From: Prorocentrum cordatum
Lineage: Eukaryota
Direction of reading: 5' to 3'
DNA: 64,000 nucleotides
NCBI GenBank assembly: GCA_963575745.1
Contig: CAUYUJ010000225.1
Span: 558,001-622,000, forward strand
In this document: one piece after another, positions 1 through 64,000 of the stretch
Layout: each line of letters begins with the position of its first letter
How positions within the stretch are numbered: the first letter of the stretch is position 1
The notes under the pieces: generated by a model
What the model saw: only the letters and a program-made list of their open reading frames with translations
Told to the model about the DNA's origin: nothing
Database searches by the model: none
Translations under genes and position numbers: made by a program

Positions 1-402
1 ACGGCTCGTCCTCGCACGCTGTTCCTCCTGCCGTCCCTCCCCTCGGTGTGCGAGGCGCCGGTTAGCACCTTTGGTAGCTTCCCCGCTCGTCCCCTCCTCT
101 CGGCCGCCTCCCCGAAAGACGCCGGCACAGCCTGGCTCCACATACGGTCAGACCGTGTTCCGCGCTCGGTGCCGCGTGGGTCCTTGGCCGCTCCTCCGAG
201 GCCTCGGCGGCACCCCCTGGGCTCTCAGCTGCCTAACTCCGCTGCGTCGCTGCGTGCACAGCCGAGATGCCAAAAAGCAAATGTGTGTGGTTACGTGTTT
301 GTATATTTTGTTTGTGTGTGTGTGTGTTTGTTTGGATGTTGGTCTGTGTATTGTGTGCTTCTGTATGTGGCTGTGTGCTGTGTTCGTGGTTGCGATTGTG
401 GT

Positions 403-1335
403 TTCGGGCGTAGCCCGAATGTGTTTCTCGCGAGGTAAACTGAACTGAACTAAACTGAACAAACTGGTCGCACCCGTTACGCGACGGTTTTATTCTCGGC
501 CGCCACGGGCGCAACCTATGGCGCAAACGATCGGAAACGGATTCTCGGCCGCCGGGGGCGCAACCTATGGCGCAACCGATAGCAAATGTTTTTTTCTCGG
601 CCACCGAAGGTACAACCTATGACGCAACCGAGAGGAGACGGTTTTATTCTCGACCGCCGAAGGTGCAACACCTATGGCGCAACCAACAGGAGACGGTTCT
701 ATTCTCGACCGCGAGGGCGCAACATATGGCACAACCCATAGGAGACACTTTTATTCTCGGCCGCCGGAGTCACGACCTATGGCGCAACCGACAGGAAACG
801 GATCTGTTCTCAGCCGCAGAGGGCGCAACCTATGGCGCAACAGATAGGAGACGGTTTTATCCTCGGTCGCCGAGGTCGCAACCTATGGCGCAAACGATAG
901 GAAACGGTTTTATTCTCGACCGCCACGGGCGAAACCTAGCGCGCAACCAATAGGAGACGGTTATATTCTCGGCCGCCGAGGGCGCAACCTATGGCGCAAC
1001 CGATAGGAGACGTGTGTACTCTCGGCCGCCAAGGGCACAACCTATGGCGCAAACGATAGGAGACGGTTGTATTCTCGGCCGCCGAGGGAGCGACCTATGG
1101 CGCAACCGACAGGAGACGGTTTTATTCTCAGCCGCCGAGGGTGCAACCTATGGCGCAACTGATAGGAAACCGAGCTGGAGCAGGAGGAAGACGAGGATGA
1201 GGAGGAGGAGGAGGACGACGACGATCAGGATTGGGAGGAGGACGGGGAGGAATACGAGTAGTACGAGGACGAAGTGTGGGCACTCGAATGTGTGCGGGGC
1301 TACGCCAGACTTATGATCGCCGTTTGGGCTGGCGA
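403..1335 (+). mobile_element. Non-autonomous repeat element family 1, copy A (subTIRs, terminal hairpins, internal ~53-bp tandem array, GGA tract)
   Basis: Left hairpin TTCGGGC-GTA-GCCCGAA. Subterminal inverted motif GGCGTAGCCC / GGGCTACGCC (~1297). 3' stem-loop TCGCC..GGCGA (1317-1335). Reverse-complement copy at 10991-11872. Confidence 0.7.
480..1170 (+). repeat. ~53-bp minisatellite (GGCGCAACCTATGGCGCAACCGATAGGAGACGGTTTTATTCTCGGCCGCCGA consensus)
   Basis: CCTATGG core recurs at about 515, 564, 616, 671, 723, 777, 830, 882 and onward. Confidence 0.95.
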
Positions 1336-1344
1336 AGCAGCGAG

Positions 1345-2135
1345 CTGTCTTGTGATTGTATTTGTGTTTGTGTTTGTGCCTGTGATTGTGCTGGTGCTGT
1401 TATTGTGTTTGTGTGTTGTGATTGTGCTTCTGCTGTTTCTTGTGCTAGTGCTTGTGTGCGTGAGTGTGCCTGTGCTTATGAATGTGATTGTGATTGTGCT
1501 TGTGTGTTGTGTTTGTGCTTATGTGAGATGTGTGTGTAGTGCTGTGTGTGCGTGTGTTCGTGATTCGTGATTGTGTATACGAAGTTTGTGTGTAATTGTG
1601 CGCATGTTCGTGATTATGTGTATGCCTGTACGTGTGTTTGTGGTTGTGTGCTGTGTGCTGTGCTTGTGTGTGTGTTCGTGCTTGTGTTTGTGGTTGTGTG
1701 TGTTAGTGTTTGTGGTCATGGCTGCGTTGATGTGTGTGGTTGTGCTTATGGTTGTGATCATACTTGTGTGTGCTTGTGCTTGTGCATGTGTTTGTGGTCG
1801 TGATTGTGTGTGTGCTCGTGCTTGTGGTTGTGTGAGTGCTTGGTTGTGTTTATGTGTCCTTGTGTTTGTGTTGGTGTTTGTGGATATGGTTGTGTGCTGC
1901 GTGCCTGTGTGCATGATTTTGCTTGTGGTCGTATATGAATGTGTGTTTGTGTGTCGCTGTCTTTTGTGTGTTTGTGATTTCGCTTGCGATTGTGTGTGTT
2001 TGTTTCTGTGTGTTTGCGTTTGAACGTGTGCTTGTGAGTGCGCTTGCGGTTGTGCGTTTATGATTGTGTTTGTACCCATGTTCCTGCTTGTGTGTATGGT
2101 TGCGTTTCTCTTTGTGTGCGCGTGTGTCTGAGTGT
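1345..2135. repeat. Degenerate TG-rich microsatellite
   Basis: TGTG/TTGTG-dominated low-complexity sequence; overlapping ORFs are Cys/Val or Thr/His runs. Confidence 0.9.
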
Positions 2136-2392
2136 GCCGCGGCCCTATGTGTATTCATTCGCTTCGCCCCTGGCAAGGTAATAGTGAGGGACACTGGCGC
2201 ATCGAGCCTAATATGCGATCACCTGTTCGACCACATCCCGGCGCGTTGTCATCCATTCAAGGAACTCCCCAAGCAGAAAGTTCTAGGCGAAACGGTCCAT
2301 GGCACTCTCCCGCTGGACGCCCCATCCCACCGATCTTGCCCCCCATCCCAGGCGCCCGCCTTGAGTGCGGCGGCAGATGCGCGCAACAGCGC

Positions 2393-2673
2393 AGAAGGAT
2401 AATGTGCGAATAGGTGCCGAACTCTTCTGGCTGATTCACCAGCACCTGCAATAAAAAGCCGGTGGTCGCGAAGCAGAGCTTCCCGCTGACAGAGTCGCCG
2501 CTGATCTTATAACCCACCGTCTTGCCTACCTCCTCGCCTACTTCCTGGGCACACCTCTTCGCGAGGCTGATGGCCGCCATTCTTCTGGGCTGCGTCACGA
2601 CGATCTTGGTATCGCAGTCGCTCTTTCCAGCTTTTCGCAAGCTCTCGGCCTCCTCCATAATGTACTTGGGCAC
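2393..2673 (-). CDS. DEAH-box RNA helicase (DHX36/DHX57-like), internal exon with motifs Ia/Ib
   Basis: Translates VPKYIMEE...KIVVTQPRRMAAISLAKRCAQEVGEEVGKTVGYKI...TTGFLLQ...YSHIIL. AG acceptor after a C-rich tract at 2674-2675. The 3' boundary is approximate (possible GC donor at 2392). Confidence 0.88.
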
Positions 2674-2957
2674 CTGGGGGGGGGGTGGGGGACGCAATGC
2701 ATCTTGAATACACGTTCTGCCATGTGCAACTTGCCAGCTGCAGAACACACGATGCCCCCCTCCACCGCGTGTAGGATATGTTGGCCGCGACTGCGAGCAA
2801 GCTAGACATAGAATCGCAATACCTGAGGTGCGTGCTACAGCAATGTTGGCAGCGTAGAGAAGGCAAGGTTGAGCAGGAGCCCAACAAGAGAAAGAGGGGA
2901 TGCCAACCAGGCTAGGTGGATGCGAGAGGGGTGAGCCGAACAGAGATACGGTCAGGC

Positions 2958-3032
2958 CTGCGTGCTCTTGCCGCAGCCAGTCTCCCCCTGGATGTGGGTC
3001 ACGCGGTGCTGGCGCACATGCTCCAAGATCGC
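2958..3032 (-). CDS. DEAH-box RNA helicase, 75-nt exon with Walker A (not in the ORF track)
   Basis: Translates AILEHVRQHRVTHIQGETGCGKSTQ. CAG acceptor and GC donor (cag|gcctga). Splices in phase 0 to the next exon, giving GETGCGKSTQ|VPKYI. Confidence 0.9.
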
Positions 3033-3107
3033 CTGGAGCGCCGACGCGCCTTCCTAATATCCGTGTCTTACTACCACCTCTAACACAACTACTACCACGA
3101 TTACGAT

Positions 3108-3432
<325 letters not shown>

Positions 3433-3433
3433 G

Positions 3434-3476
<43 letters not shown>

Positions 3477-3501
3477 GACTACGACTACGACTACGACTAC
3501 G

Positions 3502-3544
<43 letters not shown>

Positions 3545-3561
3545 TACTACTACTAGATTAG

Positions 3562-3592
<31 letters not shown>

Positions 3593-3607
3593 ACGACTAC
3601 GACTACG

Positions 3608-3654
<47 letters not shown>

Positions 3655-3726
3655 GACTGCTACTACTACAACTACTACTCCTACTGCTACTACGACTACT
3701 ACTACTACTACTACTACTACTTCTGT

Positions 3727-3759
<33 letters not shown>

Positions 3760-3826
3760 GACTACTACGACTAGTACGACTACGACTACGACGACGACGA
3801 CGACTACGGCGACGACGACTACTACA

Positions 3827-3906
<80 letters not shown>

Positions 3907-3925
3907 CGCTACTACTAGCCCAACA

Positions 3926-3972
<47 letters not shown>

Positions 3973-4248
3973 GGCTACGACTGCTATCACTACTATGACT
4001 ACTACTGCTTCTAATATTACTACAAGACCTACTACTACTACTCCTGTTACTACTACTACTACTACGACTGCTACTACTATACTACTGTTACTACTACTAC
4101 GACGACGGCTACGACTACTACTACTACTACTACTACTACAACTACTACTTCGACTGCTACTACGATTACTACGACTACTACTACTACTACTACTACTACT
4201 ACGACTACTCCGACTACTACTACTACTACTACTACTACCACTACTCCG

Positions 4249-4284
<36 letters not shown>

Positions 4285-4433
4285 GCTACTACTACTACTA
4301 CTACTACGACGACGACTACGAGTACTACGACTACTACTACTACTACTACTACTACAACTACTACTGCTACCACTACTACTACTACTACTACTACTTCTAC
4401 TACAAGAACTAATACTAACATTACTACTACCCT

Positions 4434-4466
<33 letters not shown>

Positions 4467-4760
4467 CGCTACTGCGACTACGACTCTGACTACGACTACT
4501 ACTACTACTACTACGACTACTACTACTACTGCCACAACTACTACTACTACTACTACTACTACGACTACTACTTCTACTACGACTACTACTACTACTGCTA
4601 CTAATACTACGACCATTACGACTACGACTACCACTGCCACTACGACTACTGCGACGACTACTACTACTACTACTACTACTACTGCTACTGCCGACTACTA
4701 CTACTGCCGACCATGCCTACTACTACTACTACTACTACTACAACTACTACTACTACTACG

Positions 4761-4807
<47 letters not shown>

Positions 4808-4878
4808 GACTACGACTACGAACACTACTGCTACTACTACTACTACGACGACGACTACTACTACTACTGCGACTACCG

Positions 4879-4929
<51 letters not shown>

Positions 4930-5070
4930 GTACTAGTACTACTACTACTACTACTACTACTACGACGACGACGACGACGACTACTACTACTACTACTACT
5001 ACTGCTACTTGTAATATTCCAAGAACTACTACTACTCGTACTACGACTACGGTTACGACTACGACTACTA

Positions 5071-5099
<29 letters not shown>

Positions 5100-5103
<4 letters not shown>

Positions 5104-5121
5104 CTCCTACTACTACACCTC

Positions 5122-5156
<35 letters not shown>

Positions 5157-5201
5157 GCTACGACCACTTCCAGTTCCAGGTCCACTTCCACTACCAAGTC
5201 C

Positions 5202-5260
<59 letters not shown>

Positions 5261-5870
5261 TACTACTACTACTACTACTACTACCACTGCAGATTTGGAA
5301 AGCACTTAGAGGCATAGGACCTGCGGTGCGTGATGATTTCGCAACGCACTGGGCTAATGGCAGGCAAGATACCGAGACAAGCGATCCAGAGCGCGCAAGC
5401 CGCGGCTAACCCACCCTCTCCTCATGATCAGACCAGGTCCTCCTATCCCCCATGTGGGCGGAGGAACGGGGGGGGGCTAGCGATATGATGAGGTCTGCAA
5501 TGTGGACGAGGAAGAGGAGCAAGGCAGGAGGAGGAGAACCCGGTTGGGGAGCCACTCCTACTCATCCTCTTGGTCTCACTGGTCCCCCATATCCTTCTCA
5601 CCTGGCTCATGATATCACGTATCCCCTACATCACAATATCTTCTATGCGAGGAAATTGACCAGGGAGGATTCGAATGATGAGGGCGGGTGAAAAGGAGTG
5701 ACCACCCAGAGTCTCATAGAGAGATTGAAGGAGGGTGGCAGTGGATGTTGAAAATGAGCTGGGGAAATGACGCACGGAAGGTAGGGAAGAGGAGAAAGAG
5801 TGTTAGGAGCAAGTGAACGGGCGACTCCTCATGCTCCTCCTTATCGACCTCCTGGTCCCCCGCCTCCTCT
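5100..5870 (+). repeat. Duplicated ~0.8-kb block, copy 1 (copy 2 at ~9430-10320)
   Basis: Shared text such as CTGCAGATTTGGA(A/G)AGCA..., GCGCGCAAGCCGCGGCTAACCCACCCTCTCCTCATGATCAG and CCTCCTGGTCCCCCGCCTCCTC. Confidence 0.9.
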
Positions 5871-6118
5871 ACTACTGCGACTACTACTACGACTACTGCT
5901 ACTACTACTACTACTACTACTACTACTGCTACTACTACTACTACTGCTACTACTAGTACTACGACTACTACGACGACTACTACTCCTTTTGCTACTACTG
6001 CCGCTACGGCTACTACGACTACTACGAACGACTACGAATACAACTACGATTACGACTACGACTACTACTACTACCACCACCACCACCACCACCACTACTA
6101 TTACTACTACTACTACTA

Positions 6119-6238
<120 letters not shown>

Positions 6239-6314
6239 TTGCTGTTAGAGTAAATACTACTGCTACTGTTACTACGACTACTACTACTAGTACTACTACT
6301 ACTACTCTACTAAA

Positions 6315-6414
6315 NNNNNNNNNNNNNNNNNNNNNNNNNNNNNNNNNNNNNNNNNNNNNNNNNNNNNNNNNNNNNNNNNNNNNNNNNNNNNNNNNNNNNN
6401 NNNNNNNNNNNNNN
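6315..6414. other. Assembly gap (100 N)
   Basis: Run of N. Confidence 1.
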
Positions 6415-6447
<33 letters not shown>

Positions 6448-7020
6448 GGCTACTACTACTACGACTACTACTACTACTAGTACTACTACTACTACTACTG
6501 CTAGTACTACTATTACTACGACTGCTTCTAATATTACTACAGGACCTACAGCTACTACTGCTGCTGCTACTACTGCTACTACTACTACTACTACTACTGT
6601 GACTACTACTACGACGACGACTACGACAACAACTACTACTACTACTACTACAACTACTACTTCTACTGCTACCACGATGACTACGATTACTACTACTACT
6701 ACTACTACTACCACTACTACTACTACTACTACTACTGCTACTACGATTACTGCTACTACTATTTCTACTACAAGAACTGATACTACTACAACTTCTACAG
6801 TTACTCCTACTACAACAACAACACCTACTACTACTACTACTACTGCGACTACTACTACTACGACCACGACTACGACTACGACTACGACTACTACTACTAC
6901 TACTACTACTGCTACTAGTACCACGACTATTACGACTAAGACTACCACGACTACTACGACTACTGCGACGACTACTACTACTACTACTACTACTGCTACT
7001 ACCACTACTACTACTGCCAA

Positions 7021-7108
<88 letters not shown>

Positions 7109-7118
7109 GCTACAACTC

Positions 7119-7193
<75 letters not shown>

Positions 7194-7199
7194 ACTACA

Positions 7200-7237
<38 letters not shown>

Positions 7238-7476
7238 GACAAATTAAACAAGAAATTAAAACAGTAACAAGCTAAAGAAACAATAAATCAACGCAAACTC
7301 AGAAAAGATACAGCTACTACTGCTACTACGACGACTACTACTAGTACTACTAACTACTACTACTACTTACTGCTACGACGACAAGTACGACACGACGACG
7401 AACGAAAAACGAACTACGGCGCAACTAACTACGACGACGACGACGACTACGGCGACAACGACTACTGCCACTCCTG

Positions 7477-7531
<55 letters not shown>

Positions 7532-7812
7532 CACTACTACTACTACTACTACTACGGCTACTACTACTACGACTACTACTACTAGTACTACTACTACGAC
7601 TGCTAGTACTACTATTACTACGACTGCTTCTAATATTACTACAGGACCTACAGCTACTACTGCTGCTGCTACTACTGCTACTACTACTACTACTACTACT
7701 ACTGTGACTACTGCTACGACGACGACTACGACAACAACAACTACTACTACTACTACAACTACTACTTCTACTGCTACCACGATGACTACGATTACTACTA
7801 CTACTACTACTA

Positions 7813-7853
<41 letters not shown>

Positions 7854-8172
7854 GCTACTACGATTACTGCTACTACTATTTCTAGTACAAGAACTGATAC
7901 TACTACAACTTCTACAGTTACTCCTACTACAACAACAACACCTACTACTACTACTGCGACTACTACTACTACGACCACGACTACGACTACGACTACGACT
8001 ACTACTACTACTACTACGGCCTTACTCGTTACCACGATTTTTTGTTTTATTACGCCTAAGGACTACCACGACTACTACGACTTACTGCGACGGACTACGA
8101 CTACTACTACTGCTACTACCACGACTACGACTACTACTACAACTACTACTACGACTACTACTACTACTACTC

Positions 8173-8227
<55 letters not shown>

Positions 8228-8376
8228 GACTACGACTACGACGGCTACTACTACTACTACTACTACGACGACGACGACGACGACTACTACTACTACTACT
8301 ACTACTACTACTGCTACTACGACTACGACTACGACGACGACGACGACTACGGCGACAACGACTACTGCCACTCCTG

Positions 8377-8431
<55 letters not shown>

Positions 8432-8712
8432 CACTACTACTACTACTACTACTACGGCTACTACTACTACGACTACTACTACTAGTACTACTACTACGAC
8501 TGCTAGTACTACTATTACTACGACTGCTTCTAATATTACTACAGGACCTACAGCTACTACTGCTGCTGCTACTACTGCTACTACTACTACTACTACTACT
8601 ACTGTGACTACTGCTACGACGACGACTACGACAACAACAACTACTACTACTACTACAACTACTACTTCTACTGCTACCACGATGACTACGATTACTACTA
8701 CTACTACTACTA

Positions 8713-8753
<41 letters not shown>

Positions 8754-8897
8754 GCTACTACGATTACTGCTACTACTATTTCTAGTACAAGAACTGATAC
8801 TACTACAACTTCTACAGTTACTCCTACTACAACAACAACACCTACTACTACTACTGCGACTACTACTACTACGACCACGACTACGACTACGACTACG

Positions 8898-8942
<45 letters not shown>

Positions 8943-9043
8943 GCTACTAGTACCACGACTATTACGACTAAGACTACCACGACCACTACGACTACTGCGA
9001 CGACTACTACTACTACTGCTACTACCACTACTACTACTGCCAA

Positions 9044-9105
<62 letters not shown>

Positions 9106-9232
9106 ACTACTACTACTATACTAGTACTACTACGATTACTACTACTACTACTACTACTATTACTACTACTACTACGACTACTACTACTACTACTACTTTT
9201 ATTACTCCACTACTACGACTACTAGTACTACG

Positions 9233-9290
<58 letters not shown>

Positions 9291-9300
9291 ACTACCACTA

Positions 9301-9373
<73 letters not shown>

Positions 9374-9429
9374 TTACTACTACTACTACTACTACTTCTA
9401 CTTCTACTTCTCCTTCTACTTCTACTTCT

Positions 9430-10320
<891 letters not shown>

Positions 10321-10990
10321 CTCATCATCCCCCCCGTCTTCTTCATATCACTCCGCCTAGTCCTTCTCCTGTTAGAAGAGAGGAAGAGAGGTGGCATGAT
10401 CAGGAGGAGCACTGATGGGAGCAGCAGGGAGAGGAGGAGGAGGAGGAGGAGGAGGAGGCTCGACTTCTCAAGCTCCTCCTGTTCCCCATCCTCATTATCA
10501 CATCACCCTTCCATAATCATGCTACCTCGCCTCCGCATCCTCCTCCTCCCATGGGAGAAGGCGGAAAACGTATTGATAGCAGGAAGGTAATGATGAGGAG
10601 GAGGAGGACTCGTCACCCCTCTGTCCAGCCTGCCTCCATCCAGACTCTCTCCAACTTTCCCGTCGTCGTCTGCTTCCAACCTCTCCCAAATGTCTCCCTC
10701 CATCGAAACTCCCTCCATCCAGGACCCTCGGCAGAAGTGATTCCATGTACACCGCCGCCCCGCAAACTGATCCGTATTGCAAAACCCTGCCACAAAGGGC
10801 ATGACAATCAGGCCGCTCCACTACTAATATAAAAGTATTTTCAATGTAAAGGAACGTATGGACTTCAGCTTTTCAGTTGCTGATTTTCTTTCCAAATCTT
10901 GTCAATCGAACTCTGTACGTAGCGCGCCAACAATAAGGAAATGAATGACAAATCCACAACAGAAGGCACATAATTGTAATCACAAGGCAG

Positions 10991-11872
10991 CTCGCCGCTG
11001 GGGCCCCACCGTCAGCCCAAGCGGCGAGCATAAATCGGGCGTAGCCCCGCACGCATTCGAATGCCCACACTTCGTCCTCGTCCTGCTCGTCTTCCTCCCC
11101 GTCCTCCTCCCTATCCTGATCGTCGTCGTCGTCCTCCTCCTCCTCCTCCTCCTCCTCGTCCTCTCCTCATCCTCCTCGTCTTCATCGTCTTCCTCATGTT
11201 CCAACTCGGTTTCCTATCGGTTGCGCCATAAATCACGCCCTTGACGGCAGAGAATAAAGCCGTCTCCTATCGGTTGCGCCACAAGTTGCGCCCTCGGCGG
11301 CTGAGAATATAACCGTCTCCTATCGGTTTCGCCACAGGTCGCGCCCTTGGCGGCAGAGAAAAAACCGTTTCCTATTGGTTGCGCCATAAATTGTGCCCTC
11401 GGCTGCCGAAAATAAAGCCGTCTCCTATCGGTTGCGCCATAGGTCGCGCCCTCGGCCGAGAATAAAACCGCCCCCTATCGGTTGCGCCATAGGTCGCGCC
11501 CCCGGCGGCCGATAATAAAACCGTCTCCTATCGGTTGCGCCACAGGTTGCGCCCTCGGCGGCCGAGAATGAAACTGTCTCCGATCGGCTGCGCCATAGGT
11601 CGCGCCTTTGGCGGCCGATAATAAAACCGTCTCCTCTCGGCTGCGCCATAAGCTGCGCACCTGGCGGTCGAGAATAAAACCGTCTCCTATCGGTTGCGCC
11701 ATAGGCTGCGCACCTGGCGGTCGAGAATCAAACCGTCTCATATCGGTTGCGCCGTAGGTCGCGCCCTTGGCGGCCGAGAACAAAACCGTCGCCCAACGGG
11801 TGCGACCAGTCTGTTCAGTTAAATTCAGTTCGGTTTACCGAACGAGAAACAAATTCGGGCTACGCCCGAAAA
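10991..11872 (-). mobile_element. Non-autonomous repeat element family 1, copy B (inverted relative to copy A)
   Basis: Reverse complement of 403-1335. Stem CTCGCCGCT..AGCGGCGAG (10991-11028), 53-bp array at 11210-11790, hairpin TTCGGGC-TAC-GCCCGAA (~11854-11870). Confidence 0.75.
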
Positions 11873-12359
11873 CACACCGCAACAGGAATGTGATCTTAGG
11901 TTCACAGCACAAAGAATCAAGAGTAAACCCGACACAAATGGAACTCAACTGCAGATGCACAACGGAGAGATTTCGCCGTGAACCCCATACAAAAGGAATA
12001 CGGTGAAGGCATTTTTGTTTATCCTATCACCCTGGGGCTTATCATGCACAGACAAATACAGATGCCGTCTTACGGCCCCGCAAACCGTGCTCGCGCGAGC
12101 CCGCAGCCCGCCAGGACCAGACCCCGAAGCGCGGCACCATCACACCGCGCTGAGGCCGACTTCAGGCCTGGGGTCCACCAACCTGGCCGCACAGGCGGCC
12201 CTGCCTCGCTCCTGAGCTTCAGCAGCGCTGGCAAAGCCGAAGGAGCCCAGGGCTCCCTCGAGCCCTGGGCGAAACAGCCCCCCTGGGGCAGGCGGGGCGG
12301 GTGCCCGTTCCCGCCCCTCTGGGGGCTCCATGCTCGCAAGGAGAAAGCGGTTCCGCCGC

Positions 12360-12515
12360 CTACTGCTGGAGCTGCGCCTCGCGCCTCCGCTGCCGCTCCT
12401 GCCTGGCCCACGCCCTCCACGGGGAGCCAGGCCCGAACGTGTCGCGGAGCCAGGGGCGCCCAGCTTCTAGCTCGGAGGCTGAGGGAGCTGGAGGAGCGTC
12501 GTCGCCGCCGTCGCC
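12360..12515 (-). CDS. Possible terminal exon of an unknown gene
   Basis: CAG acceptor, then 51 GC3-rich codons GDGGDDAPPAPSASELEAGRPWLRDTFGPGSPWRAWARQERQRRREAQLQQ and TAG. No recognisable domain. Confidence 0.25.
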   Translation of the reverse strand, partial: GDGGDDAPPAPSASELEAGRPWLRDTFGPGSPWRAWARQERQRRREAQLQQ

Positions 12516-13271
12516 CTGCCAGCCCGGCCTCCGAATGTCACGGCCAAGCGCAAGTACCCAGCAAAAGAACTATACGTGCAAACCAGCCGCAAAATAAATC
12601 GAAATGCGTATACTGCACAGGCGGTCACGGATTGAAAACAAATGTTGAGCAACAAATGAATCGAATGCTAAACATAACTGGGAGCAGCGGAACCTCAACA
12701 CAATGAGCTAGCGTTGTAAAGCCGCCGCAACATGCAACAACCTACAAATCCCCTCTCAAAAAATGTGCTGCACATCGTTCCAAACTAATTTCCAGTGGAA
12801 CGCCGGCGGCACAAAAGGAATCCATGGATGATATCATAGTTTGAAGTGACGTTCTGACCTCTGTTCCCTTAGCTCTCTATAGAATTACTGCTGTGGCGCA
12901 CCGCCATAAAGGAACGACCTGTACATCCACACCAAAAAGATCGAATTGCAAACCAACCACAATATTAAGTTTATTATACATCCCGGACAAGAGGAGCTTA
13001 TTCGCAAACCCTCCAACAAAAAGAAAATTAGCTGTATATGCACCACACAAAAAAAACAAAGTAACTGAGTTGTTAAACATTCGTGGTCAAGTTGTATGTG
13101 CTTCATGTTCTGATTCTGCTATTTTTTCAACTCTCAATCGACTCCTTCTGCGTCGCACCAGCAGAAGTGAATTGAGGGTACACCACCACAAAAAGATTTG
13201 AGGTGTAAACATATCATCAACGGGATTTTATTGAGAGCTGAAAAACTGAAAGGCAAGTTATATAACATTAT

Positions 13272-14548
13272 CCTGGCGAAGGGCCCAACCATGCAGTTGT
13301 GAGACCGCCGTTGCGAGAACTGCCTTAGGTGGAACTCCCTATGGGCACGAAACGCGCTAAGGGTGCCCCGCAGTGGGGTGGGCCGCCATACGGGCGCTGC
13401 TGCTGGGGCCTTCGGTGGAGCTCCCTAGGGGGCCACACCGCGCATGCGGGGTGTCCAAAGTGGACGGGGGGCGGCATGCAATTCCTGCCGCTGGGGGCTT
13501 CGGTGGAGCTCCTGTGGGGCCACGACACGCGTGACGGGCGTGCCAAATTGGAGGGGGGGCGTCATGCGAACCGTGCCACTGGGGGCTTCGGTGGAACTCC
13601 CTATGGGGCCACGAAACGTGTGAGGGGTGTACCAAAGTAAAGTGGAGGGGGGTCGGCATGCAAAACATGCCACTGGGGCCTTCGGTGGAGCTCCCTATGG
13701 GGCCACGAAGCGTGTGAGGTTTGTGTACCAAAGTGGAGGGGGAACGGCATGCGAAACATGCCACTGGGCCTTCGGTGGAGCTCCCGATGGGGCCACGAAA
13801 CGTGCGAGAGGTGTGCCAAAGTAAAGGCGGGGCGGCATGCGAACCATCCCACGTGGGGCTTCGGTGGAGCTCCCGATGGGGCCACGAAACGTGTGAGGTG
13901 CGTGTTTGCGTGTATGGTGTGGGGGGGGGGGCGCATATAAACCATGCCACTGGGGCCTTCGGTGGAGCTCCCTATGAGACCAAGAAGCGTGTGACGGGTG
14001 TGCCAAACTGGACGGGGTGAGGGGTGTGCCAAAGTGGAGGGGGAGCGGCATGCGAACCGTGCCACTGGGGCTTTCGGTGGAGCTCCCTATGGGGCCACGA
14101 AACGTGTGACGGGTGTGCCAAAGTGGAGGGGGGGCGGCATGCGAAACATGCCACTGGGCCTTCGGTGGAGCTCCTGTGGGGCCACGAAACGTGTGAGAGG
14201 TGCGCCAATGTGGATGGTGGGCGGCGTGCGAACCATGCCACTGGGGCCTTCGGTGTAGCTCCCTATGGGGCCACGAAACGTGTGAGAGGTGTGCCAAAGT
14301 GGGGGGGGGTGAGAGGAGGAGGAGGAGGAGGAGGAGGAGGAGGAGGAGGAGGAGGAGGAGGAGGAGGAGGAGGAGGAGGAGGAGGAGGAGGAGGAGGAGG
14401 AGGAGGGGGAGGGCGAGGAGGAGAGGAGAGGAGAGGAGAGGAGAGGAGAGGAGAGGAGAGGAGAAGAGAAGAGAAGGGAGGAGAGGAGGAAACGCGGGAA
14501 CTGCCTCTTCAAAACGAAAACCCAACACCACAAGAGGTTTGGGAAAAA
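13272..14548. mobile_element. Non-autonomous repeat element family 2, copy A (~90-bp tandem array plus (GGA)n)
   Basis: Begins CCTGGCGAAGGGCCCAACCA. GGGGCCACGAAACGTG unit every ~88-94 bp. Ends CTCTTCAAAACGAAAACCCAACACCACAAGAGGTTTGGGAAAAA. Both ends are shared with 24835-25443. Confidence 0.8.
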
Positions 14549-14724
14549 CTTAAACAGCGGAACGTCAACAACATGAACTCATATTGCGAAGCCGGCACAA
14601 AAGAAACCTACTTGCAAATCCTCCTCTCAAACAGAAATTGCATTGTTGTGCCAGCGGGAAAAAAAGGACCCCTGGAGGATTCAAACTCTTTTTGTTTCAG
14701 CTTCCCAATCTAATGTGAAATCTT

Positions 14725-17470
14725 TGAGCGCGCAGGGGGGGTGGGAACCCCTCCCCCCCCTTTCCCAGATCCGTCGTCGAGAAACCCCCCCTCGCCTTCC
14801 CTCCCCCCCTTTCCCGGTCCGTCGTCGGGGAAGACCTCCCCCTCCCCCCCTTTCCCGGTCCGTCGTCGGGGAACCTCCCCCTTCCCCCCCTTTCAAAGGG
14901 GGGGGGGTGTCCGGACACCCCGCCTCCCCCTTTTGGCTGCCAAATTCGAGCCCCCCCCCTTTCGCCACGGCGCCCCCTGGCTCCGGAACCTGACCCCTAG
15001 AATTCCTAACGCTACCACCCCGACCACCAGTAACCCTAACCCCAAACCCTAGCCCCAAACAGAACTCAGCGCTCATTATTCACTACCCACTGCCCACTTC
15101 TCACTACTCGCCACTTCTCACTACTCACTGCTCGCTACTCACGACTCTACTCACTACCCACTACTCACTACCCACTACCCACTACTCACTACTCGCTACT
15201 AACTACCACCAACTCACTACTCACTACTCACTATTCATTACCCACTACTCGATGCTCACTACTCACCATACACTACTCACTACCCACTACTCACTACTCA
15301 TTAATCACTACTCACGACCCACTAACCACTATCCACTACTCACTACTGAGTACTGACCATTCACTACTCACTACTCACTGCCCACAACTCACTACTCACT
15401 ATCCGCTGCTCGCTACTCGCTACTCCCTACACGGTACTCACTGCTCACTACTCACTACTCGTTACTCCCAACTCGCTACTCGCTACCCGATACGCAATAC
15501 TCACTGCCCACTACGCACTATTCACTACTCAGGACTCCTTACTCCCTACTCCCTACTCACTAGTCACAAGTCACAACTCAGTACTCACTACCTACTCGCT
15601 GCTCTCTACTCGCTACTCCCTACGCACTACCCACTACTCACTACCCACTTCTCTCTCCTCGCTACTCGCTACTCACTACTCACTACCCACTACTCACCAC
15701 TCGCTACTCCCTACTCGCTACTCACTACTCCGACACACTACTCACGAGCGACTACTCCCTCCTCACTACTCACTACTCACCACGCCCTACTCGCTACTCC
15801 CTACTCACTACTCGCTACTCTATTCGCTACACACTACGCACTACCCACTCCCCACCACCCACTACTCACTACTCAATACTCACTTCTCACTGCGCACTAT
15901 TCACTACTCACTACTCACTCCTCACTACTCGCTACCGTCTACTCACTACTCACTCTTCACTACTTACTACTCACTACTCACTACTAACCACTCACTACTC
16001 ACTACTCTCTACTCACTACTCACTATGCACTACCCACTACTCACTGCTCACTACATACCACCCACTACTCAATAACCACTACTCACCACTCACTACTCTC
16101 ACTACATGCCACCCACTACTCACTACCCACTACTAACTACTCACTAACCCCTACGCACTACGCACAACTCACTACTCACGACCCAGTACCAAATACCCAC
16201 TACTCATTATTCACGACTCACTGAGCACTACTCACTACAAAGTACCCACTACTCCCTACTCACTAGTCAAGAACCTCTACTCTTTACTCACTACCCACTA
16301 CCCCCTATTCCCTACTCACTTCTCACTAATATATACTCTCTTCTCCCTACTCACTACTCGCTACTCGCAACCCACTACCACTACTCAAAACTCACTACTC
16401 ACTCCTCGCTACTCACTACCCACTACCAACTACTCACAACCCACTACTCACTACTCACAACTCACTACCCACCAGCCACAACCCACTACCCACAACCCAC
16501 AAGTCGTTACTCGCTACTACCTACTTCCTATTCCACACGCACTACTCACTACTCGCTGCTCCCTAATCGCGCTAGTCAATACTTCACTACTCCCTACTCA
16601 CTACTCGCTGCTCCCTACTCGGCACTCACTACTCACTACTCCCTCCCCACTACCCACTACTCCCTACTCCCTACTCACTACCCAACACTCAATACTAACT
16701 ACCGACTACTTACTGCCCAGCCCCCACTACTCGTTACTCGCTACTCCCCACTCCCTACTCCGTTCCCACTTCTCACTACCTACTGCTCACGACTCACCAC
16801 TCTCGACTCCGTACTCAATACTTGCAATTCCCTATCCCTTGCTCGATACACACTTCTCACTACCAACTACCCACTACTCACTACCGACCACCCACGACCC
16901 ACTCAATACTCACTACCCACCACCCACTGCGAACTACTCAAGACTCACTACTCACTACCCAGTGCTCACTACCCACTACTCCCGACGCACCACTCACTAG
17001 TCACTACTCACTACTCACTACGCACTACCCACCCCTCACACCTCACGAATGACGACTCACTGCGCGCTACTCACTGCCCTCCCCCTCTCGAAGCCTTCGT
17101 GAGGCCAGTCTGGGAAGGAATCGAAATATCCAGAAACCAGAAAATCGAAAGATCCCGAGGTCAGACCCCTCCCCCTTGCGGGAGAGGCCCCTCCCTGGCC
17201 CCCTGTTCGGCGCCAAGGGGGGGAGGGGGGAGGGGGGTTTCGAACCACCCCCCCTCCCCCGTCCAGCGCCAAGGGGGGGAGGGGGCGGGTCTGGAACCCC
17301 CCGTCCCCCTTCAAGGGGAGGGGGGGAGGGGAGGGTTCGGACCCCCCCCCCTTAAGGGGGGGAGGGGGGGGTAGAAGATCTCTCCCCCCCCTTTGAAGGG
17401 GGGGAGGGAGGGGGGAGTTCTGCGAGCACCCCCCCTTTTCAATTACAGGGTGATCTAGTGGCGCGCTTTC
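14725..17470 (+). mobile_element. TIR-type non-autonomous element carrying a (CACTACT)n heptamer satellite, copy A (left TIR eroded)
   Basis: Same order of parts as 42244-43815: C/G tracts with CCGTCGTCG, CCCTAACCCCAAACCC, heptamer array 15075-17075, C/G palindromes, end GGGTGATCTAGTGGCGCGCTTTC. Confidence 0.7.
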
Positions 17471-17989
17471 TTTAGACTTGGAAGCCCACCACACCAAAAA
17501 TGCAAGTCCACCATAACAGAAATACGGTTGAGCGTAAAAGAACAAAAGCAAAACTTGAGCAAACAATTTCAAAAACCAACCCTTCAAATCCATACACATG
17601 GAATCCCAAGAGCCAGCACCGATAAGGGGTTCAATTGTAGATCAGCGCTCCCCCCCCCTTGTAGGAGGTGAGCTATGCATCGAGTTCCTTGTGTGGCGCG
17701 CCAACAAAAACATGAATCGCAAATCATTGAATTGCAGGCACAACACAAACCATAAAAGGAATGTACGTCAAAGGCGGAATAAAAACCTGAACGAGACTTC
17801 AACATACGGACATAACTGACACCATCGACACTCAAACAAAACGAAGTCCACGTGTGAAACCACCGCAACAATATAAAGGCGCCATGCTAAGAGATTCAAC
17901 TATAGATCGGTACTCCTCCTCCTCCTCCTCCTCCTCCTCCTCCTCCTCCTCCCCCTGCTCCTTTTAGGAGGTGAGTCAGCGGTGGCTCC

Positions 17990-18071
17990 TGACTCTACTA
18001 CTCCAACAACGACGACAACGACTACGACGGCGACTACTACTACTACTGCTACTACTACTACCACTACTACG

Positions 18072-18121
<50 letters not shown>

Positions 18122-18125
18122 AACA

Positions 18126-18158
<33 letters not shown>

Positions 18159-18159
18159 G

Positions 18160-18197
<38 letters not shown>

Positions 18198-18303
18198 GCT
18201 ACTACTACTACTACGACTACTACTACTACTACTACTACTACTGCTACTACTACTACTACTACGCCAACTACTACTACGACTACCACTAGTACTACTATTA
18301 GTT

Positions 18304-18337
<34 letters not shown>

Positions 18338-18414
18338 TGCTTCCACTATCGCTACTACTACCAGTACTAGTATTACCACGACTACTACTACCACTACCAC
18401 CGCTACTACTATTA

Positions 18415-18452
<38 letters not shown>

Positions 18453-18453
18453 G

Positions 18454-18503
<50 letters not shown>

Positions 18504-18625
18504 GCCACTACGGCTGCTACGACTACTACGACGACTACTACTACTGCTGCGATTACTACTACTACTACCACTACTACTACCACTACTACTATTACTACTA
18601 CGAGTACTACTACTACTACTACTAT

Positions 18626-18687
<62 letters not shown>

Positions 18688-18877
18688 GTGTTACAGCAAC
18701 TATTACTACTACTACTACTACTACTACTACGACGACGACGACGACGACGACGACTACTACGACGACGACGACGACGACGACTACTACTACTACTACTACT
18801 ACTACGACTACGATTACAATTACGACTACGACTACGACTACTACGACTACTACGACGACTACTACTACTACCACTAT

Positions 18878-18918
<41 letters not shown>

Positions 18919-18946
18919 TTACTACTACTACTACTACTACTATTAT

Positions 18947-18980
<34 letters not shown>

Positions 18981-19002
18981 GTTACTGCTAGTACGAGTAT
19001 TC

Positions 19003-19057
<55 letters not shown>

Positions 19058-19200
19058 GACTCCTACTACTGCAACGAGGACGACGACGAGGACGAAGACG
19101 ACGACTACTACTACTACTTCTTCTTCTACTGCTGCTACCCCTACTCCTACTCACCACGACTACGACTACGACAAATTCTACCGCTACTACTACGGAGGAG
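17990..19200. repeat. (CTA)n/(CGA)n microsatellite
   Basis: Direct reading. Confidence 0.97.
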
Positions 19201-19559
19201 GAGAAGGAGGCAACATAGTAATGTACGAGGAAGAGGAGTCAGCAGAAACAGGCAAGGCAGGATGAGCCAGGAAGAGACAGGATGATGAGACAGGAGGCAG
19301 GAGGAGGAGGCACGAGGCAGGAGGAGGCATGGGGAGGCAGGAGGATGAGGCACGATGAGGAGGAGGACGAGGAGCAGACAGGAGGAGAAGGAGGAGGCAG
19401 GAGGAGGTAGGAGGGAGCAGGTGTAGACTCCCATGCAGGCTAAAATGATTATCATGCGGGGTCCTACCGTCGGAGCAACTGGTGTTCTTTTTTTTTCTGT
19501 GGGCAAACCATCGCCGCAAGAGAGAGCTCACACGCACATCTCCTCTCTTTTCACTACAC

Positions 19560-19593
19560 TCGTCATCATCACCACCATCACCATCACCATCAC

Positions 19594-19628
<35 letters not shown>

Positions 19629-19662
19629 GCATCATCATCATCATCAACGCCATCATCAACGC

Positions 19663-19730
<68 letters not shown>

Positions 19731-19737
19731 CCAACGC

Positions 19738-19769
<32 letters not shown>

Positions 19770-20221
19770 GCATCATCATAACCTCATGAAGCCATCAAGG
19801 AACCCCGGGGTTATCATCAGCACAGCACCGAAATTAAATAATTATGGGGGGTGGTTTTCGCCGAACGATATGATTAGCACCGCGCAAATGGAACGAACAT
19901 AGATAATTCCCGCGCCCTGGCTCGGGTGGTATCCCAATTGGAATCGGAATACGAAGAATAATAAAAGTGAAATACGAATAATAAGAATAGGAATAAGAGG
20001 AAGGATAAGAGTAGGAGTGATAACAATAGTAATTGCTTGTTTCGGCGAGCAGACTCGTCTGCGTTCACATAAAGGTGCGAGGTGCCAGGGTAACGCTTCT
20101 GGGGTGCCGGGTGCGTTGCACTTTCGCCGGAGAGAGGGGGGGGGCTCTTAATTGCTTCATGAGGTTAACTAATCATCATAATCATCATCATCATCATAAT
20201 CATCATCATCATCACCACCAC

Positions 20222-20257
<36 letters not shown>

Positions 20258-20700
20258 TCTCCCATATGCTGATACCTGCACTCTCAGTCGCAACATGATC
20301 ATCACCAGCATCCTCATCTCTCACGCACGTCCACAGATCCTCAGCGCCACGATCACCAACAGCATCATCACATTCACACAAACATACTCAGCAAATCCTC
20401 ATCACCACCACCACCACTACTCGTCATCCTCACACTCAGCATTACAATCACCATAATCACCTTCACCATCACCGTCACCGTCACCATCATCATCAGCATC
20501 ATCATCACCACCATCATCGCCACCATCATCATGAACAACATAATCACTGCCACCACCACCACCAGCATCATCTTCATCCTCATCCTCATCCGCATCCTCA
20601 GCATCATCGTCAGCATCAGCAGCAGCATCAGCATCAGCAGCATCATCAGCATCAGCATCAGCATCAGCATCAGCATCAGCATCAACATCACCATTACAAT
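19560..20700. repeat. (CAT)n / (CAGCAT)n microsatellite tracts (19560-19790, 20170-20260, 20400-20700)
   Basis: Direct reading. Confidence 0.9.
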
Positions 20701-20881
20701 CCGCACCGCCACGCTCACTCGCAAATTTACGAGTGGTCGGCAGCTTTTTGCTCCCCGTGCCGCGGCGATTTGGCCACTGCGGCTCGCCCTGCCCTGCAGG
20801 CGGACAGCGTGTCGCGACGCTCCGCGGGGCGGGGAACTCGGGAGGGTATGGGGCGTTGAAGCCTGGGGACTGGGAAGCGGA

Positions 20882-21035
20882 TAGGGGGCCACATGCGAAC
20901 CCTACCCCTACCCCCCACGACTTCTGAGGGGGAGGGTGGGGTTCACTTCGTTCGGGAGGTCACGAGCGAAGTGAGTCCCACCCTCCCCCTCAAAAATCGT
21001 GGGGGGTAGGGGTAGGGTCCGCATGTGGCCCCCTA
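20882..21035. mobile_element. 154-bp fold-back (palindromic) MITE with 5-bp target-site duplication
   Basis: ~72-bp inverted arms TAGGGGGCCACATGCG...CGCATGTGGCCCCCTA. GCGGA on both flanks (20877-20881 and 21036-21040). Confidence 0.85.
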
Positions 21036-21149
21036 GCGGACAGCGTGTCGTGCCGAAGTTCTATAGGCGAGGACCGGCGGCGCGATACGCGATCCACGAA
21101 CTCCTGACCGTACGCGCTCACGCGGTAGAAAGCACATGCACTCGCAGTG

Positions 21150-22510
21150 GGGAAGTTTCAGGCGGGAGCCTCGCTTGTGAGTCACTTGCAAGGCAGGCTC
21201 AGGCGGGAGCCCCCTCCCTGTGGTCCCTGCGCTTCACGTGGCAAATCGGAGGCGGCCATCGGCAATCATGTCAAAACGCATGATCTTGTACTCATCGAGT
21301 CGCCAGGGCCAAATTCCCAGAAGTGGTTTCGAGTGTCCAGACCCAGCTGTAGGTTTATAGTGCCCTTCGAATTCCTAACACCCAACTCCCAGGCCTCATT
21401 TGTACGCCCGGAGCCAACTGTATACCTTTTCGTGATCCCAGAACTCCACTGCTTGAGCTGATGTTGCACATCTGGAGCAAACCGTAAGCCACTTCGAGCA
21501 GATCGTGCTCCCAGAACTCCGCTCTTAGGGCTGACTTTGAATGTCTGGTGCCAACTGTACGTCACTTCGGGCTCTTCGTGCTCACTCATGCACTCGTAAC
21601 CAGGACGTCTCAAGCGGGAGCCTTTTCGCAGCTCAGTTATGCGGCGGGGGCCCCTCCTCCCTATGGGGCCTGTACCGCACGTTACTCATCCGAGGCGGCC
21701 ATCGGCAACCCTTCAAAACACACATGGTTTAAAGATCATCGGGTCGCCTGAGCGCCATTCCCCGAACTGATTTCGAGTGTCAGGAGCCAACTGTATGTCA
21801 TTTCGGCCCTTTCGAATTCCCAGAGCTCCGCTACCAGGTCTCATTTGTTATGTCTGGAGCCAGCGGTATGCCATCTCTGGCTCCTCGGGCTCCCGTAACT
21901 TCGTTCTCATGGCTGATTCGTAGCCTGGAGCCAACTGCAGGCAGCCTCGGTTTGTTCCTGCTCCCAGAAATTTGCGGCTGGGTCTGATTTTGAATGTCTG
22001 GAGATTGCTGTAAGCCACTTCGAGCTCTTCGTGCTCCACTGATAGTCGCGGATGAGGGGGGCCTCGTTTGTGAGTTTGTTGCGAGGAAGTCTCAGACGAG
22101 AGGAGGTTGGAGTCCGCATTTCATATTACTGGTCCGAGGTGGCCATCAGTGAGACTTTGAGAACACATGGTTGTGTGATCATCGTGTCACCTCAACTCCA
22201 TCTCCATAAGAGATTTCAAGGTGTCCAGAACAAACTCTATGCCACTTCGGCCTCCTCAGAAACCCCTAGTTCATTCCCAGGCATCACTCTCCGTATCCAG
22301 AGCCACCTGCAAGCCACTTTGGACTCTTCTCTTCGTGCTCCCAAATCTGCACTCCTGGAGATGATTTTGCACGTCCCATGCCAACTGTAAACCACTTCAG
22401 GCTCTTCGTGCTCCCAGAACTTCACTCCCAGGCTTCATTCTGCATGTCTGGAGCCTGCTGTAAGCCAATTCGGGCTCTTCGTGTTCCCAGAATTCACTCC
22501 CGGGATTGGC
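21150..22510 (+). repeat. Degenerate tandem repeat (TGTCTGGAGCCAACTGTAAGCCACTTCGGGCTCTTCGTGCTCCCAGAA-like) with ~440-bp higher-order period
   Basis: GAGG(C/T)GGCCATC(G/A)G recurs at ~21250, ~21692 and ~22136; the short unit recurs throughout. Confidence 0.75.
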
Positions 22511-22789
22511 TTTGCGCTCGCATCCTGGCATATTCACATCCTAGCACCTTGGCGTCCTGGCGTCACTGGCATCTCTAGTATCCCTGGCATCCTGGCAACC
22601 CTGGTATGCGAGGCATGCAGGCATAGGTCCCATAGGTCTGACAGAGTCTCACGGGTCAGGGAATCGCGCCATCACTCACACACTCACGCATTCACTCACA
22701 CACTCCCGTACACACACACAATTACACATGCACGCCGCACCTACCCTCGCCTCGCGCATCGTTCTGAGATCGCCCCGCATGAATTTGCT

Positions 22790-23370
22790 CCCCAGCTCTC
22801 TTTTCGGCCAGGAGACGGCCAAGATGGCCTCAAAGATGGCTTCCAAGAGAGCCACGATGACACTGAGACGGCCCAAGACAGCTCAAGAGGCCCTCAAGAC
22901 TGCTTCAAGACTGCCCAAGAGGCTCCCACGACGGCCCAAGAGGGCTCCAAGAGGCCCTCCAGGAGAACCCGAGGAGGCAACAAAGTAACAAACATTGATG
23001 CTTCTTCTGTTTTTTGTCCATGATGTTGGGGTTCTCGCTCGCTTCGGTTTCCAACTGCCCGAGACGGCCCGAGAGGCCTCCACTGTAGCTCCAAGACAGC
23101 ATAAGACAGCCCATGGGCCATGAGGCCCCCAACGAGGGCCTCGCGTCGGCCCTAGAGGACCTCAAGACTGCCCAGGAGCCCCCCCAAGAGGGCCCCGAGA
23201 CGGCCCCGAAGCGCTCCGGAGAGGCCAACAAGAGAGGCCACCAGCATGGCCTCGGAAGGCGCCACACACACGGGTGAAGAGCCTCCTAAGTAAGCCGGCC
23301 CAGGAGACCCCACGAGGCCCAGAAGAGGCCACGAGAGGTCCCCTGGCCCAGGTCCAAGGAGCGGCCCGTG
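22790..23370 (+). repeat. GGCCCAAGA/CCCCAAGA-rich dispersed repeat (related inverted copy at ~56960-57480)
   Basis: Repeated CCAAGA motifs here and TCTTGG motifs at 56960-57480. Confidence 0.55.
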
Positions 23371-23436
23371 AACCAGAGCCCCCCCCCTGAGCACCTGGCG
23401 GTCCTCATTTCAGCGCCTTGGCTGCAGCGAACCTTC

Positions 23437-23559
23437 GGAGGCCCGCGCGAATTTTCTTGGATCGGCGCTGGAACCGGCGCCGCCCCTGGCGCGCCCCTCG
23501 CGCTGGCCAGGGGGACGGGGTATTCAAGCGCCGATCCAAGAAAGTCCGCGCGGACCTCC
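23437..23559. mobile_element. ~125-bp MITE (second copy at 59984-60112)
   Basis: Imperfect ~35-bp TIRs with core TCTTGGATCGGCGCT / AGCGCCGATCCAAGA. Confidence 0.75.
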
Positions 23560-24834
23560 AATGTTTCTGTTCGAGTCGTTTTCTTTGTTTTACTTTTCGT
23601 CGGGGATGCACTAACCGGGATCTTCATAAACCCCGGTGGGCCAGGACCTTGTGGCGAAGCCCGGCTGGCCGCATCGTAGATCCCAAGCCCGGGACAGCGG
23701 AAGGCGGAGAGTGGGAATCGGCCCCATGTGGCTCCCAAGCCCGGGTCGACTCCGTTATAGAGGCCTCCCAGATGAAGCCCTGGTAGATGGGGTCAGAGGA
23801 TCGCGCCGCATCGCCGATGCATCGATGATGCATCAGCTGCGTCGGCGGTGCATCGGCGACGCTGGCGTGGCGTGAAGGAACACGGGCTCCACATCGAGCC
23901 GCACCGCCGATTCATCGGCGATGCGGCGCGAACCTCCGACCGCATCTACTCCATCCCCATCTGGGAGGCCTACACGTCAGCAATGGCCCTCGTTGCGTGA
24001 GCCCCGACTTCGAGCTTCGGCCGGCGCTCCGGCGCGCCCGCCGCGGAGGGCCCCACCGCCGAGAGACCGCGGCGTCGTCGCGACCCCTGCGCTGCGCTGC
24101 AGCGGTCGGGCAGGCGCTCACCACGCCCTGCCCATCGTGCCGGTGCGCACGGCCGCAGCTTCCTGGCCGACTTTGCCTGCACGGCCTCAGCGGGGCAAGC
24201 CCTTCACCAGGGTCTGGTGGCAACTCATAGAAGCCTCCAGTGCCATCTTGTTGGCTCTTGCGAGTCGACGCTAATCGACGCGGGTCGACGCTAATCGACG
24301 CTGAATCGGCGCTTTCTCATCGACTACCAGACACTAGCGGCACGCGGATGCGCTCTGAGGACGGAACTGCGAGGACACGCAAGGCTCTCCTGATTTGCTA
24401 CCGGACGCACGGTCTCCAGGGGGCCACCTGCCTGCACCAGGGGCCCTGCCTGCACAGCGCCAGCGGGTGAGCCACTCGCAGCGCTGAACGCGCCGTGCTC
24501 CCGGACGGAGGCCATGGTTCGCGGTCTCCTGTGCCCGCGGCCGCTCCCCAGGCCAACGGGAGGCCGCGGCAGCGCGGCGGTGCGCGGGCTCGAGACTGCC
24601 GCCTGCAGGACCTCCAGCTCGTCGGAATTATCCTCAGCCTGGTGACCCCCGCTGTTCATTCCAGTGCTGTGGCCTCGCAATGCTCCGCGTCTGCCCGGAG
24701 CGCGTGCACGTCAGAACCGGCAGGGCGAGCTGGTGGTGAACTCAACTCATGCCCACGGTCGGGGTCGGAGTCGAACATTGTCGAACGCCGTGTGCACCAT
24801 CGCGGCCCGTGCGCGCTCAAGACAATGAGAATAG

Positions 24835-24988
24835 CCTGGCGAAGGACCCAACCATATGCATCTCGGAATACCGTCGTTGTTGGTATCGCCTTCGTTGGAT
24901 ATTTTGATGGGGCCACGAAGCATGCGAGGAGTGTGATGATGATCATTATGATGATGATGCTGATGATGATGATGATGATGATGATGAC

Positions 24989-25039
<51 letters not shown>

Positions 25040-25443
25040 GACGACGACGACGATGACGATGGCGGCGATGATGATGCGCAGGGTCGAAACAGAGATGGGA
25101 TGGGGGGAGGAGAAGGAGGGCGAGGAGGACGCAGACGGACGGCACCATTGGGGCCTTAGGTTGAGCTCCCCATGAGGACACGAAACGTGTGAGGGGTGTG
25201 CCGAAATCGATGGCGGGGGTCGCATGCGGGCGGCATCATTTGGGCCTTGGGTGAAGCTCCCTATGGGGCCACGAAACAGGTGCAGGGTGTGCCGAAATGG
25301 TTGACTGGTGCGAAGGGCAGAGGCAGGGATGGGAGGAGGCAGGAGCGGGAGGGGGGGGGGTGGAGGAGAAAGAGGAGAGGAGAAGGAGGCGGGGCGCTCT
25401 CTTCAAAACGAGGACCCAACACCACAGGATGGTTGGCAAAAAA
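24835..25443. mobile_element. Non-autonomous repeat element family 2, copy B (with (GAT)n); abuts the retrotransposon left end
   Basis: CCTGGCGAAGGACCCAACCA start, GGGGCCACGAA units, end CTCTTCAAAACGAGGACCCAACACCACAGGATGGTTGGCAAAAAA. Confidence 0.8.
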
Positions 25444-25604
25444 TAGGATGTTTGGTAAAACTGATGGATCTCCCCGACTCCAGAACTGGCGCGGGCTTCC
25501 ACTTGCGGTTCCCTTGCTCCTGCCCTTGCCTCTTGCTTGCCCTTTCTCTCTCCCTCCCTCTTCACCGCCGCTCCGCGGCTCAAGCCTTTCTAAGGCCAAG
25601 CTGG
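25444..25604 (+). repeat. Split direct repeat A1 (161 bp)
   Basis: Identical to 41355-41515 except A25592 vs G41503. Confidence 0.97.
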
Positions 25605-25699
25605 GGGTCGGCCTCAGTTGGCCTAAGGCCGGGCCCCGGAGGGGCCAGAAGACTCCCAGGCCTGGGTCCAGGCCTGGCAGGGGCGCCCGCGGCCGCACG

Positions 25700-28600
25700 A
25701 TGCCGCGCCTGGCGCCGCGCGGCTGGTGGGCGGCAGCGTCGCCGCCCGCGGGCGCGCAGCTGCGCAGAGGTGGGGGGCCTGGGCGCCGAGCGGCGCCGGC
25801 TCACGCCAGCCGCGGAGCACCCAGAGGCGAGGCGGCATCCGTCGAGGCGGGGCCGCCGAACCCCCCCGACGAGCCAGCAGCCAGGCGCGAGCCCGCGCCG
25901 GCGCTGGCGCAGTGCCAGGCGGGGGCCGCGGGTTGCGCGTGCGCGCCGGGGCCCGCCTGGAGGAGCTGCCCCAAGGCCCAGACGCCGCCGCCGGTCGGCC
26001 GGCGCCGTGGGCGCGCGGCAGCCCTGATGCTGATCCTCGCGATGACCGTCGGGATCGTCGATGCCGACGCCGATGCCGAGTCCGCGTACTACGACGACAA
26101 CGTGGACATGAGGGAGTTCTGGCTCGATGCGCCCGTGGACCCCTCGATGCACGTGGGCGCGCCGCCGGACGGGGTCTCCCCTACCGGCGGGCGCGCTGCG
26201 CCTGCAGGAAGCAGCGGAGGGGGAACGCCGCGCGAGCGCTCCGCGCCGCCGGCTGGGCCCCCTCCCCAGGACCCGACCCACCCACCCCCCGACCCCCCCG
26301 ATGGGGATCCATCGTCCTGGATCAGAGGTTGGGGTCTTTTCGGCATCAGCTGGAAGGACATCGGCAACCGCACCTACTGGTTTGCCGAGGGGATGGGTGG
26401 GGGTACCTTCAGGGCCGTGGGGAGCTTCAGGTCTGCCTTCTCGACTCGCGAGGCAGGAGGTTGGCTTAGCTCAGAAGGTGGCTGGGTGCTCTACATGACG
26501 GACCAGATGGGCCTCACCCTGTTCGGCTCCGCGTGGCCGCTGATCGCCGGGCTCGTGGCGGTCTTCGCCGGCACCGGGATGGTCGCGCTCTTGGCCCACA
26601 GCCTGAGGACGCTCTTCGCACCCTGTAGCTGGGCGGCTTGGACCTGCGGCTTGGTGCTGGCATGCTGCCCTTGCCCGAGGCGCCGTACGCCTGGCGAAGT
26701 CAAGCTCGACAAGCTGGTTCCGCCGGCGGCCCCGCCGCTCACCGACGTGGTGTGGCATGGGCCGACTACCGGGGCCGACCCGACGACTGACTGGTATCGC
26801 AAGAGCATCAAGGAAGGCCGGGGCTCCAAGCGCGGCCAGAACGACCTCATGATCCGGGTGGACTACAGGGTTGCCCGGCTCAAGCTCAACATGAAGTCTC
26901 CTGAACGTATCAACCGCCAAGGATTGTGGGTGGAATACGATTGCGTGAAGGGTGCCAGCGACAAGAGCTTCCGGCGCGAGCTGGAGCAGCGGGATCCTCG
27001 CTGGCTTCACCTGTGCCGCTCTTCGAGCTGTACTGGGTGCAAGGGGCGCGAGAACGAGCTGCATTGCAAGGAGTACGCGGCCCTCGACAACGAAGCCATC
27101 GTAGACCTCGGTGACTACTCGAGGTTCACACCCTGCCGGATCTTCGTCTGGCTCTGGAGGGGGACGGGCCTTGTCTACAAGTTGCTACTGTACATCCTCT
27201 CGTGGTGCTCATGTTGTGGGGCATGCCTCTGCCGCCGGCGCCGCCGCCGTCCTAAGACTGGCGATGCGGAGCCTGGCGTGCAGGGGTCAGTGGCAAGGCT
27301 ACTTGACCAGGAGTCCGAGTCCGAGGTAGATGCCGAGGACAACCCTTGCGAGGCAGTGAAAGTGGGGCTCATGATCAAGGGTAAGATGCGCCCACTGGCT
27401 CCCGAGGGTTGTCGAGACGCTGCGCGAGGGGACCCTACTGTGCTGCTGGTGGAGGACGGGCGGGCCTCGGACCTCCCTCTCCCAAGTGAGGGGAGCGCAA
27501 CGGCCTGCCTCTGCGAGCATCACCGGCAGATCTACATGGTCCTGCGCTACGGCGAGAAGTGCTCTCAGGTGACCTGCTTCCGGGAAGCGGTGGGCATGGC
27601 CTCAGGGGTTCCTCTCTGTCTGCAACACCTTGGGGGTGACGCAGCCCGTGCAATACACGACAACCCAGCAGGAGTCGGGTTCTTCGCAGGACTACGGCGC
27701 CGAGCTCGGCGGAGTCCTGCAGCACGGAGCCGCACACCAGAGCGGGCAGCTGCCGCCCCAGCCAGGAGCCGCACTCCAGAGCGCACCGCACCCCCGCCCT
27801 CTGCGCGAGAGGCGCCTTCCAGCCCTGGCGACCCCGTCCCGTCGCCGGCTGGGCCACCGAGCGTGCGCTTCGAAGCGCCGCCGGTTCCGGGCTTCCCCCA
27901 GCCGCCAACTCAGCCGCCTATGCCCCTTGGACAACATTTCATTCTACGGGCGAGGGTGCATTGGCCCGAGGGGGCGCAGTGGATGATTTTCAGAGGGAAA
28001 GCAGTCGATGCCGTCGCGGCCAGCACGGTGGCCGACTACTTCGACGGTGCGCTGGCGCTCGAGGTGGCAGACCCAGCAGGCGTCGCCATCCGCTTCCTCG
28101 TGAAGCCCGACGGCGTCATCCGTGCGCCGTCTCCAGGACCCTCCGGACGCCTACCCGCAGGGTTCATCGAGGAGCTGCTCCACCACGCACCCCTGGGATG
28201 CGAGGAGCTCGGCATCGGCGTCTCGGCGACCAACGTACCCGAGAAGGTTTGGCACAAGCTGGCAACTTGGCATGGTCTGCCCGTGGGTGGCCGAGCTGGC
28301 CCACTCAGCGAGGCACGCTGGCGGCTGCTCAAGGAGAAGGTGGTCGACCTAGTCAAGTGGCACCCTGAGGGGGGCGTGGCACCCAGTCCAAGCTTCGAGG
28401 CGCAGGCCACCGAGGCGGACGCCAAGCTGCGCAGCCATTGGCGGCGGCTCGATCGCAGCAGCTCGCCCAGGCCGCCCTCGGGGTCAACAAGAAGGAACTC
28501 TCGTTCGCCGTCAGCCGAGGGCGGACGAGCAGCCAGCTCTGAGGCGCCCGCGTCAGGAGAGAGTCATCAGGGAGATGAGGGAGGAGACATGATGGCCTGC

Positions 28601-30991
28601 TACTTGGAGGAGAAGGCCCGTGGGTCAAGCGATGCGGCCGCTGTGCAGAGCGTGGCTGCTGGCTTCGGTGAGGAAGCCCAGCAGGTGCTCGCCGGCCTCA
28701 TCCGATATGCTCGATACCTCAAGCAGCAGACGAATGAGCCTGAGGAGCTCGTACGACTGGATGGGCACATTGGCAACTGGGAGGTGCTCCAGCAGGTGCC
28801 CTCGCGACCACAGACCCCAGAGGCATCGCCTAGCAGCCTCCAAGAGCTCCTCAAGCTCTCACCCGAGCACCACCGCTCACAGGGGCCGCCGGCCTCCACG
28901 GCCGACAGCGCGCCCCTGTTCGAAGCACATCCATCACTCTCGCCAGCGGTCGTCCTGCCGGCCTTCCCCGTCGGACAACGGGACGCCGGCCTCCCAGCTA
29001 CCACGGCTGGGTTGGGCCCGGTCGTCCGCCCCCAGGCGCCGAACATCAGGTCCCTGTTTTGCTACGACCAGCACGTCAGTGACTTGGGCCTGCCTCCAGG
29101 TTTGACCACAGCACCAGCACGCTACGCTGCTGGGGCCCGAGAGGACAGTGGGGGTGCCGACCCGTTCGGCCTCGTGCAGCCCGGGGCAGCGCTGGACGCG
29201 AACACCGCCAGGATGCTCCACGCGTTAGAGGGGGTTGCCAACGCCCGGCAGGGCGACAAGGCAGCTCCGCGTGGGACAGTGGCGGCGCTGGGTCGGGCCG
29301 AGGAGTTGGACGTCTACCTGGCGCGCGGCTGCGGCCAGCTGACCGTGGAGGTCTGCGACGAGGTCCTCGGACGCGAGCTGTTCTACGCTCTGCGCCGGAC
29401 CTGCGAGCAGAACAAGGCCCTCATGCTCGCCGTCGAGACGCCCACCACGGTGTCCAACCGGATCGCAATGGCGTGCGCCTCGCTCAGCTTCGGCGGCAGC
29501 AGCCTGGACAACCTGGCCCCGTGGTCGGCATCTGTGGCGGACTTCCCGACCTGCAAGACGATCGCGTTCGACAGGTACAGCGCGCCACACGACACCAAGC
29601 TGGAGCCCAGGCCCAGGGCCCCCGTGGTCTTCGACCAGTGGAAGCGGCAGGCCCAGAACATGACCAGGTTCTTCGGGCTTGTCTTCGGGCGGGAGCACGT
29701 CAAGGAGCGCCTGGACTGCCTGGAGACTCTCGCACGGGAGTGTGAGAAGGACGACCGCGCCTTCCCGCCCAAGTTCGTCTACGAGTTGTGGGAAGAGCTG
29801 TGGGCGACCTGGTGCGAGCGGCTCCGAGACAAGAAACGAAGCCTCCTGCGCATGCTGCAGACGGACAACCCCAGGAAGGAGGACCTCAAGATGGTGGCCT
29901 TTGCTCCCAGGCCGGACGGACGCCCAGCTTTCGTCTTCCCTAACGTCTTCGACCTCGAGTCTCCCACAGGCTATTACCAAGAGGTCGTACGCCCGCGACA
30001 GCAGCGCTACCTTCAGACCGTCCTCAACGACTCGATGCACGGGGTGCGTGGCGCCCCGGGCAAAGCTGGGGAGGTCCGAGGAGGGGGAGAAGAACCAGCC
30101 GCCGAGCCTCAGGAACAGCGCGCTGGTGCCACCCCCAAGAGGAAGCCCAAGGCCAAGGCCCAGCCGAAGGCCAGCTCCGCACGGGCCGCGTACCCTGCGG
30201 GCAAGCGGCTGAACGCCCAGGAGATCAAGCTGTCGGTCCGGCATGCGCCCTGCGACAAGCAGGGCAAGCCGCTCTGCTGGGACAACTCGACCTGGATAGG
30301 TTGCAAGAAAGGAACTGCGGGGTGCTCACACTCGCACGAGCTTATCAAAGGGCTGAAGGACGTGCACTGGACCGTGCAGTGCCAGCTCCTCAGGCGGGGA
30401 GGGCTCCGCAACGCCACCAAGATCGACCCGGCGTCGGTCAACGGGAGAATTGCACAGCTGAGGGCCCAGGCGAAGACCGAGGCGGACAGCAAACGGGCTG
30501 CAGGCGCTGGCGCGGCGGAGAGCCAACCTTCCAAGACGGGTTGGGCGCCACCCGACGAGTACGCCGAGGTCCAGTGCACCGAGCTGGAGTCAGAGCTTCG
30601 AGAAGCCGCTCAGGGGCCCGATGCGACCTGGCTCGAGGACCCGCGGGCCAACAGCCCGGCCCTGATCGGGACGAGTGTCTGCGCAGACGAGGGAGCTCTG
30701 GCCCAGCGGAAGCTGCTCGAGGCCGTCCAAGAGAGCGGGGCACTCGACCCCGTGAGCCATGCCAGTGACTACATGCGGTCGCACGTCTTGGCGCGTCTCG
30801 CGTGCGCCCGCGGGCGCGGGGAGGAGCTTTCGGTTGAGCAGGTGCTCCTCGAGGCGACGAGCCAAGGCGGACCCACCTTGGCCGCCGAAGCTAGCGAGCT
30901 GCTGGACCGCCTTGGGGCGAAGGCTGGCAACCTGGGAGCCGACCCCGATGTCATCATAACGCCAGTGAGGTGGGCGCTGAGAAATCGGTAG
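25700..30991 (+). CDS. Retrotransposon ORF1, gag-like (hydrophobic/TM segments, Cys/His zinc motifs, CCCH finger)
   Basis: Long open frame; the track start at 25196 lies outside the element and the true start is uncertain (ATGs at 25448, 25700, 26027). CCCH motif CWDNSTWIGC-KKGTAG-C-SHS-H at ~30275-30337. Further motifs HLCRSSSC...HC and CEHH...CSQVTC...CLQH. Confidence 0.85.
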   Translation: MPRLAPRGWWAAASPPAGAQLRRGGGPGRRAAPAHASRGAPRGEAASVEAGPPNPPDEPAARREPAPALAQCQAGAAGCACAPGPAWRSCPKAQTPPPVGRRRGRAAALMLILAMTVGIVDADADAESAYYDDNVDMREFWLDAPVDPSMHVGAPPDGVSPTGGRAAPAGSSGGGTPRERSAPPAGPPPQDPTHPPPDPPDGDPSSWIRGWGLFGISWKDIGNRTYWFAEGMGGGTFRAVGSFRSAFSTREAGGWLSSEGGWVLYMTDQMGLTLFGSAWPLIAGLVAVFAGTGMVALLAHSLRTLFAPCSWAAWTCGLVLACCPCPRRRTPGEVKLDKLVPPAAPPLTDVVWHGPTTGADPTTDWYRKSIKEGRGSKRGQNDLMIRVDYRVARLKLNMKSPERINRQGLWVEYDCVKGASDKSFRRELEQRDPRWLHLCRSSSCTGCKGRENELHCKEYAALDNEAIVDLGDYSRFTPCRIFVWLWRGTGLVYKLLLYILSWCSCCGACLCRRRRRRPKTGDAEPGVQGSVARLLDQESESEVDAEDNPCEAVKVGLMIKGKMRPLAPEGCRDAARGDPTVLLVEDGRASDLPLPSEGSATACLCEHHRQIYMVLRYGEKCSQVTCFREAVGMASGVPLCLQHLGGDAARAIHDNPAGVGFFAGLRRRARRSPAARSRTPERAAAAPARSRTPERTAPPPSAREAPSSPGDPVPSPAGPPSVRFEAPPVPGFPQPPTQPPMPLGQHFILRARVHWPEGAQWMIFRGKAVDAVAASTVADYFDGALALEVADPAGVAIRFLVKPDGVIRAPSPGPSGRLPAGFIEELLHHAPLGCEELGIGVSATNVPEKVWHKLATWHGLPVGGRAGPLSEARWRLLKEKVVDLVKWHPEGGVAPSPSFEAQATEADAKLRSHWRRLDRSSSPRPPSGSTRRNSRSPSAEGGRAASSEAPASGESHQGDEGGDMMACYLEEKARGSSDAAAVQSVAAGFGEEAQQVLAGLIRYARYLKQQTNEPEELVRLDGHIGNWEVLQQVPSRPQTPEASPSSLQELLKLSPEHHRSQGPPASTADSAPLFEAHPSLSPAVVLPAFPVGQRDAGLPATTAGLGPVVRPQAPNIRSLFCYDQHVSDLGLPPGLTTAPARYAAGAREDSGGADPFGLVQPGAALDANTARMLHALEGVANARQGDKAAPRGTVAALGRAEELDVYLARGCGQLTVEVCDEVLGRELFYALRRTCEQNKALMLAVETPTTVSNRIAMACASLSFGGSSLDNLAPWSASVADFPTCKTIAFDRYSAPHDTKLEPRPRAPVVFDQWKRQAQNMTRFFGLVFGREHVKERLDCLETLARECEKDDRAFPPKFVYELWEELWATWCERLRDKKRSLLRMLQTDNPRKEDLKMVAFAPRPDGRPAFVFPNVFDLESPTGYYQEVVRPRQQRYLQTVLNDSMHGVRGAPGKAGEVRGGGEEPAAEPQEQRAGATPKRKPKAKAQPKASSARAAYPAGKRLNAQEIKLSVRHAPCDKQGKPLCWDNSTWIGCKKGTAGCSHSHELIKGLKDVHWTVQCQLLRRGGLRNATKIDPASVNGRIAQLRAQAKTEADSKRAAGAGAAESQPSKTGWAPPDEYAEVQCTELESELREAAQGPDATWLEDPRANSPALIGTSVCADEGALAQRKLLEAVQESGALDPVSHASDYMRSHVLARLACARGRGEELSVEQVLLEATSQGGPTLAAEASELLDRLGAKAGNLGADPDVIITPVRWALRNR

Positions 30992-33900
30992 GTCAAGGCT
31001 CCGTCACAGTGCAAGGCCATACTTGGCGCTACCTCGACTACCAGGACCAGCTGCCTTTGGACGAGTGCATCGCCAAGCGATTACAGGTGGCCGCCGGTGT
31101 TTCAGAAGAGCGGCAGTGTCTCCCACTTCACCTGGCAGCCGCCAAGCTTTGGGTACATCTGGAGACTCCACCCGACGCCCAGCAGGTCAAGGACCTGGCC
31201 CTCGAGATCCGCAGGGACCTCCTGGAGAAGGCTACCGACGCAGCCGCAGGTCTCGCCGATGCCCCGCCCTGGATATCTCCCAGGGAAGCCGAGGTCCGGA
31301 TGCACATCCACGACGCAGTGCATCGCGACCACGACAAAGATTTCCGATGCGTCGCCCTCTTCCCATGCGAAGCCTTGGAGGAGGTGGTGCTTAGAGTATG
31401 GCGTGCAGACCACTGGGGTCATTTGGATATCGATACGGTCCTCCCCGTGGGAGAGCCCAAGCAGGAGTGCCACGTGATTATCCATCGCGGGCATATGCGT
31501 GTCCTCCACCCACCGCCCGGGGCCGACGGCCGGCGAGTAGCGGACGAGCTCATCCGCACCTGGGCCACGAGCGGGAAGGACCTCAAGGAGCTCCCCACCA
31601 TGGGCTGGGAGACGTACCTCGCCTCGGAGGAGGATGGCAGCCCGGTGGTGGCCAGCAAGCCCCCCCCATGCCAGCATTGCAGAGCCTTGGCAGCACAGCA
31701 GCAGCAGCGTGGGAGAGCCGCCGGCGGTGTAACCGCCGCGGTCGAGCTCCCCACCGAGGTGGAGTGTCCAGACTTCGGGGACTTGGAGCCCCTGCGATGG
31801 AGGCCAGCGTTCGCATGGGGGCTCAGGACGCGGGAGATTTTCGCCGGGACTGGGCGTTGGACGCAGGCCATGAAGGATGCGGGCATCGCCACCAGCGAGT
31901 CTGTCGAGTACTTCGGGCAGCCGTTGCTCGGCAAGGACCCCCGGCCACAGTTCGACATACGCGACCCACTGGTACGAGAGCGCCTGTACCAGGAGTTCAG
32001 CGCGCCCCCTGGCCCCGACGAGGCCAACGTGCTGCAGTTCGCCCCACCCTGCGTGAGCCATTGCCCCTGGCAGTTGGCGGCAGGAGGGACGAGGACTTTC
32101 GAGTGCCCAGATGGAACCGGGGAGCGGCAGATCGAGATCGACGGCAACATATTCGGGGAGTTCGCGTGCATCGGGGCGAAGAGGGGCTACGAAGCGGGAC
32201 GAGAGTTCCTCATCGAGTCGTCAGCACGGGATGGGCGGTACCCCAAGCTGTGGGATCGCCCCTGCATGCGGACCTTGATGCGCGCGACGGGAGCCCGGGT
32301 TCTCGCCATAGACATGTGCGAGTGGGGGCTTGCACCACCGGACGAGCCACAGCATCGGTATCAGAAGCGGACCTGGTGGTTGGCATCACTTGGTCTCTAC
32401 CCCTATGCCTTGATTCTAGCCAGGAGGTGCACAGGCCATCACATGCACCGCACGTTGGAGGGCGGCCTACCGTATGATCTAACGGACGCCCAGGTAGAAG
32501 CCTACAACCTTGATGCTCGCACGCGGCTCAGTAAAGCCGAGGCCAGCGAATTGATCAACCTCAGCACCAAACTGAGCGAAGCCGGCGAGTACTACGGCCT
32601 CGACAGCGACGGGGTCACCGTCACACTGCCCCCGGACGACAAGCTGATCCGCGTGAACCAGCTCATCGCGCGAGCTGCCCCAGACAATTTCCACTGGGCG
32701 AGGATCGATTTCCGCACCAAGCGGCACTACTCCGCCTTGCCGGAGAGCCAGTGGGCCCTCTACTTCGGCAAGACCCCCGAGGGCGAGCTCCGCTTCACCC
32801 TCGGCAAGCAGGCCCCGTCCAACCTGGAAGGTGGAGGACGTGTTCCCAGCGGTACTCCCCAGCTCAGTGCAGCGGTAAAAGGAGAGTTGGGAAGCGCAGG
32901 CTTCGGGCTGGGATTGCGGGGCATGCGGAGGACCCAGCACGCAGGGCAATATGCACCGCGGCTGTGCGCTGCCTGGGCAGCCGTGCTCAAAGCAGCGGCT
33001 GCCGGCACCGCCCCAGAGAAGCTGGAACAACAGATCGCCGCTATGGATGCCGAGGCGCGGGCTTTGGAGGAGAAGTTGGAAGACAAGGTGGCGCGGGCCA
33101 GGCGCTATGACGCCCTGGAACAAGAACCCCCCCCCTCTTTTCAGCCTCCGACCTGTGCGGGAGAGGGCGGCGGCACCGCAGATGGGGCCACCGACGAGCA
33201 CGAGCATAGCGTGAAATGCGGCAGCCTGGAGCAGAGCGCCAACACCTGCTGCCTACCTCATTCGATATGGAGAAGCTCAATGGAGGTCGAATTCGAGGGG
33301 GGCTCAAAGGGCCACCAGGGAGGTGGTCGTTCAAAGGACGGCTACCTGGAGAGGAACGAGGCGGAGGCGGATGGCCTAAGCTCAAAGGGCGAAGGCCGAG
33401 GTGAGGAAGAGGTGGAGGTGGAGACCGACGGCGAGCCAGCCATAACCACATGGGGTGGCGACGAGAAGCGTGGTGGCAGACGAGGTGGCAAGCGAGGGGG
33501 CTGGAAGCGCAACAAGGCGCGCAAGCGTGAAGCACGCGAAACTGCTGCTCGCGGAGGTGGCGGATCTGGCGGAGGTGGCGATGATGACGGCGACGGGGAC
33601 GAGAGCCCCGAGGAGGAAGAGGAGGAGAACCGCCGCCAGAAGAAGGCGAGGGAAGCCGAGGACGAGGCGTCGCGGGCCAGCCCGGTGCGGGTCTTCGTCC
33701 CGCAGCAGGGGGACCAGTGGGTGTTGCTCAAGGGGGGCCCGTTCGAGGCTGGAGAGGTTAAGGCAAGGTTAAGGGTCGCCGAGACACTGTCCGGGGGCTT
33801 CTTCGACGCCGACCAGTTGTACCTCTTCGAGTACACAGAGGATGACGATACTGCAGGGGCATATGGGCCACCTCTCGACGACGAGGAAGCGGTGCGCCCC

Positions 33901-36900
33901 GGCGAGAAGTTGCCGCTGTGGGCCACGCTGAAGCCGCCCAAGGAATGGACCAGTTGGAGCCCCCGGTGGAACCGGGACCAACAACCCGCACCTGGGGCCA
34001 CAGCCCAGGAGGGTCAGCGGAGAGTCACGGCCAGGATTGCTGATAGAGCGGCAGCAGCAGCAGCAGCGCCGGCAAGGCCGAGCGGGGCCGCAGCGAGCTC
34101 AGCAACCGGCAGTGGCCGCCAGCCAGCCCCAACGTTCAGCGAAGTGGCGGCAGCAGCGGGCGGCGCCCGAGCGAGCTCGGTACCCCCGTCCAGCGGTGGC
34201 ACTTCGAGGAGTTCAGGCGCTTTGATGCGAGTCGAGGAACAGCTCGCTGAAGCTCAGGGGCAGCATGCCCGAGCAGCGAGCGAGGGCGGCGACCAGGAGC
34301 TGAGCGCGGCGCGCGTGGTAGGACAGCTGGAGATCAGGCGCAACGAGGTCCAGGCCCGCCGCGCTGCCCGGCTCGAGCGCGAGGCGCGCCGGCGGGAGCG
34401 CGAGGACCAGAGGGCCTCCAGCGCACCCCCAGAGCCCCACAGCCCACAGGTGCCCACGGAGGCCCCTCCTCCGCCCGAGGCGGAGGAGGACCCAGAGACC
34501 ACCTCGGAGGAGATGGGACGCCGGGTTGCCGAGGCGCACCCGGGCGTAGCCTGCCGTGGGGGGGTCCACAAGTGCAACGCTGCTCGACGATTCGTCAAGA
34601 ACTTCAACGACGTGCGGAGGGGTGGCAAGAGCCACGACCTGCAGCATGCTGATATCCTGTATCTGAACGGGATCGGGCAGATCAGCGACGTCTTGATGCA
34701 GGCATATCCCGGGGCCGACCCGACGGACCCATCCCTGCCGCCGGAGCCTCGCCAGCTCGGCGAGATCCTGGCGCGCTACGTGGAGGAGCACGAGACGTTG
34801 AAGCTCAAGATGACGAGCTTAGGCATTCCACGAGACGAACAGGCCGGTGGTGGAATCCTGGACCCCATCTACGTCGCGACTGAGAAGACTTACGTCGAGG
34901 AGTACGAGGGTCGGGATGTCCCAAGCGCTCGCAGCCGCAGCCGCCGGCGGAGTGGAGGAGCAGCCCCCTCTGGGGGAATGAAGCCCCCCGGGGGCACTCC
35001 TGGCGACTCAGAGTCATCTGCCTCCGAGACGATGGCCCCTGACACCCGAGGCCGGCTGCGAGCGAGGTCGCCCCAGGATGAGAGCCGGGGGCGCGGCTCC
35101 GCCCCGGACCCGAGGGATCCAGGGCGCAGGTGCGGAGGCCCTGAGGTGCCGCCGGCGGACACCCGCCGAGGCGCGCACCAGAAGGGCTGTGCGGAGGCAC
35201 ACCAGGACGAGAGTCGATCATCGCCGGTGACACCCCGGCCTGGCACCTCCGAGGCCAAGGAGTACTTGCACTGGTGCCTGGAGCATGCTGAGTTTGCTCC
35301 CGAGCTGGTGAAAGAGGTGACGGATCTGGGGAACCGCCTGCTACTCGCCGCAGGGAGCGTGGAGGCAGCAGCAGCGAGGCTCCGCGAGGAACGGGAGCTC
35401 GCCCTCGGGAACCCGCTCGGGGGAGTGCTCGATCCCGAGTTCGGCGAGGCGCTCGAGGAGGATCACCGGCTGTACCTCCAGGAGATGGCGAGCAGGGGCG
35501 TCCCCGTTCGGAGGCAGCAGCCCAGGCGCCGAACTATAGCCAAGCCCCACGCTTCCGCGAGGGACCATGCCCTGGAGATGTACGCCAAGGCCTGGAAGGA
35601 CACGTCCTACGGCGCCGTGCTCTGGGCCACTCCGGAGGCCGAGGCCGCCCTGTCCGCTTCCGAGCTCATCGAGAGCCCGTCAGGGCGTGTGCCTAAGATG
35701 TTGCCGGACCGCACAGTGAGCAGCGAGGGACGCCCCATACATGATATGAGGGTTGCCAATGGAGACTCGCCCAAAGAGCTGCATCCGCCAGCGCTCCAGC
35801 CCAAGCACGAAGCTCTTGTGCGCCTGTCACTCTGGTGGTCCGCACGCCACCCGGGCGTCCCGCAGGTGATAGCCAAGCGGGACGTGTCGCGGGCCTTCAA
35901 GTGGCACTGGGTGCGCGACGAGGACGTGGCCGAGTTTGGCACCTCCCTCCCCGGCGACGCCGTGGGTCTGACCACGCGCGTGATCATGATCCACTGCGTG
36001 ATGGTCTTCGGGTGGTCGGGGTCGCCGGGCGAGTACATGGCGTTCGCCTGGAGTGCCAAGTGGGACCACGAGCGGCGCCGCCCACCAGACCCAGCGGTCA
36101 ACGACACAGTGCGCTGGTCGTCCAAGTGGCTGATGGACGACGGCGTCTTGGTCGAGCCGCTGGTCGGCCTTCGGCCCTGGCTCAGCGCAGCCGACTGCGA
36201 CGCGAGCATGCGGCGCGTCTGGGGCGACGACGCGATCAACGTCGACAAGATGGCAGAGGAGGGCACTTTCCAGGCAGAGCAGCTGGTCTGGGGCCTATAC
36301 TTGGATGTAGACAAGCAGCGCTCGAGGCTCCCCGAGCCCAAGTGCGTGAAAGCCGCCCACCTCTTGGCGATCGACGAGCTTCGCTATGGATGCCGACGGG
36401 TTCCCATCAAAGTCGCCCAGGAGCTGAGGGGGTCGGCCCAGTTCTGGGTGGCTACGCAGCCGGCTATCAAGCCCGAGCTGCCGGTCATTGACCGCCTCCT
36501 CGGCGGTGGGCTCAGCGCAGCCTGGGCGGAACCCCGAGGTAGCGCTGAGGAGGTCGCCCTTGCCTGGGACGAGTGGGACCAGACCCTTGAGCTGCTGCGG
36601 GTGCTCTTCGACGCACCCGAGGCCTGGGCGCCCACTTTCGAGGCGAGCTTCATTTCCTGTCCAGGGCCGCGCGAGCGCCTGGCACTCCCAGGGGCCGCCG
36701 CCCGGACGAGATGGACTGGGGGGGGCGCAACCACGACGACCATCGGCAGCATCGACTGGGGGCGGGCAGTGGCCGGCAGCAAAGCGATGCCACCTCACTA
36801 CATGGCCGTGGACGCCGCCCCGCTCCTACGCCAGCTGGAGGACGTGCTGAGCCACCCAGGGGCCGAGAAAGATTGGGCGATCGCCATCGTGGAGCTGCTC

Positions 36901-39900
36901 GCGTTTGTAGCCCTAGCTGCCGCTAGGGGTAGCGAGTGGCAAGGCGAGCTGGTCTTCTACGTCACCGACAACATGAACGTGCGGTCGTGGATTTCCAAGA
37001 GGCGGCCCAAGCACCCGCTGGCACGGCACCTCATTCGCCTCGTCCAGCGCCTGGAGGCTTGCTACGGGTTCAGCACGACCGCGCTGTACATACGCACTTA
37101 CCACAACGACATCGCGGACTGGCTGTCGCGGGAAGAGGCCAAGAAGGTCCACTCCGAGCTTCTTCGCAAAGGGTGGACCCGTATCGAGCCGCCCGAGGAA
37201 TGGGGGAAGATGCTGGCCGAGGCAAAGGAGCACCTCCTGCGGCTACCTGGAGAAGATGGGCCCATTGCGGAGTCAGCGCTCCGGCATCGGGCGCTGAGGA
37301 CCCCAGCAGCGGTGCCACGCAACCTCGCCCTCACAGGGCGCCGGGGCCTCGAGCTGGGAAGCCCACTGGGGACTTACGGGCGAGCCTGGGAGCAGCTCGG
37401 TGGCGAGCTGACCACGGGCGACTCCACGGGGGTGGACTGGATCATGTGCACGCTGTCTCTGGACCCGAAGGGCTTTGAAGTCGAGAAGTTGGCATCCTCA
37501 ATTACCAGGGCGAGGCCACAAGTTGTTGTGGTCGACGCCCCGGGCAAGCTCGACCTGACCCGCGTGGTCAAGGTGCTGCGCAAGCTGGGGTACCGCGTGT
37601 ACGATCTGGAGGTCGTCTGCACCCACTACGGCGACATGACAGCTCGAGCTCGGAGCCTGATCGTGGCGGGCAAGGGGCCAGCAGGCATTAGCCTGGCGGG
37701 CACGCGTATGCCGCCGGCGCGCCGCTGTCCCCATGGAGTGAAGCACGCGCTGAAGGACAAGCCCAGCGAAGGCTGTCACCACTGGCTCGACGACGAGGGG
37801 AGCGCCACCTGGGACCCTGCAGCTCGTGGGGGCTCCGACCCTACACTGCCCAAGGGCATCGGCCACGTCAAGATCGCCGGCACCAAGCAACTGGTCTGCT
37901 CAGTCGACGGCCCGATCGGCACGGTTCGCTGGCCCGCTGAGGGCCCGGGCGGACCGGGAGGAACCCTGATCCACGTCCCAGGACGCAGTGGCGGGCGCAT
38001 CAGGGCGCTGTCGCCGGAAGAAGTTTGGATCGTGCAAGGAGGCGACGAGGCGTCGTGGGTGCAGCGACGAGCCCGAGGCGACTCCGAGGCCACCCTGATG
38101 CGGGAAGCGGCGAGGTCCCTGCCGCCAGAGACGGCGAGAGCTGTACTTGGTTCTGCTGCGGACGCACTGTCGCAGACCACCCAGCGGGCAGGCGGCTGCC
38201 ACGATCCCGCAGAAACGGCCGCCTGGGAGACGACCCGACGGTGGCTCAGGGCATGGGCGCGGAGCGAGCTCCAGGTGAAAGCTGACAGGCCAGAGGACAA
38301 CCAGCATGCTGGGGTACTGAGCGACGACGTCCATAAAGCGAGGCGCAAGAGCCAGGGCGTCCGCTTCAAGGCCATCGAGGAGGACCTCGTGCGGGGCCCC
38401 GAGCCCCCCCCCGACGCGGAGGAGGTGGACCTGGACGCAGTCGTCAACATCCCCAAGAAGCGGCGGAAGAAGAGCCCCAACCGGGGCAAGAAGGTGGAGA
38501 CCCAGGGCCTGGTCAAGCCGGTCGCCCTGGGCCGCGCTCGTGCCTCCATCGCCCTGCCGGACCACCCGATGCTGGGAGGGGACGACTACGGCCGGTGGAT
38601 CGAGGAGCAGAAGCGTGAGGCGCTGATGCTGCGACTGTCCGAGGGAACCCGCGCTGGCTACGAGACCGGCTGGAAGCAGTGGCAGAGCTTCAGAGCAGCC
38701 CAAGGGGAGTCGCCCTGGCTGGAGGGACGCGACCGCGAGGAGCGACACGCCAACGAGGAGGCACTGTTGGGCTTCGTCATCGTGTTGGCTAAGGTGCTGA
38801 AGCGCACGGAGGGTACGGTAAAACAGAAGTTGTTCGCAGTGCGCTTCGCCCACCTCGTGGTCGGGTACCCAGATCCTCTACTCCACCGAGGCCGTCTTTG
38901 GTCCACGCTCGCCGGCCTCCGGAGAGGCCAAGGGCCGAGCGGGAGGAAGCGGCCAGTGACGCCTCGTATGCTCCTGTGGCTTCAGGGCTTCCTGAAGGAC
39001 CAGTCGGACCTCCCTGAGGCGGACACCGCTGTCCTGTGGGCCGCCGTGGCGGTGGCCTTCTTCTTCATGTTGAGGGCGTCCGAGTACCTGGTCCAGCCCG
39101 GGAAGACATGGAGTCGAGAGCGCGTCGTGCGTGGAGTGGACGTCACGGGCCGCAGTGGCGACAACAAGCCCTGTGCCTTCAAGGACGCGGTGGAGGCGGT
39201 GCTCCACATCACCTCCTCGAAGACCGACCAGTACAACGTGGGATGCGTACGGAACCAGTACGAGACGGGCACATCATTGTGCCCCGTGGCAGCACTCCGC
39301 CAGCTGGAGCGGCACTACCCGCAGAGGCTGCGGGGGAGCGAGGAGGAGCTCCCACTCTTCCGCTGGGCGAGCGGAGCGCCCATCCGTCGCGAGGAGGTGC
39401 AGCACTACCTGACGATCGCAGGGCTTGCCGCCGGGCTGCGGAAGGAGGAGATCGGCTCGCGCAGCCTCCGCATCGGGGGCGCGACAGCGATGTACCACGC
39501 CGTGGACGACTTGCAGCGCGTCAAGCGCTTCGGGCGCTGGGCCTCCGATAGCTTCCACGGGTACCTGTGGGAGAGCCACGAGCCCATGCGCGGCATCTCG
39601 ACCAACATGGCGACGGATGCGTCCGAGCTCACGGCGCCGCCGGCCCATGGGGCCGAGGGCGCGCGCCGTGCAGGCAGGAGCCCGACCCCGCTTTGGCCCA
39701 AAGCAGCGCTGACCATGACGACGCTCGCCGCTACGGCTGGCAGCGCAGACGGCTACGTGCTCAAGGTCAGCCCGGTGGAGAGTCAGAATCTGCTGATCCT
39801 CGTGCTCCCGGTCGGCTTGGGAGCTTGGGCGATGGCGGCGGGGGTGCTACTGACAGCCGTGCTGCTGAGCGCTGCATGGCGGCGCGAGCAGCAGCGAAGG

Positions 39901-40464
39901 CGCAGAGGAGCGGCCCGCAGGCGCGGCAGCAGCTGCAGGATCCGCGTCCCCTGCGCAGGCATGCTGTGCGCAGCGCTGGTGGCGACGGCGCTCACGACAG
40001 CAGCCGGAGAGGTACAGAGCCGAGAAGTGGCGACTGTTGACGGCAAGGCCCAGGGGGCCATGCTTCGCTGGGAGCCGCAGATGGGTACGGTGGCGATCAT
40101 TGTCCCGGTGGGAACGGCGATGAAGGTGGGTGCCACGATCGCAGTGCTGCTTGCAGCAGGCATCGGGGTGATTGGTGGCTGCTGCTGCAAGATGGCCAAG
40201 GAGGACGAGGGTAGGCAGGGGCCAGCCGTGCAGCAGGCCGCCGCGCAGCAGACGCCCAAGGTGCATAAGCCTCCCAAGCAGCCGCAGAGGACGTTTTGCG
40301 ACGCAGGGGTGATGGGCCCGGTGCACTACAATGGCGTGAGGTACGTGCACGAGACCCAGGGCTTCCGCCGGGCCAACGAGGTGACGCGGGAGATGGCCCC
40401 GTCAGGGCACCGCGGGTCATCAGGATGGCCCCGTGGAGGGGAGCAGAGGCCGCACCGTGACTAG
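30970..40464 (+). CDS. Retrotransposon ORF2 polyprotein (putative Cys protease, C5-MTase, Ubl, RT, RNase H, degenerate MTase, tyrosine recombinase, TM tail); probably continuous with ORF1 via a -1 frameshift
   Basis: 3164-codon open frame with no in-frame ATG near its start. Motifs are listed in the sub-features below. Confidence 0.93.
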   Translation: MGAEKSVGQGSVTVQGHTWRYLDYQDQLPLDECIAKRLQVAAGVSEERQCLPLHLAAAKLWVHLETPPDAQQVKDLALEIRRDLLEKATDAAAGLADAPPWISPREAEVRMHIHDAVHRDHDKDFRCVALFPCEALEEVVLRVWRADHWGHLDIDTVLPVGEPKQECHVIIHRGHMRVLHPPPGADGRRVADELIRTWATSGKDLKELPTMGWETYLASEEDGSPVVASKPPPCQHCRALAAQQQQRGRAAGGVTAAVELPTEVECPDFGDLEPLRWRPAFAWGLRTREIFAGTGRWTQAMKDAGIATSESVEYFGQPLLGKDPRPQFDIRDPLVRERLYQEFSAPPGPDEANVLQFAPPCVSHCPWQLAAGGTRTFECPDGTGERQIEIDGNIFGEFACIGAKRGYEAGREFLIESSARDGRYPKLWDRPCMRTLMRATGARVLAIDMCEWGLAPPDEPQHRYQKRTWWLASLGLYPYALILARRCTGHHMHRTLEGGLPYDLTDAQVEAYNLDARTRLSKAEASELINLSTKLSEAGEYYGLDSDGVTVTLPPDDKLIRVNQLIARAAPDNFHWARIDFRTKRHYSALPESQWALYFGKTPEGELRFTLGKQAPSNLEGGGRVPSGTPQLSAAVKGELGSAGFGLGLRGMRRTQHAGQYAPRLCAAWAAVLKAAAAGTAPEKLEQQIAAMDAEARALEEKLEDKVARARRYDALEQEPPPSFQPPTCAGEGGGTADGATDEHEHSVKCGSLEQSANTCCLPHSIWRSSMEVEFEGGSKGHQGGGRSKDGYLERNEAEADGLSSKGEGRGEEEVEVETDGEPAITTWGGDEKRGGRRGGKRGGWKRNKARKREARETAARGGGGSGGGGDDDGDGDESPEEEEEENRRQKKAREAEDEASRASPVRVFVPQQGDQWVLLKGGPFEAGEVKARLRVAETLSGGFFDADQLYLFEYTEDDDTAGAYGPPLDDEEAVRPGEKLPLWATLKPPKEWTSWSPRWNRDQQPAPGATAQEGQRRVTARIADRAAAAAAAPARPSGAAASSATGSGRQPAPTFSEVAAAAGGARASSVPPSSGGTSRSSGALMRVEEQLAEAQGQHARAASEGGDQELSAARVVGQLEIRRNEVQARRAARLEREARRREREDQRASSAPPEPHSPQVPTEAPPPPEAEEDPETTSEEMGRRVAEAHPGVACRGGVHKCNAARRFVKNFNDVRRGGKSHDLQHADILYLNGIGQISDVLMQAYPGADPTDPSLPPEPRQLGEILARYVEEHETLKLKMTSLGIPRDEQAGGGILDPIYVATEKTYVEEYEGRDVPSARSRSRRRSGGAAPSGGMKPPGGTPGDSESSASETMAPDTRGRLRARSPQDESRGRGSAPDPRDPGRRCGGPEVPPADTRRGAHQKGCAEAHQDESRSSPVTPRPGTSEAKEYLHWCLEHAEFAPELVKEVTDLGNRLLLAAGSVEAAAARLREERELALGNPLGGVLDPEFGEALEEDHRLYLQEMASRGVPVRRQQPRRRTIAKPHASARDHALEMYAKAWKDTSYGAVLWATPEAEAALSASELIESPSGRVPKMLPDRTVSSEGRPIHDMRVANGDSPKELHPPALQPKHEALVRLSLWWSARHPGVPQVIAKRDVSRAFKWHWVRDEDVAEFGTSLPGDAVGLTTRVIMIHCVMVFGWSGSPGEYMAFAWSAKWDHERRRPPDPAVNDTVRWSSKWLMDDGVLVEPLVGLRPWLSAADCDASMRRVWGDDAINVDKMAEEGTFQAEQLVWGLYLDVDKQRSRLPEPKCVKAAHLLAIDELRYGCRRVPIKVAQELRGSAQFWVATQPAIKPELPVIDRLLGGGLSAAWAEPRGSAEEVALAWDEWDQTLELLRVLFDAPEAWAPTFEASFISCPGPRERLALPGAAARTRWTGGGATTTTIGSIDWGRAVAGSKAMPPHYMAVDAAPLLRQLEDVLSHPGAEKDWAIAIVELLAFVALAAARGSEWQGELVFYVTDNMNVRSWISKRRPKHPLARHLIRLVQRLEACYGFSTTALYIRTYHNDIADWLSREEAKKVHSELLRKGWTRIEPPEEWGKMLAEAKEHLLRLPGEDGPIAESALRHRALRTPAAVPRNLALTGRRGLELGSPLGTYGRAWEQLGGELTTGDSTGVDWIMCTLSLDPKGFEVEKLASSITRARPQVVVVDAPGKLDLTRVVKVLRKLGYRVYDLEVVCTHYGDMTARARSLIVAGKGPAGISLAGTRMPPARRCPHGVKHALKDKPSEGCHHWLDDEGSATWDPAARGGSDPTLPKGIGHVKIAGTKQLVCSVDGPIGTVRWPAEGPGGPGGTLIHVPGRSGGRIRALSPEEVWIVQGGDEASWVQRRARGDSEATLMREAARSLPPETARAVLGSAADALSQTTQRAGGCHDPAETAAWETTRRWLRAWARSELQVKADRPEDNQHAGVLSDDVHKARRKSQGVRFKAIEEDLVRGPEPPPDAEEVDLDAVVNIPKKRRKKSPNRGKKVETQGLVKPVALGRARASIALPDHPMLGGDDYGRWIEEQKREALMLRLSEGTRAGYETGWKQWQSFRAAQGESPWLEGRDREERHANEEALLGFVIVLAKVLKRTEGTVKQKLFAVRFAHLVVGYPDPLLHRGRLWSTLAGLRRGQGPSGRKRPVTPRMLLWLQGFLKDQSDLPEADTAVLWAAVAVAFFFMLRASEYLVQPGKTWSRERVVRGVDVTGRSGDNKPCAFKDAVEAVLHITSSKTDQYNVGCVRNQYETGTSLCPVAALRQLERHYPQRLRGSEEELPLFRWASGAPIRREEVQHYLTIAGLAAGLRKEEIGSRSLRIGGATAMYHAVDDLQRVKRFGRWASDSFHGYLWESHEPMRGISTNMATDASELTAPPAHGAEGARRAGRSPTPLWPKAALTMTTLAATAGSADGYVLKVSPVESQNLLILVLPVGLGAWAMAAGVLLTAVLLSAAWRREQQRRRRGAARRRGSSCRIRVPCAGMLCAALVATALTTAAGEVQSREVATVDGKAQGAMLRWEPQMGTVAIIVPVGTAMKVGATIAVLLAAGIGVIGGCCCKMAKEDEGRQGPAVQQAAAQQTPKVHKPPKQPQRTFCDAGVMGPVHYNGVRYVHETQGFRRANEVTREMAPSGHRGSSGWPRGGEQRPHRD
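31822..32990 (+). other. C5 cytosine DNA methyltransferase domain (within ORF2)
   Basis: Motif I EIFAGTG (31834), catalytic APPC (32041-32052), FLIES (motif VI-like), IDMCEWG...YQKRTWWL, and C-terminal RTQHAGQYAPRLC. Confidence 0.85.
33685..33933 (+). other. Putative ubiquitin-like (beta-grasp) domain (within ORF2)
   Basis: VRVFV...EVKARL...DQLYLF...GPPLDD...LPLW parallels ubiquitin MQIFV...NVKAKI...DQQRLIF..GKQLED...LHLV. Confidence 0.5.
35430..36500 (+). other. Reverse transcriptase domain (within ORF2)
   Basis: SPSGRVPK, GRPIHDMR, KRDVSRAF (35875), MVFGWSGSP, LMDD (36130-36141), VWGLYLD. Confidence 0.93.
36700..37135 (+). other. RNase H domain (within ORF2)
   Basis: WTGGGAT, IAIVELLA, YVTDNMNV, YIRTYHNDIADWLSR. 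Confidence 0.88.
37339..38160 (+). other. Second, degenerate C5-methyltransferase-like domain (within ORF2)
   Basis: ELGSPLG (I-like), RPQVVVVD (VI-like), LRKLGYRV...HYGDMTARARSLIVA (VIII-like), RALSPEEVWIVQG (IX-like), ARSLPPETA (X-like). No PC catalytic dipeptide. Confidence 0.65.
38620..39580 (+). other. Tyrosine recombinase with N-terminal core-binding domain (within ORF2)
   Basis: SEGTRAGYETGWKQW, FFFMLRASEY (R at 39073), SSKTDQ, LCPVAAL, GSRSLRIGGAT, KRFGRWASDSFHGY (Y at 39562). Confidence 0.93.
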
Positions 40465-40507
40465 GGTGCGGGCTGCCGCCGGCCAGCGGCCGAGCGGGCA
40501 GCAAGGG

Positions 40508-40963
40508 ACCGCCGCCGGCAACCGCCGTGCGAGCGGCCACGTGGCGCCGGCTGAGTTCAGCCTGGCGCCCGCATCAGCTTCGTACTTGCGAACGGCTGGG
40601 CGCGTGCCGCGGCCAGGCTGCCCGTGGGCAGGCGCCGCGCCGGCCTGGCACCCGGCAGTGCCGCCAAGGGGGCAGCAGTGGCGGCTTCGAGGAAGCGCCG
40701 GCGGCTAGCCCAGCCAGGGCTGCCGCGCGGGGCGCGTGGGAACCACCGCCGCCGGCATACGCCGTGCGAGCGGAAGCGCGGCGCCGGCTGAGCTCAGCCT
40801 GGCGCCCGCGCTCAACTTTGCGCTTGCGAGCAGCTGGGCGCGGCGCGGCGGCAGCTGGCGCCTGAGGGCAAGAGCGCCGGCCGGCCCGGCAACCGGCAGT
40901 GCCGTCATGGGGGACGGCGGTGGCGGCTACGGGGGCGCCGGCAGCCAGCCCAGCCAGGGCTGC
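40508..40963 (+). repeat. Diverged ~237-bp tandem duplication in the element 3' untranslated region
   Basis: ACCGCCGCCGGCA at 40508 and 40745; GCCCAGCCAGGGCTGC ending at 40723 and 40963. Confidence 0.85.
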
Positions 40964-41151
40964 TGCCTAGGGCGCACGAAGAACCACCGCGGGCGCCGGC
41001 GGCCTGCCGCCCTGCGCCTGCGGACCCACCTTGCTGGGCAGACGCGGCGGCCTGCCGCGGATGCCAGGACTGTTCTACGCCGACAAGGTCGGCGGCTACG
41101 CGTCCCACTACAGCCAGTTCGGCGTGGTGGAGCGCTCGCAGGGGGAAGGAG

Positions 41152-41354
41152 GCGGCGTGGCCCGCTGCGCGTGGCCGAAGACGGCGCCGGCGCGTGGAGC
41201 GCCGGGCGCCAGCACAGGGAGCGGCACGGCCCCTTTGGCAAAAAGGGTCGTCGTCATCATCTGAGCCGTGCACGTCCCTCTTTTCCTCCCTCTTGAGCCC
41301 CTGCCTACTAGGCTCAAGAGGTTTTAGTTTACCAGTGCTGCTTGAGGGGATATC
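41152..41354 (+). repeat. Split direct repeat B1 (203 bp)
   Basis: Identical to 41601-41803 except C41301 vs T41750. Confidence 0.97.
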
Positions 41355-41515
41355 TAGGATGTTTGGTAAAACTGATGGATCTCCCCGACTCCAGAACTGG
41401 CGCGGGCTTCCACTTGCGGTTCCCTTGCTCCTGCCCTTGCCTCTTGCTTGCCCTTTCTCTCTCCCTCCCTCTTCACCGCCGCTCCGCGGCTCAAGCCTTT
41501 CTGAGGCCAAGCTGG
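41355..41515 (+). repeat. Split direct repeat A2 (161 bp)
   Basis: Copy of 25444-25604, directly abutting B1. Confidence 0.97.
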
Positions 41516-41600
41516 CCCACCCTGGGAGCCCCGCAGGGCTCCCTACCCGCCATTTTCTGGACTTTTACAGCGCCGCCTGGCACTACAGTGCCTCGGCGGC

Positions 41601-41803
41601 GCGGCGTGGCCCGCTGCGCGTGGCCGAAGACGGCGCCGGCGCGTGGAGCGCCGGGCGCCAGCACAGGGAGCGGCACGGCCCCTTTGGCAAAAAGGGTCGT
41701 CGTCATCATCTGAGCCGTGCACGTCCCTCTTTTCCTCCCTCTTGAGCCCTTGCCTACTAGGCTCAAGAGGTTTTAGTTTACCAGTGCTGCTTGAGGGGAT
41801 ATC
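41601..41803 (+). repeat. Split direct repeat B2 (203 bp), element right end
   Basis: Copy of 41152-41354. Confidence 0.97.
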
Positions 41804-42243
41804 CATGATCCCAGTGCGACCCTACCTAGGAGTTGGAGCATCTAGGAAAGCAACATCTACATCTACACCGACAGCTACATTAACATCTACACCTGCATCT
41901 ACATCTACATCAACATCAACAGCGAGATTCACATCTACATCTACATCTACACCTACATCTACACCTACATCTACACCTACATCCACATCCACATCCACAT
42001 CCACATCCACATCCACATCCACATCCACATCCACATCCACATCCACATCTACATCTACATCTACATCTACATCTACATCTACATCTACATCTACATCTAC
42101 ATCTACATCTACATCTACATCTATCTACATCTACATCTACATCTACATCTACATCTACATCTACATCTACATCTACATCTACATCTACATCTACATCTAC
42201 ATCTCTACATCTACATCTACATCTACATCTACATCTACATCTA

Positions 42244-43815
42244 CGAGGGTGCGCCGCTGGATCTCCCCAAGGGGGGGGGGGGTAGGACCCGCCCCCCCCC
42301 CCCCGATCCGTCGTCGATCCGTCGTCGGGGACCCCCCCCCCCCCCTTAGTCTCACCCTAACCCAAACCCCTAATCCTAACCCCAACCACTAACCCCAGCC
42401 CCAAAGAGTACTCACTACTCATTACTCACTACCCACTACTGACTACTCGCTATTCGCTACTCACTTCTCACTACCCCCTACTCACTACTCCCGATCCACT
42501 ACTCACTACCCACCACCCACTACTCGCTACTCACTACTCCTTACTCACTACTCCCTCTTCCCTACTCACTACTCACAAACCAACACTCACTACTCCCTAC
42601 TCACTACTCACTAATCACTACTCATTACCCATTACCCACTATCCACTACTCACTACTCACTACTAAATACTCATTGCCCACAGATCACTACTCACTACCC
42701 ACTACTCGCTACTCGCTACTCACTACTCCCTACACAATACTGACTACACAGTACTCAGTACTCACTACTCGCTACTCCCATACTCGCTACTCAATACTCA
42801 CTACTCACTCCCCGCCACTCAATATTCACTACTCACTACTTACTACTCCCTACTCATTAGTCACTACATAGTCTCTAGTCACTAGTCACAAACAACTCAC
42901 TAGTCACTAGTCACTAGTCACTACCCACTACCCACGACTCACCAATCGCTACTCACTACCCACTATGCACTGCCCACTTCTTACTGCTCACTGCTCACTG
43001 CTCACTACTCCCTACTCCCTACTCCCTACTCGTTATTCACTAATCACTACCCACTACTCACTACTGACTACTCTCTACTCACTACTCACTACTCACTACG
43101 CCCTACTCGCTCCTCACTATTCACTACTCGCTACTCCCTACTCGCTACTCACTACCCACTACCACCACCTCACTACTCACTACTCACTACGCACTACATA
43201 CTACTCAATACTCACTACTCACTACTCACTACTCACTACCCACTACTCGCTACCCACTACTCACTACTCACTACTCACTACTAACTACTCACTACTCACT
43301 ACGCACTACGCACTACCCACTAATCACTAATCACTACTCGACACCCACTACTCACTACGCACTAACTCACTACCCACTACTCATTACTCCCTACTCCCTA
43401 CTCAGTACTCACTACTCGCTACTCGCTACTCACTACTCACTACTCACTACTCGCCACTTACTACTCACTTATCAGTACACACTACTCACTATTCACTACT
43501 CACTACCCTACTCCCTACTCCCTACTCGCTCACTACTCACTACGCACTAGCTCACTACTCACTACTCACCACTCCCTACTCCCAACTCCGTACTCCCTAC
43601 ACGGGACCCCCCCCCCCTTTCCAACGCCAAGGGGGGAGGGGGGGGGTCTGCACCCCCCCCCCCCTTCAAGGGAGGGGGGGGGGTTCGGGACCCCCCCCCC
43701 TTAAGGGGGGGAGGGGGGGGGGGTCCGGACCCCCCCCCTTGAAGGGGGGGAGGCGGGGGGGGGTTCTGGACCCCCCCGCTTTAGTGTATTCAGGGAGATC
43801 CACTGGCGCACTTTC
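42244..43815 (+). mobile_element. TIR non-autonomous element with TA flanks carrying a (CACTACT)n satellite, copy B, nested in (ACATCT)n
   Basis: GTGCGCCGCTGGATCTCCC (42249-42267) vs GGGAGATCCACTGGCGCAC (43793-43811), 17/19 inverted match. TA at 42242-42243 and 43816-43817. The microsatellite resumes on both sides. Confidence 0.8.
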
Positions 43816-44195
43816 TACATCTACATCTACACTTTCGCATTGGTTTTGCTTTTGCTTTGCATTGCCTTGCCTTAGCTGTTGCTTTTGTTGTTGCTGTTGT
43901 TTTTGCTTTGCATTGTGTTCGCTTTTGCTGGATTTTGTTTTTGCTTTGCCTGCGCACAGACACACACACACGCATGTTTTCGCATTCGCTCACCGGGTGT
44001 GCTCAACATCTACAGTTACACCTACACCTACACCTACATCTACATCTACATCCACATCTTCAGCTAAGCTAAGCTAAGCTGAGCTATGCTATGCCATGCT
44101 ATCTTATGTTATGGTGCGCTATGCTATGCTAAGCTAAGCTATGTTATGCTATGCTGCGCTTTGCTTTGTCTTGCTTTGCTGTGCACCCAGCGACA

Positions 44196-44423
44196 GCAGG
44201 CTGTTCAGCACTGCTCGCGGCTCCTGCAAGAGCTGCAGGCTGTTCAGCACTGCTTGCACTAGGTTCAACACTGCTCGCGGCTCCTGCAAGAGCTGCAGGC
44301 TGTTCAGCACTGCTCGCAGTTCCTGCAAGAGCTGCAGGCTGTTCAGCACTGCTTGCAAGAGCTGCAGGCTGTTCAGCACTGCTCGCGGCTCCTGCAAGAG
44401 CTGCAGGCTGTTCAGCACTGCAG
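44196..44423 (+). repeat. 39-bp tandem repeat GCAGGCTGTTCAGCACTGCTCGCGGCTCCTGCAAGAGCT with deletion variants
   Basis: About 6 units read directly. Confidence 0.9.
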
Positions 44424-44454
44424 GTTTCTGCTGTTGCTTTGCCTTTGCTTTGCT

Positions 44455-45190
44455 GCTATGCTATGCTATGCTATGCCGCGCTATGCTATGTTATGATATG
44501 CTATGCTTTGCTATGCTGCGCTATGCTTTGCTATGCTGCGCTATGCTATGCTATGCGATGCTAGGGTACGCTCGGCTGCGCGGTGTTATGCTAGGCTATG
44601 ATATGCTGCGCGATGCTATGCTATGATATGCTATGCTATGTTATGCTGCGCTATGCTATGCTATGCTATGCTATGCTATGCTGCGCTATGCTATGCTATG
44701 CTAGGCTATGCTATGATATGGTATAATGCGCTATGCTATGATTTGCTATGCTATGCTGCGCTATGCTATACCATGATATGTTATGATATGATATGCTATG
44801 ATATGCTGCGCTATGCTATGCTAATCTAAGATATGGCATGATATGATATAGCCTGTTATGCTAGGCTATGCTATGATGTGCTATGATATGCTTTGATGTG
44901 TTGCGCTATGCTATGCTGCGCCATGATATAGTATGATATGCTATGATATGCTATGCTATGCTGTGCTATGCTATGCTATGCGATGCTATGCTATGCGATG
45001 CTCAGCTAAACTAAGCTAAGATAAGCCAAGCTAAGCTAAGCTAGGCTAGGCTGAGCTAAGCTAAGCTAAGCTGAGCTAGGCTAGGCTAGGCTAGGCTAGG
45101 CTAAGCTAAGCTAAGCTAAGCTAAGCTAAGCTAAGCTAAGCTAAGTTAATTTAGGCTAAGCTAAGATGATATAAGCAACGCTAAGCTAAG
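44455..45190. repeat. (CTATG)n grading into (GCTAA)n pentamer satellites
   Basis: Direct reading. Confidence 0.95.
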
Positions 45191-47458
45191 GGAACGTCAC
45201 TGGGGGAACCGCGGGGCGGGTCCTGGGGGAACCGCCCAGAGCGGGTTCCACTGCCCGGCCCTTTAAGCCCACACAGTAAGAACCCTTCTAGGCAGAGCCT
45301 AGGTAGGGAACAAACATAAAAAAATGCTAGGTGCAGGCGCTCAGCAGGCTGCAGTCACCGACACTGGCGTCGCTCTGGGCCGTGGATTCGACGTACTTGG
45401 AGTTCCTGGGGTCTGCTGAACTTGGCATGTTCTCCCCGACTGGTGCAGCCGGCGGTGCTGCTTCGACACCTCGGCGGGAACGTGCCCCGCCATGCGTGGC
45501 TTGTTCCCCCATCCTCGGCGAAAGCCCAGCACGCTGCTGCCCAGGATGCAGCCAGAGAAGCGCGCGATCGAGCCGGAGGCGCCGCGACCTGCTCGCCATA
45601 TGCGGACGGACACTGGAGCGTTCCACTGAGCGTCGACCCACTGGAGGGGTGCACCCGCTGGAAGGGTAGGAGGCGGGGGGGGCGCAGCAGCAACAGCCGG
45701 AAGAACTGGAGGCGGAACGGCAGTGCGCCAGCTACACCATGCTCCGAAGCTGGCCAGGCCCACACGGGGTCCGGCGCAGGGATGGCGCGCTCTGCTCGCC
45801 AGGGGGGGCGCTTGCTGTGGGTGGCGGCGCTGGCCTTGGGGGAGATCTGGCCCCAGGGTCTCTCCAGCACGCCGACGTTGTGATTGTCTCACAGCGTGGG
45901 CCCTCGGAGATCTGGACCCCTTCCCCCGGACTGGCTTTTCATCCTGAGCCACTGCTTGGCCAGTTCAATCCCGAGCCACTTGGAAATGCAACCCTGGCCA
46001 TCAAGGGATGCCAGGGAAATCAATCCTTGGCCTTCCTTCGCTCTTCTGCAGTGCCATCTGTTCTGCAGCATCCTCTGCGTCGCGCGTTCCACAGAAAAGC
46101 CTGGGACCCCGAGGCGCACGGCAGGCTCGTGCCGTGACGACCCCCGCGCGTTGGCTTCTGACGCCGCGTGCACCGTTCCATCTTGGACGATCGGCGGCTT
46201 CTCGACCGCCAGACCCCTCCACATTGGCCGATGCTCGGCCACTGGCGGCGCTCATCCCCGGCACGCCCGAGAGGCGGGGCCGCCGCCGCGCCGACGCGGC
46301 ACGGACCTGCCGACACGACGCGCGCTGCCCCATTCAGCAGCCCCGCCGCCCGCCAGCGCTCCGTCCCCGGGGCGGCCGCGGTGGCCCGGGGCGGGTGGCC
46401 CGAGCGCGATGCCGGGTCTGCTCGCCCTCGGGGCGGCGAGGGAACCTTCTGCCGCAGCTCGTGGGAGCCTCCCATGCCATCTTGCTGGCCCTCACGAGTC
46501 GACGCTGCTCGGTGTGGAATCGATGCTCGTCGACGCCGATCGGCTCTGGGTCGGCGCTGTCTCATGGACTGCCAGGAGCTGGCGCGCGCGAGTGCACTCC
46601 AAAGACGGCACTTCGAGGACATGCAAAGCTCCCATGCGTTGCTACCAAACGAACCGAAGCCCACTGTCGTCTTCCAGCTTTGCCAGCTCGTCGCATACCT
46701 CGCACGCACCCTCTGGCCGAAGGCCCCATGCGGCCCTCCTGCATCTCCCCCTTCCCCGTGGTCCTCCTCCTGCTTCTCCCCCCATCCGCTAAGGTCGCCT
46801 CACGATGCGGGTAGATTGGCAGCGCCTTGCATGGATCCTCGTCCGCCGCGGCTGCATCTCCTCGCCCATTTTCCTTGCGAGCAACGCGCGGGCAAAACAA
46901 GTACACATGATGGGGATCCCAACGGGTGCGCTGATTCTTCCTCTAGAATGTGACGATGTGTGTGCGTCTGTGCGTGCGTGCATCCGTGTTTGTATATGTG
47001 TGCGTGTCCGCTGGCAGGTCTATGTGTAGAGTATGCACGTGTGCGACTCTGCGTCCGAGAGAGTCTGTCCGCCCCTCATGAATTTGATTGGGTATGTAGA
47101 CGCATGCTGGCGCGCCTCCATGCGTGGATACATCTACCACTGCCGACGAACCTGCACGTTGTTGCAAATAAACCTCTTGGATTCGATGAGCAAGACATTA
47201 CGATTAATTAAAAACTGGACGTACACTCCTGGGCCACCACCCTGGCCTTGCGCTGACGAGCCTCGGGGACACCCCATGTCCAGGACTGGACTCTGTGCCC
47301 CACAAAGGAAGGGGTTCGTGGTACTCCTCCGGGCGTTTTTTCTCCACACGACTTCTGCACGATCGGCCTAAAGATTAAGGAATACTTTGCAAGCCAAGCT
47401 GGTATCACCACACCCCGCCACCTTCCCCTCAAAAACACCATGCGGTGCACATGCGTTG

Positions 47459-47489
<31 letters not shown>

Positions 47490-48107
47490 ACAGATGCGTA
47501 TATAGAGTACATCTATATGTATATATGCCATGCGGACAACGTGCGCGCGCCGCCGAGCGCGCATGACAAAATCATTCAAAACACAATTGCTTGTTTAACA
47601 CGCTCAACAACCAACACATGGCCTTCAACGACAAATTCCAGACTCCTCAATCTCGCGCGCACTCGCTGAAATCGCACGCAAGCAAGATGTGTTCGACAAT
47701 TTGTCAAATGAGAACATGCGGGCCACACGGGTACAAAACATGGAAGCATCGCGCACCCGCCAACTCTGTCAAATAACACCATGCGGGCCGGTGCGAGTCT
47801 CCACACGCGCACGCCGAAATCCTTCCACTACCGCATGTGTTCTCAGCATTTCAACACGGAGGTGTTCAGAGGCATACGAACACCCAGTAGATGCAACGAT
47901 GAAGCATGCGACAACATATCAAGATTTCTCAGCGCGCTCACCTCCTCGTCTTTCTCATCCGCGCCATTGTTTTCACCATCGCTAGAGTCATCCTCCATCG
48001 TGGACATCATCGCCATCGTCGATGTCGTCGTAATCGTCATCATCGCCATCGCCACCACCACCGCCATCATCATCAGCATCATCAGCATCATCACCATAAC
48101 GTGGATC

Positions 48108-49307
48108 GGAGGTTGGGGGGTGAGATCGAAGTGGAACGGAGAGCCCCCCTACCGGGAAATCGATTTCGGTTTCGTGTTCGTGCGTGCCGTGCGGGCGAGG
48201 CGAAGCTGCGTGGGCGGGCGAGAGAAACTCTCCTGTGGCTGAGGCGCGGCCGGATCAAATGTCTCCCTTCTGGGCGGCCGGGGGCCCGCGGTGTCCCGCC
48301 AGTGTCCCGCTGGTGTCCCGTGTGGCTGAGGCGCGGCCGGACCAAATGACTCCCTTCCGGGCGGCCGGGGGCCCGCGGTGTCCCGCCGGTGTCCCGTCGG
48401 TGCCTCGTCGGTGTCCCGATAATGATGATGTTGATGATGATCATGATGGGTGTGTTGATGGTGATGATGATGACGATGATGGTGTCCTGGTGATGATGAT
48501 AATGATGCTGATGATGATGATGATGATGAGATGACGATGATGTTGATGTTCTGCCCGTTGTTGTTGATGATGAAGTTGGTAATGCTGATGCTGCTGATGA
48601 TGATTATGGTATCCCGATGATGATGATTATGACGGTGGTGATGATGATGGTGATGGTGATGGTGTACCGATGATGATATTGATGATGATGTTGGTGATGA
48701 TGATGCTGCTGATGATGATGGTGTCCCGATGATGTTGATGATGCTGTTGATGATGATGATGATTATAATGAGCTGATGATGATGATGATGATGATGATGG
48801 TGTCCCGATGTTGTTGATGATGTTGACGATGACAACGATGGTGACCATGATGGTGTCCCGATGATGATGATGCTGATGGTGATGATGACGATGGCTGTGT
48901 CTCGCTGGTGATGTTGATGATGTTGTTGATGATGAGATGACGACGATGTTGATGTTTCTGCCCGTTGTTGTTGATGACGATATTGGTAATGATGATGCTG
49001 CTGATGATGATTATGGTATCCCGATGATGATGATTATGACGGTGGTGATGATGATGGTGATGGTGATGGTGTACCGATGATGAGATTGATGATAATGTTG
49101 GTGACGATGATGCTGCTGATGATGGTGTCCCGATGATGTTGATGATGCTGTTGATTATGATGATGATGATGGTTATTAAATGATGCTGATGATGATGATG
49201 GTGTCCCGATGTTGTTGATGATGTTGACGATGACAATGATGGTGACCATGATGGTGTCCCGATGATGATGATGATGCTGATGGTGATGATGACGAAGGCT
49301 GTGTGCC

Positions 49308-49347
<40 letters not shown>

Positions 49348-49467
49348 TTGCTGACTATGATGAGATGATGATGGGGATGATGATGATGGCCTGATGATGA
49401 TGGCGTTGATGATGATGACGATGATGATGATGACGACAGTGTCCCGATGACGATAAAAATGATGATT

Positions 49468-49505
<38 letters not shown>

Positions 49506-49750
49506 TGTTAGATCGATTGTGATATCGGTAGTGAGATCGATAGTGAGACCGAATGTGAGACCGATTGTGAGATCGATAATCAGATCAATTGTAAGACCGA
49601 GCGAATGAGATATATCGAGTGAGATCGATTGTGAGATCGATCGAGTGAGATCGATCGAGCGAGACCGATAGTGAGATGGATAGTGAGACCGATCGAGTGA
49701 GACGCTGCATCCTCCCCCCCCCGAACCTCCTTATCACCCGAAGGGTGGTC
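48108..49750 (+). mobile_element. Non-autonomous repeat element family 4 (subTIRs, 3' stem-loop, 87-bp duplication, (GAT)n, GAGATCGAT repeats)
   Basis: GGAGGTTGGGGGG (48108-48120) vs CCCCCCGAACCTCC (49717-49730); stem-loop CACCC-GAA-GGGTG (49735-49747); (CAT)n-like sequence on both flanks. Confidence 0.55.
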
Positions 49751-52259
49751 GTATAGGTAACAAAATAATAATCGTCATCAACGTCACCATCGTAATCGTA
49801 ATCGCAATCGTCATCGTCGTCGTCGATGTCGTCGTCACCATCATCACTCGCCCTCCCGAGCCATGGATCTGCATGCGCAGAGTCCGCACCACTTGACGTT
49901 CGCGAGCAAGTTTAGATGGGTGACTGCACTCACGGCCGAGTTGAAGTGTGCCAACGAGTTGTAAGTGGGTGGGTGGAATGTTTGCTCAAGCATGGGAGGT
50001 GGTCACACGCGGTGCAGGTAAAATTTAGACCACACTGATTGCACTACATATTTTTGCCCCTCGGAGATTACACATCCAGCAGGCAAGAACTCACTGTTTG
50101 GGGCCCACGTCGGCCACCACACAATCTCACCTGAACATGTAGCTGCTATACCCGCCACCGTGCTGTCAGGCCCTGAGTAGAGTGTCCTCAGGTTCCCTGG
50201 AGGCCCAGGGGGCCCGCCCAAGAAGTCAGAATCGCTAAACAAACTTAGGATTTATGTTCCTGGCTTTGCAGTCTCAAGATCGTCCCAAACTTCCCCAGCC
50301 TCGGGCACTAGGTGTGTAGCGCGAGCGCAAGTTGCTAAGCTGCCGTTGCTGCCACAGCGCCATCCCAGAGGGACAGGCACCACAAGACAATCAACCACCA
50401 CCATCCCTCAGCCTCCCTCTCGTGATCAGGCAAGAACCAAAGCACGAAACGGTGGACACTTGGCCCCGGACGCTCAAAGTTCAGTCCCCGAAGTGGTGCC
50501 CTGGCAGCACGCAGGGGCGTCCAGCGGCAAGGGCTGCGCTCGGCTGACCAAGAGCAGCTCCGGGAGTCCAGTTTCCGGCATCACGGCGAGGCGTCCGGCC
50601 TGCAAGGGTTGCGCCCGGATGCTCAGCGCAGCCCCAGGGATGAAGCTTCGGGGATGGACAGACCTCCCTTTAGTAAAACCTGGTTCAGTGAAAACGACCT
50701 GAGACCCAAACCTGGCGGGCGCAAGCCTCGAAAATCACGGCCACGGCGCCCTCTCGAGAACCGAGAACGGACAATTCACGAATCGACGTGTCACTGTTGG
50801 GGGTTCTGTCCACCTCCGAAGGCTCTGGCAGCACGAAGAGGCGTCCGGCCGTAAGTGCTGGACGCTCCAGGCGGAAAAACCTCCCCGGAGTCCGCCCAGG
50901 GGCCCAGGCCTCAAGCTTAGTGGACAGCAAGGACCTTCTCTGGGACAAGACTGGCAGGAGAAACGCCTGAATACTAAAGCGTCCGCGCTGGGAACTCGCG
51001 CAGCACGGCTGTGAGTTAAGGGGTAGAGATGGCTTCGCGATCAAAGAATAGTGACGACTCTCCTGGTAAGAAGTGTACTGTTACGCATTGCCACAACTGG
51101 GCAACGGACCCTTTGCGGCCAGGTCATATGATTTTATTTCAAGCGCCATATCATTTACTGAAAACGCCACCAAGTTTGAATTGGGAGGACCCTGGCAGAG
51201 ACATCCATCCGTATATCTTTTTCTTCCAGACAATTTCCGATGTCAGTGAGCTTGCGCGGTCCATTTTCAACGGGTCATTTGTGACCGCGTCAAGAGCCAC
51301 AAGGCTCAGTGAACATCGCCGTAAGCTCGAAACACTAGCTGAGATGATATGCGTGGACACGGAAAACACGTGGAAGGACACGAATCATCACAAGAACGGG
51401 TAAGCACTCGTTCATTCCATTTCTTTATGTCTATACAAGTCCTGTTCAACGTGCAGTAATGGCTGCGCACATCAAGCCACGAAGAAGCGCTGGTCCAAGC
51501 CTGCGCTCCTAGCCCCATGCATTTGCTGGGCACTTCAATCCACTGATCGAGCCAATGATCAGGAGGGAGTTGTGTATACATCTTTGTATTAGCACAAAGA
51601 GAGTTAAAGAGAGGAAGTATGGAGGCAGGAAGCTCAAGCGACGCCTGGAATCTCTCCACGCGTGCGCCTTGCAAGCGCGTGCGCTAGGCACATCCGCAGC
51701 TGCGAATTTCTTCCCCATGCCCAATCAGCACAACGAGGCCAATGTGAAGTCACCAGGCATACCTCGTCACATCTGCAGCGGGGCGAACGAGAGAGCAAAA
51801 AAGCTGACGGTGCCGCAGTGCGCAGAGCCTCCTGGAGGGGAGGCTGACGGGCGCAGGTCGAAGCAGGAAGGAGGAGCGAGAGAGAAAGGGGGACAAAAGG
51901 AGGGAGGACCGTCGAGGACATGGGAGGGAGGGCAGGGGACGAAGGGAGGAGGCGCGCGGGAAGGAAGAGGGTGGGGAGACAGGAGGCGGGCGGAGGGGGG
52001 AGAGGGAAGAGAGGGGAGTGAAGGTGGAGGAGGGATGGACGAGCCAGGAGGGAACAGGGGTGCGGAGGAGAGATGGCACAACAAGGCACAATCGAAAAAC
52101 AAGGAAGGCCCGCGTGGGGAAGAGGGCAAGAGCTGGAAAGAAGGACACTACGGGAAGGAAGAACGGTAGAGAGACATGGACGAAACAGAAAGTAAGAAGG
52201 GGGTGAGGAGACGGGAGACGGGAGAGAGGAGTGATGCAAACTACGCGCACTCACGCCAT

Positions 52260-52830
52260 AACTGACATCCTGCACCCCCCACCCATCCCTTCCCATTGCG
52301 CTGATGCGGTCTGTCCGCCGACGCGTGTCATAGCGGACCCGGAATTCCGAAAAGGACCCCGCCGTCTTTTGTGCAATCGGAAAAGAAGGGAGCTGCGTAC
52401 ATTGGAGGAGGAGGAGGAGGAGGAGGAGGAGGAGGATCTTATTACTCAGCGCCGCGCTGATGGGCCACGGGGATTCTGTGTGAAAGTGCTCGCGTGCTCT
52501 GCATAATTCGGCACACACCGAAGATTTAACGAGTTAAATCGGAAGCATCTTACACGGATCCACAACGAGGATTAGCTGAAGAAGAAGGAAGACGAGGACG
52601 GAGGAGGACGAGGACACACAGCAGCAACAGCAGGAGCTGGAGTAGAAGGAGCTGGAGGAGCAGGAGGACCAGGGGAAGGCAGAGGAGGGGAAAGGAGGGG
52701 GCGACAACCATGAAGAAAGACTGAAATGAAGAAAACTGGGCCGCGCTGGGGCGAGATTGTCATTCAGAACGACTGCGCCGATCCCAAAACGCGGCCCACG
52801 CTGCTGCAGCAACAACGTTTTGAAGCACCG
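52260..52830 (+). repeat. Diverged direct repeat (partner at ~56300-56670)
   Basis: Shared GACATCCT..CCCACCCATCCCTTCC, CCGCCGACGCGTGTC, GAGCTGCGTACATTGGAGGAGG, GGAGCAGGAGGACCAGGGGAAGGC and GGGGGCGACAACCATGA. Confidence 0.8.
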
Positions 52831-52929
52831 AAAACAACCATACTGCATACTAAGTAAGCATGGGAAATGCAAGTGTTACACTCTGCGCGCAAAAAGCAAC
52901 ATGCGGAGAAGGCAGGAAACTCCAAGGCA

Positions 52930-53900
52930 ATCTTCGAGGTCGAGGGAGAAGGGAGATGCCCCGCTAAGCGCGCGGACCCTGGTACAACGCGACGGGGGCG
53001 GAGCTGCTGCCAGCGGGGGCCAAGCAACCTGGAGCGTGTACCCCGAATTCGGTTGGTAGAAATGCTAAACGGGACGTCGGTTCGAAAAGCAGCGCGGATC
53101 CGGGATGCCCCGCTAGGCGCGCGGAGCCTGGTACAACGTGACGGGGGCGGGGCTGTTGCCAGGGCGGGCTGGGCAACCTGGGGTTTGTACCTCCAACAAA
53201 TCTGTTAAAGGCTACACGGGATGGCGGATCGAACAACAGCGTGGATCGGAACTGCCCCGTTCGGCACGCGGAGCCTGGTACAGCATGACGGGGGCGGAGC
53301 TGTTGCCAGCGGGGGCTAGGCAGCCTGGGGATGCTCCGCTAGGCGCGCGCGGGGCCTAACACAACGTGACGGGGGCGGACCTGTTGCCAGCACGGGCTGG
53401 GCAACCTGGGGTTTGCACATTGACTAAAACTGCAGAAGATTAAACGGGACGGCGGGTGAAAAGAACATTTGGATCGGAGATGCCCCCTTAGGCGCGCGGA
53501 GCAGCGTGACGCGGGCGGGGCTGTTGCCAGCGGGGGCCGGGCAACCTGGGGCTCGTAGCCAGAATAAGTCTTTGAAGGCTCAACTGGATGACGGTTCGAA
53601 AAGCAGCGTGGATCGGAGATGCCCCGCTAGGCGCGCGGACCCTGGTACAACGTGACAGGGGCGGAGATGTTGCCAACGGGGGCCAAGCAACCTGGGTTTT
53701 AACCTCCAACACTTTAGTATAAAACCAAGCTGGATAAATACATCGGAGATGTACCATTCGGCGCGCGGAGTTTGGTACAACGTGGCGGGGGCGGGGCTGT
53801 TGCCAGAGGCGACCAGGCAACTGTGTGTTCGTACTCCAATTCAGCTTTAGAAAGATAAGCGGGATGGCGGGTCGAAGACTGCGAGCCACATAAACATTTG
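52930..53900 (+). repeat. ~140-150-bp tandem repeat (GATGCCCCGCTAGGCGCGCGGA...GTTGCCAG...GCAACCTGG)
   Basis: Unit recurs at about 52955, 53104, 53329, 53479, 53618 and 53748; an outlier lies at ~55490-55620. Confidence 0.88.
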
Positions 53901-54559
53901 TTGACAAGAAACTTAACCAAGCTCGGACGTCGATTCTGGCAATCATGAAACATGGGAACAATAGATCTGTGCGCTTCATGCGGGAATTCCTCGAACAAAT
54001 GGTTCGAACTAGGTCCCGAATAATCGAAAACTGAGCGTTTCGCGATGGATTTCCTCGCAACGATGACCTGGAACCGGGTTCGAAGTTATTTCGAAACCAA
54101 AAGGCAGCGACCGTTTCGCGCGGGACTTCTTCGAGAGGATGACTTGGAGCCCCGTTCGCAATCGGTTCGAAAGACTCGAAGGCGAGGGTTTCGCGCAAGC
54201 TTTCCTCGAACATATGATTTGGAACATGGTTCCGAGAAGGTCCGAACCCAGCGAGACAAGAGCACCGCAATAGCACATTTGGGCCAAACTGTACTCAATC
54301 CCATGAGCAATCGCAGAACGCTCTCTGGCAGTGAAGACCTCGTCCATTGTGTCGTCTACAGTGGGCGCACGGCCGCAAGAAACCGTCGCAAGAAACCCAA
54401 CCCTGAAAATCCACAAAGTTTCTTGCCCAGGGTCTGGGTTTCTTGGCCAGGGGCACGAAGCGGAGAAACACAGGGAACCCTGGCCCGAGGAGTTTCTTCG
54501 CGGGTCGCGCTAGGAAAATGCGCGAGTAGTAGCTTCGATGTTGGCCCTCTGGATCCAGG

Positions 54560-55060
54560 CAGATGCAAGAAATTCAAGGTACCCTCGGCGCAGTGAGGTT
54601 TCTTGGGCGTCGGGGGCTGTCTAACGATTTCGCGATTGGCCCTCCGACTCCGCGCGGACGCAAGAAATTCAAAGTACCTTCGGCGAATCGGGGTTTCTTC
54701 GGCTTTTTCGCTTTTGGCCCTCCGCCTTCGCGCGGTTGCAAGAAATTCAAGGTACCTTCGGTGCAGCGGGGGCTCTTTGTGGCGGGGCGTTCTAGCAATT
54801 TCGCTGTTGCCCACCCCCCCCCGACTCCGCTGAGAGGCAAGGAATTCATTTTACGTACCTTCGGCGTAGTAGGGTTTCTTTGGTGGCGGGGCATTCAAAC
54901 AATTTCGCTGTTGGCCCTCCGAATCCACACAGATTCAAGAAATTCAAAGTATCTTCGGCGCAGCGGGGTTTCTTCGGTGGCCGGGCGTTCCAGCCATTTC
55001 GCGATTGGTTCTCCGAGCCCGCGCGGATGCAAGACATTTGAAATGCCCTGAACGCGAGAA
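54560..55060 (+). repeat. ~80-100-bp tandem repeat (GCAAGAAATTCAA(G/A)GTACCTTCGGCG...)
   Basis: Unit at about 54565, 54660, 54738, 54837, 54935 and 55029. Confidence 0.85.
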
Positions 55061-58000
55061 CTTCTTGACGCGAGGGTTTCTTGACGCCCACGGGAAACCA
55101 TCGCGGGCCGCGCGGAGCGAAGAAACCCAAGATGCCCTGACGAAAAACATCTGGTTTCTTGGTACGCGGCCCCACTGTATCCGCCGCTCTTTCAGTAGAC
55201 AGCCTGGCTCAAACCATGCCGACGGTCGCTGACTTGAGAAACCGCTGTACATGTGAAAGATGGACAGACCAGCCCCCACGCAACAAAAAAAAACACCAGG
55301 TAGACAAGACCCACGTTGTGTCCTGGCACAAAACGCGCGCTGGCGAAATGAAGAAACGCGGCGCGACCTCCACCAATGATTGGGTCCGCCCGAACCCCGG
55401 CCGACGAACGGTACAGAGAGCACACAATGTCCCACTGCGGTGTGACAAAAGATCGCATCATGTTTCAAAAGGCTGGCGCAGCGTGGATGGGAGATACCAC
55501 GTTCGGCGCGCGGGGCCTGGTAGAACGTGACGGAGGCGAAACTGCTGCCAGCGGGGGCCGATCAACCTGGGGCTTGAGCCTCCAACTAATTGCCTTATCA
55601 GGCTGAAAGGCATGGCGGTTCGAGAACGGCGAACGGCGTGGAGGTTCCTCGCAAAATAAGTTCGAACCAAGTGAAACACATGTTCAAAGCAATAGAAATC
55701 GGTTCGACACAATAACGTTTCGCGCGGAACTTTTTTCTCGAACATCTGATCCGAACCTGGTTCGAGCTCGGTTCGAAATAATCGAAATCTTTTTTGTTCG
55801 TGCGGGACTTCCTCGAAAAAATACAGCCGATAATATAATCAAGCAAATCATCACTTAAGAAACCCGGGCCTACTTTCCGGACATTTCTTAAGACGATCCT
55901 TCCCCAAGTCATCGTGTAAACGCTGGAGGGGCGAACTCGCTCAAGAAGCTGTGCCAGCTTTCCGGCCAGTTGGCCAAGAAACACTGGCCCAGCTTTTCGA
56001 GAGGAGGCTTCTTAATCAAATCCTCGGTTGCAAGCTGGAACTGGGGTCGAAGTCGGTTCGAACAGTATGACAGCGAACGTGTCGTGCGGGACTTCTTCGA
56101 GAAGATGACTTGAAACCTGATTCGTAATCTGTTCGAAGCAATCGAAAGTGAGCGTTTCGCACAGGACTTCCCTGAACATCTGATTTGGACCTTGGTTCCT
56201 AACATGTTCGCGCCCAGCGAGACAAGAGCAACACGATTGCAAAAGTGGCCTAAACTTTAACCACGCGCATATCGAATTCCTATCAAGCTTGGTGCGCTCG
56301 CGTGACATCCTACCACTCCCACCCATCCCTTCCGATTTCGCAATTTTCAATACATCCGCCGACGCGTGTCGTAGCGGACCTGGAACTCCAAAAAAGACCC
56401 CATCGTGCTATGCGCAATCGGGAAAGCAGAGCTGCGTACATTGGAGGAGGAGGTGGCGGATGAGCCGGAGAAAAACAAAAAATGAGCTGGAGCAGAAGGA
56501 GCGGGAGGAGCAGGAGGACCAGGGGAAGGCGCAGGAGGAGAAAGGGGGGGGCGACAACCATGAGGAAAGACTCGGATGAAGAGAAGTGGCCCGCGCCGGG
56601 GCGAGAGTGCCATTCTGAACAACGGGAGCAAAGCGCCGATCCTAAAATTAAGCACGCGATGCAGCGGCAGCACCATTTAGAAGGAGCAGGAACGGCCGTG
56701 TTGTAAACAAGTCATGGGATAGACAAATCTTTGAAGTCCTGCGTAAGAAGCACCACGCGGAGGGGGGCGGGCTGCTCCCCGGCCATCTTCGGGGGGGAGA
56801 GGAGAGCAGTACGTATGTTGGGTAGTTGTGGAGGGAAGAGAAACCTGGGATGGAAGAGAGATAGAGAGAGAGGGCATGATGGGGTGAGGAGTGAGGAAGG
56901 GGGGGCGGAGAGAGGCAGCCTCTCTCCCCAATTCCTCAGCCTCGGGTCTCAGAGGCGAGCTGAAGACAGTCCTGGGGATCCATATTGGAGCCATCTGGGG
57001 TCCTGTTGAAGCCCTTTTGTGGCCGCTTAGGGCTGTGTTGAAGCCATCTTGGGCCTTCCTGGTATGTCTTGGGATGTCTCGAGGCCGCCCTGGGTCATCT
57101 TGGGCTCGTCCGGAGCGGTCCTGGAGCTCTCTCGGGCCGTCTCGTCTTGGGCTCCCCCCAATGCCCTCCAGGGGGCCATCTGGGAAGCCTCTTGGGGCAT
57201 CTCGGGGCCCTCGTGGGCATCTCTTGGGGCGCTTTCGGCTGCCCGTGGGCTCCTTCGAAGCCTTCTGGGCGCCATGTTGCACCGAAAAGAGAAGGGCCAG
57301 AACAATTTGCAAAAAACATATGAAGACCCACTTGCTTGTCACTGACTTTGTTGAGACCTCCTAGGGCCATCTTGAGATCATATGGGAGCCTCACGGGTCC
57401 TCTTGGGCTCTCCGGGAGTCGTTGGGGAGCTCTCTTGGAACATCTTGGGGAACAGTAGGGCCGTCTTGGCGGCTCCCCGAGCCTCTCCGTCCGCAGGGTT
57501 GGCCGATGCTCCTGTTCCAGGGTCCCAAAGGATCTCGAAGCAGGCCTGAACGCACCCGCAAAGCCGGGGCAGGGACCAAAGGCGAGGGGCAGAGGAGAAG
57601 GGAGCGCGCCCAGGAACACGAAGTACGACCTGTGCTCACGAAAAGCAAGAAGGGACAAGGCAGTCGTTTGCGAAGATGATTACTGACAGAGGGAACAGGA
57701 ACCACAGCATGCGTGCTCATCGGGTCGTGGTCGCGCGGCCGCCAGCCTGTTAGGACGAACGCGTGCCGCACTGAAGCTTACACAACCTCGTCGTCGACCG
57801 CACTGCTTCGGATGCGAGCCAAACGACGCTCTGTGAGCGAAGAGGTCAGCAGGCTGCGCAGCCTGCAGCCGAAAAGTGCGAGCTCCTGGGGACCTCACCT
57901 GCCAGACAGAAGGGACGCGGAGGCCGCCGCCACGACGCGGGCCTGCACTGGTGGGAGGCCGCGGGCCCTGGACGCACGCGGCCTCCGATCCACGACGAGA

Positions 58001-58165
58001 GCCTTCTCCGAGACGCCGGGCGATGGGCGCCGTTGGCCCCGTGCCTGGTGCCGGAGGAGGGCGCCCGAGGCCAGTGTGGGCCGTCGGCCCCACGCCTGCC
58101 ATCAGAGGGGGCGCGCGAGGCGGGGCGCCAAAGCCAGACGCCGCCACGCACCGCGGACCCACGGG

Positions 58166-59830
58166 TCACGCGCCCTCCAGCTGCCGCCGCAGTGCCTTCA
58201 CGTCGATGGAGCGCGCGGGGCCTCGGAGGTGGGCGATGCCGTCGATGAGCTCGTCCTTGCCTATTTTGCCGTCGCCGTCGTGCGCGAGGATCAGGTCGAA
58301 GAGGAGGCAGCCGTCGCTGATGTCCAGGTTCATCGACGAGAGCCAGGTGCGGATCGCGGGATCGCGGAGCACCCTGGCGAACTCTCGGCGGCCGATGCGC
58401 CCGTCGTGATCGAGGTCAGCGTGCTCGAAAAGGTCCGTCATCTTCTGGCGGTGAATGTGGTCAGCCCGCCTCTTCTTTGCCACCATGACATCGTTGTCCA
58501 TCTCTGTAGCTGAAAACGTTTCTTGCATAAAAACGGAGTTCAGTATGCCGATCATGGCGAAGCCGACTGTCAGCTTGTAGAGAATAGCGAAGAGCACCCA
58601 CCATTCGTGGATGTTCTCCATCAGAAAACGAGTTATCGTCGTCCAGTTTGCAAGCGCAAGCTCGAACATTGACATCATGCTTCGTGTGTACGATCCAAAA
58701 TACATGAATGCCTCCACCTGCTGGTCCTCTGTCATGGAAGAATATTCATGTAAATACCTATCGCGGACGATCCTTGTGATGACCAGCGCAAAGACAGTCA
58801 GGCTGGAGAAAAGGATAACGATTGCCAAACAAGCGCTGGCCACGCAACTCCGCAGGGCCGCCGCCATCACCAGAATGGACTCAAGCTTCTCTGCGCTCTC
58901 GAATATCCGGAGAATTCGCACCGTCTTAGTCAAACGTAGGGTACGGAGCACTTGGATGTTCATGTCCACTTTGACCATATCGCTCAAGATGATGGACACA
59001 GCCGTGATCAGGACAACAAGAAAATCTAAAACGCACCTCCAATCGTGCCAGAACGATGATCGCAAAGCAATCAGCAGTAAGACGACCTCGATGGTAAAGA
59101 CGGCAGCAAAACCAATCTCCAACACCTTCATAGCGTTCTCCATGGTCCTGTCGCTACCAGAACCCATCTCGGCGTAGACGCCCAGGCGGTAACCCACGAG
59201 ACCTCCAAGGTATTGCTCTTCCACGATCATGTTTACCGTGTTCAAACATATACAGAGCAGGAAAAAACCCTGCGTCTTCTGCGAGCTCATGAATCTCCTC
59301 ACTTTATTGACGCAACTGTTGGAGCTGTGCGAGCCCGGCAAAGCGGCAGTACTGCGGAGGCCCAACACGTCGGATACGTTCTTCCCCTGCTCGAGCCCAT
59401 CGCTGGCCTCGGCCAGCATTCGACCCATCTGAGATCTTGATGTCACGGCAGACCCCGTCAACGTAGCCGCCGAGGGCAGGTGATGGACCACGCTCGGAGT
59501 GACGCTTGGCCGCGGCGCTGGCTCAAACGTGCCACTGTGCGACGTGTCCACCAGGGCCTCCTTCAGCGTCTCGATGTTCCTCGACAGGGCCGCAAAGGCC
59601 ACCTCGGGCGGCACCGGGGTGCCCGCCGCCAGCATCTGCCCCGTCAGGGCCAGGTGGCTGCCGCACAGGGCCAGGAGCTCCGAGTGCAGCTCGCCCGTGC
59701 CGGCCGGCTGCGGCTGGGGCGCGGCGTGGCGGCACGCGGAGCTCGGGCTCAGCGACATGTCCTCCCTGCTGAGCGTCTGCGCCGTCGGCACCGCCTCCAC
59801 CTCCGCCTCCTCCCCTGGCGCCAGGGCCAT
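58166..59830 (-). CDS. Single-domain 6TM voltage-gated-type cation channel with two C-terminal EF-hands, intronless
   Basis: S1-S6 hydrophobic helices; S4 IQVLRTLRLTKTVRILRIF; pore YFGSYTRSMMSMFELALANW; S6 VGFAMIGILNSVFMQET; EF-hands DLDHDGRIGRRE and HDGDGKIGKDE. ATG at 59830 chosen (the track start at 59932 is a GTG). Confidence 0.9.
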   Translation of the reverse strand: MALAPGEEAEVEAVPTAQTLSREDMSLSPSSACRHAAPQPQPAGTGELHSELLALCGSHLALTGQMLAAGTPVPPEVAFAALSRNIETLKEALVDTSHSGTFEPAPRPSVTPSVVHHLPSAATLTGSAVTSRSQMGRMLAEASDGLEQGKNVSDVLGLRSTAALPGSHSSNSCVNKVRRFMSSQKTQGFFLLCICLNTVNMIVEEQYLGGLVGYRLGVYAEMGSGSDRTMENAMKVLEIGFAAVFTIEVVLLLIALRSSFWHDWRCVLDFLVVLITAVSIILSDMVKVDMNIQVLRTLRLTKTVRILRIFESAEKLESILVMAAALRSCVASACLAIVILFSSLTVFALVITRIVRDRYLHEYSSMTEDQQVEAFMYFGSYTRSMMSMFELALANWTTITRFLMENIHEWWVLFAILYKLTVGFAMIGILNSVFMQETFSATEMDNDVMVAKKRRADHIHRQKMTDLFEHADLDHDGRIGRREFARVLRDPAIRTWLSSMNLDISDGCLLFDLILAHDGDGKIGKDELIDGIAHLRGPARSIDVKALRRQLEGA

Positions 59831-59983
59831 GGTCGACACCGCCCCGCGCGCGGCGAGCGGGGGGAGGGGGGCGGGGCCGGCCTGCGAGCATGGGCGCTCC
59901 TGGAGCCCGCGCCTGCGAGGTGCCCCCGACACATCCTGGGGCAGTTTCTGGAGAATCCAAGCGCGGCATGAGCATAAACTGCC

Positions 59984-60112
59984 GGAGCTCCGCGCGGACT
60001 TCTTGGATCGGCGCTGGGCCCCCCTGGCGGCGCCCCCGGCGCCGCCCCTGGCGCGCTCCGCGCGCCAGGGAGGGGGGTCCAGCGCCGGCGCAAGAAATCC
60101 GCGCGGAGCTCC
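59984..60112. mobile_element. ~129-bp MITE (same family as 23437-23559)
   Basis: GGAGCTCCGCGCGGACTTCTTG / CAAGAAATCCGCGCGGAGCTCC inverted arms; outer GCATAAAC / GTTTATGC inverted at 59972 and 60123. Confidence 0.8.
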
Positions 60113-60336
60113 ATTAGCTAATGTTTATGCAGCCCTTTCCTCGTAGAGCTTTGAGGCTTCCTGGAGCTGACCTGGTCCACGATCGGCGAGCACGCTTATC
60201 CGCATCCACGCCCTCGCCTGCCCTCGTGGGCCGGGCGCGCGATCCTGCGGCTACGCTCCGCGCGGGTCCTCCGCGCCGGGGCCGGCCTGCATCCATGGGG
60301 CCACGGCCAGGGGGTCCCGACCGCAGGGCAGCGGGT

Positions 60337-60550
60337 ATGGATAATGCGGGATGACGATAAATAATAAAATGGGAGAGAACGATCAAAACATAATCTTCTG
60401 CTATTTCTGCATAACTTTCTGACTGGAGGAGAACGGTTAAAACAAAATAGTTGTCCAGCCCGCGGCCGGTTTTTTCTAATCGTCATCCTGGGCGCCGCCG
60501 CGGGAACACGACCCCCAGTCATTTATTAATCGTCATCCTCCATTATGGAT
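60337..60550. mobile_element. Small AT-richer MITE-like element
   Basis: TATGGATAATGCGGGATGACGATAAATAA vs TTATTAATCGTCATCCTCCATTATGGATA, imperfect TIRs. Confidence 0.55.
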
Positions 60551-62604
60551 ATGTCTCCCAGCCACAGCCGATCCTGGGTCGGGGTCGTGCTGACCCGAAT
60601 CAGCCAAGGCCACCGCGCGAACCCTGGCCGCCTCGTAGCTCTCGTGTCCGGATCAGCGGATGGGGTTCGCAGACCCAAACTGATCGGGCGGGGCTGGGGC
60701 GCGGATAAGCACGTCACAGAGCGTTCCAGAACGCGCCGAGAAGGGCGCGGCGCCCGAGGCATGGCTCCAGAGCCGCTGGATCTCAGAGATCCTCGCTTGA
60801 TCCTCACCCGATTCTGCCCTCGTCGTGGCTTCGTCTGAGCTTCGCCAGGAGGGGGTCCGGAGGGACCCGCGGGCCCCCGCTGCGCGCGCGCCCCGAGGGA
60901 GCGATGCATGCCAGAGTTCTCCGGGCGGGGCGGCGGTCTCCGCTGCGCGAGCGGGCAGCTGTCTGCGCATCGGCTGGCGTGCGTGCGTGCCTGGGAGCGT
61001 GTGCGCTGTATAAGTGCGTCGCCGGAAGCGAGGCGGGGAAGCGAGAGGGGGAAGGCCTTCTCGGAAGGCGGCGGGCCTTCTCAGAAGCCCCCGCGCCGGC
61101 TCACGGGTGTTTTCTTGGTGTCTTCGAGGAGGGCTTAAACGATTTCTCAGAGGGCCGGGGGACTTCCGAGCATTCTGAGAAGGCCGGCCCGTCTCTCCTC
61201 GTGCTCCTCCTCCTCCTCCTCCTCCTCCTCCTCCTCCTCCTCGCTCGCCGACGGATGTGTTGGAGAGGGGGGGGGGGTTGGCGTATTGTGGGAATGGAAG
61301 CGCGGGCTTCTGCGCACGCCTGCCGCGCGTCCAGCTTCCAGGTACACATGCGATCGCGCGAGCGTGAGGACATACGCCCTCCCCCCTCTCCCCTGCCCCC
61401 TCCTCCCTCCCCCCTCCTCCCTCCTGCCTCCCTCCTCCCTCCTCCCTCCTCCCTCCTCCCTCCTCCCTCCTGGGTCCGCAGGCGCCTACATGCCGTACGT
61501 GCCTGGATGCATACATGCAGGCACGCGTTGAGCGTGCCTGCCAGAGTGCAAGCGTGTGGGCCTGACGGCAGGCGCATGCCTTCGTCAGTGCGTGCGTTTG
61601 CGCATGACTCATTGCCCACGCAAGAACGCAAGCACCCACGCCTACCACCGCGCTGCGGTGGTGCGTGACAGAACTTGTCAGTACCTTGTGGGCTGGCGGC
61701 GCGACCACACGCGGACGCGGTTGATAACCCTGCACAACCCGAAGCTGGGAGGGAGGAAAGAAGGAGGGGAGGGGCTCGCCTTGAAATCGAATCCCTCAGA
61801 CGCATATCCCGCCCACGAAGGTGCCTGCGCCGAATGGGGGCGCAGAAAGATACCCACACCGCAACTCCACGGACCTCTCCTCGGGTGCGTCTGGACCAAG
61901 ACTTCGAGGCGAACCCAGCCGTGGCGGCGAGGGAACGGCAGCGGTCTTGCGATGGTGTTGCTATCTCTTCCGCCACTGGATCGCTCGGCTGTGCACGCGG
62001 GTGCGCGCGCAGGCTCCCAGGGCGCGCACGGCCGCCAGGGCGTGCAGTGCACGCGCGCGCGCCGTGCGCCGCGAGGCCGCGCCCGGGGGCCCTCCGCCGC
62101 AGGCGCGCGCCGCGCGGCGGGGGGCGCGTCCTGCGCCTGCTCCGCGCCAGGGGGCTCTGCAGGGGGCGCCGCCATGCGGCGGGCGGCGCCCCGGGCGGCC
62201 GTGCCCCCCGATCCGCTGCGCAGCCGCGAGGGGGGGGAGGGCGAGAGCGGGAGGAGGAGGAGGAGGAGGAGGAGGAGGAGGAGGAGGAGGAGGAGGAGGT
62301 GGAGGAGGTCCCCGCCCACCATCGGTTCTCGCGAACCGATGGGAAGCGCGGGGGCAGGGTTCGGGCTCCGCTGCGCGCTCGAGGAGCGCCGAGCCCCTGC
62401 CCCCGCCGCGCACCGGGCTGCCTGCACCGTTGTGATCGGCGAGGGCAGGGTTCGGATGTCGCCGCCGAGGGTGGAGGAGGCCCTGGGACACACAAATAAA
62501 CACACACACACACAGATAACAGGACTCCCCAGATTTTCTGATATTTTCCAGTTGTTGTCCTCCCCCCCCACTTCCCACAGTTTCCCACATATCCCGACGA
62601 TGAC

Positions 62605-62675
62605 CTGTGTCTGCGTGTGTGTGTGTGTGTGTGTGTGTGTCTGTGTGTGTGACTGTGTGTGTGTGTGTGCGTGTG

Positions 62676-62710
<35 letters not shown>

Positions 62711-62765
62711 CTGTGTGTGTCTGTGTGTCTGTGTGTGTGTCTGCGTGTGTGTGTGTCTGTGTGTT
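62605..62765. repeat. (TG)n microsatellite
   Basis: Direct reading. Confidence 0.97.
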
Positions 62766-64000
62766 TTTTTCCCTCCCGAGAGGAGAGGGGCGGTCCTGGG
62801 CGGGAGCGGGCGGGGGAAGGGGGCGGGGCTGCCCCCGCATCGGGGCGTCGCCGGCGCGCGTCGCGACCGTCCTCGGCTGCCCTCCGAGCTCTCTCGGCCC
62901 GCGGGAGGCCGCGCGCCAGCCCCGGGGGGCGAGAGGCCCGCACGGGTGGGGCGATCGAGAGCACAGTCGGGGCGTTGACCTAAGGAACCCTAGATAAGGA
63001 ACGAGGCTCCTTTTTTGTTTAAAGTTAAACTTCGATTTCCTACATAAGTGAAACTTTGTTTAACGAGGCCCCTTTTTCCTCTACATAGGTTAAGCTTCGA
63101 TTTCCCATCAAAAACCTCCGGAACACCTGAGGCAAGCTGCGAAACAATCAGGGAGCACGGAGCCCCTCCTCAGCGAAAAGGGTTCCTTCTTCAGCGCCCC
63201 GACTGTACCACGGGGGGGCCCACGGCACGACAAGACTGCAACGCCTGAGGAGAGGGCGGATTGTTGCAGGACAGGGCTCGGGCCGAACGAACGGGGGGCG
63301 GATGGGGAAAGGGGAGGTTACGAGATCTGCTGCGTGCAGCTGGTTTCGGCCCCGCCGCCGGGCCCATTTCCCGATGCATGGGCGCCTCCCGGCGCCGGGA
63401 GGCGCTGGGAAAATCAGCTACAGTGAGCTGAATCTCACCCCCCCCCCTTTGCTATCCCCCCCCCCTTCGCCCGGCCCGAAGGGCAAGATGTGGAGGGTGG
63501 AAGAGCCAACGGAAAGGGAAGGCGAGGGGCGGAGGGGCAGAATGCTGTGGCAGAGAAAACGGGAAATGGGGGTGGGCGGAGGCGGCATGCAGGAGGGACA
63601 GGAGGATGCCAGCAGGATGGGTGGGTTTGACCGACAAGTGGCGCTTAGCTTATCCTCGTGGTCAGCCAACGAGGCCCGTGCTTTCTGGTGAAGACTACCC
63701 CCCTTTCAGAAATATGGATCGCCAAGACGCCCCGTTCGCGATGCAGCCTGGAGGGCCAACATCATGATGAAAATGGAGAGGCACCTCAAAATAAAAGGGT
63801 TCCGCTGACTCCCGCACAAACGAACGACCCGCCCAGTGTCGCCCCGCGTCACGCTCCGACGGAACACCCGAGGGATTCCGCGGGATAGAGGGGGAGCATG
63901 CCCTGCAGCATGCCACCAGGAGGCTGGAAGCACGCATGCCTGGATTCGCATGGCTCCGCGCTGCGCGCAGACAGCCCCCCCGAAGGGCAATCCTGGCTGG

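What the first reader, a model, noticed from the sequence alone, without database searches (positions are those of the whole stretch)
25444..41803. Giant, young YR retrotransposon built like a viral polyprotein with its own epigenetic toolkit
Seen: a 16.4-kb element with split direct repeats differing by only 1 nt per pair, so a recent insertion, and ~14.8 kb of coding sequence. Established: DIRS/PAT/Ngaro elements normally encode gag, RT-RNase H and YR in separate or overlapping ORFs, are much shorter and lack a protease; DNMT-carrying DIRS elements have been reported in dinoflagellates. Inference: here RT, RNase H and YR are fused in one frame with two MTase folds, a putative Cys protease, a Ubl domain and TM anchors at both ends. 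This architecture resembles an RNA-virus polyprotein more than a standard DIRS.
Basis: partly seen in the sequence, partly recalled or inferred. Interest (0 to 1): 0.88.

Follow-up and report, generated by a model that had tools for sequence, protein, structure and literature searches.

The report
Giant single-ORF tyrosine-recombinase retrotransposon
This is a real, recently inserted but already damaged copy of a 16-kb retrotransposon from a family common in dinoflagellate-type genomes, whose single huge protein joins the usual copying and integration enzymes to two hidden cytosine-methyltransferase-like domains and a probable cysteine protease.

Summary
Window 25444-41803 is a 16,360-nt element with split direct repeats A1-[coding]-B1A2-85 nt-B2. 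Each repeat pair differs at one base. About 14.4 kb is coding.

In this copy the coding lies in two frames, 1932 and 3189 codons. Every covering contig from four public runs has one more base behind 30974, and all 8 giant relatives compared read straight through. The family therefore encodes one polyprotein of about 4,800 residues (relative P0162: 4,809 aa on a 15.8-kb contig).

Order of parts:
- signal/TM segment
- conserved N-terminal region
- CCCH finger region
- OTU-like Cys/His domain
- C5-DNMT-fold domain 1, catalytic motifs conserved
- low-complexity linker
- RT and RNase H
- tyrosine recombinase
- TM tail

Pfam recognises only the recombinase, weakly. The post-RNase H domain has a C5-type fold, and no Dam-type structure appeared among its best matches. 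The Ubl domain is unsupported. This copy also carries changes at an RNase H and a recombinase active-site residue.

Named relatives come from Polarella glacialis. My searches found no paper describing this architecture.

Verdict: a real element and a new variant of DIRS-order retrotransposons.

The parts
25444..25604 (+). Split direct repeat A1 (5' end of the element)
   Evidence: 161 nt, 1 mismatch to A2. Many contigs of runs X1, X2 and X4 match the left flank up to 25436-25443 and then diverge (table 7), which fits an insertion boundary here.
25605..26026 (+). Probable 5' untranslated region
   Evidence: No codon periodicity over 25448-26437. Homology to P0162 begins near the Met at 26027. 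Inference.
26027..30973 (+). Polyprotein, first part (frame of 25193-30991): signal/TM-like segments, conserved N-terminal region, low-complexity stretch, conserved C-terminal region
   Evidence: Open frame. Aa 374-834 and 914-1927 are colinear with P0162 and other giant relatives. Hydrophobic segments at aa 275-293 and 441-469. An N-terminal hydrophobic segment at a similar place in P0019, P0165, P0166, P0169, P0171 and P0172.
30275..30337 (+). CCCH-type zinc-finger motif (C-x8-C-x6-C-x3-H) in the region ahead of the OTU-like domain
   Evidence: C1695, C1704, C1711 and H1715 are each identical in 12 of 12 aligned relatives. A nucleic-acid-binding, gag-like role is inferred.
30974..30975 (+). 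Frame break of this copy (one base fewer than in other copies)
   Evidence: table 4: one base 'put in behind 30974' in all covering contigs (X1 2 contigs, X2 2, X3 1, X4 2; depth with it equals total depth). Relatives read through this point in one frame.
30976..40464 (+). Polyprotein, second part (frame of 30895-40464)
   Evidence: Open frame of 3189 codons, colinear with the relatives.
30991..31680 (+). OTU-like Cys/His domain (second-frame aa 33-262), candidate Cys75 (31117-31119) and His200 (31492-31494), followed by a CxxC pair
31774..33012 (+). C5-cytosine-methyltransferase-fold domain 1 (aa ~294-706), with a low-confidence insertion at aa ~525-675
33013..35676 (+). Linker, largely low complexity.
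   Evidence: No Pfam hit. Aa 930-1043 match only P0162 and P0006. Relatives at ~37% identity have no match between aa ~526 and ~1454.
35677..37134 (+). Reverse transcriptase and RNase H (aa ~1595-2080): RT Asp1663 and Asp1748-1749; RNase H Gly1944 (where relatives have Asp), Glu2000, Asp2025, His2070, Asp2075
   Evidence: Motifs read. Their assignment to RT/RNase H motifs is from my own knowledge. ESM Atlas: nearest named clusters are RVT_1, score 0.95, 183 of 256 features. Pfam finds no RT in 9 of 9 members. Gly for Asp at 36724-36726.
37309..38184 (+). C5-cytosine-methyltransferase-fold domain 2 (aa ~2139-2430), including a target-recognition-like part
38635..39579 (+). Tyrosine recombinase (aa ~2581-2895): Arg2727, Arg2856 (relatives have His), Arg2859, His2888, Tyr2890
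   Evidence: Pfam Phage_integrase: E 0.0028 here, 6.7e-6 best among 4 of 9 relatives, 1.1e-5 to 1.6e-3 in 5 of 5 giant relatives. Positions.
39790..40410 (+). C-terminal tail with two hydrophobic segments (aa 2966-2995, 3066-3101) and a conserved end motif (aa 3125-3172)
   Evidence: Hydropathy. A hydrophobic segment and the end motif are shared with P0003 and P0162 only. Absent in more distant relatives.
40465..41151 (+). 3' untranslated region with a ~240-nt tandem duplication
   Evidence: Repeat families D8-D10, spacing 237-241 nt.
41152..41354 (+). Split direct repeat B1
   Evidence: 203 nt, 1 mismatch to B2.
41355..41515 (+). Split direct repeat A2
41601..41803 (+). Split direct repeat B2 (3' end of the element)
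   Evidence: Identity stops at 41803/41804.

Best explanation
This is a copy of a DIRS-order (tyrosine-recombinase) retrotransposon with PAT/Ngaro-type split direct repeats. It belongs to a large, very divergent family found in dinoflagellate-type genomes.

In intact family members one ORF of about 4,800 codons encodes everything, in this order:
- an N-terminal signal/TM segment and a conserved region
- a CCCH finger region, probably the nucleic-acid-binding gag-like part
- an OTU-like cysteine protease
- a C5-methyltransferase domain that keeps its catalytic motifs
- a linker
- RT and RNase H
- a second C5-methyltransferase-fold domain with degenerate motifs
- the tyrosine recombinase
- in the closest subfamily, a TM tail

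Inferred life cycle: a transcript runs from A1 to B2. The polyprotein is translated, probably at a membrane, and cut by its own OTU-like domain. RT and RNase H copy the RNA, and the B1-A2 junction serves to rebuild the ends. The recombinase then inserts the DNA without a target duplication. The first methyltransferase domain may methylate the new DNA or the RNA.

Shown here: the repeats, the frames, colinearity with relatives, the two methyltransferase folds, the recombinase signature and the multicopy state.

Inferred: protease activity, methylation activity and its substrate, membrane association, and the replication steps.

This particular copy inserted recently but is damaged. It has one base fewer at 30974, and replacements at an RNase H Asp and a recombinase His.
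For: - Repeats and layout.
- Open frames and codon periodicity.
- Recombinase: Pfam E 0.0028 here, down to 6.7e-6 in relatives.
- RT: Atlas RVT_1 clusters at 0.95.
- Colinear giant relatives: 8 of 8 compared. P0162 (4,809 aa, 59% identical over pol, on a 15,819-nt contig) joins first-frame aa 1927 to second-frame aa 28. Loci L003 and L004 show the same order.
- Frame break: all covering contigs of 4 of 4 runs have one more base behind 30974. The residue this restores after Trp matches relatives P0107 and P0018.
- Multicopy: 3,388 contig pieces laid in run X1 alone (773 at 99% or more, 1,076 at 95-99%, 1,539 at 90-95%).
- Purifying selection hint: of the 34 best-supported coding differences, 22 are synonymous and 22 lie at third positions (only 40 of 1,252 differences were shown).
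- Accessory module: 602 representative clusters at E<=1e-3 and 57 at E<=1e-30.
- Folds.
- Motif conservation.
Against: - Pfam and NCBIfam see no RT, methyltransferase or peptidase family in any member tested: 0 of 9 for pol, and 0 of 35 for the module at E<=1 and E<=0.05.
- Profile searches of solved-structure sequences found nothing.
- Domain 2 lacks a conserved glycine loop, so it may be inactive.
- No RNA run is on record as holding the element, so expression was not tested.
- No split repeats of 40 nt or more were found in the four related loci examined (L001, L003, L004, L007). These loci may simply be too short.
- No empty site was available, so the absence of a target duplication is read from the flanks only.
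Confidence: 0.8

Rival explanations
1. The 16 kb is a composite: an ordinary short DIRS-like element into which host genes or other elements (protease, methyltransferase, membrane protein) were captured or nested in this lineage only.
For: The linker between the module and RT (aa ~526-1454) and the C-terminal TM tail are lineage-specific. Some relatives carry obviously foreign additions: DnaJ after the recombinase in P0164 and P0166, and GYF and FNIP repeats in P0167.
Against: The core order (N-terminal region, CCCH region, OTU-like, DNMT-fold 1, RT, RNase H, DNMT-fold 2, recombinase) is kept in 8 of 8 giant relatives down to ~30% identity and in loci L003 and L004. The frame is continuous across all the junctions.
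Confidence: 0.07
2. It is an endogenous virus-like retroelement rather than a purely intracellular transposon. The signal peptide, TM segments and possible glycosylation sites would belong to an envelope-like part, and the polyprotein with an OTU protease would mirror viral replication proteins.
For: A signal-peptide-like start in P0162 and hydrophobic segments at both ends. Foldseek hits to N-terminal pieces of nairovirus L proteins, a herpesvirus ORF62 and nege/virga-like replicases. Near-identical sequence in marine metagenome runs of several studies.
Against: The segment between signal and TM is short (~150 aa) and proline-rich, with no fusion-protein-like domain seen. The viral hits have rmsd 20-30 A over long alignments, or are explained by the OTU and methyltransferase folds alone. 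No capsid fold was tested. The metagenome hits are equally explained by the host cells being present.
Confidence: 0.08
3. The accessory domains are real folds but not enzymes of the kinds named. The Cys/His domain would be a deubiquitinase or a non-protease. Both methyltransferase-fold domains would be DNA- or RNA-binding pseudo-enzymes, or would act on RNA. In that case there is no self-processing and no 'epigenetic' role.
For: Domain 2 has no conserved glycine loop, and its motif-VI acid is Asp. Domain 1 of this copy has a long, poorly modelled insertion where a target-recognition domain would sit. Dnmt2-type enzymes, which appear among the matches, act on tRNA (my own knowledge). Besides Cys and His, the Cys/His domain also has an invariant R135/H139/D140/H146/D149 cluster that I cannot explain.
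Against: Domain 1 keeps F-x-G, the motif-II Glu, Pro-Cys and the motif-VI Glu in 82-99% of 67-80 representatives, which argues for catalysis. Cys75 and His200 are 98% conserved.
Confidence: 0.3

Closest known systems
PAT-like and Ngaro-like tyrosine-recombinase retrotransposons (order DIRS)
   Same: Split direct repeats ordered A1 ... B1 A2 B2 (passage of PMC6681497), RT-RNase H plus a tyrosine recombinase, and no inverted terminal repeats.
   Different: Those elements have about three ORFs (gag-like, pol, recombinase), often overlapping. DIRS1-like ones are quoted as under 6 kb (passages of PMC6681497 and PMC3266345). Here there is one ORF of ~4,800 codons in 16.4 kb, with an OTU-like domain, two C5-type methyltransferase folds, a CCCH finger and TM segments. 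The domain after RNase H has a C5-type fold, and no Dam structure appeared in the 50 best structural matches.
SymbioDIRS-Dnmt3 of Symbiodinium (de Mendoza et al. 2018, PMC5890265; passages read)
   Same: Dinoflagellate host type, A-coding-B-A-B repeats, a cytosine-methyltransferase domain inside the Pol polyprotein, and an RT too divergent for Pfam seeds.
   Different: There the DNMT is a Dnmt3 type found with Pfam models, and the recombinase is in a separate ORF. Here no member hits the Pfam methylase model. There are two DNMT-fold domains whose best matches are bacterial M.HhaI-like enzymes. The recombinase is fused, and an OTU-like domain is present. Whether the two groups are sister lineages was not tested.
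EpiLTRs and DAM-TEs (bioRxiv 10.64898/2026.05.21.726589; abstract and passages read)
   Same: Retrotransposons that carry more than one methyltransferase domain in the pol ORF.
   Different: Those are Ty3/Gypsy-like LTR elements with a Dam-type adenine methyltransferase, a DNMT and a chromodomain. Here the element is a recombinase element with two C5-type folds, and no Dam, chromodomain or DDE-integrase family was detected by Pfam.
OTU-domain proteases inside viral polyproteins (nairovirus L protein; recalled from my own knowledge)
   Same: A papain-like OTU fold placed inside a very large multi-domain protein. Foldseek hits to N-terminal pieces of two nairovirus L proteins.
   Different: There is no sequence similarity and no RNA-dependent RNA polymerase. 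The function in the viruses is mainly deubiquitination and deISGylation, so polyprotein cutting here is an inference.

Membership tests
Order DIRS (tyrosine-recombinase retrotransposons) | Encodes a tyrosine recombinase instead of a DDE integrase | tested here: met
   Pfam Phage_integrase: E 0.0028 in the window piece (below the curated cut-off), 6.7e-6 best among 4 of 9 relatives, and hits in 5 of 5 giant relatives. Arg, (His)-x-x-Arg and His-x-Tyr positions read. No integrase family found.
Order DIRS (tyrosine-recombinase retrotransposons) | Reverse transcriptase and RNase H | tested here: inconclusive
   Pfam finds no RT in 0 of 9 members. The ESM Atlas puts the region next to RVT_1 clusters (0.95, 183 of 256 features). 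RT and RNase H motifs are readable, but their assignment rests on my own knowledge. The region was not folded.
Order DIRS (tyrosine-recombinase retrotransposons) | No target-site duplication | not testable with these tools
   The flanks (...GGCAAAAAA | element | CATGATCC...) show no duplication, but no empty site was available.
PAT-like / Ngaro-like superfamilies | Split direct repeats A1 ... B1 A2 B2 | tested here: met
   Layout as described in the passage of PMC6681497.
PAT-like / Ngaro-like superfamilies | Position in an RT/RNase H phylogeny with reference elements | not tested
   No reference DIRS, PAT, Ngaro or VIPER sequences were available from the tools. The tree holds only relatives of this family.
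DIRS1-like superfamily | Inverted terminal repeats with internal complementary regions | tested here: not met
   0 inverted repeat pairs of 30 nt or more in 24000-43500.
DIRS1-like / PAT-like 'MT' domain (Dam-type adenine methyltransferase) | Dam-like fold or sequence after RNase H | tested here: inconclusive
C5 cytosine methyltransferases (DNMT fold), domain 1 | Fold plus motif I (F-x-G-x-G), motif IV Pro-Cys, motif VI Glu | tested here: met
   Fold. Residues F316 82%, G318 99%, P385 81%, C386 94%, E441 96% of 67-80 representatives. The assignment of motif numbers is mine. The Pfam DNA_methylase model is not matched by any of 35 members, so sequence-family membership is not shown.
C5 cytosine methyltransferases (DNMT fold), domain 2 | Fold plus catalytic motifs | tested here: inconclusive
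OTU cysteine proteases | OTU fold with Cys at a helix start and His at a strand start | tested here: inconclusive
SymbioDIRS-Dnmt3 | Dnmt3-type domain detectable by Pfam; recombinase in a separate ORF | tested here: not met
   No DNA_methylase hit. The recombinase is fused to pol here and in P0005, P0010, P0030 and P0162-P0172. Features taken from passages of PMC5890265.
   No Pfam hit in the window pieces. The stretch matches only P0006 and P0162.

The most novel reading that the evidence does not exclude
These elements form a separate, dinoflagellate-wide superfamily of tyrosine-recombinase retroelements that replicate in the manner of a polyprotein virus. One membrane-anchored ~4,800-residue protein would cut itself with an OTU-type protease. 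It would also use an active, highly divergent C5 methyltransferase to mark its own cDNA (or RNA), so that new copies pass as self in a heavily methylated genome. The second methyltransferase fold would be a replacement or a descendant of the classic DIRS 'MT' domain.
Probability: 0.25. Interest if true: 0.85.

Novelty: new variant of a known kind. Interest (0 to 1): 0.68.

Why it matters
Tyrosine-recombinase retrotransposons are described as small elements with about three ORFs and no protease. This family shows they can grow to 16 kb with a single ORF of about 4,800 codons and can acquire a probable protease.

It carries two cytosine-methyltransferase folds so divergent that profile libraries miss them. 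Surveys of methyltransferase capture by transposons that rely on Pfam models would therefore overlook it.

The family is abundant: the accessory module has 602 representative clusters, and one run alone gave thousands of contig pieces. It may thus be a sizeable part of dinoflagellate-type genomes, whose repeat content and DNA methylation are poorly understood.

It also offers a test of what the enigmatic DIRS 'MT' domain does, because here a C5-type fold occupies that position.

Tried and rejected
- **Own genome:** none is held for this window, so no genome-wide copy census was possible.
- **Sequence profiles:** Pfam on whole frames and on 15 overlapping pieces gave only a weak recombinase hit. 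Single-sequence and profile searches of solved-structure sequences gave nothing usable. NCBIfam on 35 module members gave nothing.
- **Homologues of methyltransferase-fold domain 2 alone:** none among proteins of 261-833 aa.
- **Domain 1 versus domain 2:** the hhalign comparison of the two alignments gave probability 0.65% and did not pair the two methyltransferase-like domains, so no sequence relation between them was shown.
- **ESM Atlas on the CCCH region:** only unnamed clusters.
- **Metagenome scan:** the first attempt failed because the alignment had no conserved stretch. It was repeated with a tighter alignment.
- **Related loci:** L001, L003, L004 and L007 showed no direct repeats of 40 nt or more. 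These loci may be too short.
- **Programmed -1 frameshift:** rejected. Relatives read through in frame, L003 and L004 shift elsewhere, and all laid contigs have the extra base.
- **Intron at the frame switch:** not pursued, for the same reason.
- **Expression:** no RNA holder is listed for the stretch, so it was not tested.
- **Low-support joints:** joints at 25444/40545 and at 25604/25444, each seen in a single contig, were not interpreted.
- **Earlier findings of this scan:** three look-ups returned nothing.
- **Literature:** seven searches were run. None listed a paper on a DIRS-order element with an OTU domain, a single ~4,800-codon ORF or two DNMT folds. 'PF26692' occurs in no held paper. 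Supplements of the papers were not opened.
- **Motif coordinates:** Positions were read from a ruler print instead.
Full report
**1. The observation**

The region 25444-41803 is bounded by split direct repeats.
- A1 (25444-25604) equals A2 (41355-41515), apart from 25592 A against 41503 G.
- B1 (41152-41354) equals B2 (41601-41803), apart from 41301 C against 41750 T.
- B1 abuts A2, and 85 nt separate A2 from B2.
- Identity stops sharply outside these limits.
- No inverted repeats of 30 nt or more exist in 24000-43500.

Between the repeats lie two open frames, 25193-30991 (1932 codons) and 30895-40464 (3189 codons). Every other frame in the region has at most 372 codons. From the element's base composition, the chance of 3189 stop-free codons is 5e-33. 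Both frames show GC of about 0.69/0.53/0.79 at codon positions 1/2/3. The first 1 kb of the first frame (25448-26437) lacks this periodicity.

The element is 67% GC. It sits among microsatellites and satellites of lower GC. The window holds no second copy.

**2. One polyprotein, broken in this copy**

The second frame is -1 relative to the first. In relatives the two parts are one protein.
- P0019, P0107, P0117, P0018, P0013, P0031 and P0097 carry the end of the first frame fused to the start of the second.
- Locus L005 reads through in one frame, and L003 and L004 shift at a different place.
- P0162 (4,809 aa, on a 15,819-nt contig) aligns with first-frame aa 374-1927 and then, one residue later, with second-frame aa 28-3172.

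I laid contigs of four public runs on 25300-41100. All covering contigs have one extra base behind 30974 (X1 2 contigs, X2 2, X3 1, X4 2; depth with the base equals total depth). With that base the reading continues from Trp into an Asp, as in P0107 and P0018.

So the family encodes a single ORF. The window's copy lacks one base, either by mutation or by an assembly error beside a G-run.

By comparison with P0162, the likely start is the Met at 26027, just ahead of a short hydrophobic stretch. That gives about 4,812 codons.

**3. Core retrotransposon domains**

Pfam sees only Phage_integrase.
- E is 0.0028 in the window piece, below the curated cut-off.
- The best among 4 of 9 relatives is 6.7e-6.
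- All 5 giant relatives tested have a hit.

No RT family is hit in any of 9 members. This fits the remark in PMC5890265 (passage) that Symbiodinium DIRS RTs do not align well with Pfam seeds.

The ESM Atlas places second-frame aa 1640-2100 beside RVT_1 clusters, with score 0.95 and 183 of 256 features.

The sequence shows the expected acidic residues (the motif assignment is from my own knowledge):
- RT: Asp1663 and Asp1748-1749.
- RNase H: Glu2000, Asp2025, His2070 and Asp2075.
- Recombinase: Arg2727, Arg2859, His2888 and Tyr2890.

Two active-site positions differ from all relatives shown.
- Gly1944 stands where 5 aligned relatives have Asp, and P0006, printed, also shows Asp there. The codon is GGC, in a run of G.
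- Arg2856 stands where the relatives printed have the His of His-x-x-Arg.

**4. Accessory domains**

I searched second-frame aa 1-1200 by phmmer against 1.84 billion representatives. This gave 602 clusters at E<=1e-3, 326 at E<=1e-10 and 57 at E<=1e-30. Nearly all of the 150 listed rows fall within aa 30-530, and a few lie between aa 480 and 797. None of 20 long members has a Pfam hit there. None of 35 members hits any methyltransferase or peptidase family at E<=1 in Pfam or E<=0.05 in NCBIfam.

An AlphaFold2 model of aa 25-760, made from 35 sequences, has mean pLDDT 80, and both domains are above 90.

*C5-methyltransferase-fold domain 1 (model residues 270-682).*
- All listed Foldseek rows (ranks 1-50) are C5 cytosine methyltransferases (DIM2, DNMT1, MET1, Dnmt2, M.HhaI, DNMT3), with E 5.5e-6 to 4.9e-4.
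- Across 67-80 representatives: F316 82%, G318 99%, E338 91%, P385 81%, C386 94%, E441 96%.
- These are the positions I assign to motifs I, II, IV and VI.
- A poorly modelled insertion (aa ~525-675) occupies the place of a target-recognition domain. It is absent from P0007.

*OTU-like Cys/His domain (model residues 2-226).*
- In the viral library, N-terminal pieces of two nairovirus L proteins (E 2.7e-4 and 1.9e-3) and a cyprinid herpesvirus ORF62 appear among many cytosine methyltransferases. That these viral proteins carry OTU domains is recalled from my own knowledge.
- Cys75 (98% of 59) is the first residue of a helix. His200 (98% of 84) is the first residue of a strand. This matches the usual papain-like arrangement.
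- An invariant cluster R135/H139/D140/H146/D149 and a CxxC pair remain unexplained.

*C5-methyltransferase-fold domain 2 (after RNase H, aa ~2139-2430).*
- The model was made from 10 sequences and has core pLDDT of 75-90.
- It matches M.HhaI with Foldseek E 1.7e-12 and TM 0.62-0.64.
- It therefore has the complete two-lobed architecture of a bacterial C5 enzyme. It sits where DIRS-type elements are said to have an adenine-methyltransferase-like 'MT' domain (passages of PMC3266345, PMC5890265 and the 2026 preprint).
- Its motifs are degenerate: no conserved glycine loop, a Cys at the motif-IV-like column in 7 of 9 rows, and Asp-x-Pro at the motif-VI-like place (Asp in 9 of 10 rows, Pro in 10 of 10).
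- A profile comparison of the two alignments that hold the methyltransferase-like domains shows no sequence relation (probability 0.65%).

*First-frame parts.*
- Aa 374-834 carry a hydrophobic segment and Cys-rich stretches. They are conserved in P0019, L003, L004, L007 and the giant relatives.
- Aa ~1250-1927 are conserved in up to 22 aligned relatives.
- They hold a C-x8-C-x6-C-x3-H motif identical in 12 of 12. This suggests an RNA-binding, gag-like part.

*TM segments and the 'Ubl'.*
- An N-terminal hydrophobic segment recurs at a similar place in P0019, P0165, P0166, P0169, P0171 and P0172.
- The C-terminal hydrophobic segment and end motif are shared only with P0003 and P0162.
- The 'Ubl' stretch (aa ~985-1075) has no family hit, is conserved only in P0006 and P0162, and was not folded.

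**5. Family and host**

Twenty long relatives (1,759-4,937 aa) were found. Three are labelled 'unnamed protein product, partial [Polarella glacialis]'. Fifteen carry a precomputed Pfam family, PF26692, that is absent from the library copy I could search. Eight of the eight giant ones compared are colinear with the window's two frames.

In an RT-RNase H tree of 24 family members, the window groups with P0006 (support 100/100) and then with P0162 (98/98). No outgroup was included.

In the laid runs, thousands of short contig pieces at 90-100% identity cover the whole element, 3,388 in X1 alone. Transitions dominate the differences. Of the 34 best-supported coding differences, 22 are synonymous. 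This is a hint only, because 40 of 1,252 differences were shown.

The left flank (25398-25443) is itself a high-copy repeat, and its other copies continue differently after 25436-25443.

**6. Mechanism**

The following is inferred from the PAT/Ngaro model quoted in PMC6681497. The A and B repeats are made identical during reverse transcription, so 2 differences in 364 nt indicate a recent insertion. At the same rate, a few tens of changes would be expected in the 14.4-kb ORF. That is enough to explain the frame break and the two active-site changes.

A 4,800-residue polyprotein needs processing, and the OTU-like domain is the only candidate protease. A deubiquitinase role is equally possible.

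Methyltransferase-fold domain 1 looks catalytically competent, but its substrate is unknown. Domain 2 may be a pseudo-enzyme or a DNA-binding module.

**7. Comparison and novelty**

The repeats and the core enzymes place the element in the order DIRS with PAT/Ngaro-type ends.

It differs from described members in five ways:
- size
- the single ORF
- the fused recombinase
- the OTU-like domain
- two cryptic C5-type folds

It differs from SymbioDIRS-Dnmt3, which has a Pfam-detectable Dnmt3 and a separate recombinase ORF. It differs from EpiLTRs, which are LTR elements with Dam, DNMT and a chromodomain.

Seven literature searches listed no paper on this architecture. Supplements were not opened. 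The existence of a Pfam family on the relatives shows that at least part of the protein is already catalogued.

I rate it a new variant of a known kind.

Noticed in passing
window 36724-36726 and 39460-39462: This copy has Gly where relatives have the first RNase H Asp, and Arg where relatives have the recombinase His of His-x-x-Arg. The Gly codon is GGC inside a run of G. The Arg codon itself was not inspected. With the missing base at 30974, also beside a G-run, at least two of the three lesions could be assembly errors rather than real mutations.
   Followed up: partly
window 25398-25443: The 46 nt just left of the element are a very high-copy repeat: summed depth about 14,000 in run X1 against 200-480 over the element body. 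Other copies continue differently, and in run X3 five contig ends continue as poly(A) after 25443. The element may have inserted at the A-rich tail of another retroposed repeat.
   Followed up: no
window 13403-14309 and 25124-25305: An 88-91-nt satellite occurs 11 kb upstream and again as two units directly left of the element.
   Followed up: no
window 3088-9736, 15072-17075, 18033-19193, 41853-43600: Very long, strand-skewed microsatellites: (ACT)n over 6.6 kb (interrupted by the 100-N gap at 6315-6414), (CTCACTA)n, (ACATCT)n and (TACTCAC)n. A 53-nt tandem repeat at 469-1167 recurs in reverse orientation at 11212-11804.
   Followed up: no
window 58166-60124 (-): A 652-codon open frame with Ion_trans (E 1.8e-21) and EF-hand domains. 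It is probably a single-exon host ion-channel gene.
   Followed up: no
L007:1-4332: In this related locus the recombinase end (about 2422) is followed after only about 700 nt by the N-terminal region of the polyprotein (from 3124). This could be a tail-to-head tandem or a circle-junction-like arrangement. No direct repeats of 40 nt or more were found.
   Followed up: partly
proteins P0011, P0164, P0166, P0167: Some relatives carry extra domains next to the recombinase or ahead of the polyprotein: RNA 2'-phosphotransferase (PF01885, precomputed), DnaJ after the recombinase, and GYF plus FNIP repeats. These may be gene-model chimeras or real captures.
   Followed up: no
window 40508-40975: The 3' untranslated region holds a ~240-nt tandem duplication at 85-89% identity. 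One contig of run X1 skips 242 nt here.
   Followed up: no
second-frame aa 135-151 (window ~31297-31347): An invariant charged cluster (R135, H139, D140, H146, K148, D149, R151; 84-100% of 78-83 representatives) lies inside the OTU-like domain. It is not part of the usual OTU catalytic set and remains unexplained.
   Followed up: no

What the first reader, a model, noticed from the sequence alone, without database searches (positions are those of the whole stretch)
31021..31520. Putative OTU/papain-like cysteine protease at the gag-pol boundary
Seen: EERQ-C-LPLHLAAA (Cys codon 31117) and, ~125 aa later, a beta-strand VIIHRG-H-MRVL (His codon 31492). Established: OTU-type proteases have a catalytic Cys at the start of a helix (DGNCLFRA) and a His after a terminal strand (xxxHY). 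Inference: it sits where LTR elements place their aspartic protease, so it may be a cysteine protease recruited to process the polyprotein in a lineage thought to lack proteases, or a deubiquitinase.
Basis: inference. Interest (0 to 1): 0.8.

Follow-up and report, generated by a model that had tools for sequence, protein, structure and literature searches.

The report
OTU-type protease inside a DIRS-like retrotransposon
A mobile element of a class said to carry no protease encodes a well-conserved domain with the fold and key residues of an OTU-type cysteine protease, which may cut its giant protein into working parts or strip ubiquitin from proteins.

Summary
In detail: the Cys codon (31117) and the His codon (31492) are there, 125 residues apart. 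Among 73 full-length homologues of the domain, Cys is kept in 72 of 73 rows and His in 73 of 74.

Sequence profiles do not see it: Pfam OTU hits 0 of 56 members and hhalign gives 0.09% probability. The usual third catalytic residue is missing.

The host element is a 16.4-kb DIRS-like retrotransposon with A-coding-B-A-B repeats. The OTU domain lies between a CCCH zinc-knuckle region and a cytosine DNA methyltransferase fold, followed by reverse transcriptase, RNase H and tyrosine recombinase.

The "gag-pol boundary" is a one-base difference of this copy. Relatives, and all seven public contigs covering the site, read one frame of about 4,800 residues.

Activity and substrate are untested, and Cys-His distance could not be measured. 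I found no paper reporting an OTU domain in this class.

The parts
25444..25604 (+). Terminal repeat A, 5' copy, of the retrotransposon
   Evidence: 161 nt, 99% identical to 41355-41515 (family D14).
26027..30991 (+). ORF1-frame part of the polyprotein (listed ORF 25196..30991; the first ATG that matches the relatives' N-terminus is 26027). It is gag-like by position and has predicted membrane segments near the N-terminus. No Pfam family.
   Evidence: Collinear with residues 1 to about 1,700 of P0003.
30275..30337 (+). CCCH zinc-knuckle-like motif (C-x8-C-x6-C-x3-H) in ORF1
   Evidence: C226, W227, G234, C235, C242 and H246 are invariant in alignment A2 (15 sequences). Coordinates.
30386..30403 (+). 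Conserved LLRRGG motif, which resembles the ubiquitin C-terminus. It is a candidate cleavage site, by inference only.
   Evidence: [KR]RGG in 13 of 16 rows with residues (19 rows) and in 13 of 15 rows of A2, with R266 invariant. Coordinates.
30971..30991 (+). Frame change between ORF1 and ORF2 in this copy
   Evidence: Frames read. One extra base behind 30974 in all 7 covering contigs of runs X1-X4 (table 4). P0003 reads through.
30970..31569 (+). OTU-fold domain (ORF2 residues 1-200; structured core residues 8-182, 30991-31515)
   Evidence: AF2 pLDDT 95.4. OTU-only top fold matches. 367 relatives.
31117..31119 (+). Codon of Cys50, the putative nucleophile, first residue of helix 50-64, in motif E-x-R-Q-C
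   Evidence: (72 of 73). Paired with the Cys of DGNC in the hhalign path (low significance).
31309..31347 (+). Family-specific motif H-D-x2-H-x2-H-D-K-D-[FY]-R between the helical lobe and the sheet. Role unknown; possibly supplies the His-orienting residue.
   Evidence: H114 71 of 74, D115 74 of 74, H121 71 of 74, D124 73 of 74, R126 74 of 74. Coordinates.
31492..31494 (+). Codon of His175, the putative general base, first residue of strand 175-180, in motif H-R-G-H-M
   Evidence: (73 of 74). Paired with the invariant OTU His in the hhalign path (low significance).
31786..32451 (+). Cytosine-5 DNA methyltransferase fold (FAGTG at 31834-31854, PPC at 32038-32064, ES..GRYPK at 32209-32247)
   Evidence: AF2 pLDDT 76, core blocks 85-98. 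Foldseek PDB: DNMT1 E 2.9e-6, 98 matches at E<=0.001. No Pfam hit.
33469..33504 (+). Three tandem [KR]RGG motifs in a poorly conserved acidic/basic spacer
   Evidence: The same KRGGKRGGW is in P0003. Absent from more distant relatives, which lack the spacer.
35683..36147 (+). Reverse transcriptase motifs (GRVPK ... KRDVSRAF ... FGWSGSPGEY ... LMDDGV)
   Evidence: Read from the sequence; the motif names are recalled knowledge. Conserved in P0003, P0004, P0013 and P0027. No Pfam hit.
36712..37131 (+). RNase H-like motifs (WTGGGAT ... VTDN ... HNDIADWLSR)
   Evidence: Read from the sequence; assignment from recalled motifs.
39070..39570 (+). Tyrosine recombinase core (LRASEY ... S-R-S-L-R-IGG ... 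FHGYLW)
   Evidence: Pfam PF00589 E 0.03, 14.5 bits, below the 27.1-bit cut-off. Relatives: 2.2e-4, 6.6e-5, 1.9e-5, also below cut-off. Coordinates.
41152..41360 (+). Repeat B, first copy
   Evidence: 209 nt, 99% identical to 41601-41809 (family D13).
41355..41515 (+). Repeat A, second copy
   Evidence: family D14.
41601..41809 (+). Repeat B, second copy; 3' end of the element
   Evidence: family D13.

Best explanation
Residues 1-200 of the frame starting at 30970 form a divergent OTU-fold cysteine peptidase domain with a Cys50-His175 catalytic pair. It belongs to a 16.4-kb DIRS-like (tyrosine-recombinase) retrotransposon. In the family this domain is internal to one giant polyprotein of about 3,300-4,800 residues. 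It sits after a gag-like region that ends in a CCCH zinc knuckle, and directly before a cytosine-5 DNA methyltransferase fold, reverse transcriptase, RNase H and the recombinase. Shown: the fold, the conservation of Cys and His, purifying selection, and the position in the polyprotein. Inferred: it is catalytically active and cleaves after Gly-Gly-type sites, as OTU enzymes and the OTU-like proteases of RNA-virus polyproteins do. My preferred reading (about 0.45 of the total) is that it is the element's own maturation protease, freeing the gag-like part from the enzymatic part. The conserved LLRRGG motif about 235 residues upstream of the nucleophile is the best candidate site. A deubiquitinase role, alone or in addition, is the main alternative.
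Confidence: 0.7

Rival explanations
1. The domain is an active OTU deubiquitinase (or removes a ubiquitin-like modifier) that acts on host or element proteins and does not process the polyprotein. It might protect the element's proteins from ubiquitin-dependent degradation, or act on chromatin or repair factors during integration, as has been suggested for the OTU and Ulp1 domains of DNA transposons.
For: All the closest solved folds are deubiquitinases. OTU domains in Ginger1 and Helitron DNA transposons, which have no polyprotein to process, were discussed as acting on the ubiquitin pathway (PMC2836005, passages). No conserved Gly-Gly site was found at the borders of the pol domains.
Against: The domain is embedded in a 3,300-4,800-residue single polyprotein whose gag-like and enzymatic parts would be expected to be separated. 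A ubiquitin-tail-like RRGG motif is conserved upstream. OTU-like proteases of RNA viruses are known (recalled) to do both jobs, so this rival is not exclusive.
Confidence: 0.25
2. The domain has an OTU-like scaffold but another function. It could be a pseudo-protease used for binding (ubiquitin, nucleic acid or the methyltransferase), or an enzyme built around the family-specific H-D...H...D...R cluster, possibly a metal site that includes Cys50 and His175.
For: D115 and R126 are invariant (74 of 74) and H114, H121 and D124 nearly so. That is as strongly conserved as Cys and His, and these residues have no counterpart in canonical OTU sequences. The third triad residue is missing. There is no sequence-profile link to OTU.
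Against: Pseudo-enzymes usually lose the nucleophile, but here Cys and His are kept in 72 of 73 and 73 of 74 rows at the canonical structural positions. Some OTU-like viral proteases work with a Cys-His pair only (recalled for the TYMV proteinase, which is among the fold matches).
Confidence: 0.08
3. The Cys and His are a chance pair in a non-conserved linker, or the ORF is not a real gene.
For: None found.
Against: 367 relatives, near-invariance of both residues, a pLDDT 95 model and 34 of 40 synonymous variants.
Confidence: 0.01

Closest known systems
Cellular and viral OTU deubiquitinases (OTUD1/2/3, otubains, A20/Cezanne/TRABID, nairovirus vOTU; Pfam PF02338 and relatives)
   Different: No detectable sequence-profile similarity. 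The Cys box is E-x-R-Q-C instead of D-G-N-C. There is no acidic or Asn residue two after His. There is an about 20-residue insert before the Cys box and an invariant H-D...H...D-K-D-Y-R motif that canonical OTUs lack. It is encoded by a retrotransposon.
OTU-like papain-type proteases of RNA-virus replicase polyproteins (tymovirus PRO, arterivirus PLP2, foveavirus/betaflexivirus OTU)
   Different: Those are RNA viruses of plants and animals. Here the element replicates by reverse transcription and integrates with a tyrosine recombinase. Cleavage has not been shown here.
OTU domains of DNA transposons (Ginger1 transposases, some Helitron proteins)
   Same: An OTU cysteine protease domain carried by a eukaryotic mobile element (PMC2836005, abstract and passages).
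   Different: Those match Pfam PF02338, sit at the C-terminus of a transposase, and have no polyprotein to process. This one is Pfam-negative and lies between gag-like and pol-like parts of a retroelement.
SymbioDIRS-Dnmt3 retrotransposons of Symbiodinium (de Mendoza et al. 2018, PMC5890265)
   Same: A DIRS-like element with A-coding-B-A-B repeats and a cytosine methyltransferase inside the Pol polyprotein (passages read; window repeats; methyltransferase fold).
   Different: That paper's main text has no occurrence of 'OTU' or 'protease'; its supplements were not read. There the recombinase is in a separate ORF and the DNMT is found by Pfam. Here everything is in one frame and Pfam finds no DNMT. 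I have not shown that the window's element belongs to those families or to that host.
vOTU domain at the N-terminus of protein-primed DNA polymerases of polinton-like viruses
   Same: An OTU-like protease proposed to release one part of a replication polyprotein from another (statement in the introduction of PMC12721341).
   Different: Different replication enzyme and element class. That is also only a prediction.

Membership tests
OTU superfamily of cysteine peptidases (clan CA; Pfam PF02338 and allies) | OTU variant of the papain-like fold | tested here: met
OTU superfamily of cysteine peptidases (clan CA; Pfam PF02338 and allies) | Conserved nucleophile Cys at the N-terminus of the central helix | tested here: met
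   C50 in 72 of 73 rows; first residue of helix 50-64.
OTU superfamily of cysteine peptidases (clan CA; Pfam PF02338 and allies) | Conserved His at the start of a C-terminal beta-strand | tested here: met
   H175 in 73 of 74 rows; first residue of strand 175-180.
OTU superfamily of cysteine peptidases (clan CA; Pfam PF02338 and allies) | Third triad residue (Asp/Asn/Glu two after His) and Asp at Cys-3 (D-G-N-C) | tested here: not met
   His+2 is R 48, V 8, T 8 of 74. Cys-3 is K 19, P 16, E 10. A conserved Glu lies at Cys-4 (72 of 73). The rule for this feature is recalled; some OTU-like enzymes lack it.
OTU superfamily of cysteine peptidases (clan CA; Pfam PF02338 and allies) | Match to the family's sequence models | tested here: not met
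   PF02338 and PF10275 hit 0 of 56 members at E<=10. hhalign against 13 Pfam-verified OTU domains gives probability 0.09%, E 0.6, although its path pairs Cys with Cys and His with His.
OTU superfamily of cysteine peptidases (clan CA; Pfam PF02338 and allies) | Cys and His side chains within hydrogen-bonding distance in three dimensions | not testable with these tools
   Structure prediction and fold search return no coordinates or residue-level superposition.
OTU superfamily of cysteine peptidases (clan CA; Pfam PF02338 and allies) | Peptidase or isopeptidase activity after Gly-Gly | not testable with these tools
DIRS-like (tyrosine-recombinase) retrotransposons | Reverse transcriptase and RNase H in a pol region | tested here: inconclusive
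   The motifs GRVPK, KRDVSRAF, FGWSGSPGEY, LMDDGV and HNDIADWLSR are read from the sequence and conserved in relatives. There is no Pfam or PDB sequence hit. PMC5890265 notes that Symbiodinium DIRS RTs fit Pfam poorly.
DIRS-like (tyrosine-recombinase) retrotransposons | [quoted passage not shown] | tested here: inconclusive
   PF00589 E 0.03 in the window and 2e-4 to 2e-5 in relatives, all below the curated cut-off. R...[H/R]xxR...Y boxes are read by eye. No integrase family was hit.
DIRS-like (tyrosine-recombinase) retrotransposons | Split or inverted terminal repeats rather than simple LTRs | tested here: met
   A 25444-25604 = 41355-41515 and B 41152-41360 = 41601-41809, each 99% identical, in the order A-coding-B-A-B. 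This is as described for SymbioDIRS (PMC5890265 figure legend).
DIRS-like (tyrosine-recombinase) retrotransposons | No aspartic protease | tested here: met
   No protease family in either ORF at E<=1. The class is described as lacking it.

The most novel reading that the evidence does not exclude
A lineage of tyrosine-recombinase retrotransposons has independently built a retrovirus-like 'Gag-protease-Pol' layout. It uses a deubiquitinase-type (OTU) cysteine protease instead of an aspartic protease. The enzyme would mature a single polyprotein of about 4,800 residues by cutting at ubiquitin-tail-like RGG sites (LLRRGG upstream, KRGG repeats downstream), and may at the same time strip ubiquitin from element or host proteins. 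Its Cys-His pair would be completed by a family-specific His/Asp loop rather than the canonical third residue.
Probability: 0.35. Interest if true: 0.8.

Novelty: new variant of a known kind. Interest (0 to 1): 0.65.

Why it matters
Reviews and classification schemes state that DIRS, Ngaro and related tyrosine-recombinase retrotransposons have no protease. If this domain is active, a large lineage (367 clusters at 50% identity) is an exception. It would also use a protease type otherwise known from RNA-virus polyproteins and from DNA transposons.

It would explain how these elements can afford a single reading frame of several thousand residues. It would add a deeply divergent OTU family, invisible to Pfam, with an unusual active-site make-up. 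It would also link a ubiquitin-type protease physically to a transposon-borne cytosine methyltransferase, which bears on how such elements deal with host silencing.

The claim is directly testable with a 200-residue recombinant domain.

Tried and rejected
Sequence searches that found nothing:
- Pfam on both ORFs gave only a sub-threshold Phage_integrase hit.
- phmmer of the domain and of the whole ORF2 against PDB sequences gave nothing.
- A profile of A1 against PDB gave only a chance RanBP2 row at E 1.6.
- NCBIfam on 7 members gave nothing.
- tblastn against phage records gave no match.

Tools that could not be used:
- No whole genome is held for the window.
- Complex prediction (OTU domain plus the ORF1 segment with RRGG) was not available. 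Nothing was folded, so substrate binding is untested.

Controls and side checks:
- Searching PF02338 in a genome reached through an E. coli locus, to obtain control OTU sequences, rang nowhere, including the 14 control genomes. I then obtained canonical OTU domains from a motif scan of viral contigs instead.
- A dinoflagellate spliced-leader motif (recalled) has no match in the window, so the host was not identified.
- The look-up of sequencing runs listed no RNA holder, so expression was not addressed.
- Earlier findings of this scan: three look-ups, nothing held.
- PF26692, the precomputed Pfam label on P0003 and P0004, is not in the Pfam copy at hand and appears in no paper. It probably does not cover the OTU domain, because P0038, which consists mostly of that domain, carries no precomputed family.

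Ideas considered and dropped:
- A transglutaminase-like Q-C motif, rejected because no such fold appears among the matches.
- Programmed -1 frameshifting at the ORF1/ORF2 overlap. The extra base in all other copies, and the in-frame relatives, make a private one-base difference or an assembly error the simpler reading.
- LALPG(A/G) before RNase H (36679-36696) as a second cleavage site. It is conserved in 5 of 5 relatives, but it lies next to the RNase H core and nothing else supports it.
Full report
**Observation.** The bases are as described. TGT at 31117-31119 lies in EERQ-C-LPLHLAAA and CAT at 31492-31494 in VIIHRG-H-MRVL. Both are in the frame of a 3,164-codon ORF, 30970..40464 on the + strand. 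In that frame they are Cys50 and His175.

**The element around it.**
- A block of 0.65-0.69 G+C runs from about 24 kb to 42 kb of the window.
- It holds two very long + strand ORFs: 25196..30991 (1,931 codons as listed) and 30970..40464.
- It is bounded by split direct repeats. A is 25444-25604 = 41355-41515 and B is 41152-41360 = 41601-41809, each 99% identical, in the order A-coding-B-A-B.
- That is the arrangement described for the DIRS-like, DNMT-bearing retrotransposons of Symbiodinium (PMC5890265, figure legend and passages).
- Pfam sees almost nothing in either ORF. The only hit is a sub-threshold Phage_integrase match (E 0.03) at ORF2 residues 2777-2861. The same family scores 2e-4 to 2e-5 in relatives.
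- By eye, and conserved in relatives, ORF2 carries reverse-transcriptase motifs (GRVPK, KRDVSRAF, FGWSGSPGEY, LMDDGV), RNase H motifs (WTGGGAT, VTDN, HNDIADWLSR) and recombinase boxes. Naming these motifs rests on recalled knowledge.
- The class is described as lacking aspartic protease and DDE integrase (PMC3783388 and PMC3950715, passages).

**The ORF1/ORF2 boundary is not a family feature.**
- The relative P0003 (4,809 aa, 50% identical over the first 420 residues of ORF2) contains ORF1-like and ORF2-like sequence in one frame. So do P0004 (3,401 aa) and P0013 (3,270 aa).
- In the window the frame changes by -1 directly after TGG 30971-30973.
- I laid the contigs of four public runs on 30700-31700. 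All 7 contigs covering the place (2, 2, 2 and 1) have one extra base behind 30974 (table 4).
- So in other copies the two frames are one, about 4,800 codons from the ATG at 26027. The window copy has a private one-base difference or an assembly error.
- The best holder may be the sample the window came from, so these runs are not all independent.
- I did not build or translate a corrected sequence.

**The domain is real and under selection.**
- The first 237 residues of ORF2 find 367 cluster representatives at E<=0.001 (203 at E<=1e-10), of which 150 were listed.
- Of the 152 relatives held, 73 span the domain. I aligned those 73 with the window, 74 rows in all.

| Residue | Conservation |
|---|---|
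| C50 | 72 of 73 rows with a residue |
| H175 | 73 of 74 |
| Q49 | 71 of 73 |
| E46 | 72 of 73 |
| D23 | 70 of 73 |
| R81 | 71 of 74 |
| E106 | 70 of 74 |
| R110 | 69 of 74 |
| H114 | 71 of 74 |
| D115 | 74 of 74 |
| H121 | 71 of 74 |
| D124 | 73 of 74 |
| R126 | 74 of 74 |

- Pairwise identity to the window is only 26-51%.
- Of the 40 variant rows that read laying listed for 30700-31700, 34 are synonymous and 35 fall on third codon positions. The tool withheld 42 further rows.

**Fold.**
- AlphaFold2 on a 56-sequence alignment gave pLDDT 95.4 and pTM 0.91 for residues 1-200. The order of elements is: a beta-hairpin (8-14, 17-23), helices 50-64, 70-94 and 104-117, then four strands (139-146, 152-157, 165-172, 175-180).
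- Cys50 is the first residue of the first long helix. His175 is the first residue of the last strand.
- Foldseek against the PDB: all 36 rows shown are OTU-family enzymes (nairovirus vOTUs, otubains, Cezanne, DUBA, OTUD1/2/3, TRABID, and Wolbachia and Legionella OTUs). The scores are modest: best E 5e-4, only one match at E<=0.001, and query TM-scores of 0.22-0.41.
- In the viral predicted-structure library, 8 matches have E<=0.001. Named hits include a nairovirus L protein, giant-virus proteins annotated as OTU or ubiquitinyl hydrolase, and foveavirus replicases. They also include baculovirus VP80 and a chrysovirus coat protein.
- The language-model atlas gives PF02338-bearing clusters as its three best named clusters, at scores of 0.84-0.86. 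By the tool's own standard these are leads only.

**What does not fit.**
- No sequence model recognises the domain. Pfam OTU and otubain models hit 0 of 56 members at E<=10, and NCBIfam hit 0 of 7.
- For a direct test I collected canonical OTU domains. A scan of viral contigs with the back-translated Cys-box motif gave 33 loci. I scanned 21 ORFs with Pfam; 13 matched PF02338 and I aligned those 13. That alignment has D-G-N-C and the His as invariant columns.
- hhalign between the two alignments gives probability 0.09% and E 0.6, so there is no statistical support. Its best path is collinear and puts Cys50 on the DGNC Cys and His175 on the invariant His. I count this as consistent with the fold match, not as independent evidence.
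- The position two after His, where many OTUs have Asp, Asn or Glu (recalled), is R, V or T. Position Cys-3 is variable.
- The family's most invariant motif, H-D-x2-H-x2-H-D-K-D-[FY]-R (31309-31347), has no counterpart in the canonical alignment.
- The tools return no coordinates.

**Neighbours in the polyprotein.**
- Upstream, ORF1 ends with a CCCH zinc-knuckle-like motif (30275-30337, invariant in 15 sequences).
- Twenty-one residues further on lies LLRRGG (30386-30403). [KR]RGG is present in 13 of 16 rows with residues and in 13 of 15 rows, with the Arg before Gly-Gly invariant.
- Downstream, ORF2 residues about 273-494 fold as a cytosine-5 DNA methyltransferase. The model has pLDDT 76 with a core at 85-98. 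Foldseek gives DNMT1 at E 2.9e-6 and 98 matches at E<=0.001, including DIM2, MET1, Dnmt2, M.HhaI and DNMT3B. FAGTG, PPC and ES motifs are kept in relatives.
- Three tandem [KR]RGG motifs (33469-33504) lie in a spacer shared only with the closest relative.
- Among 5 full-length relatives I found no conserved Gly-Gly motif at the other domain borders, except LALPG(A/G) just before RNase H.

**Mechanism.**
- Shown: an OTU-fold domain with conserved Cys and His at the canonical structural positions, under purifying selection. It lies inside a single polyprotein of a DIRS-like element, between the gag-like and enzymatic parts.
- Inferred: it is an active Cys-His peptidase that cleaves after Gly-Gly-type sites.
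- My preferred reading is that it matures the polyprotein, with LLRRGG as the best candidate site. The closest analogy is the OTU-like proteases of RNA-virus replicases.
- The main alternative is a deubiquitinase acting on host or element proteins, as was proposed for the OTU domains of Ginger1 and Helitron DNA transposons (PMC2836005). The two are not exclusive.
- A minor rival is a different chemistry centred on the His/Asp cluster.

**Novelty.**
- Four full-text searches combined OTU, ovarian tumor, deubiquitinase or cysteine protease with DIRS, tyrosine recombinase or retrotransposon. They returned no paper reporting an OTU domain in a tyrosine-recombinase retrotransposon.
- The paper on the DNMT-bearing DIRS elements has no occurrence of 'OTU' or 'protease' in its main text. 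Its supplements were not read.
- A 2026 preprint on DIRS methyltransferases likewise has neither word.
- The searches cover open-access papers and bioRxiv only. Repbase reports and subscription reviews of tyrosine-recombinase elements were not searchable.
- I file it as a new variant of a known kind: OTU proteases on mobile elements and in viral polyproteins are known, but this element class, this position and this sequence family are new.

**Host.** Not identified. A 588-codon intronless ORF for an ion-transport protein with EF-hands lies at 58166-59932 on the minus strand. The holders of the stretch are mostly aquatic metagenomes. A recalled dinoflagellate spliced-leader motif is absent from the window.

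Noticed in passing
window 30971-30991: ORF1 and ORF2 are separated only by a -1 frame change. All 7 contigs of 4 public runs covering the place carry one extra base behind 30974, and relatives read through. This copy has a private one-base difference or an assembly error.
   Followed up: yes
window 31786-32451: Directly after the OTU domain lies a cytosine-5 DNA methyltransferase fold (DNMT1 E 2.9e-6) that Pfam does not detect. The FAGTG, PPC and ES motifs are conserved in relatives. A second subtype of this domain (ENPLTS, DQC) occurs in P0072, P0086, P0100 and P0041.
   Followed up: partly
window 39463-39489: The recombinase box reads S-R-S-L-R-IGG in the window, where P0003, P0004 and P0027 have S-H-S-L-R-IGG. 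A conserved His of the recombinase is Arg in this copy, so the copy may be impaired.
   Followed up: no
window 26027-26700 and 39700-40300: Both ends of the polyprotein carry hydrophobic, membrane-span-like segments with Cys-rich stretches (for example LIAGLVAVFAGTGMVALLAH near the N-terminus and AVLLAAGIGVIGGCCC near the C-terminus). This is unusual for a retrotransposon and was not analysed.
   Followed up: no
window 37522-38043: Between RNase H and the recombinase there is a further conserved region (VVVVDAPG ... LSPEEVWIVQGG). It sits where DIRS elements carry their Dam-like methyltransferase domain. No family was assigned.
   Followed up: no
proteins P0099 and P0144 (relatives): Two long relatives also carry an RNA 2'-phosphotransferase Tpt1/KptA domain (PF01885, E 3e-11 and 1e-15). 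P0099 ends in a glycosyl hydrolase 28 domain and P0109 begins with an ion-transport domain, which are probably chimeric gene models.
   Followed up: no
window 20146-20700, 24907-25095, 41799-42264, 42306-43400, 44043-45200: The element is flanked by long arrays of short tandem repeats: TCA/TGA triplets on opposite strands at 20.1-20.7 kb and 24.9-25.1 kb, 6/12-mers at 41.8-42.3 kb, 7/14/21-mers at 42.3-43.4 kb, and 10/15-mers at 44.0-45.2 kb. Strand composition is strongly skewed (GC skew down to -0.6).
   Followed up: no
window 58166-59932 (-): An intronless 588-codon ORF encodes an ion-transport domain (PF00520, E 1.5e-21) followed by EF-hands. It is probably a host gene.
   Followed up: partly
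window 25124-25305: Two tandem 91-nt units (78% identical) lie just upstream of repeat A. Their relation to the element's end was not examined.
   Followed up: no
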